A stretch of 64,000 bases of DNA. Origin: Macrostomum lignano. Taxonomy: Eukaryota. Location of the stretch: positions 1 through 64,000 of the forward strand of contig NIVC01002635.1 in the NCBI GenBank assembly GCA_002269645.1, read 5' to 3'. The notes beneath the pieces were generated by a model. The model did no database searches, was not told the DNA's origin, and saw nothing but the letters and a program-made list of their open reading frames with translations. The translations under genes and the position numbers were made by a program. This document shows, piece after piece, positions 1-64,000 of this stretch (its first letter is position 1; each line of letters begins with the position of its first letter).

Positions 1-494
1 TACCAACAAGATAGCCCATTGCACAATTTATATACATTTAATTATTTTGGTGATTTATTACATTTAATTTCGTTTTGACATGTTTATGTTTGACGCGGTG
101 GCTGTTTTATGTACGACATGGTGCTCTTTAGTGTTGACATGGCGGCTCTTTTATGTTTTACATGGTGCCTCTTTAATGTATGACATTGTGGCTCCTTTTG
201 TTTGAAGAACCAAAAACCAAAGAAACTCATTATTAAAACGGATTTATCATAAGACAAAGAGCTTTACTTTACTTAAATTGTAAAGTGCTCCTAAGGTGCT
301 CCTAACTCAGCATTTTAGTCGTAGTTTAACTTACTTAATCACTTAATCAAATTTTTATTTATTTTTTAATCCATTTTTACTTAATCAAATACTTAACCTA
401 GTTAACAGCAAAAATAGTTATAAATAGTCAAAATACAAATAGTCAAATAGTTAACAGCACAGAAATTAAAAAATGATTCATTCTTCAACGACAG

Positions 495-549
495 TGCTGC
501 GGCTGCGCTGCGGCTGCGCGCTGCGGCTGCGGCTGCGGCTGCGGCGGCG
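495..549. repeat. (GCGGCT)n-like GC-rich microsatellite
   Basis: Direct reading of imperfect GCGGCT/GCT units. Confidence 0.85.
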
Positions 550-796
550 AGGTAGGTCTCTGCACTCTGCCGCAATGTGCCGCGCCGCAGGCAGAATCTG
601 CAGAGTCCAACTGTGAAAAGAAAGCGATTAGATTTGTCAATATTAGTTTTGACGTATATTCACTTCACACGAAATGAGTGGTCAAACGAAAACTGATTTA
701 GTCAAAACTACCCCTCTAAAACAACTCGTAATACAATTAACTTACGTGCGCGCATTTCGTCTCTCACAAATCGAGTTCGCGCTGAGCGCGAGTGTA

Positions 797-1075
797 GCTG
801 CAGTTGATGCTGTGCTGTTGCTGTTGCGGTTGTTGTTGTTGCTGTTGTTGTTGCAGTTGTTGTTGTTGCTGTTGTGTTGCTGCCTCTTGCTGTTGCTGCT
901 GTTGCTGCATCGGCCAGGGTGCGGTGGGAGAATAGGGGTGGGTATGGGTTGGGATAGGGCATCCAGTAGATGGGGGGGATAAAATACACCAGGAAATGGA
1001 TAGGGATAGGATAGGGATAGGGATACGATAGGGATTGGGATAACTTAGGTAGGGATTACTTAGGTACGGATTCAT
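797..1075. repeat. (TGC/TGT)n trinucleotide run followed by (GGGATA)n-like run
   Basis: Low-complexity runs that account for the poly-Q/poly-L/poly-T ORFs at 674-1075. Confidence 0.85.
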
Positions 1076-2001
1076 AGTACTGGAAAAAAGACTGGCGTGG
1101 GCTTTTAAACTTATTTTTTATTTTGTTCGGCGTATAGTGAAATTGTTAAGAACAGAGTTGGTTATATATACTATAGTGTACAGTGGCCAAAACGCAGATA
1201 ATGGCTGCCTGCTCCACCACCCAAATTTGCTGTTTTTTCACCCCCCAAATCTCTTGTTATCTCTAGCAATGATTGGCTCACCCTGTCGGCTTTTGATTCC
1301 TGAGTTATTTCTAACCAATCACCTAACTCCCCAGCCCAGCCTAATAAGCCTATATTTTGTTTTCAGTGGACAATGAGGGTGAGACATCATACTTAATCAC
1401 CTCATTATTGATTTTATCTGGTGTCTCTCTACCTCTGTCGTGAAAATTTAGCTACAAAATGCACTTTTAAGTTTAAGTGTAAGTTTCAGTTTTGTTTTGT
1501 AAAAAATAACAAAGTTATTATTATATAATTTGATATTATATCTGTTAGTATTTGTTCTTGTAGTCCAAAAAAATCAATACTTTCCGCGGCACGCGTAACA
1601 GCCCAAATAAAGTAATTGCATGAAAAAAGTCCAGCGATCCAGTTCGACCCAGCGGAGGGGTTGGCCGCTGACTGCAGCCCCAATCGACCCAGCCTAAACC
1701 AGCGGACCAATCAGAGGCCACCAAAATTATAAGGTGGCTAAAATTTACAAACAGGGGTGACTAAAAAATAGAATAGAGTGGACGGTAAGAAAAAGGCTAT
1801 AAGCAGAAAGTCGAGATGCTAGACCAATCAGACGCGCAGCGAGAAAATATTGAGAGTTGTTTTGGGACGAAGGGGTGGCTGCAGGCTGCAATATATAATA
1901 AAAACAAACTGTAAATGCAGTAAACTTTTCGCCTCAACTGTTTCAAGTCAAGCATCACTTTTATCTACTTTTAACTTAGATTCTTTAAGTAACGAAGAGA
2001 A

Positions 2002-3636
2002 ATGGAATCAAACCCTACGCCAGCCCAGAAGGTCAAATTCGGCATCTCTGCTCTTCTGCCCGGCTTGATGGATTCACCGGTCGTTGGTCTGATAACGAGA
2101 CTGACAAAAATCCACGCCTACGAGAACAACAAAGCTGGATCAGGCCAAGTGTTCTCCTTCACTTTGACTGACGAGACTGCAGACATCAGAGTGAGCGTTT
2201 TTGCAAGGACCTGAAGTCATTGCTGGAAATGTGCCAAACGGTCGAGACAGTGCGCATTTCTGGAGGCTGGATCAAAAGGCTGACCAAGGTACAACACTAC
2301 GGAAAACGAGTATGAGATGAGCGTCTCAGTTGACAAAAGCGGCACCATCATGACTTCAAACGAGACGGTCAACAGGCGTCCCCGGACTACAGGAGGATAT
2401 CGGCAAATTTCTGCATGCCAAATGAAAACGTAAATATCTTGCACTTTGTGCCTTTATTTTCTTTTATACATTTCCTCGTGCTTTGCTTTACTTTAGGGTT
2501 ACGGTTAGAGTTAGGCTGAGGTTAGGGTTAAAAGCTTGACCGATTTTTAAGATTTCAAGGCTTAATGGGGAGGGGGCATCGATGAGATGTCAAGGGGAAA
2601 TTGATATGCTAAGGCTTGTGGGGGAATTGCTAACATGCCAAGGCTTACAAGGGACTGCTGAGGTATTGCAAAGAGACGCTACATGTAGTTTATTAAAAAA
2701 CTTGTAATGCATTTTTTGGCTGCCCAACGGGGGGCGCTGATTGCTAGTCATTCAGCTAAATTTGCCCTACTCAAAAACTTTCACCGTACGACAGGAAAGT
2801 TGACGTTCGTGGCATCATTTCTGCAGTTGAGAAGCCAAAGGAAGTAAAAACTGGTGCCGGAAAGCTCGTCGATTTAGCAAAAGTTACCATCGTTGATCGG
2901 TCCGGGTCCTCTGTGTCCTGCACTTTTTGGGCCAGTTCTTCTGCGCAGGTGAATAATTGGTCTATCGGCGACATTCTCGCGATTCATGGCTCTCAAGTCC
3001 AAGAGTACGCCCAGATGATAAGCCTCGGCTGTTCGCAAGCAGAAGTACATCACTGGCCAGAAAATTCGCAAGAGTTCTCCGACCTAACCGAGTGGTACAA
3101 CGGCGCCACAGCTAGCCAGCAGCATTTCGAGGCTGTGCGAGCGACACAGATTCCACCACCTGAGCAGCAAGCATCACATGATGAAGAAATGACATTACAC
3201 TACCCCGAACGAATGTTTCACCAGTTTAACAACATGCGAAGAATAAGACTGCGTTTCGGAAGCAAAGAGGTTAGTTTATTTCGAAAATGTGTGTTCACTT
3301 TAGTTTAATCAAAGGCAGTTATTATTGTATACTTCTTATGAGTGTTCACTTCAATTTAATCAAAGACAGTTATAATTATATACTTTTCAAACCGAATCCC
3401 ACTTCACAGGTAACATTTTCACGAGATTCGAACAGCTGGAATCAGCAGATGCCCACAGGCTCTACACCTAGGCCTCTGTACACGAGTGACATGTCTCAGC
3501 AGAAAGCTGGAATCAGCAGGTACCCACAGGCTCTACACCTAGAACTCCGTACACTGGTGACTCGAGCACTCGAAATCAAGAATTTTTGACATCACAGCAG
3601 AAGATGAAGACTAATTTTTTCTTTTTGAATTTCTTC
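2002..3636 (+). pseudogene. RPA70 (RPA1)-like tandem OB-fold gene, intron-containing, frameshifted as assembled
   Basis: Exon 1 gives GQVFSFTLTDETADIRVSVF ... YNTTENEYEM (like RPA70 DBD-A). Exon 2 (acceptor near 2755) gives KVDVRGIISAV ... VTIVDRSGSSVSCTFW ... ILAIHGSQVQEY ... LTEWYNG (like DBD-B). GT donor at 2431. Several single-base gaps in A-runs break the frame. The 3' end near 3636 is tentative. Confidence 0.7.
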
Positions 3637-3801
3637 AAACTGAATTCGAACAGATATCAATCAGAAATTTTTTCCTCAACCTCTATTTCTGTGCTGTTGT
3701 CTTTTAACTTTCGCAAATTTTGAATTTATATTACATTGAGTATTATTAACTGATTGCTAACTGAACCTAGGCTGAGTACGACAGGATTGGATTAGAAGTT
3801 A

Positions 3802-4980
3802 CTAATCCTTGAAGGAATAGTAGTGTCGAATCCAATACAGAAGAGACCCCATAACACTCTTTTTGTGCAGCCGTCGAAATTGGAACTCATTCAGATAAGA
3901 TTGAAACAGTTCCTCAGATGTCCGATGCATACGCTTGTACTTCTTTTTACAGTGACACCACATGGATTCCACTGATTGCGTATGCACATCACGATCAGCA
4001 GGAGAGACGAAGTTAAGTGAGTGGTTCACAGTCCGATGATTTGACAACCTATTATAAGCTTGCCATTCATCTGACATAATGATTGTGCCAGGCTCCACTC
4101 GCTCTTCTATTATGGGTAAAAGAGTCGCTGCAGAACAATCTTTTACCGGTATTAGAAAGATATGAGTAGAACCACGTTCAACCATGCCAAACACCCACTT
4201 CTGCTCACGCTGACGGCCTTTGTTGTACTTACGCTTGAAGTACAGGGACTCGTCAATTTCCACTATTTTATTTGGACCGCCTAACTTGAAGGGATGGTCT
4301 TCAAGATATTTGGTACAAATTTCACGGCAGAAATTGAACCAGTCCACTAGCGTTTGTTGGGACACCTTAGTCTCTGCTGCAATAAAATCAAAGTCACCAA
4401 TATCAGCAGCCCACCAAAAGATGATATGAAGGCACTGAAACAAACTAAGATGAGACCGCTCAAAAAACGATTTCGTGCGAATTGAGGTATTGGTTCGGCA
4501 ACTCTTGCAATACCATGTTGATTTGTCCGCCACACTTGATCTTTTGACTAATCCCATTGGACCCGAGCATGACGAACACAACATGGTATTGGCGATTAGT
4601 CCGATTCTAACCAAGAATTGCAAAACCTCAGTCTCACTTTCGTGAAATTGAGTAATGAATGCGGTGTGTGTCGGATTATAATCTAGAACATACCGAGCTT
4701 CCTCAATATTTACATTGAACATTTTAGTAGATGCTGCCGGTCGCCCACGACGCTTACCAGAAGCTTGTTTGACAACATCTTTGGATTTCGTAGAAGCTTT
4801 GGAGTCCGCATTATTGGCCGCACAAGCTCCCCCTGGTACAGCCTCTCGGTCAGCACCACGAGCAGCTTGATTGTCCATAAGTTGGTTCCATTGCTCCTCG
4901 AACCCTTGGACGTCTTCCTCAAACAAGTCATCTGAATCAGACGACACGAGAAACGAGAGAATCCACCAAAGAGTCAACAT
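3802..4980 (-). CDS. Merlin / IS1595 (ISXO2-like) DDE transposase, uninterrupted ORF
   Basis: Zinc ribbon CSSC...WYCKSC; catalytic motifs VEIDES, IMSDEWQAY, TVNHS...HTQSVESMW and YLNEFQFRR. No TIRs located. Confidence 0.9.
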   Translation of the reverse strand: MLTLWWILSFLVSSDSDDLFEEDVQGFEEQWNQLMDNQAARGADREAVPGGACAANNADSKASTKSKDVVKQASGKRRGRPAASTKMFNVNIEEARYVLDYNPTHTAFITQFHESETEVLQFLVRIGLIANTMLCSSCSGPMGLVKRSSVADKSTWYCKSCRTNTSIRTKSFFERSHLSLFQCLHIIFWWAADIGDFDFIAAETKVSQQTLVDWFNFCREICTKYLEDHPFKLGGPNKIVEIDESLYFKRKYNKGRQREQKWVFGMVERGSTHIFLIPVKDCSAATLLPIIEERVEPGTIIMSDEWQAYNRLSNHRTVNHSLNFVSPADRDVHTQSVESMWCHCKKKYKRMHRTSEELFQSYLNEFQFRRLHKKSVMGSLLYWIRHYYSFKD

Positions 4981-5754
4981 AATTATATCAGACCTTGGTT
5001 GAAGTCTATAACTAAATCTCGAATGAATTTGCTTACCGAAATCAAGTGCTGCTACTGCCTTAATACACTAGAATGAGTAATATAGTCTTGTACGGTTACT
5101 GGCTGGGAGTTGACAGGTGCAAAGGTGCGAAGTGCGAATGTTGGAAGGTAGCTTTGGCTAGGTGCAAGTGAAAGTGCGCAAGTGCAAAAAATCGAGCGGG
5201 TCGTGACGTGGCAGTTTTTAAAAAACGAACAGTGACGTGGCAAATTGTACATGCATTAAAACTAAATTGAAAAACTATTATTGGGGAACTTAACAGACAA
5301 TTGCGTATAAATTTGTAGATAGTAACATTCAATTTTCATTGGCCTAATGAACTTCTAGCACATGTGCTACTGGTTTAAAAGTCTAGTGGATACACTTTTG
5401 AATATGTATTCCTAGAAACTTTTTGTCACCGATCATCATTAAGAGAATAGGAATTAAGTAAATTATCATCCTATCAACCGTACAGGTAATTCTCTACGCT
5501 TTTTGTTGCGTTTTTGTAATTTTGGTTGCCCCATAAGTGTCTACCGCAAGTTTCAGAAAAATTGGAAAATCGGAAGTATTTTATCAACATAAACTTGAAG
5601 AAGCCCGTTTTGTGCCGTGAGCTTTAATTATTACTCTTATAACATTTAGAATGTTTCACGAGCTAAGGCCACAGATAACTTTAGTCTCAGACACAACATC
5701 CCTCCCTCAGTTAGAATAGGAAAGCCGGTCAGGTTTAGTCAATTTTATCAAGTC

Positions 5755-6645
5755 TCTCACGTAGTATTCGATGACGAGGGAGGAAGGCCAGACACGAAGC
5801 AGGAATGCAGGAGGATGGGAGAGAGCAGGATAAGAGCGGCTTGCGACGGAGCGGACAAATTGATCTTCACGGATGTTTCGGTTGATAAGGGAGGCAAAGG
5901 AGGGGGAAGTACGATAACGGCGCGGTGGTCGAAAGGCAAATGGTGGCCGGCGGACAGCTCGCGTCCTCGATGCAGGCGGAGCTTTACGCGTTGAAGGCGG
6001 CAATCAGGTGGCTGGCGATTAACAACAACTGGCACAAAGCTGTGATTGCGACAGACAGCAAAAGCTATTAAAAAGACCAGCAAGAACCCGATCGTCTGCA
6101 GCATTAGAAAAGCGCTGAGCGAGATGGAAGGGCGAGAGATGGTGATGCTGTGGATACCGAGCCACTGCGGGATCGTAGGGAACGAAGTGGCGGACGAATG
6201 GGCTATTCGGGCGGTCAGGGAAGTGAGCAATGAAGGAATTGGAGTCATGGCGAGCACGATGGCGAGGATGGCGAGGAGGCGGTGTAGAAGGAAGGTGTGG
6301 AGGCACGAGAGGATGAGGGCGACGTACGGCGGCTCGGAGGGACCAAGGAAAGATCCGGAGTTCACGAGCAGGAAGGAGGAGGTTAGTTTTACAAGATGGC
6401 GTACGGGACACTCGCTGGAGCTGGCAGCGTTTAGAAAGAGAATCGGGCTGCAGCAGGATGGAAATTGCAGGCAGTGTGGCATGGAGGAGGAGACCATCGA
6501 GCACGTGGTGGCCTGCCCGGTTCTGGACAGCTGCTGGAGGGGATGGAGGAGCGGAGTTCTGAGTGAGGTTTGCATGAAGGCGGAGGAAGCGCTGAAGATG
6601 TGGGAGTGGTGGAAGAGGAAACCACCGGAAAGCAGCTAGACATCT
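5755..6645 (+). mobile_element. 5'-truncated LINE 3' end (RNase H plus CCHC knuckle) with (CAA)n tail
   Basis: IFTD...AELYAL...IATDSKS...LWIPSHCGIVGNEVADEWA, then CRQCGMEEETIEHVVAC, then a (CAA)n tail running into (CAG)n. Confidence 0.85.
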
Positions 6646-6710
<65 letters not shown>

Positions 6711-6860
6711 CGCTACAACCGGCCGAGCGCGAGCAGCAGCAGCAGGCGCTACGACCAGCCGAGCTGGAGCAGCAGCAGGAGCAGCCGCAGGAGACGTAGG
6801 AGACGCAGGATCAGTCTACATCAGACTACATCAATTGGGTGAGAGGGTTCCTAATTCGGA
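6646..6860 (+). pseudogene. 3' poly-Q end of the zinc-finger family gene (inverted copy of about 14397-14720), mariner-empty allele
   Basis: Reverse complement of 14397-14720; continues GGTTCC-TA-ATTCGG where the other copy has a mariner TIR at that TA. Confidence 0.8.
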
Positions 6861-7142
6861 ATAGGTTAGCTACAGATAAAATTATTATCCGGCCAAATCC
6901 TGGTGATGAATCATGACATTGATCACCTTATTAAGTTAACGAAACTTAGTGTTCCTTTTTGTTCCTGTAACAAACTAACAATAATTGTATAACTATAAAG
7001 AACTATTGACTGTAAAACAATAACAACTATAACAACTATAACAACTATAACAACTATATCAAGTATATCAAGTATAAAAATTATAGCAAGTATAATCTAT
7101 CAATTATAGCTTATAGTTGTAGCTTATATCTATAGTTATAGC

Positions 7143-7302
7143 CATGGGCGGCGGGAGCTTGTGCCCCCCCCCCCAGAAAATGAGTCCAATTTGTTGTGCT
7201 TTTTCTGATTTTAGGCCCTAATTAGCAGTTACAAAGGTACCTGTGCCCCTTTGCCCTGTGCCCAGTGCCCCCCCCCAAAAATGTTAGGCTCCGCCGCCCC
7301 TG
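7143..7302. mobile_element. hAT-type MITE
   Basis: Imperfect TIRs CATGGGCGGCGGGAGC / GCTCCGCCGCCCCTG; 8-bp TSD GTTATAGC at 7135-7142 and 7303-7310. Confidence 0.85.
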
Positions 7303-7407
7303 GTTATAGCTTATAACAACTATAACAATTAAAGAACTATTAACTGTAAAACAGTAATTGTAATTTCGATAGGTTATCTGTTAATTGTTTGAAATCAATC
7401 AAATCGG

Positions 7408-8070
7408 TCACTTTCGCTTCAACGCACGCCTTGTTGGCATAGTTTTTTCCTTCAACTTCGAAAGTCCTTGCAATTTGTTTTGCAATCGTTCAGCGAGCTC
7501 GTCCGGGCATTGTCTCCATTTCGATAGGTTTCCTGCTAATGATTCGAAATCGAAAAAAGTAAGTTTCATTTTTTCTAAATTTCCAGTATTAAAAAGCCAA
7601 TCAGAAAAGTGCCATAGGATAAATTTTAAATTCGGAAATCGAAACTGCTCTGCGACTTTGGTCCTCTCCTCGGATTGAGTCACGGCAATGTGCGTATTCG
7701 TGCCATAGACGCTAAGGAAGTTGCCGCCAAATGCCACTGAGTCCTCGGGGGTGTAGACTGCATGGATCCACCCTGCCAGCACCAGCAAATGTGTTTCTTG
7801 GCTGCAGCACAACACGGTAGACTGGGCCTGTTGCTGTTTCGTCCAGGAAAGCATCCGAGTCGGCAGCTTGCCAGTGCTCATATGCGCGGATGTTTCGCTC
7901 AGTAGGCAGCATTAGATAAGAAATTTTACAGCCGCTGGCTAGCGTGAACTAAAAGTCGCTTCCACCTAGATCTATGTGAAAATTGGTAAATGATTTCTTC
8001 GCACTGATCAGCACTGATTCGGGAAGAGCTGTGTCTAAGCGGCATAAATTATTAATGCTAAATTTGGCAT
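7408..8070 (-). pseudogene. JmjC histone demethylase-like pseudogene copy 1 (KDM2/KDM7-PHF8 type)
   Basis: LISAKKSFTNFHIDLGGSDF*FTLASGCKISYLMLPTERNIRAYEHW ... GWIHAVYTPEDSVAFGGNFL ... EERTKVAEQFRFP. One TAG at a Trp-equivalent codon and one frameshift. Confidence 0.85.
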
Positions 8071-8520
8071 TCGGAAATACCGACAGTCTCGCTAATCACA
8101 GCGACGGTAATGTTTGGATCCTCGTCCACCAGAGCCCTGACAGCAGCGATGTTGGCTTCGGTCACAGCTGTGCTGGGTCGTCCAAACCGGGGGTCGTCGT
8201 TCAAGGAGGCCCGTCCGGCGTTGATGGACTCTATCCACCTGGCGACCGTGCGATAGGAAGGGGCTTGGTCCCCGACTACCTGGACCAGGTCTGCATGGAT
8301 TTTGACCGCGCTTTCTCCGAGTCGTGAGCGCATGAAAACGAAAAATCGCCACTGGTCTGGTGCACTGGCTCCATTTTTGGCAGATTGTAAAACACCACCT
8401 TGCGTTGGCCACGCACAAGTATAACACATTCGAGGGAAAAAAGTCATACTCTATGGTTAAAACCAATATATCGGCGATTTCGTAAAAAAAAATTCAACGC
8501 TTTGTGATATGTACTTTTAA
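8068..8520 (-). mobile_element. mariner transposase 5' fragment (HTH DNA-binding region only)
   Basis: GESAVKIHADLVQVVGDQAPSYRTVARW...GRASLNDDPRFGRPSTAVT...VRALVDEDPNITV; truncated against the JmjC sequence; its TIR lies beyond the LINE at 14370-14394. Confidence 0.85.
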
Positions 8521-8687
8521 AGATATTAGGTCTTGACTTACTTGACTTAGCTGCAGGGGGCGTCCGGCGGATGCAGCGAGGAGGCGGAGGAGACCGCCCA
8601 TTCCGCTAGCCCCTGGCGACCAACGACTTCCGTTGAAGTGGTGTCGCTCAGGGGGACCCGTCGGTCTCGCCTGCAGCGCGGTCCTCC

Positions 8688-11600
8688 TCACCGACGAAGA
8701 AGAGGAGTGGGGAAGAAATCAGCTCGTCCGGTGTCCCTGAGGTACCGGGCGAGCAGTGGGATGCTCTCGGGCCTGCAAACGTCGGAGAGAACCGGGTTTG
8801 GCCCGAGGTGAGTAAGCCTGGCCCTGGTGAAAACCGGGCAGTGGCAGATAAAATGCTCGGCGTTTTCACTGCCTGAGCGGCAGAAGGGGCACCGCTCCTC
8901 GGGTACTTGGCCCTGAAGGAAGCGGTGGCGAGAGAAGCAGCCATGCCCGGAGAGGGCCATGCTAACTGCTCTGAGGTCTCTGCGGTTGAGCCTGAGGAGG
9001 GCTCTACGCAGGAGAGGAGAGGGACAGGGGACGGCAGCACGGGATTGCCTACAATTCCGGGTGTCGTGCCACCTGCGGAGATGCTCGGAGTCAGCCCAGC
9101 GCTTAACGCGGGAATTGATCACCGAGGCGGGGATGGGGGCACCCGGGCCCGGCCCCAATAGCGCGCCGGCGGAGCCAGCCTTGGCCAGCAGGTCAGCGCG
9201 CTCGTTGCCGAGGAAGCCGGCGTGGCCCGGGATCCATCTGAGCTCCACCTGGTTGCCTAGCGCAAGCCCGTTGAGCTGGGTGTTGCAGTCCAGGACGGAC
9301 CTGGAGCTGGCGGTGCTGCGGCAGAGGGCCCGAAGGGCTGCTTGGCTGTCAGAGTGAAAAATAAATTTCCGGCCGCTAAGCTGCCTTCGGCGCAGCTCTG
9401 CCGCGCAGGAGCTGATGGCAAGCACCTCGCTCTGAAAAACACTGGAGTTGAGCCCAGTGTGCTGGGAGTAGCTCCACACCACTTCTCCCTTGAAGAAGAC
9501 GCAAGCTCCGAAGCCTGAAAGACCATGCCTCATAGAGCCGTCAGTGTAACAGTGGACTTCAGAGTCGCTCCAGCTGTCACTCGCCTCGTGTCGAGGCTGA
9601 ATGGTGACCTTATACCTTTGGCTCAGGAGAAGGGTGGCTGGGATCGAGTCCGTGAGGATGTTGAGCCCGCCACACTCCTCGAGAGCCTTGAGGCAGAGGT
9701 CAGAGTGCGGGATAAGCGACCGCTTCTTAAAGGCCCGCACTTTCTTGAAGGCCACCCCAGCATCCAGAAGACGCCGGGTGCTCTTCGCCGCCTCTCCTTT
9801 GATATAAATATCCAAAGGAGGGGCGCAGAGGAAGGCATTCATGCCTTCAAAAGGAGTAGAGGGTGGAGCGCCCATAGTCATGCGGCAGGCTCTGCCCTGG
9901 ATTTTGTAGAGAGCGTCGAGGTTGCTCTTGACGCTCAGGCCGCTAGCCCACACGAGGCTGGCGTAACTGATCGAGGGGCGGATGATGGCAGTGTAAATCC
10001 ACCACAGCTTCCTGGGGGTGAGCCCCCAGGTGGTGCCCACGGCGCGCCTGATCTGAGCCAGTACAGCCAGGGCTTTTTTGGCTTTAGTTTGAATGTGCGG
10101 AGTCCAGTTAAGCCTGTGGTCCAGAGTGAGGCCCAGGCAGCGGACCTGCTTCTCCATGGAAATATTCTTTCCATAGAGGGTGAGGGGCTTAATGGTCCAG
10201 AGCAGTTTGTTGGTAAACATGACTGCTGTGGTTTTCGACTCTGAGAGTCTAAGGCCACATTGGTCTGCCCAACGCTCCGCTCGTCCCAGAAAGCCCTGCA
10301 GAAGGTCTCTGATGGTATCAACCGAGGGGCCCGCGCATATCGCGGTCACATCATCGGCATAGCCCACCTTGAGAATGGGGTCGTGGAGATCACTGCAAAG
10401 CAACTCATCCATGACCATGTTCCAGAGAACGGGGGTGAGAACGCCGCCCTGGGGGCCCCCTTTCAGGACAGGCACCGAAAGAGAGCTGCCGCTCAGGTGG
10501 GCCACAACAGTGCGGTTTCGGATCATGAACATGATCCACCGGACAAGGTGAGGGTGCGTGGCCCTGGATTCCAGGGCTCTGCAAAAGGCCTCGAAGATGA
10601 CGTTGTCGAAGGCCCCCTCAATGTCCAGGAAAAGCGAGAGGGCAAAGCCGCTGCCAAGAACGGCCCTCTCCAGGAAGTCAACAATGACATGGAGAGCACT
10701 CTCGGTTGACCTGCCCGCGCGGAAGGCGTGCTGGTTCTGCGAGAGTGGGAAGCGCTTCAGCTCGACCGAAAGTAGGCGCCAAAGCACCAGTCTCTCGAGG
10801 AGCTTGAGGCAGAAAGAAGTGAGGCTGATAGGCCTGAAGGCCTTCACCGATTGGTAGTCGCTCTTTCCAGGCTTGGGGATAAAGACCACCCGGGCCTCTC
10901 TCCATGCAACTGGTACATAGCCCAGCTCCATACAAGCTCGAAGGAGACGACAGAGCAGGTCCAGGAAGCGGTGGTTTTTCACCGCCTCGTGCAAGAACGC
11001 TGGGTAGATGCCGTCGGGCCCAGGCGCCTTGAACGGGTTAAAGGACCTTGCCGCTCTAATAATGCGGTCTTTGGTGATCATAGACTTTGCTAGGCCTTGC
11101 CCTCCCACTGTGTGGTCGGGCGGGCCCTGCTGAGTCGGAGATTTAGGGAAAAAACTGTTGAGCATGAGCTCTAGAGTCTCTTCCGAACTCTCTGTGACCG
11201 AGCCGTCAGGTCTCTTCACAACAGAGAGTTTAGAAAAACGGTCATTAGTGAGTGCCTTAACCACGCGGGCTACGGGGCGAGAGCCCTCAAGCCCTTCGCA
11301 ATATTGGCGCCACTTGGCCGTCTTGGCCCTTCTGACTTGGCCCTTAAACTCGTGGATCGCACGGGTATAGGCCTCTCTGTCAGATGGGTCTTTGGTTTTG
11401 AGCGCTCGCCTTTGGAGGGTCCTGGCTCGGCGCCGAAGGGCCCCGAGCTCTGGGTTCCACCAGGGAGCAGATTTCTTGCCTTTATAGGCCTTTAGGGGGC
11501 AGGCTGCTTCAAAGGCAGTGGTGATCGCCCCGCCCAGGGAGGAGGCGAGATCGTCCACCACCTGGCAGTCAGAGAGGTCACTGGGGGGTCAAGATCCCGA

Positions 11601-12361
11601 AGGCCGCGGCTCAGCTTCGAGCCAAAGGCGGCCCAATCGGTGTTTCTGACGTTCCGACTCCAAGTGACCTTAGGCTTTTGCTTGGTCGGCCCAATGCAAA
11701 AGCGGATAAAGCGGTGGTCCGAGAGCGAGTCCTCGTCCCACACTCGCCAGCCCGTAACTGCGGAAAGCAGTCCGGGTGAGGCGATGGTGGTGTCGATGAC
11801 TTCGGCCCACCGCCCATTATTGAACGTTGGTGCATTGCCCACGTTACAGAAGTTGAGGTTAGTGCTGCTGACATAGGCCAGCAGCTCCTCGCCTCTGCTA
11901 TTGATGTTCTTGCTGCCCCAATGCAGGTGGTGTGCGTTCACATCCCCTGCAATGAGCAGCTCGAACCGATGGGACGCAGCATAGTCAGTAAGGTTGACTA
12001 ACGCGTCGCAGACAACTGGGGCATCGCCCGGGAAATAGGCAGAAGCTACCAGCACAGGTTTATTGGGAATGAGGTTATTGATTTGAACAACACAGATGTC
12101 CCCAGTCGAGAGATCAGGTCTCATCCATGCCTCAAAAGCTTTTGCAGCAAAGACCAGAGATCTTGGGCGAGGCTGAGAGCCCGCCATGCAAAAACAGTGG
12201 TAGCCAGATGGCACATTATTTGGCTTACCTTTAGTCATCCAGGGCTCCTGTACGAAGACCAGGCCCGGAAGCTGTTGCTCTGCCGTGCGCATCAGGTTGA
12301 CCGACGCCGCCACGCAGTGCTGGGTGTTGATCTGCAGACACCAGGTAGTCGTTGGCATCAT
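8688..12361 (-). CDS. LINE ORF2: AP endonuclease, reverse transcriptase, RNase H and CCHC; one frameshift in a C-run near 11583-11588
   Basis: QINTQHC...VQEPW...AGDVNAHH...SDHRFI (APE); KAPGPDG, GYADD (RT); YTDGS...SEVLAI...SDSQAAL...WIPGHAG...NERAD (RNase H); CPFC...HFICHC. One extra C joins the 289-aa and 957-aa ORFs. Confidence 0.92.
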
Positions 12362-14073
12362 TGCAGATCGGATGTTGCAGCCGCCAGGAGTTCCTCCTCC
12401 TCCTCGGCGCTCACCGGCTTCGGGTCGGGGTCGCCGGTGTCCATGGGCTCTTCTTCAGCAAAAGGCCCCCGATTGGCCGGAAGGCAGTAGGCAGCGTTCG
12501 CCGCCCTTTGCCCACCATCCATGGGGTCCTCCGCCTCAGATTGGCCCAATGCCCTGGAGCAGCCAGCCGCCTGGGCAGGCGGGTCCGTCTCCAGTCGGCC
12601 CTGCCCCGAGGGGTTGGGCCCAGCTGGGACGTCCCCACCCTCCCTGGACGAACTGGTGCGCCTAGGCGTCCCGGCGACCTCTCGCCTCAGCTGGGAGATT
12701 TTGGCGGTACGGACTGCCTCAGCTGCACGCTGGTACAGGCCGCGCCGCTTGGTGCTACGCGCCGGGCGTCGGTCGCCTCCGCCCTCAGCAGCGCGCTCAG
12801 CTTTGCCCGCGCGGCCGTGCTGCCGGGCAGGGCGGTTTGCTTTGGCAGTCTGAGCAGAGGCTTGCGCCTCGGCCCCGGCCGCCTCCGCATCCCGCCCGCC
12901 CTGCTCACTGCCACGGGGAGGGTCGGCCTCGTAGGAGCGGATGCGCAGCTTCCAAAGGCCGACGTTGATGAAGCTGCCGTGTGGATAACGCCTCATCCAG
13001 GCGTCCGACAGCCCCAGGATGGCTGTGAAGCCAGTGCCGTCGGTGCGCTTAAGGGTGTCATGCACCACTAGGCCCGCGGCGGGAAGCTCCCGGTTGACTG
13101 CTAGCAGTCCTTTCCGGAGCTCGTCAGCAGAGGTAACAACGCTCCTGGCCGGGACCCAGATTCGATGCCTCTTGGTCCGGGGGCGCTCGTCCTCTCTGCA
13201 GAAGGCTAGGTTGAGGTCCCAGCTCTGCTCGGGCAGCAGCTCAAGGAGCCGCCGACCCGAGTCAGCATCACTGGGCCAAATGAGAAGGCACGAGTCCCTC
13301 GTCGCATTCGAATGAATGTTCAGAGGCGTGCCCTTCAGAGTTTGCTTCCACAGGAGGCCATCAACGGCACTTCTCACCTGCTTCAGCTGATCGGGAGACA
13401 GGCGCGCGTCCTTTCCCAAGATGACAACCGCCGGTTGCCTCTTTGCCGCATCAGCGTAGGAGGCCCGGGGGTCAGTGGAGCTTTCTTCAGGTGGGCTGTC
13501 CACCCTCCCGGCTGCATCGGCCTCCCTATCCTGGGCAGGGGCTTCCGTGGGCTCGAGACCCTCTTCCGCCACCGCCCCAGACTGGGAAGCTTCCGCTGCC
13601 GCGGGCCGTTGGCCCCTGGCACCGGTTTGGCTTCCGCCCTCCTTGGCCCGCCTCGCCTTGTTAAGTCGACGGCGGGCAGCTCCAGAGGTGGTGCTGCGTT
13701 TCTTAGCAGCTGGAGTAGCAGGTGTCTTCTCGGAGGCACCGCTCAGAGTTGGCTCCACGGGTCTCGCCGAGGCGTCCCCGATGGTAGCAGGTGGTATGGC
13801 CGAGGAGTCCACGGCCCCAGCCGAGGCCGGAGGCACTGTGTCATCCACAGCCGGTTTGTTACTTCGGTTAGAAGCCATTGGCTGGAAGTAAAAAGGTGGG
13901 ACTTCCTGCAGAACACAGGCAAAGAGCCGCAAGGCCGCAACCCCAAACCAAGCGGCAGGCCCCCAAAAAGCAAAATACCACCCTGCGGGGGACCCAAAAG
14001 CGCAAGGGGAACCGTTAGCGACCAGACTACTCCCTGGCCAAGCGTCCATCAGCACGGAGTTACACTGGGACAT
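12358..14073 (-). CDS. LINE ORF1 (gag-like, no CCHC knuckle seen); overlaps the ORF2 start as ATGA
   Basis: 571-aa ORF directly upstream of ORF2 inside the TSD-bounded element; low-complexity basic ends around a globular core. The true start may be the internal Met (MASNRSNK). Confidence 0.8.
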   Translation of the reverse strand: MSQCNSVLMDAWPGSSLVANGSPCAFGSPAGWYFAFWGPAAWFGVAALRLFACVLQEVPPFYFQPMASNRSNKPAVDDTVPPASAGAVDSSAIPPATIGDASARPVEPTLSGASEKTPATPAAKKRSTTSGAARRRLNKARRAKEGGSQTGARGQRPAAAEASQSGAVAEEGLEPTEAPAQDREADAAGRVDSPPEESSTDPRASYADAAKRQPAVVILGKDARLSPDQLKQVRSAVDGLLWKQTLKGTPLNIHSNATRDSCLLIWPSDADSGRRLLELLPEQSWDLNLAFCREDERPRTKRHRIWVPARSVVTSADELRKGLLAVNRELPAAGLVVHDTLKRTDGTGFTAILGLSDAWMRRYPHGSFINVGLWKLRIRSYEADPPRGSEQGGRDAEAAGAEAQASAQTAKANRPARQHGRAGKAERAAEGGGDRRPARSTKRRGLYQRAAEAVRTAKISQLRREVAGTPRRTSSSREGGDVPAGPNPSGQGRLETDPPAQAAGCSRALGQSEAEDPMDGGQRAANAAYCLPANRGPFAEEEPMDTGDPDPKPVSAEEEEELLAAATSDLQ

Positions 14074-14369
14074 TAGAGGGTGCGTTTATGGTCACACCAG
14101 GACCCGGCGCCAACGAATCAGCTCGGCAGGGCCCAAGGGGGCCTGCCTTAACACCCACGGGACGAGTACCCTTCGAAGTGCGCCTTGCAAGGTGAAAATC
14201 AGGAGACAGAGTCTCTTGAGCTATCAGCCCGCCAGGGGAGGCAGGTGTGAGCATCGCTGGCTGGGATAAAGGCCATACCAGTCTCATACTGCACAGATAG
14301 TTCACCACGCCATTACGTGCAGGACCCGGGGTCCTGGGGGCAACAGCGCCGGCAGATATTAGGTCAGTT

Positions 14370-14396
14370 GTCAAAACTTTTTGAATGCCCCTCGTA
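14370..14396 (-). mobile_element. mariner 5' TIR and TA target site
   Basis: Minus strand reads TA-CGAGGGGCATTCAAAAAGTTTTGAC, a typical mariner terminus; the empty TA site is seen at 6852-6853. Confidence 0.85.
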
Positions 14397-15092
14397 GGAA
14401 CCCTCTCACCCAATTTATGTAATCTGATTTAGACTGATCCTGCGTCTCCTGCGTCTCCTGCGGCTGCTCCTGCTCCAGCTCGGCTGGTCGTAGCGCCTGC
14501 TGCTGCTGCTGCTCCAGCTCGGTTGGTCGTAGCGCCTGCTGCTGCTGCTCGAGCTCGGCCGGTTGTAGCGCCTGCTGCTGCTGCTGCTCGCGCTCGGCCG
14601 GTTGTGCGCCTGCTGCTGCTGCTGCTCGCGCTCGGCCGGTTGTAGCGCCTGCTGCTGCTGCTGCTCGCGCTCGGCCGGTTGTAGCGCCTGCTGCTGCTGC
14701 TGCTGCTGCTGCTGCTCGGCTTGGTGCCACGTTGCAGGATGCGGTGGCAGTGGTCGGCCATTAATAATCTCTGTGCGGGCCACAGCTATATAGGCTCGTG
14801 CGTACTCACGTGCCTGCACTTGATGCTCTTTGCCCTTTATGGGCTTTCCCTTATGCTCATTGAGCTCCGGGTGGTGGCTTCTGTAGTGCGAGCGGAGCAG
14901 GACGCACGCCTCTCTACACACACAGCACATGCCGTGACCAGAGGTAACTGATCGCTCGAAGGTCGCAAACCATAAGGTCGCTGCGTCATCTTCGACGCGA
15001 TGATCTGGGTGTCGACTTCTAGCATGGCATGCCAAGTTGTCTTTTCGCATTTCCGCTTCGCAGATGACGCAGTTTACATGGATTGATGGCAT
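14397..15092 (-). CDS. Unrecognised double zinc-finger-like protein with poly-Q repeat tail, paralog 1 (3' end hit by mariner)
   Basis: CVICEAEMRKDNLACHARSRH ... GMCCVC...RSHYRSHHP ... PPHPATWH; homologous to 24760-25173 and 19261-20854. The repeat tail has a frame slip. Confidence 0.65.
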
Positions 15093-15499
15093 GATCGCTG
15101 TTCGCTGAGGGTGAAAGGTTTCGCACGAACTATTCCTATCCGATTTGCCGGGCAGGAATGTGAAAGAAATATACCAATAGTAAAGATATTAAAAGATTGA
15201 TCGATTTAAATACATTTCAATCTCAATCAAAGACTGATTAATTGAGTGATAATCAGTCAATCAGTCAACCAGTCAATCATTCAATCTGTCAATCAGTCAG
15301 TCAATCATTAAATAAATTAGTCAATCAGTCAATCAGTCAATCAATGTTTTGATGCTGTCCCTCTTTTGTCCTTATTTTGTCTTGGGCCGCCCCCGTGGCC
15401 GACCCACAGGGCCCACCCCCCCGATTTATAATACAGTACAGTAAAAGTTTTTGTAATTTTAGAAAGCTTAATATCAACATTTGAATATGATTGCAATTT

Positions 15500-15553
15500 C
15501 TAACGACTTCAACGCGTTTCGCACGCCATGGTGCATCGTCAGGATTTTATTAG
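15500..15553 (-). ncRNA. Minimal type I hammerhead ribozyme-like motif
   Basis: Minus strand: CTAATAAAATC-CTGACGA-T-GCAC(CATGGC)GTGC-GAAACGCGT-T-GAAGTCGTTAG; core CUGANGA/GAAA, stem II, palindromic stem III. Confidence 0.7.
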
Positions 15554-16262
15554 AACGATTTGAGAAATTGAGATTGAAAGCGATTGATTAAATATTGGTT
15601 TTTGCAACGTACACAGGTAAGGAGGGTAAGATTGAAAACAATTGATTACAACTTGGCTTTAACAACATACATAGGTATAGTAGGTAGGAGAGAGAATTAT
15701 AGATTGAGATTGAAAGTTAAACCAAATGTACACAATTCTTGTCCAGTGGTCAAAAGGCAGAATCAGGGGCGGTAGCTAGCTTAGGTAATTGAACGTCAAG
15801 CTAAGTGTACACAGCGTGCACGACTGTGTCACTCACTGTTCAGAAAACGCGGAGAACGTGACCTGCACCATTATGTTGTAATTGGGTGTTGAGATTCGGG
15901 GTCTGAGCTTTTATGTGCAGGGCCTCGAGAATTCTAAGTTTGGCGTCAGTATGGCTTTGGTCAATGATTTTAAAGTGTTCTTCTGGTTTGCAGTCATTGC
16001 AGTTAGTGCATTCAAGGAGGTGAGTTTGTATAGCAGATGGTTTGAGCCAGTGTTCCCTGATCCTCGTGTGTAGGTGTCTTTTGGTTTTCCCCACGTAGGA
16101 GACGCTCTGGTCCACAAAGCAGTTAAATTGGTAGACAACACCTGCACGCAGAGTACAAGGAACACGCGACTTTAATCTGCTAACAAAGTTCCCAATCTTG
16201 TTCGTGTGGAAGACGACCCGGATGTTACGATTGAAAGAGGCAAAGAATTGCCTCTTTCAATT
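15500..16262 (-). mobile_element. Penelope-like element 3' fragment with GIY-YIG endonuclease
   Basis: GVVYQFNC...SYVGKTKRHLHTRIREH...FKII...LRILEALHIK...PNLN, then a 3' UTR. Confidence 0.85.
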
Positions 16263-16271
16263 GCCTGCATT

Positions 16272-16365
16272 GTAATTTTGATAGGTTATCTGCTAATTAT
16301 TCGAAATCAATCAAATCGGCCACTTTCGCTTCAACGCACGCCTTGTTGGCACAGTTTTTTCCTTT
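16272..16365 (-). pseudogene. Short copy of the JmjC gene 3' end
   Basis: Near-identical to 7365-7450 (KEKTVPTRRALKRK and the downstream flank). Confidence 0.7.
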
Positions 16366-16605
16366 AACTCCTTAATTTCGACAATTTATTCATACTATAC
16401 TAATTGATAATTAAAAGAGCAGCGTGTATTGCGATAAAATTTAGACTGATATAAAATAATTACATAAAAAATTATTGAAATATTAATAATAAGCACAGGA
16501 TTCAAACAAGCAAACAATAAGCATACAAGTAAGCAAACAAATAAGTAAATATTTTACATTATATAGTATTAGTATATACATTATGCATTATGCGTTATAT
16601 ATACA

Positions 16606-16902
16606 CAGGGGCGTAGCCAGGAATTATGTTTGGGGGGCGTGAGTTAGGAAGCGCCAGTTTCTTTATAGGGGGGAGGGCTGCCAGTTTTTTTATAGGGAGG
16701 CACCAATTTTTTTAATGGGGGGGGGGCGCCAATTTCTTTATAGGAGGGGGGCAGTTTATAGGGTTAGGGCGCCAGTTTCTTTATGGGGGGCGCCAGGAAA
16801 GCGGCAGCATTTCCAAAGGGGCGGTAAACCGCAGTTCTGGGGGGGGCGCGACGTGAAGTTGATTTTAATAAGTGAAATGGGGGGCGTTGCAGACGTTGCA
16901 GA
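16606..16902. mobile_element. hAT-like MITE remnant (one TIR only) with G-rich subterminal repeats
   Basis: Starts CAGGGGCGTAGCCAGGA; internal GGGGGCGCCAGTTTCTTTATA-like repeats; no matching right TIR or TSD found. Confidence 0.55.
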
Positions 16903-17175
16903 CCTAGTCCCTGGCGTTCTTGATTGCCTCTTGAAATTGACAAGTCCAACGGAGAAGCATCACTGGCGCCAGGCGGATCGCTTGCTTCTTCGAGATCGGC
17001 CCAAATTTGCTCCCGTTGACATCTTCTCCCTGTAAGCTGTCGGGCTAGGGTAGATCGGGCTTTGGCTTGTAGGATCACGGTAGAGTACAAAATTTCGAAT
17101 CTTGTTTTCGATGATCCTCCTAACTCGACGTTCGACTTTCGTTCGACGTTCGACGTTCGACGTTCGACGTTCCAT
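16903..17175 (-). pseudogene. Unrecognised ~78-aa family, copy 1 (frameshifted)
   Basis: RRIIENKIRNFVLYR..TSQSPIYPSPTAYREK [1-nt loss] NGSKFGPISKKQAIRLAPVMLLRWTCQFQEAIKNARD; the 5' end has a 7-nt (CGTTCGA) expansion. Confidence 0.6.
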
Positions 17176-17559
17176 TGCTGATGAGCAGAAAATTTGTTAA
17201 AAGGAGAATAGCTGGTAAAGGCACACGAAGGCTCGAATAAACTAAATATCCTAAGTAGTATCTCGAGTGTATGCTTAAGAAAATAATTTTCGCCCAGAAA
17301 ATTGTCTGCGCAGCAGATAGGCAGGCATATTTGGAGTGAGAAAGTATTTGAGCACAGTTTAGCAGCGGCTTGGCCTGAATGCGCTCACAAAAACTGAACT
17401 TCCACTTTGCTTCAGCTGTACAAATTCATTGCAGGGTTGCGAGTTGCAGCAACTCCACTGTACACGGGGTGTTCTGAACTTCTCCCTGTCTGTGTTCGTT
17501 TCACGTTCATTTTGTTTATTCGTCCGAGTTTCACACCCGCGGAAAAACTGCGCTGTTCG

Positions 17560-17962
17560 CGTGAAGAACGCGTTCGCCTCCCGATATCTACGACGGCATG
17601 AGTTCGTCTGCGAATATGCTGGCGAGCTTATAGAGTCGCGAAAGTTCATTGACCAGCGTGTCGAGCACTACGAACAACATGGCCTCGACACCTGGTACAT
17701 TTGTGAGGTTGTGCATCACTAAAAAAACTACGCGATTGACGCGCAGTACACCGAGCGACTCGGCCGCTTTCTGAATCACTCAAGGAGAAGTCCGAACTGT
17801 GTTGCCAGAATCATTTCAGTGCCTGTGGCCGACAAAACGTGCCGCTTCGCACTCTACTTCATTACGAATCGTGCGGTCGATAAGGGCGAGGAACTGCTGT
17901 TTGATTACGGCCCAAATGACCGAGAGACAATTGAAGCATGCACATGGCTTATTGACTGTTAA
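17560..17962 (+). pseudogene. SET-domain methyltransferase-like copy 1 (SETD8/PR-Set7 type), one in-frame stop
   Basis: AFASRYLRRHEFVCEYAGELI ... *KNYAIDAQYTERLGRFLNHSRRSPNC ... GEELLFDYGPNDRETIEACTWL; TAA at 17720-17722. Confidence 0.85.
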
Positions 17963-18043
17963 ATGTTGTTGCCTGACCCTAAAAATTGCTCATACTAATT
18001 TCGCAGCGCTTGGCGCCCCCCATGCACTTGCTGCTAATGCTTG

Positions 18044-18935
18044 AGCTACACCAACGGCTCCATTATTTCTAACGCTTACCTATTCTAATTTTTACCTACT
18101 CGATACCTTCTTAACAAATGATGCTGCACCATTTATGACGAGGTGACAACAAACAATGAAACTCAATCTGAAACGTGCGAAATTTAACAGTCCCAGACTT
18201 CTATTGTTCCTATAATATTTGAAACAGCGAGACAAGGCCTCCTTCAGAGCAGGCCCATAGAAATTTTCTGGTGCCCAAGCTAATATTGACTTTTAGGGGA
18301 TTAACACATACGGGCCTAATTTTGCGCTCGATTCCTAAATATTTACACGTTGCTAACTGAGCGCAGGGCTACAACATAAAACTGAACATAATGCGTAAAT
18401 AAGCGAAAATCGGTATCCTACGGGCCAACAAGCGCAAAATTCGATACGCTAAGCGGGAGGGAATTAAGCAATCACGGTCAAATGGTCAATCCACCACTCA
18501 GCGGGGTTTAAAAGGGAGACTGACTACTAGTAAATAGACCTTCTCGGTTCTGTAATCTATGATTGAGTGCCAGCTAGAAAAGCTGACGGCCTGCGTGTGA
18601 AAACATTCAAGGCTTATTTCTGAAAGTCATTTAGTTCCAATCTATTGTTACTATGGTTGAAGGTTACAGTTGAGGGACTTTCTATTCATAGATTTTCCAA
18701 TAATTGCTTGTGTTGTTAACCTTTAAAATTCGTCCAGATTTGTTACTATTTGGCTATGACGCATTAACTCTGCTAGTTTCGTATCACCATTGTCTTGTAA
18801 ACTTTTGGCAATACTAATTGCTTAAATGGCTTTCGACAAGCATAAACAACACTTTGGTCAAACGCTGTTGTTATGTCATGCAGGCGCACATGGAGATCAA
18901 TATTTATGCATACATAAACAGAGTCAAATATAGAC
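18044..18935. repeat. About 890-bp dispersed repeat, inverted copy at 34784-35686
   Basis: High end-to-end reverse-complement identity by eye; apparently non-coding. Confidence 0.85.
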
Positions 18936-19260
18936 CCTAACCCTACCCTAACCCTAACCCTAACCCTAGATTCCCACAGTTGACAATGACCCGCCGCTCA
19001 TAACGATGATCCATAATATGACCGCAGATCTCCCAGATCCATATTTTACATCTATATATTTAGCCAGACTGGTGAAATATCATCCCTAGCTAACACTTTA
19101 TTCCCAGTAGACATTTTATTCCCAGCAGCCAATTTAGCTCCAACTAACAATCCTCAGCTGAAATTTCAAACAGAATTTTATTTGCCTTTGTAAATCTCAA
19201 AGTGTCCAATTATTTGTATATATTATACTACAATTGTAATTAATTATACGAAGAGCTTAC

Positions 19261-20854
19261 CTTTTTTAGCTTTTCGATTTCGTCTGCGAATCGATGCCAG
19301 GTCGACGGATGAGTCAGCATGTCAGCATCTGTCTGGAGCGCCTTTCTCGCTATAGGCACATACGACAGCAAATTGCCTTGCCAGCCTTTTGTGAGGCTTG
19401 CCTTGTAGAACAATTCCGTTCCATACCTTCACTCCTAGCTGTGTGACGAAAGTAATGTGGCGAATACTGAATATATTTTATATTGTTTATTGATATGATA
19501 AGAGTGCGGTAAGAGTACGTCTATACGGCGAAAGCAGCGCAATCACATTTAAAAAGTAAGTAAGTAAATAGGGACTAACTAAGATAAGTAATAAGGCGCT
19601 TCAGCCATTGGATAGGCTCTTACGCCACTAGGAAATAATTAGATTTCAGGTTGGGAGTATACTAATAATGTACACTAAGTTCCTAAGCTAGGCTAAAAGA
19701 GACTGCAGTGACCATCAAGCCGAGCAGGCGACACCAGTCGGGCTGAGGGCGGGCCCTACCCCCAGCTGTCGGGGCGTCGCACCTACTCCAAACCACAAAA
19801 CTAAACCTCCCCAAGGCTATCAGGGGTCGATTGAACCTCGGAGGCAGCCCGTGTCTTCTCCTGGGATAGTGTACCTCCATATTATAGTCCGAAGACCTCC
19901 CCACGGCCGTTGCAACCCGGAGGAGCCTCCCCACCTACTGAACCCTGGGTACTCTTTGCCAAGACAGTCTCTTATCTTTGAAGCGGCAGGAGGGCTGTTT
20001 GCCGGGACTATTTCACCCTTTGCTCCGCCAACCCGCCTTTTAAATTAGGGGCCGTGCCAACCGCCTCGTCTTGGTCAGACTCAGTCCTGGTTTTGGCCCA
20101 CTCTAGCTTAAAGCTAGCCGTTCACCAGCAGACACTCCGAGGGAGACCGTCAGAGCATAAACGGATATATGCCTGTTTTAAATAGTAGCCCTTTTTAAAA
20201 CTTACAAATACTATTTACTCTTTCAAATTAAAAAATGCCAATATGTTTTTTTATTCTTCTTGCAACTCTTCCAATAATGCACTATTCCCCTGTACTTAGT
20301 AGGTCCAAATCTTTGTCATTGAACCCTTCTCTATCAGTCCCCCCTCTATTACCTAGTACATATCTTCTTTTTATACACAAAAATAACCGAAATCTCTTAT
20401 TTCTTACTCAAAACAAATATCTCACTTCAAATTAATTACATCGGCAGAGCCCTTATATCTGGGCTGAACCGAGGGCCCCAATTTAGCCCTGATCGTTTAT
20501 TAATAATAAATATAATAGCTATACATATATGCAATACTGTAAGAGGACAAAAATAATAACACTGTCTCACCTGGATGCCCGCGCCGGTAGTGGTCTCGAA
20601 TGCTGGAACTCAGAGCGGCGTGGTGCAGATCATGCACATAACGCCGCTCTCTACCCGAACCTTGTGCTCCATCGTGCTGAACGAGCGAAGGTCGGCAAAC
20701 CTTCGGTAGATCCGTTAAGACGGTTAAGATCGGTTAGGCACGTTAAGACGAACTTAGAATGGTTCGTCTTAACGTGCCGCTGTAGGTTATCTAACCTCAT
20801 TTGCTTGCAGCAAAGGGCGCACTCTTTATCTATCGTTTTCTTTTTCTCTGCCAT
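19261..20854 (-). pseudogene. Double zinc-finger family paralog 3, spliced (exons 20854-20571 and 19434-19261)
   Basis: Exon 1: CALCCKQMRLDNLQRHVKTNH ... EHKVRVESGVMCMIC ... IRDHYRRGHP. Exon 2: GVKVWNGIVLQGKPHKRLARQF ... YVPIARKAL ... HPSTWHRF. Canonical, phase-compatible GT-AG junction; small frameshifts. Confidence 0.7.
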
Positions 20855-21080
20855 TTTCGTGCAAAGAAATTACTTAACTTCGATTTTACTGCGAGTGCCT
20901 TTACTTATATACCCTAACTCTAACCATGACCCTAAATTTTTAGGAGTTGCCAACCAATAGGAACTTGCCAACCAATCTTGCCAACCAATAGGAACTTGCC
21001 AACCAATCTTGCCAACCAATAGGAAATGTCTCGCTTAGCAGTCAGCCAAAAGGCAATAATTAATTATCAATCTCACACCC

Positions 21081-21289
21081 GAAAACAAGATTCGAAATTT
21101 TGTACTCTACCGTGGTCCTACAAGCCAAAGCCCGATCTACCCTAGCCCGACAGCTTACAGGGAAAAGATGTCAACGGGAGCAAATTTGGGCCGATCTCGA
21201 GGAAGCAAGCGATCCGCCTGGCGCCAGTGATGCTTCTCCGTTGGACTTGTCAATTTCAAGAGGCAATCAAGAACGCCAGGGACTACTAG
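21081..21289 (+). pseudogene. Unrecognised ~78-aa family, copy 2
   Basis: Near-identical to copy 1 in opposite orientation, sharing the same 1-nt loss. Confidence 0.6.
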
Positions 21290-21660
21290 GTCTAGGGTTT
21301 GCTTGTTTGAATCACTTACTTATTATTATTATTTCGCTTTAACTATTTTATCAATCTAATTTATTACGCATCATATTTTTAGCTGTTTACTGCCTGTGTA
21401 ATTCTACATTTTTATACATGTATTAAAAATACGCGCTGCTCTTTTACATGTAATTATCAATTTATCTAGTATGAATTAATTTTCATAATAGAAGACCGTG
21501 AAATTCGTGTCGCAGTTTTTGCCTTCTAATCTCTTTTTCAAGCGTGTTTATTATGCACAGGAACTGCTGGCTACTTGGTAGAAAAATTAGTAAGAAATTT
21601 AGTAAATTTTCTAAGAAATTTAAATAGTAAGTAGCGTGCGGTAAGGCTGATTGATGATAC

Positions 21661-22030
21661 TCTACCAAATGCCACTGAGTCCTCGGGGGTGCAGACTGCA
21701 TGGATCCACCCTGCTGGCACCAGCAATTTGTCTCTTGGCTGCAGCACAACACGGTAGACTGGGCCTGTTGCTGTTTCGTCCAGGAAAGTATCCGAGTCGG
21801 CAGCTTGCCAGTGCTCATATGCGCGGATGTTTCGCTCAGTAGGCAGCATTAGATAAGAAATTTTACAGCCGCTGGCTAGCGTGAACTAAAAGTCGCTTCC
21901 ACCTAGATCCATGTGAAAACTGGTAAATGATTTCTTCGCACTGATCAGCACTGATTCTGGAACAGCTGATCCTAAGCGGCATAAATTATTAATGCTAAAT
22001 TTGGTGAATAGTTCCGGCGTTTAAATATTT
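21661..22030 (-). pseudogene. JmjC pseudogene copy 2 (3'-truncated)
   Basis: FTSFHMDLGGSDF*FTLASGCKISYLMLPTERNIRAYEHW...LLVPAGWIHAVCTPEDSVAFG; same TAG as copy 1. Confidence 0.85.
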
Positions 22031-22177
22031 TCAAACGCCGTTCCCTGCTTTTTAATATTTAAAAAGTTCATTACCTTACCTTGCCTTGCCCTACCTCTCT
22101 GACTGAAATAAATTAAGCAATCACTTATTGAAATTTCTATGCTATCCTGTAAATCGCAGTCGATTGTCTTAATTTGT

Positions 22178-22240
22178 GCATTACCTAGATTGACTGATTG
22201 ACTGATTGACTGATTGACTGATTGACTGATTGACTGAGTA
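22178..22240. repeat. (GATTGACT)n microsatellite
   Basis: Direct reading; a related inverted tract lies at about 15250-15345. Confidence 0.85.
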
Positions 22241-22517
22241 TCACTCAATTAATCACCAGTCTTTGGTTGAGATTGAGATTTATTTAAATCAATCAATCTT
22301 TCATTATCTTTGATAGATTAACAATAGGGACAATCTAGGCAACAAAACAATGGGCCGTAAAGACGCCGTTGTCTGGCCCCAAGCCCAGAATGAAAAAGTC
22401 TGAGGGCGGCACTCTCTGCTTCAGGAATTTACAGTCTCTATGTCTCTCTCTGTACTTGAGGCTTATCTGTCTATTTCAATCAGAATTTTGTGGGGATCGC
22501 TAAAATTGACATGCATT

Positions 22518-22783
22518 TACAGAGTACAGCGTACAGAGTACAGCGTACAGAGTACAGCGTACAGAGTACAGCGTACAGAGTACAGCGTACAGAGTACAGC
22601 GTACAGAGTACAGCGTACAGAGTACAGCGTACAGAGTACAGCGTACAGAGTACAGCGTACAGAGTACAGCGTACAGAGTACAGCGTACAGAGTACAGCGT
22701 ACAGAGTACAGCGTACAGAGTACAGCGTACAGAGTACAGCGTACAGAGTACAGCGTACAGAGTACAGCGTACAGAGTACAGCG
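22518..22783. repeat. 14-bp minisatellite (TACAGAGTACAGCG) x19
   Basis: Perfect tandem array, 266 bp. Confidence 0.97.
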
Positions 22784-23605
22784 CGTACTATCCTAACTAT
22801 CCTGAAAACAACTTTAGATCCCCCGCCTACCACTTGCGCTACAACATATACACAAATGGGAGTCGGGTAAATACGTTTTCCTACTTGAATTTTAAGCAAC
22901 AAATCAAAGAAACATATTTTAGTTACTGTGTTCGCACCTCAATCTGATCGTTGACTGCTTTTGGATCTTGAGATAATGCCCGTACCGATGACGCGCGTCC
23001 AGATGACGCAACCGAGCGTGTGTCAGCAGCAGTCTACAAAAATCGGTAAAATTTGGTGGAATACTGAGAGATGGAGCCTGATGAATCACAGACAGTGAAG
23101 GTATGTATGCAAAATAAAAAAGTCATGCATCATCAGCAGATCAAAATGCACGCACGCCAAAACCTCCCAAAATCTCAAAACCCAAATCCTCTAAATTACA
23201 TTACATTTACTGTAATTACCGATGCGCTTTGTTTTTTACTTACATTCATGAATTTGAAGTAAGAAAAATAGCACTTCAGACCCCCCTTCAGTTCAGTGGG
23301 ACAGGAAGAACCCTTATTGCACAAAATTGTCATGAAATCCCCCTTCTGACAATGAAAAGCAGAAAATGAAAGATTAAACCAGTTAATACCACCGGATGAC
23401 TGGGCTTTTAACATAGAGTCATACATAGACAGCAGTGTTGGAACATTTTTCAAAGGAGGGCTATTGGTGGGGGGGGCACTTCGCACATTATTTTTTTAAT
23501 CTAAGGGCACCCTAACTCTTGCTGTTATGATGTCAGTTTGTGACATTGTGACAACCAGGCCAATATTCAATTGTGTTGAAAGTAGTAATAGAAAGTGTGA
23601 AAATG

Positions 23606-23960
23606 CTCCTCTCCTCTCTCATCTCTTTTCATCTCTTCTCCTCTCCTCTTCTCTTTCCTCTCCTCTCTCATCTCCTTTCATCTCTCCTCCTCTCTCCTCT
23701 TCTCTTTCCTCTCCTCTCTCATCTCCTTCCATCTCTTCTCCTCTCTCCTCTTCTCTTTCCTCTCCTCTCTCATCCCATCTCATATCCTCACCTCTCTCCC
23801 TTCCTCTCATCTCCATTTTCTTCTCCATTCTCTTCTCCCTTCTCTCCTCTCTCCTCATTCATCTCCCTTCTCTCAAGCCTCTCCTTTTTCATCTCTCATC
23901 TCGCCTACTATCTTCTCCTTTATTTCTTCGCCTCCTTTCACCTATGCTCATATTTATTCT
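23606..23960. repeat. CT-rich polypyrimidine low-complexity tract
   Basis: Direct reading; its left flank (about 23440-23605) recurs inverted at about 37820-38010. Confidence 0.9.
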
Positions 23961-24759
23961 CTATTCCTTATCCTGTCTCCCTCGTCTGCATGGCCCGCAG
24001 TCATCAGGACTACTGGGCCCGCTTCGCTTAAGGGACCCAGCGAAGCGGACCCAGAAGGGCAGTCATGAGCTGGGTTCTCAATTCGGCCCTTGATGACTGA
24101 GGTAACAAGTTTGCTGACCCCTGCACTAAAAGCATTAGGCACATTAGATAAAAACTAATGAAATGGGAATGGGATGGAGAACATCCCAGGGTGTAAGAAA
24201 TTAGGAAAGCATAGTGCATGCTAGTGCAGCAAGTCAAAAACGATTTTCATTTACTAAAGCATTCAGTAGAATTTTTTTTGAATAACGTTTTCACAAAATT
24301 GTGAGATTTTCATAGAATTGGAAACTTGACTGGCCGTCCATAGCTACCCAGCACCTACGTATTTGATTTATGGCACTTAATTTTCCTGTGAAATTGGGCC
24401 AGCAAGTACAAGTAGCAGCAGCTACTCGTATTCCTGCATCCCCCGGGAGAAATTCCTGGCTAAGCCCCTGATTATATTATTAACTTTATTAGCCATTATT
24501 AACTTTTAACACTTTTTTTAATTTTTGATGTACCCTCCGAAAAAACATTAAAAAGACCCAGAAAAGCTAAAGCCCAAAACGGGCCAACACTTGTTTACAA
24601 TTCAAAAAGGGCATTCGCAGGATCATGCCAAAAAGTGGTCCGACACCCTCCCTGGTCATAGACTAACTATACTTGTTTTCTATTAAAAATGTTATTTATT
24701 AAAGCTGGAACTAACAAACGAAAGCAAAAAATAAAGCAAAAAGGAAGCAAAAAACTCAC

Positions 24760-25173
24760 ATCTTGCTGGCTCGCTGCCCGCTCAATGAATCGATGCCACT
24801 TCGAAGGATGCGGTGGCAAAGGGCGATAATGCTGAATGGCCTGTCGCGCTGCAGGCACGTATGCCTGCGCATAGTCACGGACAAGCCGTATATGAGCTGG
24901 ACCCTTCATGGACTGGCCGTTGTACTGCACTACGTCTGCGTGGTGGTGTCGGTAGTGGTCGCGCATCTGCTTGCTGGCTTCTAGGCAATCAGCAATGCAG
25001 CACATGCCAGCATTTTCGACCCGCACTTTGTGCTCAAAGATAAGGAACCATCGCAGTTCATGAACGCGATGTAGGAACGCTTTGTGCATTAAGCCGCAAT
25101 GGCGCTTGAGATTGTCAAGCCTCATTCTGTGGCCGCAGAGCGCAGATTCTTTACTTTTTTCATTAGATGCCAT
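24760..25173 (-). CDS. Double zinc-finger family paralog 2 (open exon ending at a GT donor)
   Basis: ALCGHRMRLDNLKRHCGLMH ... FEHKVRVENAGMCCIADC ... MRDHYRHHH ... PPHPSKWHRF; GTGAGT donor after QQD. Confidence 0.65.
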
Positions 25174-25789
25174 GCCAATCGGCTAATACAATTAAAAGCC
25201 AAAGGATCGATTTGGTAGCTTTATTATATAGCAGTTGAAACTGGACATCTACATGACATTGGTCGCTTATCCAATTGACGGAGCTTTGACCCTATACATA
25301 CATATTTGGCTGTCTACAATTGGCTAGAAAGTGGGGTGGGGTCAGTGGGGTGGGGTCGTAGTTGGGGTCTCTTTCGCACGTTGCAACCAAAGAAAAGAGT
25401 TTTGAAAACAAGAGAGTAGTAGCATGAGAAAGTTATAGAGTGAGTTGCTTAGGAAACGGAAGGGGGACAACGGGGTCGAGTTTGGTTGAGAAAAAGGGTC
25501 AGTAAAGCCAGAGAGGTAGGGATAGATGAAAATATGAGACTCAACTGAGATAGATGAAATATATCTATCAATCTATCAATCTATCAATCTATCAATCTAT
25601 TAATCATTTATTCCGTCAATCAATCATCAATGTTTTGTTGCCTATGCTGTCCCTCTTTTGTCCTTATTTGCCCCCTATCTTGGGCCGTCCCGTGGCAGAC
25701 CCTAACCCTAACCTTAATTAGCCCTAACCCACCGATAAAATAATTTTTTATGGTTTCTTCAATAGAACTCAGAAGCTGTTGTTCTCAGG

Positions 25790-28700
25790 GTTATGGAGCT
25801 CACTCTTCTGTCTTTAGTTTGAGCCGCTCTAACGGCCTTAAAAGCGTTCTCAGGGACTCAAAAAGCGCTCTCAAGGTTATTTATGGAGCTCACTTTTCTG
25901 TTTTTAGTTTGAGCAGCTCTAACGGCCTCAAAAAGCGTTCTCAGGGACTCAAAAAGCGTTCTCAGGGACTCAAAAAGCGTTCTCAGGGACTCAAAAAGCG
26001 TTCTCAGGGACTCAAAAAGCGTTCTCAGGGACTCAAAAAGCGTTCTCAGGGACTCAAAAAGCGTTCTCAGGGACTCAAAAAGCGTTCTCAGGGACTCAAA
26101 AAGCGTTCTCAGGGACTCAAAAAGCGTTCTCAGGGACTCAAGAAGCGTTCTCAGGGACTCAAAAAGCGTTCTCAGGGACTCAAAAAGCGTTCTCAGGGAC
26201 TCAAGAAGCGTTCTCAGGGACTCAAAAAGCGTTCTCAGGGACTCAAAAAGCAAAAAGCGTTCTCAGGGACTCAAAAAGCGTTCTCGGGGACTCAAAAAGC
26301 GTTCTCAGGGACTCAAAAAGCGTTCTCAGGGACTCAAAAAGCGTTCTCAGGGACTCAAAAAGCGTTCTCAGGGACTCAAAAAGCGTTCTCAGGGACTCAA
26401 AAAGCGTTCTCAGGGACTCAAAAAGCGTTCTCAGGGACTCAAAAAGCCGTTCTCAGGGACTCAAAAAGCGTTCTCAGGGACTCAAAAAACGTTCTCAGGG
26501 ACTCAAAAAGCGTTCTCAGGGACTCAAAAACCGTTCTCAGGGACTCAAAAAGCGCTCTCAAAGTTATGGAGCTCACTTTTCTGTTTTTAGTTTGAGCAGC
26601 TCTAACGGCCTCAAAAAGCGTTTTCAGGGACTCAAAAAGCGTTCTCAGGGTTATGGAGCTCACTTTTCTGTTTTTAGTTTGAGCAGCTCTAACGGCCTCA
26701 GAAAGCGTTCTCAGGGACTCAAAAAGCGTTCTCAGGGTTATGGAGCTCACTTTTCTGTATTTAGTTTGAGCCGCTCTAACGGCCTCAAAAAGCGTTCTCA
26801 GGGACTCAAAAAGCGTTCTCGGGGACTCAAAAAGCGTTCTCAGGGACTCAAAAAGCGTTCTCAGGGACTCAAAAAGCGTTCTCAGGGTTATGGAACTCAC
26901 TTTTCTGTTTTTAGTTTGAGCAGCTCTAACGGCCTCAAAAAGCGTTCTCAGGGACTCAAAAAGCGTTCTCAGGGTTATGGAGCTCACTTTTCTGTATTTA
27001 GTTTGAGCCGCTCTAACGGCATTAAAAACGTTCTCAGGGACTCAAAAAGCGTTCTCAGGGTTATGGAGCTCACTTTTCTGTATTTAGTTTGAGCCGCTCT
27101 AACGGCATTAAAAACGTTCTCAGGGACTCAAAAAGCGTTCTCAGGGTTATGGAGCTCACTTTTCTGTATTTAGTTTGAGCCGCTCTAACGGCCTCAAAAA
27201 GCGTTCTCAGGGACTCAAAAAGCGTTCTCGGGACTCAAAAAGCGTTCTCAGGGACTCAAAAAGCAAAAAGCGTTCTCAGGGACTCAAAAAGCGTTCTCAG
27301 GGACTCAAAAAGCGTTCTCAGGGACTCAAAAAGCGTTCTCAGGGACTCAAAAAGCGTTCTCAGGGACTCAAAAAGCGTTCTCAGGGACTCAAAAAGCGTT
27401 CTCAGGGACTCAAAAAGCGTTCTCAGGGACTCAAAAAGCGTTCTCAGGGACTCAAGAAGCGTTCTCAGGGACTCAAAAAGCGTTCTCAGGGACTCAAAAA
27501 GCGTTCTCAGGGACTCAAGAAGCGTTCTCAGGGACTCAAAAAGCGTTCTCAGGGACTCAAAAAGCGTTCTCAGGGACTCAAAAAACGTTCTCAGGGACTC
27601 AAAAAGCGTTCTCAGGGACTCAAAAAGCAAAAAGCGTTCTCAGGGACTCAAAAAACGTTCTCAGGGACTCAAAAAGCGTTCTCAGGGACTCAAAAAGCGC
27701 TCTCAAGGTTATGGAGCTCACTTTTCTGTTTTTAGTTTGAGCAGCTCTAACGGCCTCAAAAAGCGTTCTCAGGGACTCAAAAAGCGTTCTCAGGGTTATG
27801 GAGCTCACTTTTCTGTATTTAGTTTGAGCCGCTCTAACGGCATTAAAAACGTTCTCAGGGACTCAAAAAGCGTTCTCAGGGACTCAAAAAGCGTTCTCAC
27901 GGACTCAAAAAGCGTTCTCAGGGACTCAAAAAGCGTTCTCAGGGACTCAAAAAGCGTTCTCAGGGACTCAAAAAGCGTTCTCAGGGACTCAAAAAACGTT
28001 CTCAGGGACTCAAAAAGCGTTCTCAGGGACTCAAAAAGCGTTCTCAGGGACTCAAAAAGCAAAAAGCGTTCTCAGGGACTCAAAAAACGTTCTCAGGGAC
28101 TCAAAAAGCGTTCTCAGGGACTCAAAAAGCAAAAAGCGTTCTCAGGGACTCAAAAAGCGTTCTCGGGGACTCAAAAAGCGTTCTCAGGGACTCAAAAAGC
28201 GTTCTCAGGGACTCAAAAAGCGTTCTCAGGGACTCAAAAAGCGTTCTCAGAGACTCAAAAAGCGTTCTCAGGGACTCAAAAAGCGTTCTCAGGGACTCAA
28301 AAAGCGTTCTCAGGGACTCAAAAAGCCGTTCTCAGGGACTCAAAAAGCGTTCTCAGGGACTCAAAAAACGTTCTCAGGGACTCAAAAAGCGTTCTCAGGG
28401 ACTCAAAAAGCGTTCTCAGGGACTCAAAAAGCGCTCTCAAAGTTATGGAGCTCACTTTTCTGTTTTTAGTTTGAGCAGCTCTAACGGCCTCAAAAAGCGT
28501 TTTCAGGGACTCAAAAAGCGTTCTCAGGGTTATGGAGCTCACTTTTCTGTTTTTAGTTTGAGCAGCTCTAATGGCCTCAGAAAGCGTTCTCAGGGACTCA
28601 AAAAGCGTTCTCAGGGTTATGGAGCTCACTTTTCTGTATTTAGTTTGAGCCGCTCTAACGGCCTCAAAAAGCGTTCTCAGGGACTCAAAAAGCGTTCTCG

Positions 28701-31700
28701 GGGACTCAAAAAGCGTTCTCAGGGACTCAAAAAGCGTTCTCAGGGTTATGGAGCTCACTTTTCTGTATTTAGTTTGAGCCGCTCTAACGGCATTAAAAAC
28801 GTTCTCAGGGACTCAAAAAGCGTTCTCAGGGTTATGGAGCTCACTTTTCTGTATTTAGTTTGAGCCGCTCTAATGGCATTAAAAACGTTCTCAGGGACTC
28901 AAAAAGCGTTCTCAGGGTTATGGAGCTCACTTTTCTGTATTTAGTTTGAGCCGCTCTAACGGCCTCAAAAAGCGTTCTCAGGGACTCAAAAAGCGTTCTC
29001 GGGGACTCAAAAAGCGTTCTCAGGGACTCAAAAAGCAAAAAGCGTTCTCAGGGACTCAAAAAGCGTTCTCAGGGACTCAAAAAGCGTTCTCAGGGACTCA
29101 AAAAGCAAAAAGCGTTCTCAGGGACTCAAAAAGCGTTCTCAGGGACTCAAAAAGCGTTCTCAGGGACTCAAAAAGCGTTCTCAGAGACTCAAAAAGCGTT
29201 CTCAGGGACTCAAAAAGCGTTCTCAGGGACTCAAGAAGCGTTCTCAGGGACTCAAAAAGCGTTCTCAGGGACTCAAAAAGCGTTCTCAGGGACTCAAAAA
29301 GCGTTCTCAGGGACTCAAAAAGCGTTCTCAGGGACTCAAAAAGCGTTCTCAGGGACTCAAAAAGCGTTCTCAGGGACTCAAAAAGCGTTCTCAGGGACTC
29401 AAAAAGCGTTCTCAGGGACTCAAAAAGCGTTCTCAGGGACTCAAAAAGCGTTCTCAGGGACTCAAAAAGCGTTCTCAGGGACTCAAAAAACGTTCTCAGG
29501 GACTCAAAAAGCGTTCTCAGGGACTCAAAAAGCGTTCTCAGGGACTCAAAAAGCGTTCTCAGGGACTCAAAAAGCGTTCTCGGGGACTCAAAAAGCGTTC
29601 TCAGGGACTCAAAAAGCGTTCTCAGGGACTCAAAAAGCGTTCTCAGGGACTCAAAAAGCGTTCTCAGGGACTCAAAAAGCGTTCTCAGGGACTCAAAAAG
29701 CGTTCTCAGGGACTCAAAAAGCGTTCTCAGGGACTCAAAAAGCGTTCTCAGGGACTCAAAAAGCGTTCTCAGGGACTCAAAAAGCGTTCTCAGGGACTCA
29801 AAAAGCGTTCTCAGGGACTCAAAAAGCGTTCTCAGGGACTCAAAAAGCGTTCTCAGGGACTCAAAAAGCGTTCTCAGGGACTCAAAAAACGTTCTCAGGG
29901 ACTCAAAAAGCGTTCTCAGGGACTCAAAAAGCAAAAAGCGTTCTCAGGGACTCAAAAAAACGTTCTCAGGGACTCAAAAAGCGTTCTCAGGGACTCAAAA
30001 AGCGTTCTCAGGGACTCAAAAAGCGCTCTCAAGGTTATGGAGCTCACTTTTCTGTTTTTAGTTTGAGCAGCTCTAACGGCCTCAAAAAGCGTTCTCAGGG
30101 ACTCAAAAAGCGTTCTCAGGGTTATGAAGCTCACTTTTCTGTATTTAGTTTGAGCCGCTCTAACGGCATTAAAAACGTTCTCAGGGACTCAAAAAGCGTT
30201 CTCAGGGACTCAAAAAGCGTTCTCAGGGACTCAAAAAGCGTTCTCAGGGACTCAAAAAGCGTTCTCAGGGACTCAAAAAGCAAAAAGCGTTCTCAGGGAC
30301 TCAAAAAACGTTCTCAGGGACTCAAAAAGCGTTCTCAGGGACTCAAAAAGCGTTCTCAGGGACTCAAGAAGCGTTCTCAGGGACTCAAAAAGCGTTCTCA
30401 GGGACTCAAAAAGCGTTCTCAGGGACTCAAGAAGCGTTCTCAGGGACTCAAAAAGCGTTCTCAGGGACTCAAAAAGCGTTCTCAGGGACTCAAAAAACGT
30501 TCTCAGGGACTCAAAAAGCGTTCTCAGGGACTCAAAAAGCAAAAAGCGTTCTCAGTCACTCAAAAAACGTTCTCAGGGACTCAAAAAGCGTTCTCAGGGA
30601 CTCAAAAAGCGTTCTCAGGGACTCAAAAAGCGCTCTCAAGGTTATGGAGCTCACTTTTCTGTTTTTAGTTTGAGCAGCTCTAACGGCCTCAAAAAGCGTT
30701 CTCAGGGACTCAAAAAGCGTTCTCAGGGTTATGGAGCTCACTTTTCTGTATTTAGTTTGAGCCGCTCTAACGGCATTAAAAACGTTCTCAGGGACTCAAA
30801 AAGCGTTCTCAGGGACTCAAAAAGCGTTCTCAGGGACTCAAAAAGCGTTCTCAGGGACTCAAAAAGCGTTCTCAGGGACTCAAAAAGCGTTCTCAGGGAC
30901 TCAAAAAGCGTTCTCAGGGACTCAAAAAGCGTTCTCAGGGACTCAAAAAGCGTTCTCAGGGACTCAAAAAGCGTTCTCAGGGACTCAAAAAGCGTTCTCA
31001 GGGACTCAAAAAGCAAAAAGCGTTCTCAGGGACTCAAAAAGCGTTCTCAGAGACTCAAAAAGCGTTCTCAGGGACTCAAAAAGCGTTCTCAGGGACTCAA
31101 AAAGCGTTCTCAGGGACTCAAAAAGCGTTCTCAGGGACTCAAAAAGCAAAAAGCGTTCTCAGGGACTCAAAAAGCGTTCTCAGGGACTCAAAAAGCGTTC
31201 TCAGGGACTCAAAAAGCGCTCTCAAAGTTATGGAGCTCACTTTTCTGTTTTTAGTTTGAGCAGCTCTAACGGCCTCAAAAAGCGTTTTCAGGGACTCAAA
31301 AAGCGTTCTCAGGGTTATGGAGCTCACTTTTCTGTTTTTAGTTTGAGCAGCTCTAACGGCCTCAGAAAGCGTTCTCAGGGACTCAAAAAGCGTTCTCAGG
31401 GTTATGGAGCTCACTTTTCTGTATTTAGTTTGAGCCGCTCTAACGGCCTCAAAAAGCGTTCTCAGGGACTCAAAAAGCGTTCTCGGGACTCAAAAAGCGT
31501 TCTCAGGGACTCAAAAAGCGTTCTCAGGGTTATGGAGCTCACTTTTCTGTATTTAGTTTGAGCCGCTCTAACGGCATTAAAAACGTTCTCAGGGACTCAA
31601 AAAGCGTTCTCAGGGTTATGGAGCTCACTTTTCTGTATTTAGTTTGAGCCGCTCTAACGGCATTAAAAACGTTCTCAGGGACTCAAAAAGCGTTCTCAGG

Positions 31701-32665
31701 GTTATGGAGCTCACTTTTCTGTATTTAGTTTGAGCCGCTCTAACGGCCTCAAAAAGCGTTCTCAGGGACTCAAAAAGCGTTCTCGGGGACTCAAAAAGCG
31801 TTCTCAGGGACTCAAAAAGCAAAAAGCGTTCTCAGGGACTCAAAAAGCGTTCTCAGGGACTCAAAAAGCGTTCTCAGGGACTCAAAAAGCGTTCTCGGGG
31901 ACTCAAAAAGCAAAAAGCGTTCTCAGGGACTCAAAAAGCAAAAAGCGTTCTCAGGGACTCAAAAAGCGTTCTCAGGGACTCAAAAAGCGTTCTCAGGGAC
32001 TCAAAAAGCGTTCTCAGGGACTCAAGAAGCGTTCTCAGGGACTCAAAAAGCGTTCTCAGGGACTCAAAAAGCGTTCTCAGGGACTCAAAAAGCGTTCTCA
32101 GGGACTCAAAAAGCGTTCTCAGGGACTCAAAAAGCGTTCTCAGGGACTCAAAAAACGTTCTCAGGGACTCAAAAAGCGTTCTCAGGGACTCAAAAAGCAA
32201 AAAGCGTTCTCAGGGACTCAAAAAACGTTCTCAGGGACTCAAAAAGCGTTCTCAGGGACTCAAAAAGCGTTCTCAGGGACTCAAAAAGCGCTCTCAAGGT
32301 TATGGAGCTCACTTTTCTGTTTTTAGTTTGAGCAGCTCTAACGGCCTCAAAAAGCGTTCTCAGGGACTCAAAAAGCGTTCTCAGGGTTATGGAGCTCACT
32401 TTTCTGTATTTAGTTTGAGCCGCTCTAACGGCATTAAAAACGTTCTCAGGGACTCAAAAAGCGTTCTCAGGGACTCAAAAAGCGTTCTCAGGGACTCAAA
32501 AAGCGTTCTCAGGGACTCAAAAAGCGTTCTCAGGGACTCAAAAAAGCGTTCTCAGGGACTCAAAAAGCGTTCTCAGGGACTCAAAAAGCGTTCTCAGGGA
32601 CTCAAAAAGCGTTCTCAGGGACTCAAAAAGCGTTCTCAGTGTTATGGAGCTCACTTTTCTGTCTG
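25790..32665. repeat. Satellite array: 21-bp unit CTCAAAAAGCGTTCTCAGGGA interspersed with a ~48-bp unit, with higher-order blocks
   Basis: Direct reading; second unit GGTTATGGAGCTCACTTTTCTGTWTTTAGTTTGAGCMGCTCTAACGGC. Confidence 0.97.
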
Positions 32666-34053
32666 TCTTAGTTAACCCTAATGGTGAGTTGCCATGAGTA
32701 CAATTTCCATGAGTTGCGCAGCTCAGCTCATGAGGTAGCCAGCTCACTCACACTTTGGCTGCACAAAAATTTATAAATTTGTACTCAATTGTACTCAATT
32801 GTGCGGCACTATGACGGTTATGCAGCCAGCATCAAACCCCGCCAGCTACCCTCAATTAGAATTTTGTGGGGATCGCTAAAATTTACATACAGTTTTGCTA
32901 CTGCAAGTAGTAATATATAAGTGGATGTTTGTATCTTAGTAAAATTTGTAGTAAAAATTAAAATTGTTAATGTCCAAAACTTGTGAGTTTGAATTCTTGA
33001 CAAATCATATTTTCAGATGTAAAGCCGCTGTCTGTTTTTTCTGCACAAGCTAACCCATTAATGACCTAAATAAAATTCACCAATATCGATCAGTGTAGTC
33101 TGTACTCATCAAGATTGAGTCTGTACCTCACCAGATAAATATCGTTTAGCTGCACCAATAACTTAAACTTTAAATCATAATAACGAGTATCATCAATCAG
33201 CCTTACCGCACGCTACTTACCATTTAAATTTCTTAGAAAATTTAATAAATTTCTTACTAAGTAGCGAGCAGTTCCTGTGTATACTAAACACGCTTAAAAA
33301 TGAGATTATTAACTTGACTACTTGAAAACAATAAACAGGCATAAGCATAATCGCATTTTCATACATGTATAATTCTACAGGCTGAACAGCTAAAATATGA
33401 TGCGATATAAGTATATTTTATAATAAAATGATTAATAAAATGATTAAATCGAAAATGATTAATGAAATAATAAGCAAACGAGGATATACATTATATATTA
33501 TACATTATACATTATATATACATCATACTGCGACCCGAATTTCATGGCCTTCTGACGGCTGCGACGGCTTCGACGGCTCCGATGGCCCATAGGGCGATGG
33601 CCAGATGGCCCAGTCACTGGCCTGAAGAGGCGGCGTTCCTGGCGCCGTAGGCCATGAGAACTCTGGGAGTAAAGATAGCAGAGGTGGGCCGCGTGTTAGA
33701 TAAGAGTTGGCAGCAGTCATTCGTATTTGCCCCCCCCCCTAGATGGGTAGAATCTGGGAAGCAGGGCGTCACTATATTTTGGGAGACTTATTATCATATA
33801 GCGTCTTTTTCTAAGTGAATAATAAGGGGCGTTTGGTTTCAAAATTGTAGATGGCTGACGTTTTTTGTAGTTTTCCGGTCACGGAGACAAAACTTGTCAA
33901 GACATTCTATGATTGCTTGTTTTTTCTTAGTGGTAAAAACTAAGGCGGACGGGCATCTTAATCCTAAAATCTAGCCATTGATCCAAATGAGTCATCTGGT
34001 GACGGGACTTACCAAAAAACGCAGGTCGAAGCTCAGCGCCGAAGTATCGTCAG

Positions 34054-34294
34054 TTAGCCATGTATGGCTTTTTGCCTGGCCTCTTGAAAAAGGCATGTCC
34101 AGAAGTTCAGCATTTCTGGTGCGAGTCGAGTCGCCTGCTTCTTCGATATTGGACCAAATTTAGAGCCGTTGATTGACTACTTTCTCTTGATAGTTTTTAG
34201 GGGTGGGATGGACCGGCTCTCGGCTTCCCGGGCCTCTGTACAGGACGAATTTAATAATTTTCTTTTTTATTACGCGGCGAACAGGTTTGTTCAT
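34054..34294 (-). pseudogene. Unrecognised ~78-aa family, diverged copy 3
   Basis: MNKPVRRVIKKKIIKFVLYRGPGSREPVHPTPKNYQEKV [4-nt duplication] NGSKFGPISKKQATRLAPEMLNFWTCLFQEA; protein-level similarity persists despite DNA divergence. Confidence 0.65.
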
Positions 34295-34783
34295 TGTTGC
34301 TATTAATGCAAACTAGTTTTATATTTAGTATAGATCGAAGATAGTATATTAGTTGTATATGCGGACTTAAAAGTCAACTCAACTCCTCTATATATTATGC
34401 CCCTAACCCCACACAACCCGCCGCTAATAGTGAGTCAGTGTACGGGCTGGCTGTCGTCTATGCCTCATGTAAATATCTCTGAAAATAAGGCAGTATTAAA
34501 CGGTAGCAACGTTAATTTAACAGTCAAGTAGCCAAGCGTTGCGCAAACAATGAAACTATATTGGTGTGAATCTACAAAACGCAACCTACATTGACAAGAG
34601 CCACGAATTTGTTAGGATTAGGAGGTTAATTGATATACCACTCTAAATACCAACAGTACGTACTTTCTATTGTTGCTGCCGTATGTTAAGCAGCAAATCA
34701 AATTACAGGGATTTAGCAGGAAGTTAACACAAATTATGATTGCGCATAGGGAGGCGATTTTAATTTCGTTTTCAATCTTGGAA

Positions 34784-35686
34784 GTCTATATTTGACTATG
34801 TGTATGCATAAATATCGATCTCCATGTGCGCGTGCATGACATAACAACAGCGTTTGACCTTTGAACTTTATGCTTGTCGAAAGCCATTTAAGCAATTAGT
34901 ATTGCCAAAAGTTTACAAGACAATGGTGATACGAAACTAGCAGAGTTAATGCGTCATAGCCAAATAGTAACAAATCTGGACGAATTTTAAAGGTTAACAA
35001 CACAAGCAATTATTGGAAAATATATGAATAGAAAGTCCCTCAACTGTAACCTTCAACCATAGTAACAATAGATTGGAACTAAATGACTTTCAGAAATAAG
35101 CCTTGAATGTTTTCACACGCAGGCCGTTAGGGTCAGGGCAGCGCTTTTCTAGCTGGCACTCACGCAATCATAGACTACAGAACCGAGAAGGTCTATTTAC
35201 TAGTAGTCAGTCTCCCTTTTAACCCCCGCTGAGTGGTGGATTGACCATTTGACCGTGATTGCTTAATTCCCTCCCGCTTAGCGTATCGAATTTTGCACGT
35301 GTTGCCCCGTAGGATACCGATTTTCGCTTATTTACGCATTATGTTCAGTTTTATGTTGTAGCCCTGCGCTCAATTAGCAACGTGTAAATATTTAGGAATC
35401 GAGCGCAAAATTAGGCCCGTATGTGTTAATCCACTAAAAGTCAATATTAGTTTGGGCACCAGAAAATTTCTATGGGCTGCTCTGCAGGAGGCCTTGTCTC
35501 ACTGTTTCAAATTTTATAGGAACAATAGAAGTCTGGGACTGTTAAATTTCGCACGTTTCAGATTGAATTTCATTCTTTGGTTGTCACCTTGTCATAAATT
35601 GTGCAGCATCATTTGTTAAGAAGGTGTCGAGTAGGTAAGAATTAGAATAGGTAAGCGTTAGCAATAATGGAGCCGTTGGTGTAGCT
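34784..35686. repeat. Inverted copy of the 18044-18935 repeat
   Basis: Reverse-complement match by eye. Confidence 0.85.
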
Positions 35687-36289
35687 TAACGGTATTTTGC
35701 GGCCTGGCCCGCGGCCGCGGTCAGTATTTTTTGTTTTACTTATTTACTAAAATAGATTTACATAGGCTAAATAGCGGTCGCCCGGGCCGGGGCGGGCCGT
35801 GAATTACGGATACCAGTAGCTCAAGCATAAACAGCTACTATTGACTTTTAGGGGATTAACAAATACCGTACCGGCCTAATTTTGCATGGCAAGTCCCGCC
35901 ACGAGTAAGGCTCCCAGCAGCGGCGCTTGCCAGGGCGCATCAGCTTCGGCCAGGGGTGCTAGCGGAGGCACTGCTACCACCGGCGCCAACTGAGCCACGG
36001 GCGGCCGGGGGACTGCACACGGTGACAGCGGCGGCGGCACCGGCGGCACATCGGCTCCTGGCGCCGGTGTGCTGGCGGCCCGGCGTTTCCGCAGCCTATA
36101 GGCGCCAGTCCCGTTTCCGCCCTGTTGCGTTTGGGCGGCAGGTCACAAAGGTGTGCAAAGACCCTCTTAAAAGCGTGGGATTCCCCTCCTAAAATTGTGT
36201 AAAGCCCCATCTACAAGCGTGCAAGGCACCTCTCAAAAGTGTGCATAGCCATAACATAAGACATTAGACATTAGATTAACATAAGACAG

Positions 36290-37345
36290 AGAAGAGGAGA
36301 GGAGAGGAGAGGAGAGGAGAGGAGAGGAGAGGAGAGGAGAGGAGAGGAGAGGAGAGGAGAGGAGAGGAGAGGAGAGAGAGGAGAGGAGAGGAGAGGAGAG
36401 GAGAGGAGAGGAGAGGAGAGGAGAGGAGAGGAGAGGAGAGGAGAGGAGAGGAGAGGAGAGGAGAGGAGAGGAGAGGAGAGGAGAGGAGAGGAGAGGAGAG
36501 GAGAGGAGAGGAGAGGAGAGAGAGAGGAGAGGAGAGGAGAGGAGAGGAGAGGAGAGGAGAGGAGAGGAGAGGAGAGGAGAGGAGAGGAGAGGAGAGGAGA
36601 GGAGAGGAGAGGAGAGGAGAGGAGAGGAGAGGAGAGGAGAGGAGAGGAGAGGAGAGGAGAGGAGAGGAGAGGAGAGGAGAGGAGAGGAGAGGAGAGGAGA
36701 GGAGAGGAGAGGAGAGGAGAGGAGAGGAGAGGAGAGGAGAGGAGAGGAGAGGAGAGGAGAGGAGAGGAGAGGAGAGGAGAGGAGAGGAGAGGAGAGGAGA
36801 GGAGAGGAGAGGAGAGGAGAGGAGAGGAGAGGAGAGGTCAGGAGAGGTCAGGAGTCAGGAGAGGTCAGGAGAGGTCAGGAGAGGTCAGGAGAGGTCAGGA
36901 GAGGTCAGGAGAGGTCAGGAGAGGTCAGGAGAGGTCAGGAGAGGTCAGGAGAGGTCAGGAGAGGTCAGGAGAGGTCAGGAGAGGTCAGGAGAGGTCAGGA
37001 GAGGTCAGGAGAGGTCAGGAGAGGTCAGGAGAGGTCAGGAGAGGTCAGGAGAGGTCAGGAGAGGTCAGGAGAGGTCAGGAGAGGTCAGGAGAGGTCAGGA
37101 GAGGTCAGGAGAGGTCAGGAGAGGTCAGGAGAGGTCAGGAGAGGTCAGGAGAGGTCAGGAGAGGTCAGGAGAGGTCAGGAGAGGTCAGGAGAGGTCAGGA
37201 GAGGTCAGGAGAGGTCAGGAGAGGTCAGGAGAGGTCAGGAGAGGTCAGGAGAGGTCAGGAGAGGTCAGGAGAGGTCAGGAGAGGTCAGGAGAGGTCAGGA
37301 GAGGTCAGGAGAGGTCAGGAGAGGTCAGGAGAGGTCAGGAGAGGT
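36290..37345. repeat. (GGAGA)n array switching at about 36835 to (GGAGAGGTCA)n
   Basis: Direct reading. Confidence 0.97.
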
Positions 37346-38755
37346 CGAGAGAGGAGAGGAGAGAAGTGAATAGAGGAGAGAGGAGAGGACAAGAGAGAAT
37401 ATGAGAAGAGAGCTGAGAGCTGAGAGCTGAGAAGACACAAACATAGTGGGCTGGATTGCTATTGTGAAGATTCAAAGGACCCAAGGGCCCGATAGGTTTG
37501 TGGGCCACATGTGGCCGACGTGAGAGTTTGCCGACCCCTATTTTAGGATTTAGCTTTTTTACTTTGGCGTCACTGATCGAAATTCCGAGTATGCCGGAAT
37601 CCAAAGACTCAAACCGCTGCTGGCGCTGCAACTAGCTCGTAAAATCGCTAAAATTCCGTCAGATAAAACAATAGTAGAGACAGCGCCAAGAGGAACTGAA
37701 GGAGCCAGCCAAGAGATCCAGAAAATTACTGAATTTTGCAATTTTCATTCATTTCAGATATTCACTAAATAAATTAATTGATAGTGCAGTACAGTTGCGC
37801 AATGCTTTAATTAGTTGAATATTCGAGCATTTTTAGACTTTTGGCTACTTTCAACACAATTGATATGATATGATTGAATATTGCTCTGGTTGTAACAATT
37901 AATGTCACAAAATGACATAACAGCAGGAGTTAGGGTGCCCTCGATTAAAAAAAAATGTGCAATATGCCCTCCAACCAATAGCCCCCCCCCCACTTTGAAA
38001 TATGTTCCGACACCGCTGGTTCAAATGCCGTTCTCAGGGCTTTGACTTACCCAGTTGACTAAGCAAAATAAGTAACATTACATAAAACTGCCGACTAGTG
38101 TGTCAGTAAGTAATTTAGTAACTTTTTTGTAGGACCGTGCAACGTTATGGAACTAACTGTACGTAGTCACTCTCCATAGATAGCTTTTAAATTTCTACAG
38201 GGCTTAGGCTTAGGCTTAGGCTTAGGCTTGACTTAGGAAAAGATGCGATCACATAAAATCGGCAACTAATGTGTTTCTTGTTTTTTTACCAATTAACATA
38301 ATTGAACACGTATAAACTCACTTTTCTGCTATGAACATCACTTTTTGATGAACAGTGTAGGAATAAAACTTTTCCTAGTTGCAGTAGCTTTCAAAATTAC
38401 TGCTGCTAGTACAAGCTAGCATAGTTGCATAAGTTTACTTGCTATGCCGGTATTCTGCAAGGTAATGATAGCAAAGTTTACATAACTGCTCAAAATAACG
38501 AACAAGCGAAAATCCTGGGGATTTTCAGGAAGATTTGAAACGAATAGAAAGTATATATATATATTATACATATTAAACATATAGTAATAAAAAATATTAC
38601 CATATACATTCATCAAGTTAAAACTACAATAAGTACAGAGAGAATCAAGGAAAATACGAAGATAGGCATGTAACAACATTAAGCAAACATTAGCAGAATG
38701 CAAAACAAGCCAAAGAGGCAAAAAATCAAAAGCAAAAAGGCAAAAGCAATGCATC

Positions 38756-38999
38756 CTAGTAGTCCCTGGCGTTCTTGATTGCCTCTTGAAATTGGCAAGT
38801 CCAACGGAGAAGCATCACTGGCGCCAGGCGGATCGCTTGCTTCTTCGAGATCGGCCCAAAGTTGCTCCCGTTGACTATCTTCTCCCTGTAAGCTGTCGGG
38901 CTAGGGTAGATCGGGCTTTGGCTTGTAGCTCGTAGGACCGCGGTAGAGTACAAAATTTCGAATCTTTTTTTTGATGATCCGCCTAACTGAACGTTCCAT
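38756..38999 (-). pseudogene. Unrecognised ~78-aa family, copy 4
   Basis: MERSVRRIIKKKIRNFVLYRGPT [7-nt duplication] SQSPIYPSPTAYREKIVNGSNFGPISKKQAIRLAPVMLLRWTCQFQEAIKNARDY*. Confidence 0.65.
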
Positions 39000-39187
39000 T
39001 GCTGATGAGCAGAAAATTCGTTAAAAGGAGAATAACTGGTAAAGGCACACAGCAGTCAGTGCATTTGACAGCTATCGACTCAATAAACTGGAATTTATAA
39101 CCACAAGTTTCTTCGAGGGTTGACTTTCCCGAAATATGCTTTCTTCTAATTGGTTGATAATTTAGGAGGTATGTAAGAAATTTAGTT

Positions 39188-40131
39188 TGTAGTGACCTTC
39201 GCGAAAGTTCGATGCATTTGAATCATTTAATTTCTAGAAATTTCCCCGTAGAGTACAAATTAAATTCTCGAAATTTCTCTCACAGTAACTAATTTCAATA
39301 CTCGCATTTATAAATATTCAATGTATAATTTATTACAGTAAAGCAGTACTACAATTAATGCAAATCTAATAGGAATCAATAATTAATATTTGTTTTGTTA
39401 TAATGCTTAGAATTTTCTAGAAGTTTCCGGCGATGCTCCTGATGGCTATAAATATACAGCAGCTCAGCTGGAATCATTTCACGTATCTTCTTCTAGATTC
39501 CAGTAACATTATTCTATAAACCCATTAACCAGTTGAACCACCGCCTTGCTCTCGTCTCATTACTGATAAACCGCTACAACTGGTCCGGCGAGGCGCCGAA
39601 GCCCCGTCAGGGGCAGGACAACAAACCAACATGTAAAAATATCGCCTGAACTTTCGCCCGTCATCATCACCGTCAGCACATCGCATGTACCCACTACAAC
39701 TTCCTTAGGTCGGTGGTTCAAATCCGCCTCGCCGGACCAGTTGTAAGGGTTTAAAGTAAATAAAAGGAAAGGAAAAGAGCTAGGCGGTGGTTCTTATTAT
39801 ATTTGTTTAAAAGACAGCGGAGTAAGAAGTAAGGAAGTAAAAATTATCCGCTGTGGGCACCGTATATTTATAGCCATCAGGAGCATCGCCGGAAACTTCT
39901 AGAATATTCTAAGCATTATAACAAAACAAATATTAATTATTAATTCCTATTAGATTTGCATTAATTGTAGTACTGCTTTACTGTAATAAATTATACATTG
40001 AATATTTATAAATGCGAGTATTGAAATTAGTTACTGTGAGAGAAATTTCGAGAATTTAATTTGTACTCTACGGGGAAATTTCTAGAAATTAAATGATTCA
40101 AATGCATCGAACTTTCGCGAAGGTCACTACA
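39188..40131. mobile_element. Inverted pair of LTR-like units (39188-39578 and 40131-39742), each followed by a tRNA primer-binding site; 4-bp TSD
   Basis: Both units read TGTAG...TACA, then AC, then TGGTCCGGCGAGGCG; 270-bp near-perfect inverted arms; TATAAATA in each; AGTT at 39184-39187 and 40132-40135. Confidence 0.85.
39702..39739 (+). other. Copy of mature tRNA nt 39-76 including CCA (probably tRNA-Tyr); not a tRNA gene
   Basis: TCCTT-AGGTC-GGTGG-TTCAAAT-CCGCC-TCGCCGG-A-CCA maps onto anticodon 3' strand, variable loop, T-arm, acceptor strand, A73 and CCA. G72 and A73 fit eukaryotic tRNA-Tyr. Confidence 0.85.
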
Positions 40132-41379
40132 AGTTAGCGTTTGTCGGGTAGCAGCAAGATTTAACCCATTTCGAATAAGTTATAGAATAAGCTGCTGCAT
40201 TGCTGTGTCACAGTTGTGTTCAAAACATTCTGTCTATTCAAATTTTACTTCTGAATGCACCGTAGCAACATAGCAACGACGCTGGCCAATAATGCAGTCA
40301 ACTGCATGGTCTATTCAACGCCTCAGTTGCGTGATGCACGTGATGCAATAACAGGAATAGGCTAAGCAGAAGTTCGGCAGTTCGAGTCCGCATTGAAGCA
40401 GCAAATTTATCTTTGTGACCTGTAACAAAAATCATTGTCATGCAGATGTTAAATATTTAAATTTAAAGAGGGTATTAGTAATCTGGGTGAGCAGTGAGCC
40501 GTACAATGCTGAGCAAATTTCTAGATTGATGAAAGGATCATTGCAGTTTGCTGAGGATACTGAGGGGCCAGCCGAGAGGAGAACTGCAGACTGCTGAGGG
40601 GATAAATGAGAATTATTAAGGAAACACTTGCTGACTGTAGATGAATTGACTGCAGACTGCTGAGAGGGAATTGCAGATTGTCAAAGGGATCGTTCATGAT
40701 TTAAAACCTTCAAGACTTAAAAGCGTACAGTTGCAAACTATAGAGGGACTAATGATGTACAGAGTTTTGAGTGTATTGTTGAGGGGATTACTGCGGACTG
40801 TTAAGTGAATTATTGTAGTTAGCTGAGAATACAATTTTCTAGGCCACTGAGGGATAATTGTTTAGTCTGCAGGCTGCTAAGAGTATGACTGCAGTTTGTT
40901 TGCAGGATTAGAAGAGATAGTTTATTTCAGGTTGTTGTGGGGATAACTGCCTATTTCTTGGGGAGGGGTTAACTTCAAACTGCTGAAGTTACTAAACTTC
41001 TTGAATAGTATTTAGATGCTTTTAGTAGAAGGTCGGTAGTTCGAGCATGAGATTGTATTGGTAATCTGGGAGAGGAGTGCTGATCTGACGCATACAATAA
41101 AGTGCTAAATATGTAAGAGGATTGCAAATCAAATTTAAACTGCAAGTTGCAAACATTTCAAATGGTTTGATTATTGAAAAGCATATGGAGATTAGTGGCC
41201 ATCTGCTCACTGATTGTACAAAACAGTGCTGTTAAACCATTGCTAAACTGCTGGTGATAAATTGCAATGAAAGGGATCCCCGTTAGCTTTGACATCCCAA
41301 CAAAGCTCAACAAAGGTAATAGCGAAAAAAGAATCACCATGTCAACCATAAAAGAAGTGCTCTGTCGAACATAAAATAC

Positions 41380-42770
41380 TCATTGGGAATTGCTAAGATG
41401 TCAAGGCTCATGATAGACATTCTAAGATATCGTGTCAAGGTTCAAATTGCTTTGATGTTAAGGTTCATTTAGGAAATTGTTGAGATATCAAAGCTCACTA
41501 AAAATTCTTTGCTGTCAAGGCTCATGAAAATAATTACTGGAATGCTTTGGCTGTTTGGGGAATTGCCTAAATTGTTAGGGTAAGAGTAAGATGTAAACCA
41601 TAAATGAATTTGGCTTTCAAACATAAAATACTCATTGGGTAATTACTAAGAGGTCAAGGCTCATGGGGGATCTGAATTATACTGTGGCTCAATGCTCAGG
41701 GTGAATTGTTGTGATTGCAACACATTGGTATTTTGCAAAATTTTGTCGCTAAAAAGGGGTTGCTGAAATATCATGGCTCATTGGGGAATCGCTGGGATGT
41801 CAAAACTAACGGGGATCCCTATAATGCTGTAGGCTGTGACTCTTGGCCGTCTTGGGTTATTGCAGAGCTTCTTAGGTTCACAGGGAAATGGCTGAGATTT
41901 CAAAGGCTCCTAAAGGAATAGCTTAATTCACGAAATGTCAATGTTCTTTGGGTAATTGTTAAAATGCTGTGGTTCATGGTGAGAATTGCTGAAATGCTGT
42001 CAGTGACTTAGGAGGGTTAGGGTTCAATCATAAGACATCATAAGTGCCAAAATGCCAAGATAACATAGGTTAGTGCCGAGGTTAGTCGTTAAATTTCCAG
42101 GCTCATGTAGAAATTGCTAACATTTCAAAAGCTCATTGGGAAATTTCTGAAATTCGGCTGTAGGTTAAGGCTTGTGGTTTTAGTTCAATTATAGTTATAG
42201 AGCGATGATTTTCGTGTCAATCATAAATGATTCATAGGGGAATTGCTAAGATTAAACGCTCTTGGGGCAAATTATACTTAAATGCTTTGGCTCTACTGGG
42301 AGTCGCCGACAGGTCAAGGCTTTCGGTGAAATTTAGATTACGAAGCTTATGAGGACGTTACTTTAGTGCCGAGGCTCAAGGCTCATGCTGGAACTTGCTA
42401 ACATGCCAAGACTCAGTTATGGGTTAGGGTTGGGGGCTTAGGTGAGCTTTGTTTCAATCATAGATTAACCGCTGTCAACTATCAATTAAAGACTTGCTAA
42501 GATATCAAAGCTCGTGGGGAATCGCTGAGTTAACAAGGCCCATAAAAAATTTGAGTTATCGAGGCTCATAAGGGTATTGCTGAATTTTTGGGAGAGGGGA
42601 GTTGGATTGTTAGAACTTCAAGGCTTACAGCGCTGGTAGAATTGCGAAGATTTCGAGGCTCGAGATCAATTGCTGCGATGTCAAGGCATACTGGCGGAAT
42701 TGCTGAGATATTTCAAGGCTCATGAACGATAGCTGAATTGTTGGGGAGGGGGGTGTTAGGTTATTGGGCG
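41380..42770. repeat. Degenerate interspersed minisatellite (GGAATTGCTAAGATGTCAAGGCTCATG-like)
   Basis: The motif recurs many times with variable spacing; a similar tract lies at about 2540-2680. Confidence 0.6.
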
Positions 42771-44060
42771 ATTGCCAGATAGTCAGGTAGTACGAGCGTA
42801 CGTCTGAAGTAGCGCATGCAATTCAGATAATGAAATAGTACACACAAGTGATGCTGATTTCTGCTAATAGGAAATACCAGCGCATTTATTAAAGATTTGA
42901 TTATCTGCTATAGGCTAATAAAGAGAGAGGGTCTAAAGCCGTCAGGGATTTGCATATTGAGCTCCTGCTGCGGGCCAGAATATGCCCCGGCCAGTGACGA
43001 TGTGCACCAACAGTTTGTGCTTGAAAGGATAAGCTCTATTTGCTGATTGAGAAATGGTTTTGGGCTGAGTGGGAACCTTTTTGGACTGATGAAGATTTTG
43101 ATTCATGGTAATCATGGCAATTTGGTGTCATTTTGAAGGCCCCCAGCGGGGGCTAAATGGCTAGTCTTATACTAATATGCTTGCTCATTTTTGAATCTTA
43201 AGCGCTGAAATATATTCGCTTTGATGGCTTTGCCGATAGAGTTTATTTGTTGTTCCGGTCACCACACCAGGCTCGTATTAATCGAATCATTTTGCTGACC
43301 CCTTGAAGAAGGTGAGCTTTTCAACCCTGTGAGCAAGTCATGAATTTTTAAGTCAGATTTGTTAATAAAATTTGTTAATATTGTCTGATTTTTTCGGCAA
43401 TATCCAACCCATGACTTACATACAACCGCCTCTAACAATCCTTTAATTTCGATGCATGCGGGCAGTGTACTCATCAAGATTGTAAACTTTATCCTCCTCA
43501 CCATTTATATTAGCCTAAAAAATATTTTTTCTCAATGTGCGGTGCTGTGGACTGCCCTAAAGCCGGCCTCGAACTTCAAACCGCCCCTCTATCATCAGAA
43601 TATTGTAGGAATTCCTGCTCGGAAAATTGCAGCAACAACAGTACATACGTACTACGAGCCATACTAGCGTTTAGAGAGTTGTCACTCTCCAATATTGGTT
43701 AAACTTTCCTGTAACAATGTATTGAAATAACATTGTTTAAAATCGCTGTTATCTCTAAGTTAAGCTAAGGCAGTAGCTAAACAGCAAAAAATATGCTGCG
43801 ATATAAGTATATTTTATAATGAAATGATAAATTAAATAATTAAATCGAAAATAATTAATGAAATAATAAGCAAACGAGGAAATACATCATATATGAGACA
43901 TTAATCCATTATATATTATACATTATACATTATATATACATCATACATTATATACGTTACAACATTTTATCAATTTTTGACGAGTACGCAATACGCTGCG
44001 AAATTAGCATGAGCAATGTTTAGCAATGAGCAAAGGTCAGCAACAGTCAACAGTCAACAG

Positions 44061-44423
44061 TCAATATGTACATGCCTCACCTGTCTCTCGATCATTTGGT
44101 CCGTAATCAAAAAGCAGTTCTTCGCCCTTATCCACCACGCGATTTGTAATAAAATAAAGTGCGGGCGGCGCAAGCTTAAAAATGTACCAAGTGTCGAGAC
44201 CACACTGTTGGTAGTGCTCAACACGCTGGTAAATGGTCTTTCGCGACTAGGTTAGCCCGCCAGCATATTCACACACGAATTCATACCGTCGTAGAGATCG
44301 GGAGGCGAACGCCCCCTTCCCCTTATTTCCGGCATCAGCGACGACAACGGCCCTATCGTCACTGGCTATTATAAGGGATATTATATCCGCCTCCGGATTC
44401 CACCGTCTCTTCCTTTTGCGCAT
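44061..44423 (-). pseudogene. SET-domain pseudogene copy 2 with internal deletion
   Basis: GNKGKGAFASRSLRRYEFVCEYAGGLT*SRK...DTWYIFKLAPPALYFITNRVVDKGEELLFDYGPNDRE; lacks the RFLNHS segment present in copy 1. Confidence 0.85.
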
Positions 44424-45612
44424 CATAAACGGCGATCTGGCAATGCCAAGCTTCAGCGCCAAGAGCGACGAGAGCGCTTGAAAAAATATTTGGGCAGAAA
44501 ATTTTATATTTTGAAACTTGACTGCTCAATATTTTTTAATGAGAATTCTTTAATGATTTTCAGACAGACAGACCAGAGAGACCAGAGAGACCAGAGAGAC
44601 CAGACAGACCAGACAGACCAGACAGACCAGACAGACTAGACAGACTAGACAGATCGAAGTGTGGTTATACTCTCGAGTGCTTATACAGTGGTTATACAGT
44701 ATAAGTAGAGGTACCGTTTAGTACGAGCTATATGCTCTCCCGGCGTTATGACGCTCTGGCAAGAACTCGCTGCAGCCCAACAAGCTCCCCAGAAATTAGT
44801 GAACTTAAGCAGGCGGCTTACCAGTGGCCAAAACGAGCAAACCAGAGAAATAGAGATGGGCCGCGCCGGCCAGCCAATCAAAACCCTGCCTAGGGGGAGG
44901 GGGCAGCACCCGCGCCAAAACCGGCCCGGCCGCAGCCAACCAGCCCTGAGCACGGACAGGGGGCACGGCTGGAGAGGGGCACCCGCAAAGTTCGGCCGCC
45001 GACTAGACCCTGCCACGCCCGCCAAACCCTAGCCAGCCCCAAAGTGCATCGCGCATTGCAAACCGACAAGGGCGCATACACTACAGAAGCTTTTCGGGGT
45101 TCGAAAGCTAGTGTTGTCATGAATTTTGGCTAACGTCTTGACGACAAGATTGCTAAGGGACTCAGATATGGAGGGAGGGGGCCCGCTATCGTCAATCTCT
45201 CCACCTTCCGCTGTGGTTGCACTCACTATGCTCTTATCTTTTGTGTCACCTCAACCTTCCCGGTCTCACTATAATTAGATAGATGGAAGATATATAAATG
45301 AAGCGAAAAGAAACCACATACAGTACAAGCACAATCACAATTTCTTTATTTAAGAAATTACCCGAATCGGGTCTTTGTGAGGTTATACGCTGGTATAATT
45401 GAAAAATGAAACGGCAAGCAAAATAAAATAAGAAATTAGAATTACATGCATACCATAATAACCTAACATAACAATAACATATACTCGTATTAAAACGAAA
45501 TGTGACGGAATACTGGTACAACGCAAAAAGGGGTTAATTCAATGCTGCAGAATACTGGTACAACGCATGGCCAAAGTCAAATGAATGTTTTATGCTCACT
45601 AAACGAAAATAA

Positions 45613-45835
45613 GCTAAGTTTTCTTTCTCAGCCTCGACCGGTGGGACTTCCACCGATTGATATACATTGTCATATCGTCCTCCACTTCTTTTCGGTTGAT
45701 TAAACGCAGGGACTGGTGTGGTTCCACGTTGTACAAAAAGGCTCGTTTGCTTGGTGGAATCGGGACATTGCTAGATAGTCTATTTAATTACAGCAGCTAA
45801 TCAATAACGGCGATGATTTTATTGATTTGATTGGC
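45613..45835 (-). pseudogene. Possible remote member of the ~78-aa family
   Basis: NQINKII...NVPIPPSKRAFLYNVEPHQSLRLINRKEVEDDMTMYINRWKSH aligns without gaps from PIxPSxxAF/Y to RW (38 residues); two stops upstream. Confidence 0.4.
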
Positions 45836-46043
45836 GAAGACCCATTAGGATTTTTCATCCTTTGTTGGGATTCAGCGCGCTTTTCCGCCGTTGTCAAAGC
45901 TCGGGAGTATGAATCCGATGCTGCTTTTACAGAACAGAACAGGCAGTACAGAAAAATTTTACATTGAATGAACTAGTGAACGTGAAAAAAATTCCCAACA
46001 AGCTTATATTCCCGCAAAATTAAAATGCTTGTTTAATTAATGA

Positions 46044-47099
46044 TTAGTTTAATATTTGTCTTAAATCAGTTCCCCTGGTCAGCTTCCGGGTCGGGTCGTC
46101 TGGCTCCTTTTCGGCACGTTGGTCGTTAGCTCGCCTGGCTTTCATCAGTTCACTGCGCAACCGCCGAAACGCCAACTGCAGTCGCGAATGAGGGACGTGG
46201 GCCTTCACAATCCGAACAAGAAATGACTGTACCACGTCCAGGGTCTTCTCCGCTACGCAGTCCCTTGACCGGCCTGTCAATGACTTTGTACACAGGTCCT
46301 CCTCGCTGAAAACAGCACGGAGAAGCGCTCTGAGTACAAGCATCTGGGTATGCTCGCTTTCCGCTCCCCGTGTGTTTCCACTGCGGACATAAGCGTTGAG
46401 TAGCTGCAGGCCTTGATCTGTAGTACTCTTGGAAGGGGTTGAATTTTGGGCTGCAGAGAGACTCCAGCGCCGTCACTGTGCCACTGTGTCAGTGTTCCGA
46501 CTGCGACAGCTTTTATCGCATCAGCGAATTGGCAGATGCTGCCGAACTGCCGCATCACTCCGTCGTTCGCACGGGCACGGTCCTGCTGGGCCTGAGCAAG
46601 AGGTGGTATTTGATGGTGAGGTGTGGCTCTAAGAATTGGAAGGAATATTTAGTTTCATTTTTAGTGCCTCAGAAGAAGGGCCGTACCTCACCTCAATTAG
46701 TGCCGCCTGCATTTTGTCCAGATCGCGCTCCATGCTCCCAACCTTGAGGAGCAGCTCTGCATTTTCTTTGGCCAACCGGTCAAACATCAGATCTTGGGCT
46801 GCCAGATCTGTCTGCAGCTGACCCACAGTCAGCTGGAGAGCCTGGTTGCAGTTTCCTGCAACTTTACGTCCCGCACGGCGCACTGCGAGCATGTGCGTGG
46901 CGCTACAGGAGAATTTAGGGGGGGGTGTTTTAAACATTCTCTCCCTGGCTGTGGCTTCCCGTTCGTCAGCTGGACCCCAGAATAAAATTGTAGGATACCG
47001 CCAGCTGTTAGCGGGCGGCTTCCTTGCCCAGAATACGGATACTTCGTCCCATCTGTGATGCCTGTTAGTTGGTGGTGGTTCACAAAAAAACAGTGCCAT
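46044..47099 (-). pseudogene. Coiled-coil plus BEN-domain-like protein gene, disrupted
   Basis: C-terminal LRALLRAVFSEEDLCTKSLTG...LD...FLVRIV resembles the BEN consensus; N-terminal heptad segment LQLTVGQLQ...MERDLDKMQ. Confidence 0.6.
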
Positions 47100-47299
47100 T
47101 CATTACACGAAAGCTTCCTGCTTCTTTAAGTTTAAACTGTACCACCCGCCAGGACGACCCACCTAATGCGACGGCAAACGCAGCGAATGGGGTGGCAGCG
47201 GAGCCGGTGGCCGCACCGGTGGCCGCGCCGGTGGCTGTGGAGGCGGTTGGCAGTCGCTTCAGCCGGTGCAACCGGGCATCGGCTCGGTTGTTCACCCGT

Positions 47300-48866
47300 G
47301 GCTGAGCAGCGGCCGCACAGAAAAATTGAAGACAGTGGGCATTTGGAGCATCATCGTACCTCCGCCGGGCTGGTACATAAAGCAAAGCTCCTAGCGTCTT
47401 CAGCAGCTCGCTTCGGGAGGCTGCCCAACTTATCGGCTGTGCGGCGGCGAGTCTGGCGACCCGATGATATTTCGCTGAAAAGATTGTTACGGTAGCTACC
47501 TTGAATTTCAGAAGTTGAATGCAACTGTCAGAGTAAGAGGGTCCGTTCTGCAAATTCCATATGGGTTCTAATACATTTGAAGGGGTTGACTGAATTTTGG
47601 GAAAAGTGTTTAGCCTGATAGCAAGTAAACAAGTAAACAATTTGTGCGATTAAATGGCAGCATTCAGCCACGAACCTGCCCTCGAGTCCGGCTTGTTTGA
47701 GCCAAGCAGCTGCGTGAGCGTCCACTTGACGGGGCCCTCGCACAACTGATGCAAATAGCACGGTGGGGTTGCTGTAAAAGTGTGGGTCTTTTACTGTGAG
47801 CTTAGCAGCCCAACTTAAACAATAGCCCCAATGTACCCAATGAGCCTCAGAGGGGACAACGCCTTAAGGCCGAGGTTACCATCTCGCAACTCGACGCCTA
47901 CGCGCGCAAGGTGTACAGTGTCACGCAGACACCGCACCTGAGGCTGCTGAAAGCCACGCTTTGTAGCTAGGGCGACATCAGCTACTGCCACGTCCCGTGG
48001 GTAGAAGCGCGTCTTTCCTTCATCAACGAGAGCAGTACGGATGTAAAATTTAGCACACCCGTGGACAGCGTTAAAGCGCTTAACGCCAATTGTCTCAGCC
48101 CGCTGTGGCGCGTCCATCACGAACAGCAGTGGATCAAAACGGATAACACCGGCCTGAGTCGCATCAGGGCCGCACCCTCTTCTGCATGCAACTCCATCCA
48201 GGCTCAGCACCAGTAGCCGCAGGTCACCACGCTGTTGGCTTTCAGGCGGTCCGGTAGCTCCACCACGGACAGGTACACAGGACAGATTTCCATGACGGAA
48301 TGGCGGAACGCCTGTTGCAAATAAAATGAAGCGTTGAATTGTTCGACTGTAATTAATTTGTCAGAGCGTTTAACCATCCAGATCACGGGAGAAAACTGCA
48401 ACTAAGAAAGTCTCCTTACTTACCGGAAATCCGTCAAAGCAAACAACGTAACTCCGGTCCTGTCGGGAGTCCAGAGAAATGGAAGTCTTAAATTTGCAGT
48501 ACCCTTCAGAAGAGCCAAGTCCAAGAAAACCAGGCTTGCACTTCTGGTCTGCAGGGAATATGACTTTCTGGAGCAATCCTTCCGCCTCTATCTGCAACTG
48601 AAGCTGCTTACGTACGTCCATCTGCCAGTACGTGCAGATCTTGTCCGGCGTCAGTGCAGCTGTGCAGTTGTCACAGACAGTGTCAGCTGTATCCACTCGA
48701 GCGAGGCACTTCAGGCAGAAATTGGTGCATTTGGGTTTCCGTCGACGCAGCCCTAAGGCCTGGCGCAAAAGATGCTTCGACGTGGGAATGCACCCACTAG
48801 CAGGCAGAGTCTCGTCGATCAAAATCAGGACAGCACGGACGACGCTACCATTTTAAACGTACCTGG
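47300..48866 (-). pseudogene. CACTA/EnSpm (CMC)-like transposase core, decayed, with intron
   Basis: LPASGCIPTSKHLL...FCLKC...CDNC, then CFDGFP|AFRHSVMEICPVYLSVVELP...CGYW (spliced), then MDAPQRA...KRFNAVHGC and GLKALSPL. Upstream parts continue at 50041-50139, 57351-57384, 59551-59595 and 60991-61200. Confidence 0.7.
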
Positions 48867-49930
48867 TAGATAGATACAAAAAAGCGCTCACTCAGAGTCA
48901 GCAAACACCAAAGATTATATTAACAGATTAAAATCAAAGGTGAACAATATTTCGGCCTATTGCCTGGCCTTCGTCAGGGTCGAAAAGCAAAGCTTATAAT
49001 CCGATTTAGTTTATATTGTTATAAAGAAAAAATTCGAGAAAATTAATAAATGCGGGAGATAAAGATCAGTTTGAATACGTTCAAAAGTCCGACGGGTGCT
49101 GGGCCGCACGTTGTGCTCCTAATTGAGCAGGGTGTACAATGCAGTTGCAGGTTATTGATCTGAAAATGGTTACGACGTGGCAATGGTGAGAGTGGACAGC
49201 TTAGACGGACAGAGAATGTCTTGAATCGAGCTCGATCTGGTGTACGCCGCCACAGTGTCCAGCTCACGAGCATTGTCTGAGATCACCGTGCGGACTCGGT
49301 GTACAAAGCGGGCAGAGTGGTCAGTGTGCGGAATCACTATGGGAATGCAAGCATGATTGGTCGTTTCAACCGTGTTTAGGCCACTTGGGAATCGGGTGCT
49401 AAGCAAGCCGATCAGTTTTTGTTCCATGTTCCTTCTACGGCGCTGGGCTCCTTTCTTGTCGGCTTTGCACTCAGTGCTCAAGTATCGACTGTCTCGACAC
49501 TGGCGCGTCTTTTTTCAACTTGATGTCGCTCAGGTGGGCTTATATTCTGACTTTTAGAGCACCACCTGTCTCCCCAATGTAGACGCAGTGACCATTACAA
49601 GTCTTACAGAGAATCGCATAGACCACGTCTCTGGAGTCACAGCAGACTCTTTGGTTGATTCTGTAGACAATTTTAGTGGCATTTATTAGTGTCCATACAG
49701 GTGGCAGCTCGAATTTTTGCATCTAATAAAACCGAATTCCCACCTGCAGTCCATGTAGTTACCTAGTTGAGTGAGAGCAGAGGTTTTTGCGTCTTGAATA
49801 ATTCGGACAGAATACCCACTGCTGGCCTGGTCGAAGTCTACGTTGAAAGTACAGCGGCGAGCATAGCGAAGGAACTGAGATTGGACAATGCCTTTATGCG
49901 TAGGATGTATGCGTAGGATTAAAAGAGTCT
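48867..49930 (-). mobile_element. Penelope-like element fragment (RT thumb plus GIY-YIG), decayed
   Basis: HPTHKGIVQSQFLRYARRC; DVVYAILCKTC...VYIGETGGALKVRI*EHL; flanked by an imperfect ~36-bp direct repeat (48830-48866 and 50041-50075). Confidence 0.8.
48942..48982 (-). ncRNA. Hammerhead-like core in the second Penelope 3' UTR
   Basis: Minus strand: CTGACGA-A-GGCC(AGGCAATA)GGCC-GAAATATT; stem I pairing is weak. Confidence 0.5.
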
Positions 49931-50139
49931 GGGTAAACAGTTGGTGAGAGTCTGGGTTAAACAGTTGGTGAGAGTCTGGGTTAAACAGTTGGCGAGAGTC
50001 TGTGGGTTTGAAGTAGATAGAATAATAGATAGATAGATAGACAGCACGGATGACGCTACCATTTACTTTACCTGGTCACAATTTCTGCATTGCAACAACA
50101 AAGCTCCCGTACGTATGCCCACTTCCTGGATCATGCAGT

Positions 50140-50839
50140 TGTTGTGTCTCGGCCTAATGGCCGCTGGACGGGTCAAGGTTCGGGCCCTCCCCGCCTGAGA
50201 CACCCTGTCCCAGCCCTCACCCCGGCTATTCCTACCCTGTCTCGCTCGGTTCGGCGAGAGTTCGCCTGACCGAACACCCTGGGGTCGGCGAGAGTTCACC
50301 GTTCCCAGGTCCCTGCAGATCCCGGCCCCACGCGGCAACCCAGAAGAACGAAAGCTCGAGCTCACCTCCTCTTGATATATCGAGTTACTAACGAAGCGTT
50401 TATTGGCCCGAAGCAGTTATTGGCACGCGAAGGCAGAGGTACGCCGATGAACGCAAAAACAGTAAGAACGAAGCGGACACCAATAGAGAGCAAACGTGGA
50501 GCGCAGCCCGCTCAGGGCTAGCATTTAAATAATACACAAAAAAGGGGGAGGGGTGGGACAGAATGGAGACGGCGAGCCAAACCCTGGGGCCCAGCCGGCT
50601 TATCAGCCAGCCAGCCAATACGAGCAGCCCCAGGGTGAGGCGGGCAACGAGGGAGGGGGGGGGCACCCAGATTGGACAGAGATTGGGCCGGGGGCTGGGT
50701 GCAAAGGGCTAGGCCAGGGTTGAGACTTACGCCTCTCACAAACCCTGGCCCGGGCGCGAGACGGGGGACGGGGCGGGGTGGCATGAAAACTGAAAACAAA
50801 AGTACGAGTACATACACACTGGAAGGGCGCAGCCCAACA
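50140..50839 (-). repeat. 3' LTR (700 bp)
   Basis: Matches 56652-57350; preceded on the minus strand by the PPT. Confidence 0.95.
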
Positions 50840-50853
50840 TCCTCCCCCTCCAC
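50840..50853 (-). other. Polypurine tract
   Basis: Minus strand GTGGAGGGGGAGGA immediately before the 3' LTR. Confidence 0.85.
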
Positions 50854-51080
50854 GAAAAAGAAGAGGAGAAAGGGGATGTCAAGCAAAAAGCAACGCATGA
50901 ACAAGCAAGTCTGAAAAAAAAGTTAATTCAAAAAACGACGGCCGAAAAATAACAGAAAAACTTTGACGCGACGCGTGGATATCGCCGGCATTACAAAAAA
51001 CAAAAACGAAAAAATGAAAACGGGACACAAACTATTGCGTACGCAAAAATTGAAAACGGGCTTAAGAACGCAATTCTACT

Positions 51081-52757
51081 CTACAATCGGCCAAAAAATC
51101 TACTACAGTTGGTCGCAAACAGTCGAGTCCAGTACCTGCGATCACATTCACTGTCCGCTAGGGCTTCCGGCACGAACTTGATGGCTGTCGGGTCCTTGGG
51201 GTCTCCACCAAACGGTGCGGCCGATGTCACTAGCAGGCGCTGCCGCGGGAGACGCTTAGCCCGTTGGACCGCTCGCGTGGATCCTCGGCACCGAGCGGAC
51301 ACCTCGAAGAAGACCCCGTGGCACTTGCTCACCAGCGCGGCCTCGACGGCCTCCGGCAAGTCCAGGTCCTCGGCCAGCATGACGCTCATCGTTTGAAACT
51401 CCGGCTGCCGGAGGAATCCTAGGGCGACCGCCCAGGCAGGTTCGCCGCCTTCAACTCGGAACAAAACCGGCAGGCCGAACTCCTTGGCAAGCAAGAACTG
51501 CTCCATCGCCGCCGTTAACTGGTCCTGGCGCTGCGACCTCTCAGCGTCCCAATTGAGCTCGACTTCGCCGACCGCCACGACACGCGGCCAGCTACCCGCT
51601 AGAAATCGTCGTACATCGTCTCGCAGCGATGGCCACCACGGTGCAGCACTGGCCTTCAGGCCCAGGGCGAACACGATCCGTCGGTCTTGCAGCAGTGGTC
51701 GGACCACGGGACATTCTAGACGCAGGCAGTACGGCGAGTTTACAGCCGCTAGACATCGACGCACGCCACGAAGGTCCTCGGGCTGAATCGACCGGCCCAG
51801 CCTCGTTAGGTATGCCTTTGCATCGACGAGACGCTTAGCCGAGCTGACCTTGCGCTGATTCGGGTCGTCACGGGGGGAGACCTCCTGGACCGTGTCGGCC
51901 GGTCGTACTTGCTCGGGGTCGACACCCGTTAACTCTTCGGTCGCCAAGTCGCGCTGGGCCGTCAGCGGAGTCTGCGAAAGGTGCGGCCCGTCACTCCCCT
52001 CCTCCGGGCGCCGCGCGAGGCCAGGATCCACTAAGAGAGACAGACCCCGGAGCCTCCCCAACAAGGGACCCCCCAACTCACACAGCTCAAAACCCCGCAC
52101 AGCCAACAACACGCACTCAAACGCCGCCTGCAGCACCGAAGGCGGGACCCTCCGACACCTCCCGGAGCCACCACCAGAACCTCTCTTCCGCCCATACTGA
52201 TTGCACAGAAACGACACAGACACTGCTAAGAATCTAGACAACTGCTCAGGCACACTCACACCAGCCCCATCAAGAAACCTCGCCACCTCCTGAACCACCA
52301 GGCAAGCTCCTTCACTATCCCCAGCCCTCAACCGCGCCAGCAGCGCACCCCTCAGCCGCCTACACTCAGCAAGCGCAGCCGGAGCCAATAACTCGGCTGG
52401 GATCTCCGCGTGAACTGGAGCTTCCCCTGCGGCGCTTCCCTTAAGACTAGCCAAAGCTAACCTGACCTGCTCGGGCAACTCAACGTCAGGGGGAGGATTG
52501 AAAAAGTAGGCGTACTTTAACACCCCTTGACACGCTGCCTCCCCAACCCGATCGTATACTTCCCGAAACACTGGGTCAGATAAAACGCACATCGCCATCA
52601 CGTCTCGCTGAGACTCCGGAGACTCTACCTCGGCAGGACAGACGCGGGGCCGCTTTGAGTACAGACGACTACACGCTGCCTCAATCTCCGCAGAGTTAGC
52701 AGTCCGACCCACGCCTAACACGCCATACAAATCAGTCGGTGTCGTTGGCGACGACAT
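51081..52757 (-). CDS. Extra ORF: N-terminal J-domain-like region fused to a TatD-like TIM barrel (558 aa from Met at 52757)
   Basis: DLYGVLGVGRTANSAEIEAA...VLSDPVFREVYDRVG (DnaJ-like, HPD absent); LVDAKAYL...VVAVGEVELN...QFLLAKEFGLPVLF...LPRQRLLVTSAAPF...NCSRFF (TatD-like). Confidence 0.75.
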   Translation of the reverse strand: MSSPTTPTDLYGVLGVGRTANSAEIEAACSRLYSKRPRVCPAEVESPESQRDVMAMCVLSDPVFREVYDRVGEAACQGVLKYAYFFNPPPDVELPEQVRLALASLKGSAAGEAPVHAEIPAELLAPAALAECRRLRGALLARLRAGDSEGACLVVQEVARFLDGAGVSVPEQLSRFLAVSVSFLCNQYGRKRGSGGGSGRCRRVPPSVLQAAFECVLLAVRGFELCELGGPLLGRLRGLSLLVDPGLARRPEEGSDGPHLSQTPLTAQRDLATEELTGVDPEQVRPADTVQEVSPRDDPNQRKVSSAKRLVDAKAYLTRLGRSIQPEDLRGVRRCLAAVNSPYCLRLECPVVRPLLQDRRIVFALGLKASAAPWWPSLRDDVRRFLAGSWPRVVAVGEVELNWDAERSQRQDQLTAAMEQFLLAKEFGLPVLFRVEGGEPAWAVALGFLRQPEFQTMSVMLAEDLDLPEAVEAALVSKCHGVFFEVSARCRGSTRAVQRAKRLPRQRLLVTSAAPFGGDPKDPTAIKFVPEALADSECDRRYWTRLFATNCSRFFGRL

Positions 52758-52840
52758 GGTCCTCCTGCAATGATGACATTTAAACCCAATCACTACCTAT
52801 GCCTTGCGGACTAGCAACTGTGACCCTGACCTGACCCATC

Positions 52841-55601
52841 CTATGACATGTTTATTTTACAATACGATTGAGAACGCTTCGCCTTCGCACAGTGGACACA
52901 GCTCCGGCAATACTCTTCCACGGAACGACTCAGCCCCGGCCACCAGTATCTCGCCTTCACTTTCTCTTGTGTCTTCCTAACCCCAAGGTGCCCTCCTGCA
53001 ACCCCATCATGAAGCTCACTGAGCACTTTCGGCAGCAAAGCCGGCGGCAGCAAGATCTTTTTCTGGCACCCACTCCCGGGACTCTGAAAATACAACAGAT
53101 CAGACTCTACTCTTGTCAGCTGCCGTTGTGCCCACAGCACACGCTCCTCCCACGACATCACTCTAGGCGCACTGGGGTTCGAACCCGGGTCCAGGGCATA
53201 GGAGCGGACAGCTGCAAGCTTCTTCTCGGCCACTTGCGCCTGCTGGACTTCCTTCGAAGACAGCCCACTGCCAAACACCGCGTTCACTACTGGCACATTC
53301 TCGCTAAACTGGCAGCTGGGGCAGCTCTCATGGCCAGCGTGTTTTCGGTACTTGCGAGACAGCGAATCAGCGTTGCCGTGCTCCTTGCCTGGCCTGTGAA
53401 TGATCTCAAAGTCGAAGTTCTGGAGCGACTCAAGCCACCTTGCGCACTGACCCTCTACGTCCTTCAGACTGGCTAGCCACTGCAAAGCTTTGTGGTCTGA
53501 ACGAACAGTGAACTTTCTACCTAACAAATAGTACCTATACTTTTTGACGAAGTGCACGACGGCAAGCAACTCTAACCTGGTGGTGCAATAATTTTTCTCC
53601 GCCGCATGAATCATCCTAGACCCGTAAGCGATCACCTTCTCACGGCCATCTGCTTGACGCTGTGACAGGACGGCTCCCAGCCCGACGCGCGAACTGGCGT
53701 CCGTGTCGAGGATGAACTCCCCGGCACCAGGCGAAAAATCCGGGAATGCCATCACATTCGGTGAACACAAAGCGTCTTTCAGCCTGCAAAACGAACTCTC
53801 CTCTTCACTACCCCACTCAAACTTCACTCCGTCTGCGGTTAACCTATACAGCGGCGCTGCAATCTCCGAAAACTGCGGGATAAATGACTGATAGTAGGCG
53901 CACGTACCCAGGAATGCCTGCACCTTCTTGGCGCTACATGGCCTCGGCCAATTCTGGATCTCCTCGCACTTGCTCGGGTCCGTTGCGATCCCCTCCTGAG
54001 AGACGATGTGGCCCAGAAACTTCACCCGCTCTGCGAGGAACACACACTTGGCGGGCTTCAGCTTGACATTGGCATCCCTCAGGCACTGGAAAACATGCTT
54101 CAATCGCTCGAGATGCTGACCCACCGACTTGGCGAACACGACTATATCGTCAAAGTACACCAGGCACTCCTTCCAGTTAACCTCAGACAGGGCCATAGAC
54201 ATTAGCCTGGCGAACGTAGCGGGAGCATTGCGCAAGCCAAAACTCATGCACTTCCAGGCGAACTGACCCCTGTTGGGTACCACGAACGCCGTTTTCAACT
54301 GGTCCTTCGGCTCAATCGGGCACTGATGATAGCCGGAGGCCAGATCCATCGTCGAGAAAACACAGTTCCCTCCTAGCGCATCAAGCGTCTCGTCCATCCG
54401 CGGCGGTGGGTAAGGATCTGGCACTGTGACCTCGTTAAGGCGCCGATAGTCTAGACACAACCTCAAGCTACCGTCGGCCTTTTTAACCGGCACGATCGGG
54501 CTCGCCCACGGAGAGTAGCAGGGATAGATGCGATCCTGCTGCAACAACTCATCAACCTGCTTATCAATTTCCTCCTTCCAGCGCGGTGGAATCCTACGCG
54601 CGGGCTGACTTACTGGCTTGGCTTGCCGGTGTCAATCTCATGCGCCATCAAGTGTGACTGTCCCAACTCCGAGCTATCCCTGGCAAAGACATCACGATTC
54701 CGAGCCATCAGGCGCTCAAACTCGTGCTTCTCATCGCCCGTCAGGCCACATCCTCCCCACTCCTTGACATCGCTGAGGGGGTTCCAGTCGTCTCGGACAC
54801 TCTCCACCGAGTTCACCTGCCACCCAGCTGGCTGCTGGGCCGCCACTGGGGAGAACCAACCAATTCGGCTTCCCTTCCTTAATGACAGACTGCATCCTGA
54901 CGTGTTCAACACCCTGACAGCCAAGCGACCGTCCCCGTCAGGCATCTGTACCGATCTGGCCACCATCTGCTCGTTACTCACTCTCCTCTCAGACTCCACA
55001 ATGCCTAGGAACTGAACCCCAGAGGGAACCCTTCTCTGCAACCTGACGTGCACCACCTTCTCTTGACCTGCATTGAACTGCTCAGGCTGACTCAGCACCA
55101 GACGGCAAAGACGCGGCTTATCTGCTGATAAGCGAAACGGATACACACAGGATGCAGTCTGCAAGCAATTCCTAGCAAAGTCAATCGCCATCCCGTGTCT
55201 CACGAAAAAGTCAGTGCCCAGAATACATGCCACAGCCAGTTCCTCGACCACAGCGAACTCGTGCAAAAACTCGGTGTCCCCAACAGAAAACTTCATCGTC
55301 ACCATTCCATGTACAGCAATCGGTTCCCCATTGGCAGCGAAAACGGAAAAATTCGGCAATTCGGCGATAAGTCAATGTCGGCTTTTCTAGACTTCAGGAA
55401 ACGGTTGCTTAACAACGACACGGTGGCCCCGCTGTCAAGCAGACATGCAATCGGGGGCCCAAACCTAAACTGTGCATCCACATAGCCCAGTCCCTGCCGA
55501 CTCAGCACACTCTGGGACAAGGCCGCGGCCCCCGATGCACCCGGATTCACTGACGCTGGGGCCCGGACGGGTGCCCCGGCCGAGCCCCCAATCCGTTTCC
55601 C
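52841..55601 (-). pseudogene. pol: pol: protease, RT, RNase H and integrase Zn finger only; broken by 8-bp and 5-bp tandem duplications
   Basis: LLDSGATVS; SPWASPIVPVKKADGSLRLCLDYRRLN; YFDD; LDTDAS...SDHKAL; HDGVAGGH...CRSC, then a stop with no DDE core. Confidence 0.9.
55537..55601 (-). promoter_or_regulatory. Gag-pol -1 ribosomal frameshift signal (G GGA AAC plus predicted pseudoknot)
   Basis: The slippery heptamer at 55601-55595 is in the gag frame and a -1 shift enters the protease frame; stem GGGGCTCGG/CCGGGCCCC; loop GCACCCG is complementary to downstream CGGGTGC. Confidence 0.8.
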
Positions 55602-56527
55602 GAACCCGACTGGTCCCACCGACGATAGCAGCGGTTGCGCATGTGCCCTGACTGGCCACACTCCCGGCAGACCACTGCATTACGGCACCGAGCCGTAGTA
55701 TGCCCTGTCTGCAGGCACCGACCACACTGCCTCTGCTGCTGACTCTGCTCAGGGGCTCGATGCTGCAAGCTCACTTTTGGCTGCTCAGACCTTGCTGTCG
55801 CCATCGGCGCAGTGGGCGCTGCAGCACTTGCTTTTAGCTGAGCCACTTCCGCTTTCAGAGCTGCTATCTCGGCGGCTGCCCTGGACTCCTGGCTGTTGCC
55901 AGCCGCTGCGGCCTGACCCCCCACCATGTGCACAGCTCGCTTACCCTCGGGCTCCATCAGAGCCAACGATGCCCTCACTTGACGCACCCGCCTAATAGCG
56001 TCCTGGAGCGTCTCTGGCGCTTGCAGCAGCACGCTCTCCAGCACCCGGGCTGGCACCCGAATCCCCTTCAAAAACCTGTCTTTCACCAACTCTTCTCGCT
56101 GGGCCGCTGGCAGCATTGGGTACGATTTTCTCATAAGCTCCTTGAGCACGTCTGCATATTCTTCAATGGGCTCGCCATCTTTCTGATTCCTACTCTGGAA
56201 CTCGGTCTTGTAATCTTGAGCAGTCCTATTCTCATCAAACCTAGCTTCTAGCTGCTCAACAAACTCATCATACGGCAAATCATCGGCCAACTCAAGATTC
56301 GCAACAGCCTTAAAAGCAGTATTAAAGTCAAGCAGACTGAGCAGCGCCTGCTTGCGCTGATCCCCTAGAATATGAGCCGCCTCACAATACCCTGTGAATT
56401 GTTGCATCCAAAGGGCAAAGTCCTGTGTGGGCACGTACTTATTTGGCCTCGGCACCCGCTGTGCCACATTAAGTTCGTTTTGCAGACGCGCCGTCAGGGC
56501 GTCAATCAGATCGTCTAAATTGGCCAT
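55547..56527 (-). CDS. gag: Gag with two CCHC zinc knuckles
   Basis: Open ORF starting MANLDDL; CGRCLQTGHTTARC and CRECGQSGHMRNRC. Confidence 0.92.
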   Translation of the reverse strand: MANLDDLIDALTARLQNELNVAQRVPRPNKYVPTQDFALWMQQFTGYCEAAHILGDQRKQALLSLLDFNTAFKAVANLELADDLPYDEFVEQLEARFDENRTAQDYKTEFQSRNQKDGEPIEEYADVLKELMRKSYPMLPAAQREELVKDRFLKGIRVPARVLESVLLQAPETLQDAIRRVRQVRASLALMEPEGKRAVHMVGGQAAAAGNSQESRAAAEIAALKAEVAQLKASAAAPTAPMATARSEQPKVSLQHRAPEQSQQQRQCGRCLQTGHTTARCRNAVVCRECGQSGHMRNRCYRRWDQSGSGNGLGARPGHPSGPQRQ

Positions 56528-56631
56528 GGCTACAAAAACACAGAGACAACCGAAGCAAACAACACACAAATAAACTAGGCAACGCACACAACCCTAAACA
56601 CACGGCAGGACAGCAGGGGAGAGGACCGCTG

Positions 56632-56649
56632 ATCCTGGTCACGGCACCA
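56632..56649 (-). other. Primer-binding site, tRNA-His type
   Basis: TGGTGCCGTGACCAGGAT, 2 nt after the 5' LTR; complementary to the ...CACGGCACCA 3' end typical of tRNA-His. Confidence 0.8.
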
Positions 56650-56651
56650 CT

Positions 56652-57350
56652 TGTTGTGTCTCGGCCTAATGGCCGCTGGACGGGTCAAGGTTCGGGCCCT
56701 CCCCGCCTGAGACACCCCTGTCCCAGCCCTCACCCCGGCTATTCCTACCCTGTCTCGCTCGGTTCGGCGAGAGTTCGCCTGACCGAACACCCTGGGGTCG
56801 GCGAGAGTTCACCGTTCCCAGGTCCCTGCAGATCCCGGCCCCACGCGGCAACCCAGAAGAACGAAAGCTCGAGCTCACCTCCTCTTGATATATCGAGTTA
56901 CTAACGAAGCGTTTATTGGCCCGAAGCAGTTATTGGCACGCGAAGGCAGAGGTACGCCGATGAACGCAAAAACAGTAAGAACGAAGCGGACACCAATAGA
57001 GAGCAAACGTGGAGCGCAGCCCGCTCAGGGCTAGCATTTAAATAATACACAAAAAAGGGGGAGGGGTGGGACAGAATGGAGACGGCGAGCCAAACCCTGG
57101 GGCCCAGCCGGCTTATCAGCCAGCCAGCCAATACGAGCAGCCCCAGGGTGAGGCGGGCAACGAGGGAGGGGGGGCACCCAGATTGGACAGAGATTGGGCC
57201 GGGGGCTGGGTGCAAAGGGCTAGGCCAGGGTTGAGACTTACGCCTCTCACAAACCCTGGCCCGGGCGCGAGACGGGGGACGGGGCGGGGTGGCATGAAAA
57301 CTGAAAACAAAAGTACGAGTACATACACACTGGAAGGGCGCAGCCCAACA
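56652..57350 (-). repeat. 5' LTR (699 bp)
   Basis: Matches 50140-50839; followed by the PBS on the minus strand. Confidence 0.95.
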
Positions 57351-57384
57351 CAGTCTTGAATGAGCTTCGTAATCGGAACTGCTG

Positions 57385-59550
57385 CTTCTTCTTCTTCTTC
57401 TTTGGAGCGCCTCCGTTCCGGCTAGGCCGATCTGGAGGGGGGCGTGGATCCCGAGGGGAGCCGCCCCATGCTGCGTAGTAGTCTGACGATGGCCTCCGGG
57501 GACCCCATCAGGTCGCCCGGGGCCAGGCCGCTTCTTCTCCGGAAATGGTCACCGCGGGGGCAGTGGAGGAGCAGATGCTCAGCCGAGTCCTCCGCGCCAC
57601 ACTCGGGGCAGGCGGGGGACTGTTCCAAGCCCAGGCGGTGTCTGGTGCTAAAGTTGATGGTGCTGGCGCCGGACCGAAGCTGGTTGACCAGGACCTGGAG
57701 ACGTCTAGGGAGGCTGGTCGGCGGCTGCAGTCTCGGCGGCAGGACTCTGGCGTCCAGCATTCTGCGAGAGCGACGAGCGGCTGCCCTTGCCGCGTCAAGC
57801 TCGATCGGCACCGCCTGTTGGTCGAGCCCGGCCGCGTTGGCGGCGGCGCGGTCGGCCGCCTCGTTGCCGGCGACCCCGCAGCGGGATGGCACCCAAGCGA
57901 AGTGAACAGGGCGGTTCATGGCGATCAGGTTGAGGAGTTTACTCCAGCAGTCCGCGGCAACTGAGTTTTGCTGGCACAGGGGTCCGGCGCTGAGCGCCTG
58001 GATGGCGCTGAGGCTGTCCGTGGCGATAGTTATGGCGCCCGTGGGCGGTGCCGGGTGGCGGGCGATGTCTAAGGCCTCCCTGATGGCGCAGAGTTCTGTG
58101 GTAAAGCTGCTGCAGAGCGCGCCAGCCGCGACGAGGCGGGCGTCGTTGTCCGGTAGCCACTGGGCGATCGCCGCACCGCCTCCGTTCGTGAAACCGCCAG
58201 CCGCGGATCCGTCCGTCCAGATGACGTGTCCGGAGGTCTCCAATGAGCCGACGATTTGCCTGGCGATGTTAGCTTTCATGGCCGCCGGCATGTCGCGGCT
58301 GATAACCTTGCTGAGCGAGACATCGAACTGGACGCGGCCGGCCTCGGCCACTTCCCACGGTGGGGGACCGAGGGGTCGGTGGGCCCGGGGCGTCCAGCAG
58401 CCGCGGAATTGACGACGGGCGTCGAGCGTCGAGGTCCCTGTCCGGGAGGCGCTGATTGACCCCCTCGGCCTGATTCGGCCGGTTGGCGGCTTCGAAGGCG
58501 CGGTTTTTGAGGCGCGGGGTTGTGACCGCTGTCGCGATGCTCTGCGATGGCGATCCGTCCGGGAGGCGAGCCATCCGCTCTCTTAGCGTGCACGCGCGTT
58601 CGATGGCAACGTGGCTGAGGGGCGGCAGCTCGGCGATGCTAAGGAGTTTTTCAGTGCGGGCCGTGAATATGCAGCCAGTGATCAGGCGCGCGCATGCGTT
58701 CTGCTGGCGCTCGACTAGGAGCCTGGTGCTCGGTGCCGCTCCCGCAAGCCATACGCCGCTGCCGTAGTCCGCCACAGCTCGGATGGTGGCAACGTAAACG
58801 GTGCGGAGGATGCTGTGCGTCGCACCCGTTTGCCGGTGTGCGATGGCCTGCAGTGGGCGTCTTCTGGCAGCCATGCGGCGACGGATATCTTTGGCGTGCT
58901 CCGCGAACCCAAGGTGGTCGTCGAACTTAACGCCGAGGAAGACCGGGTTGGGCTCGAAACGAAGCTCGCTGCCGCCGATGCTGAGTTCGACTCTGGTCTT
59001 GCCGCGGTTCTCGTTGGGGCACAGCGTGAAAGTGCTGTAACTGCACTTCCCAGTGCTGAGCACGAACTTGTTCTGGTCGCACCAGCGGGCCACGGAGTGC
59101 AGGGCCGGTTGCACGATGTGCCCGCAGCTTTCGAGGTCCGTATGGCGCGCCAGGATGGCCGAGTCGTCGGCATACAGACTGATCTCGGCTTCCGGCGATG
59201 CTTCCGCGATGGCAGTTGGCAGGTCGTTAACGTAGACCAGCCAAAGCAGAGGGGCGATCACCGAGCCTTGGGGCAGGCCTTCCCGGAAGATGCGCTCTCT
59301 GCTGAGGCTATTGCCGAATCGGACGCGCGCTCTCCTGTCGCTTAGGAAGCTGTTGGTCCAGCGCAGGACGCAGGCGGGGACTCCCAGCTTCTCGAGCTTG
59401 CAGATCAGAGACTTCCGCCACACCTTGTCGTAGGCTCTGCTGAAGTCGAGTAAACAGAGGATCGCTCTAAGCGCAGGAGTCTCTTCCAGCCCGTCAAAGA
59501 TAAGCTGGGCGATGCGGGCGATCTGCTCTTCGCACGAGGAAACCAGCTTG
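57385..59550 (-). mobile_element. 5'-truncated LINE A (RT, RNase H, CCHC) with (AAG)n tail
   Basis: LLDFSRAYDKVW, GLPQGSVIAP, LYADD, WTDGSA...TTELCAI...TDSLSAI...WVPSRCGVAGNEAAD, CPECG...H...HC; one frameshift near 58.3 kb. Confidence 0.9.
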
Positions 59551-59595
59551 GACTTTGCTGAGAGTGCCCTTGGATTCCAGCAGGAACTGCTGCTG

Positions 59596-60990
59596 CTTCT
59601 TCTTCTTCTTCTTCTACGCAGCCCCCGCGTCGCCGCTGTCCGGCGGCTGGGGGGGGCGACCTGCAGGCCGCCCCATCATCCTCAGATACCGGCAGATTCC
59701 GCCCGCGTCGTTGAGGTCGAGAGGGTGAGCAAGGCGGGCGGAGTCTCCGCGTGGACACTGCTGCAGGAGGTGCTCTTCTGTGTCTTCGTCTCCGCAGTCC
59801 GGACAGAGCGGAGTCTCGGTAAGGCCGATACGGTAGCGGGTGGCCGCGCAGGCTGTGCTGCAGCCGGCCCTCAATTGGCAAACCGCCACCGTCTCGCCAC
59901 GAGTCAGGCCGCCGTAGCGCTTCCAGGGCGAGCTACGATTCGAGAGCTTGAGATCGAGGTGTCGCCTGGCTCGTTTGATGGCAGCCCTGGCGGCTTCGAA
60001 GGCGATGGGCTGGTCCTGCGTCAGGTCCGAAGCCCGGTTCGCCGCCTTGTCGGCTCTTTCGTTGCCATCGACGCCGACGTGGGCCGGCACCCAGGTAATG
60101 CGGACCGGGCGGGCTTCTTGACTGAGCAGGCTCCACACCAGCTGTCCCATGGGCTCGCGTTGGTCAGCTGGCCCGCGCTGCAGGGTGAGGATGCCCGCCA
60201 AGCTGTCCGTGAGAATGTCGATGCTGCCCCCGTGTGGTTGCTGGAGCTGTAGGCAGCGGCGGATGCCTAGAGCTATAGCCGCTAGCTCCGCCGTCGTGCT
60301 GCTGCAGATGGAGCCAGCGGCTGTCGTGTGTACTTCGCCCCACAGGAGGGTGTGCAGGACGGCCGCGCCACGGCCGTTCCGGTAGCCGTCCGTGGCGCTG
60401 CCGTCTGTCCAGATGACGATATCGTGTTGAGGTCTGGATTCCAGGGCGTTGATGGCTCTCTCCCGTCTGATGCTGTCCGGCACTTTGCGGCCGCAGGTGA
60501 CCTGCAGGCTGGTGTCGAAGCTGACTTCGCTGGGTGACTGCCATGGCGGCTCGGGCATTGGGAAGGGGGCGCGCTTCCCCGCTGGCTCGAAGGCGTTGAT
60601 GCCGAGCTCCAGTGCGGCGCGCCTCCAGCAACCACGGAAAGGCCTGCGGTAGTCGCTCTCCAGCAGGACCCGGTCATCCACCGGGTGTTGCTCCCGTAGC
60701 CACGCCTCGTGAGCACGGGATTTCAGGCGGGGCGGGCAGGGTCTAGCGGCAGTCTGGTGCACCGGGACCTCCCCGGGCAGCCTCAGAGCCCGTTCCCGCA
60801 AGGTCGCCGCTCTCTCCAGGATCAGGTGTCCGATGGGCGGCAGGTCTGCGGCCGCGAGGAGCGCCCTGACGTTCGTGGGCTTAATGCACCCCGAGACGAT
60901 CCTGGCGCAGCAGAACTGTTGCCGTTCGATGTGAAGCCTGCTGCTCGGCGCCGCAAAGGCACCCCAGATTCCGCACGCGTAGTCGGCGTG
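59596..60990 (-). mobile_element. 5'-truncated LINE B (related family; RNase H plus CCHC) with (AAG)n tail, inserted in a (CAG)n tract
   Basis: WTDGSA...TAELAAI...TDSLAGI...WVPAHVGVDGNERAD, CPDCG...EEHLLQQC; (CTG)n on both sides on the plus strand. Confidence 0.9.
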
Positions 60991-61200
60991 CTGCTGCTGC
61001 TGCTGCTGCTGCTGCTATGGAAGTCTCCGTCGGACAAGGGTGCAGCCTGCTCGATATTTACGTCATCCTCGACGTCACCCCGATGATCTCCGTCTCCATT
61101 ATCATCCAACCATCCTGCCTCCTCTAACAGCACATTGGGGAATCCGTTTGCTCAACCTCCAGGTGGATAGTCGGTTCTGCAGCACCGTGGTCTTCTACGG
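60991..61200. repeat. About 200-bp segment duplicated at 62020-62235
   Basis: Both copies start (CTG)nCTATGGAAGTCTCCGTCGGAC; the minus strand encodes an acidic Ser-rich stretch, probably the transposase N-terminus. Confidence 0.75.
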
Positions 61201-61849
61201 GGATCTCATTTTAGGTCGGCATCAGCAGCTTTGCGCTCCCTGCGCCGATAAACCTTCCACTGGGCCGCCCTGTCAGCCATAATAGCGTTGCAGACATTTT
61301 CGGACAAGTATTTTGTGATGAGGTGCTTGTTAAATAAATAGACTCCTACTCTAAACTGCCAGTGTTGGTACAACAACTACTAGCTACATTGACTGAAAAG
61401 GGTATAAAAATAATTGAGACGACGATACACGAGAATTTAAAAATCCACATGCAGTCCAAAAACGTGCGTACATACTTGTGTATACACGTGTATATACTTG
61501 CAATCTTACAGTGGGAACCAAGAACCACCAGAACTTTGTTGAATCAGGAGGTAAAACTCTTAATTGTTGCACATTTTTGAAGGCTCGCTCGTTTACGTGT
61601 GTACTCATGCGTTGTCGAGGCTTTAATTCCTGTTAAATCTACATCATTCTAGTGGTCCTTGGTTCATACTGCTATATAACCCTGGCGTCCACCGGCGTCA
61701 CATACTCATGAACGGAGGTAGCATCTATTCCTCATTTGAACGGATGTAGCAGTTAAATAATATTCTCATCCAAGATATTCACTCATGAACGGAGGTAGCA
61801 GCTATTGCTCATTTGGAGTACATGATATTTGGAGTACGCTGTCTAGCAA

Positions 61850-62019
61850 GGCAGACCAGTTAATCGGATTCGGGCCTTGGCGGAGAGGCAGTGGGTGGCT
61901 CAAGGCGCCATTAACATTAACGCGGGCGGAGCGGTCGCAAAGGAAGGCAAAGCACCATCTGACCAGGGGGGCCGGGGCCTGGAGGTCCAGCATGATGTGG
62001 ACGAGCATTTGCCTCCACA
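61850..62019 (-). mobile_element. LINE C: short RT fragment abutting (CAG)4
   Basis: VWRQMLVHIMLDLQAPAPLVRWCFAFLCDRSARVNVNGALSHPLPLRQG, similar to the matching RT segment of LINE A. Confidence 0.75.
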
Positions 62020-64000
62020 CTGCTGCTGCTGCTATGGAAGTCTCCGTCGGACAAGGGTGCAGCCTGCTCGTTATTTACGTCATCCTCGACGCACCCCGAT
62101 GGTCTCCGTCTCCATCATCATCCGACCATCCTGCCTCCTCTAACAGCACATCGGGGGAATCCATCTACTCAACCTCCATATGGACAGTCGGTTCAGCAGT
62201 ACCGTGGTCTTCAACAGGGACACCAGCCGCCTTATTTTGGGCGTCCTGTCGCTGTTAAGCGAGACGCTCACGACGCCTCCGTTGGCGAAGTGGGTCACCG
62301 CGACGCAACCGTCCTGTTGGGTCGGCATCGGCGTCTTTTGCCAAGCGAGAAAGCGGCACCTGTTAAGAAAATAAAAATAACTAGTCTTTGTTGCAGTAAA
62401 TTAAATAATAAGAGCGAAGTGAGTGGCGCAGGGCCCAAACTAGTATATTTATTTGTTGTATCCCTGCAGCCCCCGGCCCGGCAGTAGGGTGGTCCTACAG
62501 GGTACAGTATCGTGTACAAGTGGTCCTTGCTTAGCCTGCGCGCGGGCGCTAAGGCGAGCACTTCCCCGGACAGTCTGGGGCGTCAGGACGCACCCACGCA
62601 GCCTTCCCACGCGTCGGGACGCAGTGGTGCGGGCCGCCTTCAGAGAGGCGTCGGGACGCACTGGCTGGCGTAGAGGCGTAGAGACGTACGGTAGGTATCC
62701 TTCCGACGTCTCCCTCCCAACTAGCTGAGTCGGCGTCTGGACACACGGACTCTCTGCTCCCCCCCCCCCTAGGCAACCGAAAGAAGGAAGGCAGAATGCA
62801 CACTTACTCAGCTGGCGGCTGTCGCTCAGGACCGGTGCGGGTAGGTGGCCTTATCGATATATTTCTATTTCAAGTAATCGTAGCACGATCGTAACTATGG
62901 CTGTCTAGCGCCGTCGGAAAGCAGGTTTCACGGAGAGGTGAATGGCCGAGACGCGCACCGCTCCAACCCGCCGCGAGCGATGTTAAATAGCACACGCCCG
63001 CGGAGGGGGAGGGCCACGCGCTCTCCACCCCACCACTTCACCAACCCCCCCCAGCCAACCCCCCGGGGACGGCAGCCCCAAGCCCGCCGCCGGACCAGCC
63101 AATCACTACGCGACTAGCTGGCCGCGACCAATCGCCGCGCAGGGCGAGCGAACAAATTCCAAAACTCAAACCGACTTAAGCCTCTGGCTGCGGCAACGCA
63201 AAAAGGGGGGGAATAACAAAAAACCCGTAGGCCAACAGGTGACTCAGCCCGCCGGGGCTAGGTGCACAGGCACCGCAAAAGTGCACAACACAACATATTA
63301 TTATAACTTAGGGGGTTAAGTCCAGAAAAAAAGGAGGGGTGGAGTGGACTAAAGAGAGGCGAGAATGGAGAGCAGATCAGAAGGCGGCGAGGAAGAGATA
63401 AGAATATCAAGATTGCACTAGACAGAGAAAGAGAGAAAACAGAGCATAGGCGTAGGAAGGTTTCAAAAAGCATGGCCTTACTGCCCCCCCCTGTTCTCCA
63501 GGAAAAATTCCCTTTATTTGACATACTAAATCATTGATTAGTTATATTAAACAAAGTAATATCTAGCTACTGCTATCATACTACTGCTCCTCCAGCAAAC
63601 GATCAGAATCCGGCGTACGTCTTGAATGACGAAGTAGCAGCCTGTCGATTAGCCATCGCAGTGCTAGAAGCTGCATTTGGCAACTGCGTGGCCCAACCCA
63701 CCAAAGTGTCGTGGATTCCAAGACAGTCCTATCTACACAAAAATCTCTTTCAGGTCTAGCAGCTGTACGTCTTATACTTTGCCTGAAGGGACCCGAAAGC
63801 TGCAACTTTCTCCAAGGTTTCGACCTCTTCCTTTCCTGACCGGCTCATTCCTAATGTCACGTGCGACACCATTTAGACCTCGCAGTCTGCCGGTTTCGCT
63901 CTGTAGAAACGTGAACAGCCGCTTTCGTCGACCCGAATCCACGACTTTTTTGAGTCGGAGTGGATAGAGGGCATTGAATGGATTTAGCCGATCAGGTGAA

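What the first reader, a model, noticed from the sequence alone, without database searches (positions are those of the whole stretch)
7408..44423. Recurrent chromatin-modifier gene kit (JmjC, SET, zinc finger, small ORF) shuffled in both orientations
Seen: three JmjC pieces, two SETD8-like pieces, four zinc-finger-family pieces and at least four small-ORF copies, with shared non-coding flanks; SET copy 1 is head-to-head with a small ORF. The genes are compact and diverged. Known: KDM2/KDM7-type JmjC proteins remove H3K36/H3K9/H3K27/H4K20 methyl marks and SETD8 writes H4K20me1. Inference: these may be decaying copies of a large mobile element or endogenous virus carrying its own writer and eraser enzymes, perhaps to counter silencing. 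The nearby BEN and RPA-like genes would fit that.
Basis: partly seen in the sequence, partly recalled or inferred. Interest (0 to 1): 0.72.

Follow-up and report, generated by a model that had tools for sequence, protein, structure and literature searches.

The report
Decayed JmjC, SET, zinc-finger gene fragments
A repeat-rich stretch of an animal-like genome holds broken, locally copied and inverted pieces of three small intronless genes (a histone-demethylase-like, a histone-methyltransferase-like and an orphan zinc-finger gene), and nothing in the window shows that a virus or transposon carried them.

Summary
The recurrence is real. There are two substantial KDM2/KDM7-type JmjC copies plus a ~120-bp tail fragment. 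There are two KMT5A/SETD8-type SET copies. An orphan two-finger C2H2 family has three loci: two intact ORFs and one broken copy in two pieces. There are also six kinds of shared non-coding block. The "small ORF" is a ~330-bp non-coding repeat, not a gene. All JmjC and SET copies are dead.

The two JmjC copies (96% identical) share a premature stop, so they were copied as dead DNA. The two SET copies have different breaks and dN/dS of 0.22, so they diverged while functional. The genes are contiguous (no introns), single-domain and keep their catalytic motifs.

The pieces lie in interleaved inverted duplications of unequal age. They are cut by a LINE, mariner and Penelope fragments, and satellites. 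Pfam scans of all sizeable ORFs found no transposase, Rep/helicase, integrase, polymerase or capsid tied to the set. No relatives turned up in IMG/VR contigs, and no element termini were found.

Best reading: a decaying, locally rearranged, lineage-specific gene cluster. Cargo of an undescribed mobile element remains possible but untested, because the source genome could not be searched.

The parts
7357..8067 (-). JmjC copy 1 (KDM2/KDM7/PHF8-like). It carries the C-terminal two-thirds of the gene plus 51 bp of 3' flank. It is 5'-truncated by a mariner/LINE insertion. Breaks: one frameshift and one in-frame stop.
21664..22187 (-). JmjC copy 2. It carries the N-terminal ~170 codons and is 3'-truncated. 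It has two in-frame stops, one of them shared with copy 1.
16269..16388 (-). JmjC tail fragment: the last ~17 codons plus the same 51-bp 3' flank. It ends at the same base as copy 1.
17363..18008 (+). SET copy 1 (KMT5A/SETD8-like). Similarity to copy 2 begins at 17570, so the N-terminal part is lost. It has one in-frame stop.
43994..44525 (-). SET copy 2. It keeps the N-terminal part with a basic stretch. It has one in-frame stop and one internal in-frame deletion of about 43 codons.
14415..15092 (-). Zinc-finger gene a: an intact 225-aa ORF with two C2H2-like fingers and a Q-rich tail made by a 39-bp minisatellite.
24667..25173 (-). Zinc-finger gene b: an intact 168-aa ORF, 42% identical to gene a.
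19255..20869 (-). Zinc-finger copy c, broken. Five matched stretches lie in three reading frames, split by a 1.15-kb insert with a GC-rich core.
16905..17226 (+). It is non-coding.
21080..21285 (-). Repeat R, copy 2. It is 98.5% identical to copy 1 and inverted.
38760..39050 (+). Repeat R, copy 3 (83-93% identity).
34079..34172 (+). Repeat R, copy 4 (73% identity).
15182..15302 (.). Block P, copy 1: a (GATTGACT)n microsatellite plus ~60-80 bp of unique sequence, just 5' of zinc-finger gene a.
22188..22311 (.). Block P, copy 2. It is inverted relative to copy 1 (88.7% identity) and lies just 5' of JmjC copy 2.
16380..16515 (.). Block X, between the JmjC tail fragment and R copy 1.
21297..21484 (.). 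Block X', an inverted copy of X next to R copy 2.
21527..21662 (.). Block Q, abutting the truncated end of JmjC copy 2.
33185..33308 (.). Block Q', an inverted copy of Q (86% identity). It is not JmjC.
33381..33528 (.). Block T.
43776..43928 (.). Block T' (87.6% identity to T), just 3' of SET copy 2.
18041..18935 (.). Block B, copy 1: ~900 bp with no coding signal, 33 bp beyond SET copy 1.
34784..35689 (.). Block B, copy 2. It is inverted and 94% identical to copy 1.
8058..8447 (-). Mariner-type transposase HTH fragment that interrupts JmjC copy 1. It is an unrelated insertion.
8688..14073 (-). LINE with ORF1, endonuclease, reverse transcriptase and RNase H. It lies between JmjC copy 1 and zinc-finger gene a and is an unrelated insertion.
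15843..16256 (-). Penelope-like GIY-YIG fragment abutting the JmjC tail fragment. It is an unrelated insertion.
25927..32639 (.). Satellite with a 21-bp unit (x311) and 86/87-bp higher-order units, separating the two halves of the cluster.

Best explanation
This is the wreck of a small lineage-specific gene cluster lying in repeat-rich DNA. It is not a recognisable virus or transposon.

Three kinds of compact, intronless gene once sat here:
- a ~275-codon JmjC-only relative of the KDM2/KDM7/PHF8 demethylases;
- a ~190-codon SET-only relative of KMT5A/SETD8;
- an orphan protein with two C2H2-like fingers.

Shown:
- Every JmjC and SET copy is now broken; two zinc-finger ORFs are intact.
- The pieces were multiplied by DNA-level duplication and inversion inside this ~37-kb stretch, in several rounds of different age.
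- They were then cut by LINE, mariner and Penelope insertions and by satellite expansion.
- The JmjC pair was copied after the gene was already dead.
- The SET pair and the zinc-finger genes diverged under purifying selection, so they are old paralogues that were once functional.

Inferred:
- The ancestral enzymes were active nuclear proteins. The JmjC Fe(II)-binding residues (HxD...H) and the SET NHS and ELLFDYG motifs are retained, and basic NLS-like stretches lie at the ends.
- The three genes may once have formed a compact ~3-kb module: SET, then JmjC tail-to-tail, then the zinc-finger gene head-to-head.
- Today the JmjC and SET pieces do nothing enzymatic. Only the zinc-finger ORFs could still be expressed as proteins.
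For: Family assignment.

Contiguous coding without introns, across what are multi-exon domains in ordinary KDM2 genes: compared with the exon-wise gene calls.

Break counts.

The premature stop shared by the two JmjC copies shows that dead DNA was copied.

SET copies: NG86 dN/dS = 0.22 over 82 codons, dS = 0.53, binomial p = 1e-4 against neutrality. Zinc-finger a/b: dN/dS = 0.29.

Local duplication with co-copied flanks in both orientations and unequal identities (R 98.5%, JmjC 95.9%, B 94%, P 89%, X 79-87%, SET 79-83%).

Catalytic residues retained: for the JmjC HxD and second His; alignment for the SET motifs.

No mobile-element or viral hallmark protein tied to the set. No viral relatives.
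Against: - Compact, intronless, single-domain chromatin enzymes in several paralogues amid transposon debris are also what mobile-element or viral cargo would look like.
- JmjC copy 1 and the tail fragment end at exactly the same base, 51 bp past the stop, with unrelated DNA beyond. That hints at a discrete unit boundary.
- SET and RPA-like genes are documented cargo of some Helentron-type elements (PMC4067079), and an RPA-like fragment lies 4 kb away.
- Genome-wide copy number could not be measured.
- The closest database relatives of the JmjC are only 37-58% identical, so no host orthologue was available for comparison.
Confidence: 0.55

Rival explanations
1. The pieces are fragments of an undescribed multicopy mobile element, for example a Helentron-type rolling-circle transposon or another large DNA transposon. 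Its cargo would be a SET writer, a JmjC eraser and a zinc-finger protein, perhaps used against chromatin silencing. This window would hold only dead, rearranged remnants without the element's own enzyme.
For: - The genes are compact and intronless, and the SET and zinc-finger paralogues diverged under purifying selection, as subfamilies of an active element would.
- Two JmjC pieces share a discrete 3' boundary.
- There are fragments with different truncation points.
- Precedent: an intronless ~153-aa SET ORF in a Phytophthora proto-Helentron, and RPA genes in Helentrons (PMC4067079).
- An RPA-like fragment lies at 1993-3305.
- Fungal DNA transposons carry TET/JBP dioxygenases (PMC12730594, listed).
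Against: - No Rep/helicase, no transposase tied to the set and no termini in 64 kb.
- The most similar copies share a disabling stop and their flanks, which fits segmental duplication.
- The documented Helentron SET is SUV39/Clr4-like, not SET8-like.
- No element with both a JmjC and a SET gene turned up in the literature searches.
Confidence: 0.25
2. Captured host gene fragments: transposons (Helitron-type or Pack-type capture, or LINE-mediated retrocopying) picked up parts of the host KDM7 and KMT5A messages and scattered them.
For: - The coding sequence is contiguous, as in retrocopies.
- One piece is 5'-truncated with a common 3' end.
- The region is dense with retroelements.
Against: - There are no poly(A) tails at the shared 3' end.
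- The JmjC ORF stops shortly after the catalytic domain, with its own basic tail, rather than continuing as host KDM2/7 proteins do.
- The SET copies evolved under constraint for a long time, which captured fragments would not.
Confidence: 0.1
3. Remnant of an endogenous large DNA virus (giant virus, herpes-like or Maverick/Polinton-like) that encoded its own histone methyltransferase and demethylase.
For: - The genes are small, intronless and single-domain.
- Minimal viral SET enzymes are known (chlorella virus vSET, from my own knowledge).
- The inverted duplications could be read as terminal inverted repeats.
Against: - No capsid, packaging ATPase, DNA polymerase, integrase or primase in any ORF scanned.
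- No relatives in 2.9 million IMG/VR contigs, even with a profile of the most conserved JmjC motifs.
- The inverted arms have very unequal identities (79-98.5%) and interleave rather than bound a unit.
- Base composition of the pieces matches the 40-45% GC background.
Confidence: 0.04
4. Functional host genes whose apparent breaks are introns or assembly errors.
For: - Two zinc-finger ORFs are intact.
- Catalytic motifs are preserved.
Against: - In-frame stops lie inside conserved domain sequence.
- One stop is shared by two copies.
- Truncations abut transposon insertions.
- One SET copy has an internal deletion of its core.
- Long transposon ORFs read through cleanly with the standard code, so a variant genetic code is not the cause.
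Confidence: 0.03

Closest known systems
KDM7/PHF8/KDM2 JmjC lysine demethylases
   Same: The best structural-database matches are C. elegans KDM7 (2.5e-15), then PHF8, KDM2A and KDM7. The Fe(II) ligands HxD and the second His in the GWIHAV motif are retained in both copies.
   Different: This gene is about 275 codons and JmjC-only. It has no PHD, CXXC, F-box or LRR parts, which ordinary KDM2 genes do have. It has no introns. It is only 37-58% identical to the nearest database proteins. All copies are broken.
KMT5A/SETD8 (SET8) H4K20 monomethyltransferase
   Same: Pfam SET hit, with the best PDB hits being SET8-type proteins. The NHS and ELLFDYG motifs are present, and the protein ends right after the SET domain, as SET8 does.
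   Different: The N-terminus is short and basic, and there are no introns. Two diverged paralogues lie within 27 kb, and both are broken. Substrate specificity is untested.
Helentron and proto-Helentron rolling-circle transposons carrying SET or RPA genes (Thomas, Vadnagara and Pritham 2014, PMC4067079)
   Same: An intronless ~150-aa SET ORF carried as transposon cargo, and RPA70-like ORFs in Helentrons. Here a small SET gene lies within about 15 kb of an RPA-like fragment.
   Different: That SET is SUV39/Clr4-like and sits beside a Rep/helicase. Here the SET is SET8-like, no Rep/helicase or Helitron-type ends are present, and a JmjC gene is not part of any described Helentron.
Fungal DNA transposons encoding TET/JBP dioxygenases (PMC12730594; KDZ elements)
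   Same: A mobile element carrying a 2-oxoglutarate dioxygenase that erases a silencing mark.
   Different: The enzyme family (DNA rather than histone demethylation) and the kingdom differ. Those genes lie next to transposase genes, and none is linked here.
Locally duplicated pseudogene clusters in repeat-rich or heterochromatin-like DNA
   Same: A mosaic of fragments in both orientations, shared disabling mutations, nested transposon insertions and satellites.
   Different: The genes involved are unusual: compact writer-type and eraser-type enzymes plus an orphan zinc-finger family.

Membership tests
JmjC KDM2/KDM7 demethylases | JmjC (cupin) domain recognisable by sequence | tested here: met
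   PDB phmmer gives E 2e-12 and 2.5e-15. Pfam JmjC is only 0.0017, below the curated cutoff.
JmjC KDM2/KDM7 demethylases | Fe(II) ligands: HxD/E plus a distal His | tested here: met
   FH.D and GWIHAV align to the same motifs of the database relatives in both copies.
JmjC KDM2/KDM7 demethylases | Accessory reader or targeting domains (PHD, or CXXC + F-box + LRR) | tested here: not met
   No such domain was found in any ORF around the copies. The ordinary KDM2 loci fetched do have them.
JmjC KDM2/KDM7 demethylases | Intact reading frame and demethylase activity | tested here: not met
   Every copy is truncated and carries stops or a frameshift. Activity is not testable here.
KMT5A/SETD8 methyltransferases | SET domain with the cofactor-binding NHS motif and the C-terminal ELxFDYG motif | tested here: met
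   Pfam SET 2e-10, and 1.6e-12 across both pieces of copy 1.
KMT5A/SETD8 methyltransferases | Orthology with host KMT5A, and H4K20 specificity | not testable with these tools
   The source genome was not available, and the word-index search returned nothing.
Endogenous large DNA virus or Maverick/Polinton | Hallmark genes: capsid, packaging ATPase, DNA polymerase, integrase | tested here: not met
   Pfam scans of ORFs of 40 aa or more in 15.1-45.1 kb and of 55 aa or more in the flanks gave none.
Endogenous large DNA virus or Maverick/Polinton | Relatives of the cargo genes in viral genomes | tested here: not met
   Four IMG/VR scans gave no confirmed relative. The method mainly finds close relatives or relatives that conserve the motifs.
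Endogenous large DNA virus or Maverick/Polinton | Terminal inverted repeats bounding one unit | tested here: inconclusive
   Inverted pairs exist but interleave and differ widely in identity.
Helitron/Helentron or other DNA transposon with cargo | Rep/helicase or a transposase inside the unit | tested here: not met
   None was found. The Merlin-type transposase at 3802-4980 and the mariner fragment are separate insertions, and no terminal repeats enclose the set.
Helitron/Helentron or other DNA transposon with cargo | Many dispersed copies with common ends and insertion polymorphism | not testable with these tools
   No eukaryotic genome collection was on hand. The metagenome scan with the R pattern gave only chance hits.
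Local segmental duplication of pseudogenes | Disabling mutation shared by copies | tested here: met
   One premature stop lies at the homologous codon of JmjC copies 1 and 2. It is not met for the SET pair, whose breaks differ.
Local segmental duplication of pseudogenes | Non-coding flanks copied along with the gene pieces | tested here: met
   Blocks P, X, Q, T, B and R recur next to the gene pieces.

The most novel reading that the evidence does not exclude
The SET, JmjC and zinc-finger genes once formed a compact ~3-kb three-gene module (SET, JmjC tail-to-tail, zinc finger head-to-head). On this reading the module belongs to an undescribed multicopy mobile element of an animal genome. It would be the first element known to carry both a histone-lysine methyl writer and a KDM2/7-type eraser, plausibly to reshape chromatin at its own copies. 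This window would show only its dead, rearranged remains.
Probability: 0.15. Interest if true: 0.7.

Novelty: new member of a known kind. Interest (0 to 1): 0.3.

Why it matters
As it stands, this is an ordinary kind of object: a decaying, locally duplicated gene cluster in repeat-rich DNA. It warns against reading recurrence inside one window as mobility.

Its gene content is less ordinary. The JmjC and SET genes are intronless and stripped to the catalytic domain, and they sit with an orphan zinc-finger family that has no relatives among 1.84 billion representative proteins. If intact, expressed members exist elsewhere in the genome, they would be lineage-specific minimal chromatin enzymes worth studying. 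If the three genes travel together on an element, that would be a new way for selfish DNA to interact with host silencing.

Tried and rejected
Identifying the source:
- Exact-product look-ups of five window ORFs found nothing.
- Rfam and tRNA scans found nothing.

Finding relatives:
- The word-index protein searches gave only distant ordinary KDM2 exons for the JmjC and nothing for the zinc finger or SET. The SET query of 79 aa was too short for that tool, so that search was wasted.
- The exhaustive profile search for the zinc-finger family returned 11 weak hits, all generic multi-C2H2 proteins.
- The AlphaFold model of zinc-finger gene b had mean pLDDT 46.6, so no fold search was run.
- The metagenome scan with a degenerate R-repeat pattern gave four chance matches.
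- IMG/VR scans were negative.

Ideas rejected:
- The 'small ORF' as a gene. There is no codon periodicity and the indels are not multiples of three.
- The piece at 33185-33308 as JmjC. It is only a flank repeat.
- One simple palindrome or element with terminal inverted repeats. The arms interleave and their identities are unequal.
- Block B as part of the SET unit. It is 94% identical between copies against ~81% for the adjacent SET, and it lies 8 kb from the second SET copy.
- The Merlin-type transposase as the set's transposase. It is 2.4 kb away and no enclosing repeats were found.
- A variant genetic code as the cause of the stops. Long transposon ORFs are clean under the standard code.

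Literature searches for elements carrying JmjC plus SET found only the Helentron SET precedent.


Full report
CONTEXT. The window reads as an animal-type, repeat-rich eukaryotic region with a 38-46% GC background and islands of 54-64% GC. It contains:
- an apparently intact LINE, with ORF1 at 12358-14073, endonuclease at 11492-12361, and reverse transcriptase plus RNase H at 8688-11561;
- a mariner HTH fragment at 8058-8447;
- a Merlin/IS1595-type transposase ORF at 3802-4980, and a Penelope-like GIY-YIG fragment at 15843-16256;
- a young LTR retrotransposon at 50136-57350;
- further LINE fragments at 57.4-60.8 kb;
- several satellites, the largest a 21-bp unit repeated 311 times at 25927-32639.
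No tRNA or Rfam family is present. The source organism could not be identified: five exact-product look-ups found nothing.

THE OBSERVATION. A self-comparison of the window at DNA level and at protein level confirms the recurrence.
- JmjC: copy 1 (7357-8067, - strand) and copy 2 (21664-22187, -) share 341 bp at 95.9%. A ~120-bp tail fragment lies at 16269-16388. The pieces match PHF8, KDM2A, KDM7 and the C. elegans KDM7 homologue at E 2e-12 to 2.5e-15.
- SET: copy 1 (17363-18008, +) and copy 2 (43994-44525, -) are 79-83% identical. They match Pfam SET and SET8/KMT5A structures.
- Zinc finger: there are two intact ORFs (14415-15092 and 24667-25173; 42% identical, E 5e-23) and a broken third copy within 19255-20869.
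- The 'small ORF' is a ~330-bp repeat, R, with four copies at 73-98.5% identity.
- Five further non-coding blocks (P, X, Q, T, B) recur next to the gene pieces.
- The stretch at 33185-33308, which continues the open frame of JmjC copy 2, is block Q and has no JmjC similarity.
- The RPA-like neighbour is real (REPA_OB_2, 6e-11). The BEN neighbour got no Pfam support.

STATE OF THE GENES.
- JmjC copy 1: 5'-truncated by transposon insertion, one frameshift and one in-frame stop.
- JmjC copy 2: 3'-truncated, two in-frame stops.
- The third JmjC piece is only the tail.
- SET copy 1: N-terminal part lost, one in-frame stop.
- SET copy 2: one in-frame stop and one internal in-frame deletion of about 43 codons.
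- Zinc-finger copy c: five matched stretches in three frames, split by a 1.15-kb insert.
- Zinc-finger genes a and b are intact.
The Fe(II) ligands of the JmjC fold (HxD and the distal His) are retained in both copies. SET copy 1 keeps the NHS and ELLFDYG motifs. The ancestors were therefore probably active enzymes. This is an inference.

GENE ARCHITECTURE. Both enzyme genes are contiguous: the database JmjC proteins align without intron-sized gaps. Put together, the pieces imply a JmjC-only protein of about 275 codons and a SET-only protein of about 190 codons, each with a short basic stretch at one end. Ordinary KDM2 loci fetched for comparison carry CXXC, F-box and LRR parts next to the JmjC. 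No such domain is near the copies here. The nearest database JmjC proteins are only 37-58% identical over part of the query. The zinc-finger family has no relatives beyond generic C2H2 similarity in an exhaustive search of 1.84 billion representative proteins. It has no Pfam or PDB match, and its AlphaFold model was unusable.

HOW THE COPIES AROSE. Three lines of evidence bear on this.
1. JmjC copies 1 and 2 share a premature stop at the homologous codon. That duplication therefore copied an already dead gene, together with flanking DNA.
2. The SET copies carry different breaks and differ mostly at synonymous sites: dN/dS = 0.22 over 82 codons, dS = 0.53, p = 1e-4 against neutrality. The zinc-finger a/b pair gives 0.29 with saturated dS. 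These are old paralogues that diverged while under selection and died, or survived, separately.
3. The blocks form interleaved inverted pairs. One pair is P-X-R at 15182-17110 against R-X'-P at 21080-22311. The other is SET-B at 17570-18935 against B at 34784-35689 and SET at 43994-44312. Their identities range from 79% to 98.5%. That means several events, not one palindrome or one pair of terminal repeats.
Repeat R shows no codon periodicity (28/31/21 mismatches by codon position, p = 0.37), and its copies differ by indels of 1, 7 and 4 bp. It is not a gene.

HINTS OF AN OLDER UNIT. Block P lies just 5' of zinc-finger gene a and, inverted, just 5' of JmjC copy 2. This would fit a former head-to-head pair with about 230 bp between the genes. 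Chaining the shared flanks (SET copy 2 to T, T to Q at 33.2-33.5 kb, Q to JmjC copy 2 to P, P to zinc-finger gene a) gives a hypothetical ~3-kb module. Each junction is seen only once, so the support is weak. JmjC copy 1 and the tail fragment end at exactly the same base, 51 bp past the stop, with unrelated DNA beyond and no poly(A). This is a discrete boundary that I cannot explain.

TESTING THE CARRIER. Three Pfam scans covered all ORFs of 40 aa or more in the non-satellite parts of 15.1-45.1 kb and of 55 aa or more in the flanks, with stops marked by X. They returned only SET within the set. They returned no transposase, Rep/helicase, integrase, polymerase, packaging ATPase or capsid. Four scans of IMG/VR found no relative of any of the three proteins; one of them used a profile of the most conserved JmjC motifs. 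A metagenome scan with the R pattern gave only chance hits. The one relevant precedent in the literature is a Phytophthora proto-Helentron that carries an intronless ~153-aa SET ORF, together with Helentrons that carry RPA genes (PMC4067079). That SET is Clr4-like and lies beside a Rep/helicase, which is absent here. A review of giant eukaryotic transposons mentions no histone-modifying cargo. Fungal transposons with TET/JBP dioxygenases are the nearest analogue of an 'eraser on a transposon' (PMC12730594, listed).

VERDICT. The best-supported reading (about 0.55) is a decaying, locally duplicated and inverted cluster of lineage-specific, intronless JmjC-only, SET-only and orphan zinc-finger genes, overrun by transposons and satellites. 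Cargo of an undescribed mobile element stays open (about 0.25), because copy number and linkage outside this window could not be examined. Captured or retrocopied host fragments (about 0.1), an endogenous large DNA virus (about 0.04) and live genes with apparent breaks (about 0.03) are less likely. The object is a new member of a known kind, and interest is modest unless a genome-wide census shows that the three genes travel together.

Noticed in passing
window 50136-57350: A young LTR retrotransposon with 705-bp LTRs that are 99.4% identical. Its pol ORF ends just after the integrase zinc finger. The next 570-aa ORF (51081-52793) shows no integrase core. Instead it has a J-domain (DnaJ; PDB DNAJB13, 6e-5) and a weak TatD-DNase-like stretch.
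   Followed up: partly
window 39187-40132: A foldback or MITE-like element with 271-bp inverted arms (39187-39457 and 39862-40132) that are 99.3% complementary around a ~400-bp core. It lies next to R copy 3.
   Followed up: no
window 1993-3305 and 3802-4980: RPA70-like OB-fold fragments (REPA_OB_2, 6e-11) lie beside an intact 392-aa Merlin/IS1595-type transposase ORF. RPA-like genes are known Helitron/Helentron cargo, but no Rep/helicase is in the window.
   Followed up: partly
window 8688-14073: An apparently intact LINE with ORF1, endonuclease, RT and RNase H. It is 58-64% GC in a 40-45% GC background and is inserted between JmjC copy 1 and zinc-finger gene a.
   Followed up: partly
window 14457-14704 and 6696-6853: A 39-bp CAG-rich minisatellite forms the glutamine-rich C-terminal tail of zinc-finger gene a. 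It recurs, inverted, about 500 bp beyond the 3' end of JmjC copy 1.
   Followed up: no
window 25927-32639, 36288-37412, 22518-22783: A 6.7-kb satellite with a 21-bp unit and 86/87-bp higher-order repeats, a 1.1-kb (AGAGG)n array, and a perfect 14-bp x19 array. All give long spurious ORFs on both strands.
   Followed up: no
window 15093-15420 and 25174-25560: Upstream of zinc-finger genes a and b lies a shared ~70-bp GC-rich segment followed by a (GATTGAYW)n microsatellite. It may be the tail of a retroposon.
   Followed up: no
window 46047-48852: A run of minus-strand ORFs of 140-190 aa has no Pfam match.
   Followed up: partly

Follow-up and report, generated by a model that had tools for sequence, protein, structure and literature searches.

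A Ty3/Gypsy element of Macrostomum lignano carries a degenerate member of a clade-wide J-domain ORF3 family

The window analysed here, a stretch of 64,000 nucleotides of Macrostomum lignano DNA, contains a Ty3/Gypsy element (50140-57350) with a long open frame, ORF3, between pol and the 3' LTR. The question that it raises is what a retrotransposon does with a protein whose two recognisable domains both appear to have lost their active sites. The element has the features by which Ty3/Gypsy elements are recognised, i.e. paired LTRs of about 700 nt with TG...CA ends, primer-binding site, polypurine tract and 4-bp target duplication, with gag followed by protease, reverse transcriptase (RT), RNase H and integrase (Table 1). 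The primer-binding site presumably corresponds to tRNA-His. The empty site was recovered in two of four sequencing runs, where contigs join 50135 to 57351 with four shared letters. Two fragments of non-LTR retroelements (RT, RNase H) lie at 57422-61014 on the minus strand, the Gypsy copy having landed some 70 nt short of one fragment's end. To the left, medium-sized frames, one of them cysteine-rich, are clustered at 46044-49514 (minus strand), possibly a DNA transposon, and long tandem arrays with repeat units of 21, 87 and 10 nt occupy 25796-32500 and 36295-37100; Pfam returned no family for six flanking frames of the window. Heat-shock elements were found in none of ten LTRs, even with one mismatch allowed, and there is therefore no tie to the heat-induced LTR families reported in PMC12801592.

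Table 1. Features of the Gypsy element in the window
Feature	Position	Strand	Basis or remark
Target-site duplication, 4 bp	left 50136-50139, right 57351-57354		sequence
3' LTR, TG...CA ends	50140-50839	-	sequence
Polypurine tract	50840-50851	-	sequence
ORF3, 558 aa, with J (degenerate), helical and TatD-barrel (degenerate) domains	51081-52757	-	
TatD-like TIM barrel, aa ~310-558	51084-51830	-	AlphaFold model and structure searches
Basic five-helix domain, aa 127-245, conserved	52023-52379	-	common to all ORF3 families
J-like domain, aa 9-69, RPR replacing HPD	52551-52733	-	Pfam, PDB matches, sister alignment
Candidate 3' splice acceptor (predicted), 7 nt before ORF3 start codon	52765-52776	-	
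pol, truncated, three frames: protease, RT, RNase H, integrase zinc finger	52841-55679	-	
Junction of ~1.4-kb deletion (integrase core and C-terminus)	52876-52880	-	window copy only
gag with zinc knuckles	55547-56527	-	
Primer-binding site	56632-56649	-	sequence
5' LTR, candidate splice donor at 56878, no heat-shock element	56652-57350	-	

An earlier note, made from the letters alone, had described ORF3 as a stop-free sense-strand frame for a fused J-domain/TatD-like protein unlike env, and this description was borne out. The highest 19-residue hydropathy, 1.49, falls within the soluble helical domain and no transmembrane segment is evident, as judged from a hydropathy scan; an envelope-type protein, with signal peptide and transmembrane anchor, was therefore rejected. 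The J-like region is detected by Pfam (DnaJ, aa 9-69, E 2.5e-3, under the curated cut-off) and by PDB J domains (E 6e-5), and it is homologous to the clear J domains of the ORF3 proteins of sister families, so that the J fold is supported even with an AlphaFold confidence of only 50-80 in this region. RPR at aa 36-38 aligns with HPD of the sister families, as the note had read it, and the motif characteristic of J-domain co-chaperones is thus missing from the window family. The AlphaFold model of the whole protein has a mean pLDDT of 64.5, its alignment containing element-type sequences only and no cellular TatD; the AlphaFold and Foldseek check that had been proposed did recover a TatD fold.

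The C-terminal barrel matches Pfam TatD at aa 359-535 (E 1.9e-5, below the curated cut-off) and its model matches TatD structures with a Foldseek E of 6.6e-7 and a VIA Z of 23.3 (rmsd 2.7, 230 aligned residues); Z was 20-23 for the top rows across ten TatD structures, with 15-21% identity to solved TatDs. The TIM-barrel fold of TatD is accordingly present. The metal-ligand set of these enzymes, HxH or (G/A)xN, Glu, His, His and Asp (PMC10085689), is not: HxH is replaced by K314 and Y316, the β5 His by R434, the β6 His by A462 and ETD by TSA (511-513), the phosphate-binding His of GxH is K368, and of the canonical ligands the bridging Glu398 alone is left. The earlier note had read HxH, the Glu and the β5 His correctly; its VTS for ETD was one residue off and A462 escaped it. 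Its statement that both active sites were apparently erased holds as to the losses and is slightly strong for TatD, since the residue kept is the one whose loss impairs human TATDN1 most: only the change of Glu112 strongly cut both activities, single changes of His149, His174 and Asp222 mattering little (PMC10085689). The reading as a double pseudo-enzyme nevertheless stands for the window family, and to judge from its residues nuclease activity of the window barrel is unlikely. The TIM barrel and the bridging Glu are thus held in common with TatD/TATDN nucleases (PMC10085689), from which the window barrel differs by the absence of the other ligands and by its fusion to J and helical domains. 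The barrels of sister families retain one His of HxH and the Glu, and most ligands are therefore already gone there as well; across the element barrels the bridging Glu never varies, and where the motif has Gly there is a second acidic residue. The host genome has catalytically canonical TatD genes, and comparison with TatD genes pointed to no donor. An unnamed 166-aa assembly protein (P0004), 50% identical to the window barrel and with the same degenerate motifs, is probably a related element elsewhere.

The J and TatD assignments of the earlier note were correct; a third, conserved domain between them had been overlooked. This five-helix domain is about 115 aa long across families (model pLDDT 90) and is net basic in all 14 rows compared, with a K/R-rich loop, the window domain being the least basic of them (net +6). 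A fold search with it gave no clear match, with Z reaching 7.9 at best and no Foldseek E below 0.32, an Atlas search no usable one, and a profile search found two proteins, both labelled M. lignano. No relationship of the helical domain to the TatD barrel was found. In these searches it could be assigned to neither a family nor a fold.

When the frame and its relatives served as queries, a related gene was recovered across a Gypsy clade. Related ORF3s occupy the same place in LTR families with pol 43-55% identical, as characterised from fetched representatives of the matches, and share a core of J domain, acidic linker and helical domain, to which are added a SUMO-binding-like motif in most families, an HP1-like chromodomain in one lineage and a degenerate TatD barrel in one subclade. 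HPD is present in nine of ten element J domains compared and absent only from the window family; a broken copy belonging to a different family has RPD. All six sister N-termini scanned score above the Pfam DnaJ cut-off (E 1e-12 to 5e-18), and the window J branch is 3.05 long against a median of 0.52. On these alignments the dead J domain is derived and confined to a single branch. The J-domain tree singled out no donor branch for the element J domain; 12 of the 20 J-like loci fetched adjoin pol, and the eight without pol within 10 kb look like host DnaJ genes.

RT-RNase H trees of elements from the M. lignano genome, drawn from unbroken frames, unite the TatD-bearing families in one clade (support 97/93, or 99/96 with more outgroups), and the tree with more outgroups supports the whole ORF3 group at 90/92. 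The simplest reading is that J and helical domains are ancestral and that the barrel was added once. The gene has also been lost: no ORF3 match was found in any fetched locus of the closest sister family (pol 67% identical), nor in any of a set of 20 loci that included distant outgroups and truncated copies, and another family with LTRs >99% identical keeps only a TatD remnant of 181 codons. As the LTRs of both the ORF3-less and the remnant family are 98.7-100% identical, ORF3 is dispensable in cis; perhaps it is optional, or comes from other elements in trans. After pol the closest sister family has a different region of about 1.27 kb with short frames (L169:2630-3900), two of which gave no match in Pfam. 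In a recently active family (L061, L062, L063, L157) pol is immediately followed by the C-terminal half of the TatD barrel and by no other part of ORF3. The LTR of this family shares 98% identity with the LTR of the pol-less copies L052 and L053, which carry a longer ORF3; this likeness suggests recombination or internal deletion.

Outside these elements little was recovered. The full window protein had no homologue at E<=0.001 among 8000 candidates of 306-977 aa, and a sister ORF3 without its J domain had none at the same threshold. A search of 1.84 billion sequences gave 12 matches (three gene models of the same organism, P0004, six TatD-like and two DnaJ-like proteins), a phage search gave no ORF3 match, and the database proteins 97-100% identical are labelled Macrostomum lignano.

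In the sister families the otherwise unalignable linker carries a motif of the form ψ-x-I-S-D-D-E, a hydrophobic core followed by an acidic/Ser stretch in a disordered region, which fits the definition of a SUMO-interacting motif (SIM) given in PMC12751080. Fifteen frames, two of them C-terminal parts, were scanned with a pattern written after the sequences had been seen, SIMs being loose motifs; eight of the 13 linker-bearing frames matched the strict pattern, with a block-shuffle P of 0.02-0.05 apiece, and a ninth a looser one. The strict pattern is absent from 5,773 aa of gag and pol controls, and the motif is missing from two window-family and two chromodomain frames. A predicted complex of host SUMO with one sister-family motif peptide scored 0.34 against 0.08 for the best control (the runs had 77% or more of their contacts in common, and partner pLDDT was no lower than 50). 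Of 78 solved pairs 51 reached the mark, as did 2 of 108 mismatched ones, and the 0.34 lies in the zone up to 0.60 that holds only five solved pairs and all four passing mismatches; the score may also come from likeness to solved SUMO-SIM complexes. The prediction weakly suggests that the sister motif may bind host SUMO. Seven single-frame SUMO-like gene copies with identical scores (L159-L165) were seen on four contigs.

The chromodomain has Swi6 and HP1 as its nearest solved relatives (E 2e-10 and 1e-9) and was observed in L121:6991-7974 and L146:7231-7938; the L121-type ORF3 has at least 18 open copies of nearly full length. Chromoviruses are Gypsy elements with a chromodomain at the end of the integrase, whereas in this one sister lineage the chromodomain is part of ORF3, with the J domain on one side and the helical domain on the other.

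A predicted acceptor hints at how ORF3 would be expressed. In seven of 14 rows a YAG acceptor and the start codon are no more than 1 nt apart, the window being spaced as in Table 1, and a database gene model, itself a prediction, joins an LTR donor to the ORF3 acceptor; a shared LTR donor across families was not found (3 of 10). Contigs of four runs, guessed to be RNA with none on record as such, cover the internal region in full and show no joint at the acceptor, contigs being a form of data that drops rare forms. In the host some 30% of genes receive a spliced leader (PMC8629364), and this would be a second possible route to an ORF3 message. In L054:3391-3852 and L052:3144-3851 the acceptor has no in-frame ATG after it, so that the start would come from splicing or from a non-ATG codon.

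The claim that ORF3 was kept open while pol decayed did not survive comparison of copies. At least 22 genome copies of ORF3 exist at >=90% identity (23 matches, two of them on one contig). The integrase segment of about 1.4 kb that the window copy is missing is present in all 20 other copies fetched, and short-read contigs run through the deleted segment; the deletion is unique to the window copy. Among 21 copies pol is intact in three and ORF3 in nine, the only reason being that ORF3 is shorter: breaks per kb in 20 copies were 0.41 for pol and 1.15 for ORF3, or about 0.43 and about 0.44 without two noisy copies of 12 breaks each. Selective preservation of ORF3 over pol was rejected on these counts, and many of the breaks may be assembly errors. 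ORF3 itself is no assembly artefact, having 22 copies and being covered by short-read contigs.

Purifying selection on the window-family ORF3 was detected all the same. Against two subfamily copies the window shows 30 synonymous changes to 28 and 24 non-synonymous ones, giving dN/dS of 0.32 and 0.27 (p 6e-5 and 9e-6; Nei-Gojobori, pairs not independent, p against a rough neutral share of 0.27). For the same pairs dN/dS was 0.12 and 0.21 in the helical domain, 0.46 and 0.14 in the J domain, and 0.44 and 0.39 in the TatD barrel (p 0.06 each, not significant alone); pol stood at 0.14, about half of the roughly 0.3 of ORF3. Between TatD-bearing families dN/dS was 0.07-0.18, with dS near saturation and three of nine comparisons not estimable. 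Since both subfamily copies also lack HPD, constraint went on after its loss. The outcome that would have spoken against a retained element gene, a frame confined to this copy and evolving neutrally, is excluded by the 22 copies and the dN/dS of 0.27-0.32, and a recent single host capture was rejected.

What was observed is the order of the domains, the lost motifs, the distribution over the clade, the purifying selection and the loss of ORF3 in sister families. Beside this we place a tentative reading, to which we give somewhat less than an even chance: ORF3 may be a derived member of a clade-wide nuclear, trans-acting anti-silencing protein, the window branch of which has become a non-catalytic nucleic-acid-binding scaffold. 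The ancestral protein would be targeted by the SIM-like motif or, in one lineage, the chromodomain to silenced chromatin marked by SUMO and H3K9me, would hold nucleic acid through its basic helical domain, and with an intact J domain would recruit Hsp70 and so relax the silencing complex in the way that polyomavirus T antigen acts on Rb-E2F. SUMO-dependent piRNA silencing is described in Drosophila (10.1101/533091). In the window family the Hsp70 arm and the SUMO motif would have been lost together, leaving the helical domain and the dead barrel to bind and shield element RNA or DNA; the protein would come from a spliced or trans-spliced message. Because the window protein has neither HPD nor the motif, an anti-silencing role for it is borrowed from its relatives; the window helical domain as the least basic one, the ORF3-less and remnant families with near-identical LTRs and the missing acceptor joint were counted against the reading. 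The formulation in which a Gypsy clade protein hijacks Hsp70 through its own J domain, is aimed at SUMO- or H3K9me-marked chromatin by swappable readers in the manner of T antigen, and in the window family exchanged the chaperone arm for a nucleic-acid-binding pseudo-nuclease is, taken whole, somewhat unlikely.

Five other explanations have to be weighed against this scaffold reading. If ORF3 were a Rev- or CERV-like RNA factor, its helical domain would bind unspliced element RNA and aid nuclear export or stability, with the J domain and the other parts as helpers; the helical domain is indeed the only stretch that every ORF3 family retains, in the window family it is under the strongest constraint, it has an arginine-rich loop, the conserved acceptor suggests a spliced message, and Cer1 CERV offers a precedent (PMC10309623). 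Such a role is unlikely, however, because the ORF3-less families transposed recently whereas CERV is required for export, and because it leaves chromodomain and SIM-like motif unexplained. The loss of HPD and SIM-like motif, the long J branch, a dN/dS roughly double the pol value, the disappearance of the whole gene from the closest sister with a remnant in another family, and the lack of preferential preservation among copies would alternatively mark the window-family ORF3 as a relic under relaxing selection, heading for loss as in the sister family. We hold this to be rather unlikely in view of the significant purifying selection that followed HPD loss, of domains that all fold confidently enough for a TatD match at Z 23, and of the 166-aa protein with the same degenerate motifs.

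That both folds were kept while the catalytic motifs were lost, in a host with canonical TatD genes, would suit a decoy or dominant negative by which HPD-less J domain and dead barrel titrate host partners, the target being a host TatD nuclease or the ORF3 of rival families; this appears improbable, the J domain having evolved fast and not kept a host-like surface. Quite improbable is a barrel that remains a nuclease, or has a rebuilt metal site, and trims element cDNA or RNA: the invariant Glu, the second acidic residue, the HxH His kept by sister families and the dominance of Glu112 in TATDN1 (PMC10085689) favour it, but the TATDN1 changes were single, while in the window five metal positions and the phosphate-binding His are altered together. 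A J domain whose ancestral task was to bring in Hsp70 for the folding or uncoating of Gag particles would agree with HPD being intact in most families; we consider it very improbable, as chromodomain and SIM-like motif point to the nucleus and the window family, lacking HPD, still has its 22 copies.

Partial parallels to the clade-wide protein exist. In polyomavirus large T antigen, as in the sister families, a J domain with HPD precedes a disordered stretch that holds a short targeting motif (PMC11720896); it differs in that the motif is LxCxE and not SIM-like or a chromodomain, and the window protein lacks HPD. In sequence the comparison covers the J fold. CERV of Cer1 in C. elegans is also a non-env accessory protein of a Gypsy-type element, nuclear and made from a spliced message as ORF3 would be (PMC10309623); it is required for RNA export whereas ORF3 is absent from recently active sister families. 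The non-envelope ORF3s of bdelloid LTR elements (GDSL esterase, DEDDy exonuclease) likewise have host-type enzyme folds, are family-specific, lie after pol and were gained and lost across branches (PMC5408684). They keep their catalytic residues and, by that paper's account, do not depart from neutrality within the genome; here the cargo combines a J domain, a new helical domain and a degenerate TatD barrel under purifying selection. The earlier remark that no described LTR family with such cargo was known agrees with the literature searched by titles and abstract beginnings, Repbase and GyDB aside. The main text of PMC12801592, on M. lignano LTR families, mentions neither DnaJ, TatD nor ORF3, while its supplements 2, 3 and 5 and the earlier classification cited there could mention extra ORFs; the accessible parts of PMC13524379, PMC5408684 and PMC6338049 contain neither DnaJ nor TatD. 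The J-domain ORF3 family is apparently undescribed so far, and it also contributes the unrecognised five-helix domain.

To our knowledge, few proteins are known by which animal retrotransposons counter host silencing. RNAi and transgenesis are established in M. lignano, and the natural ORF3 variants, SIM-like, chromodomain-bearing, pseudo-TatD, HPD-dead and deleted, form a ready comparison series. A clade-wide J-domain ORF3 would link Hsp70 to the conflict between transposon and host.
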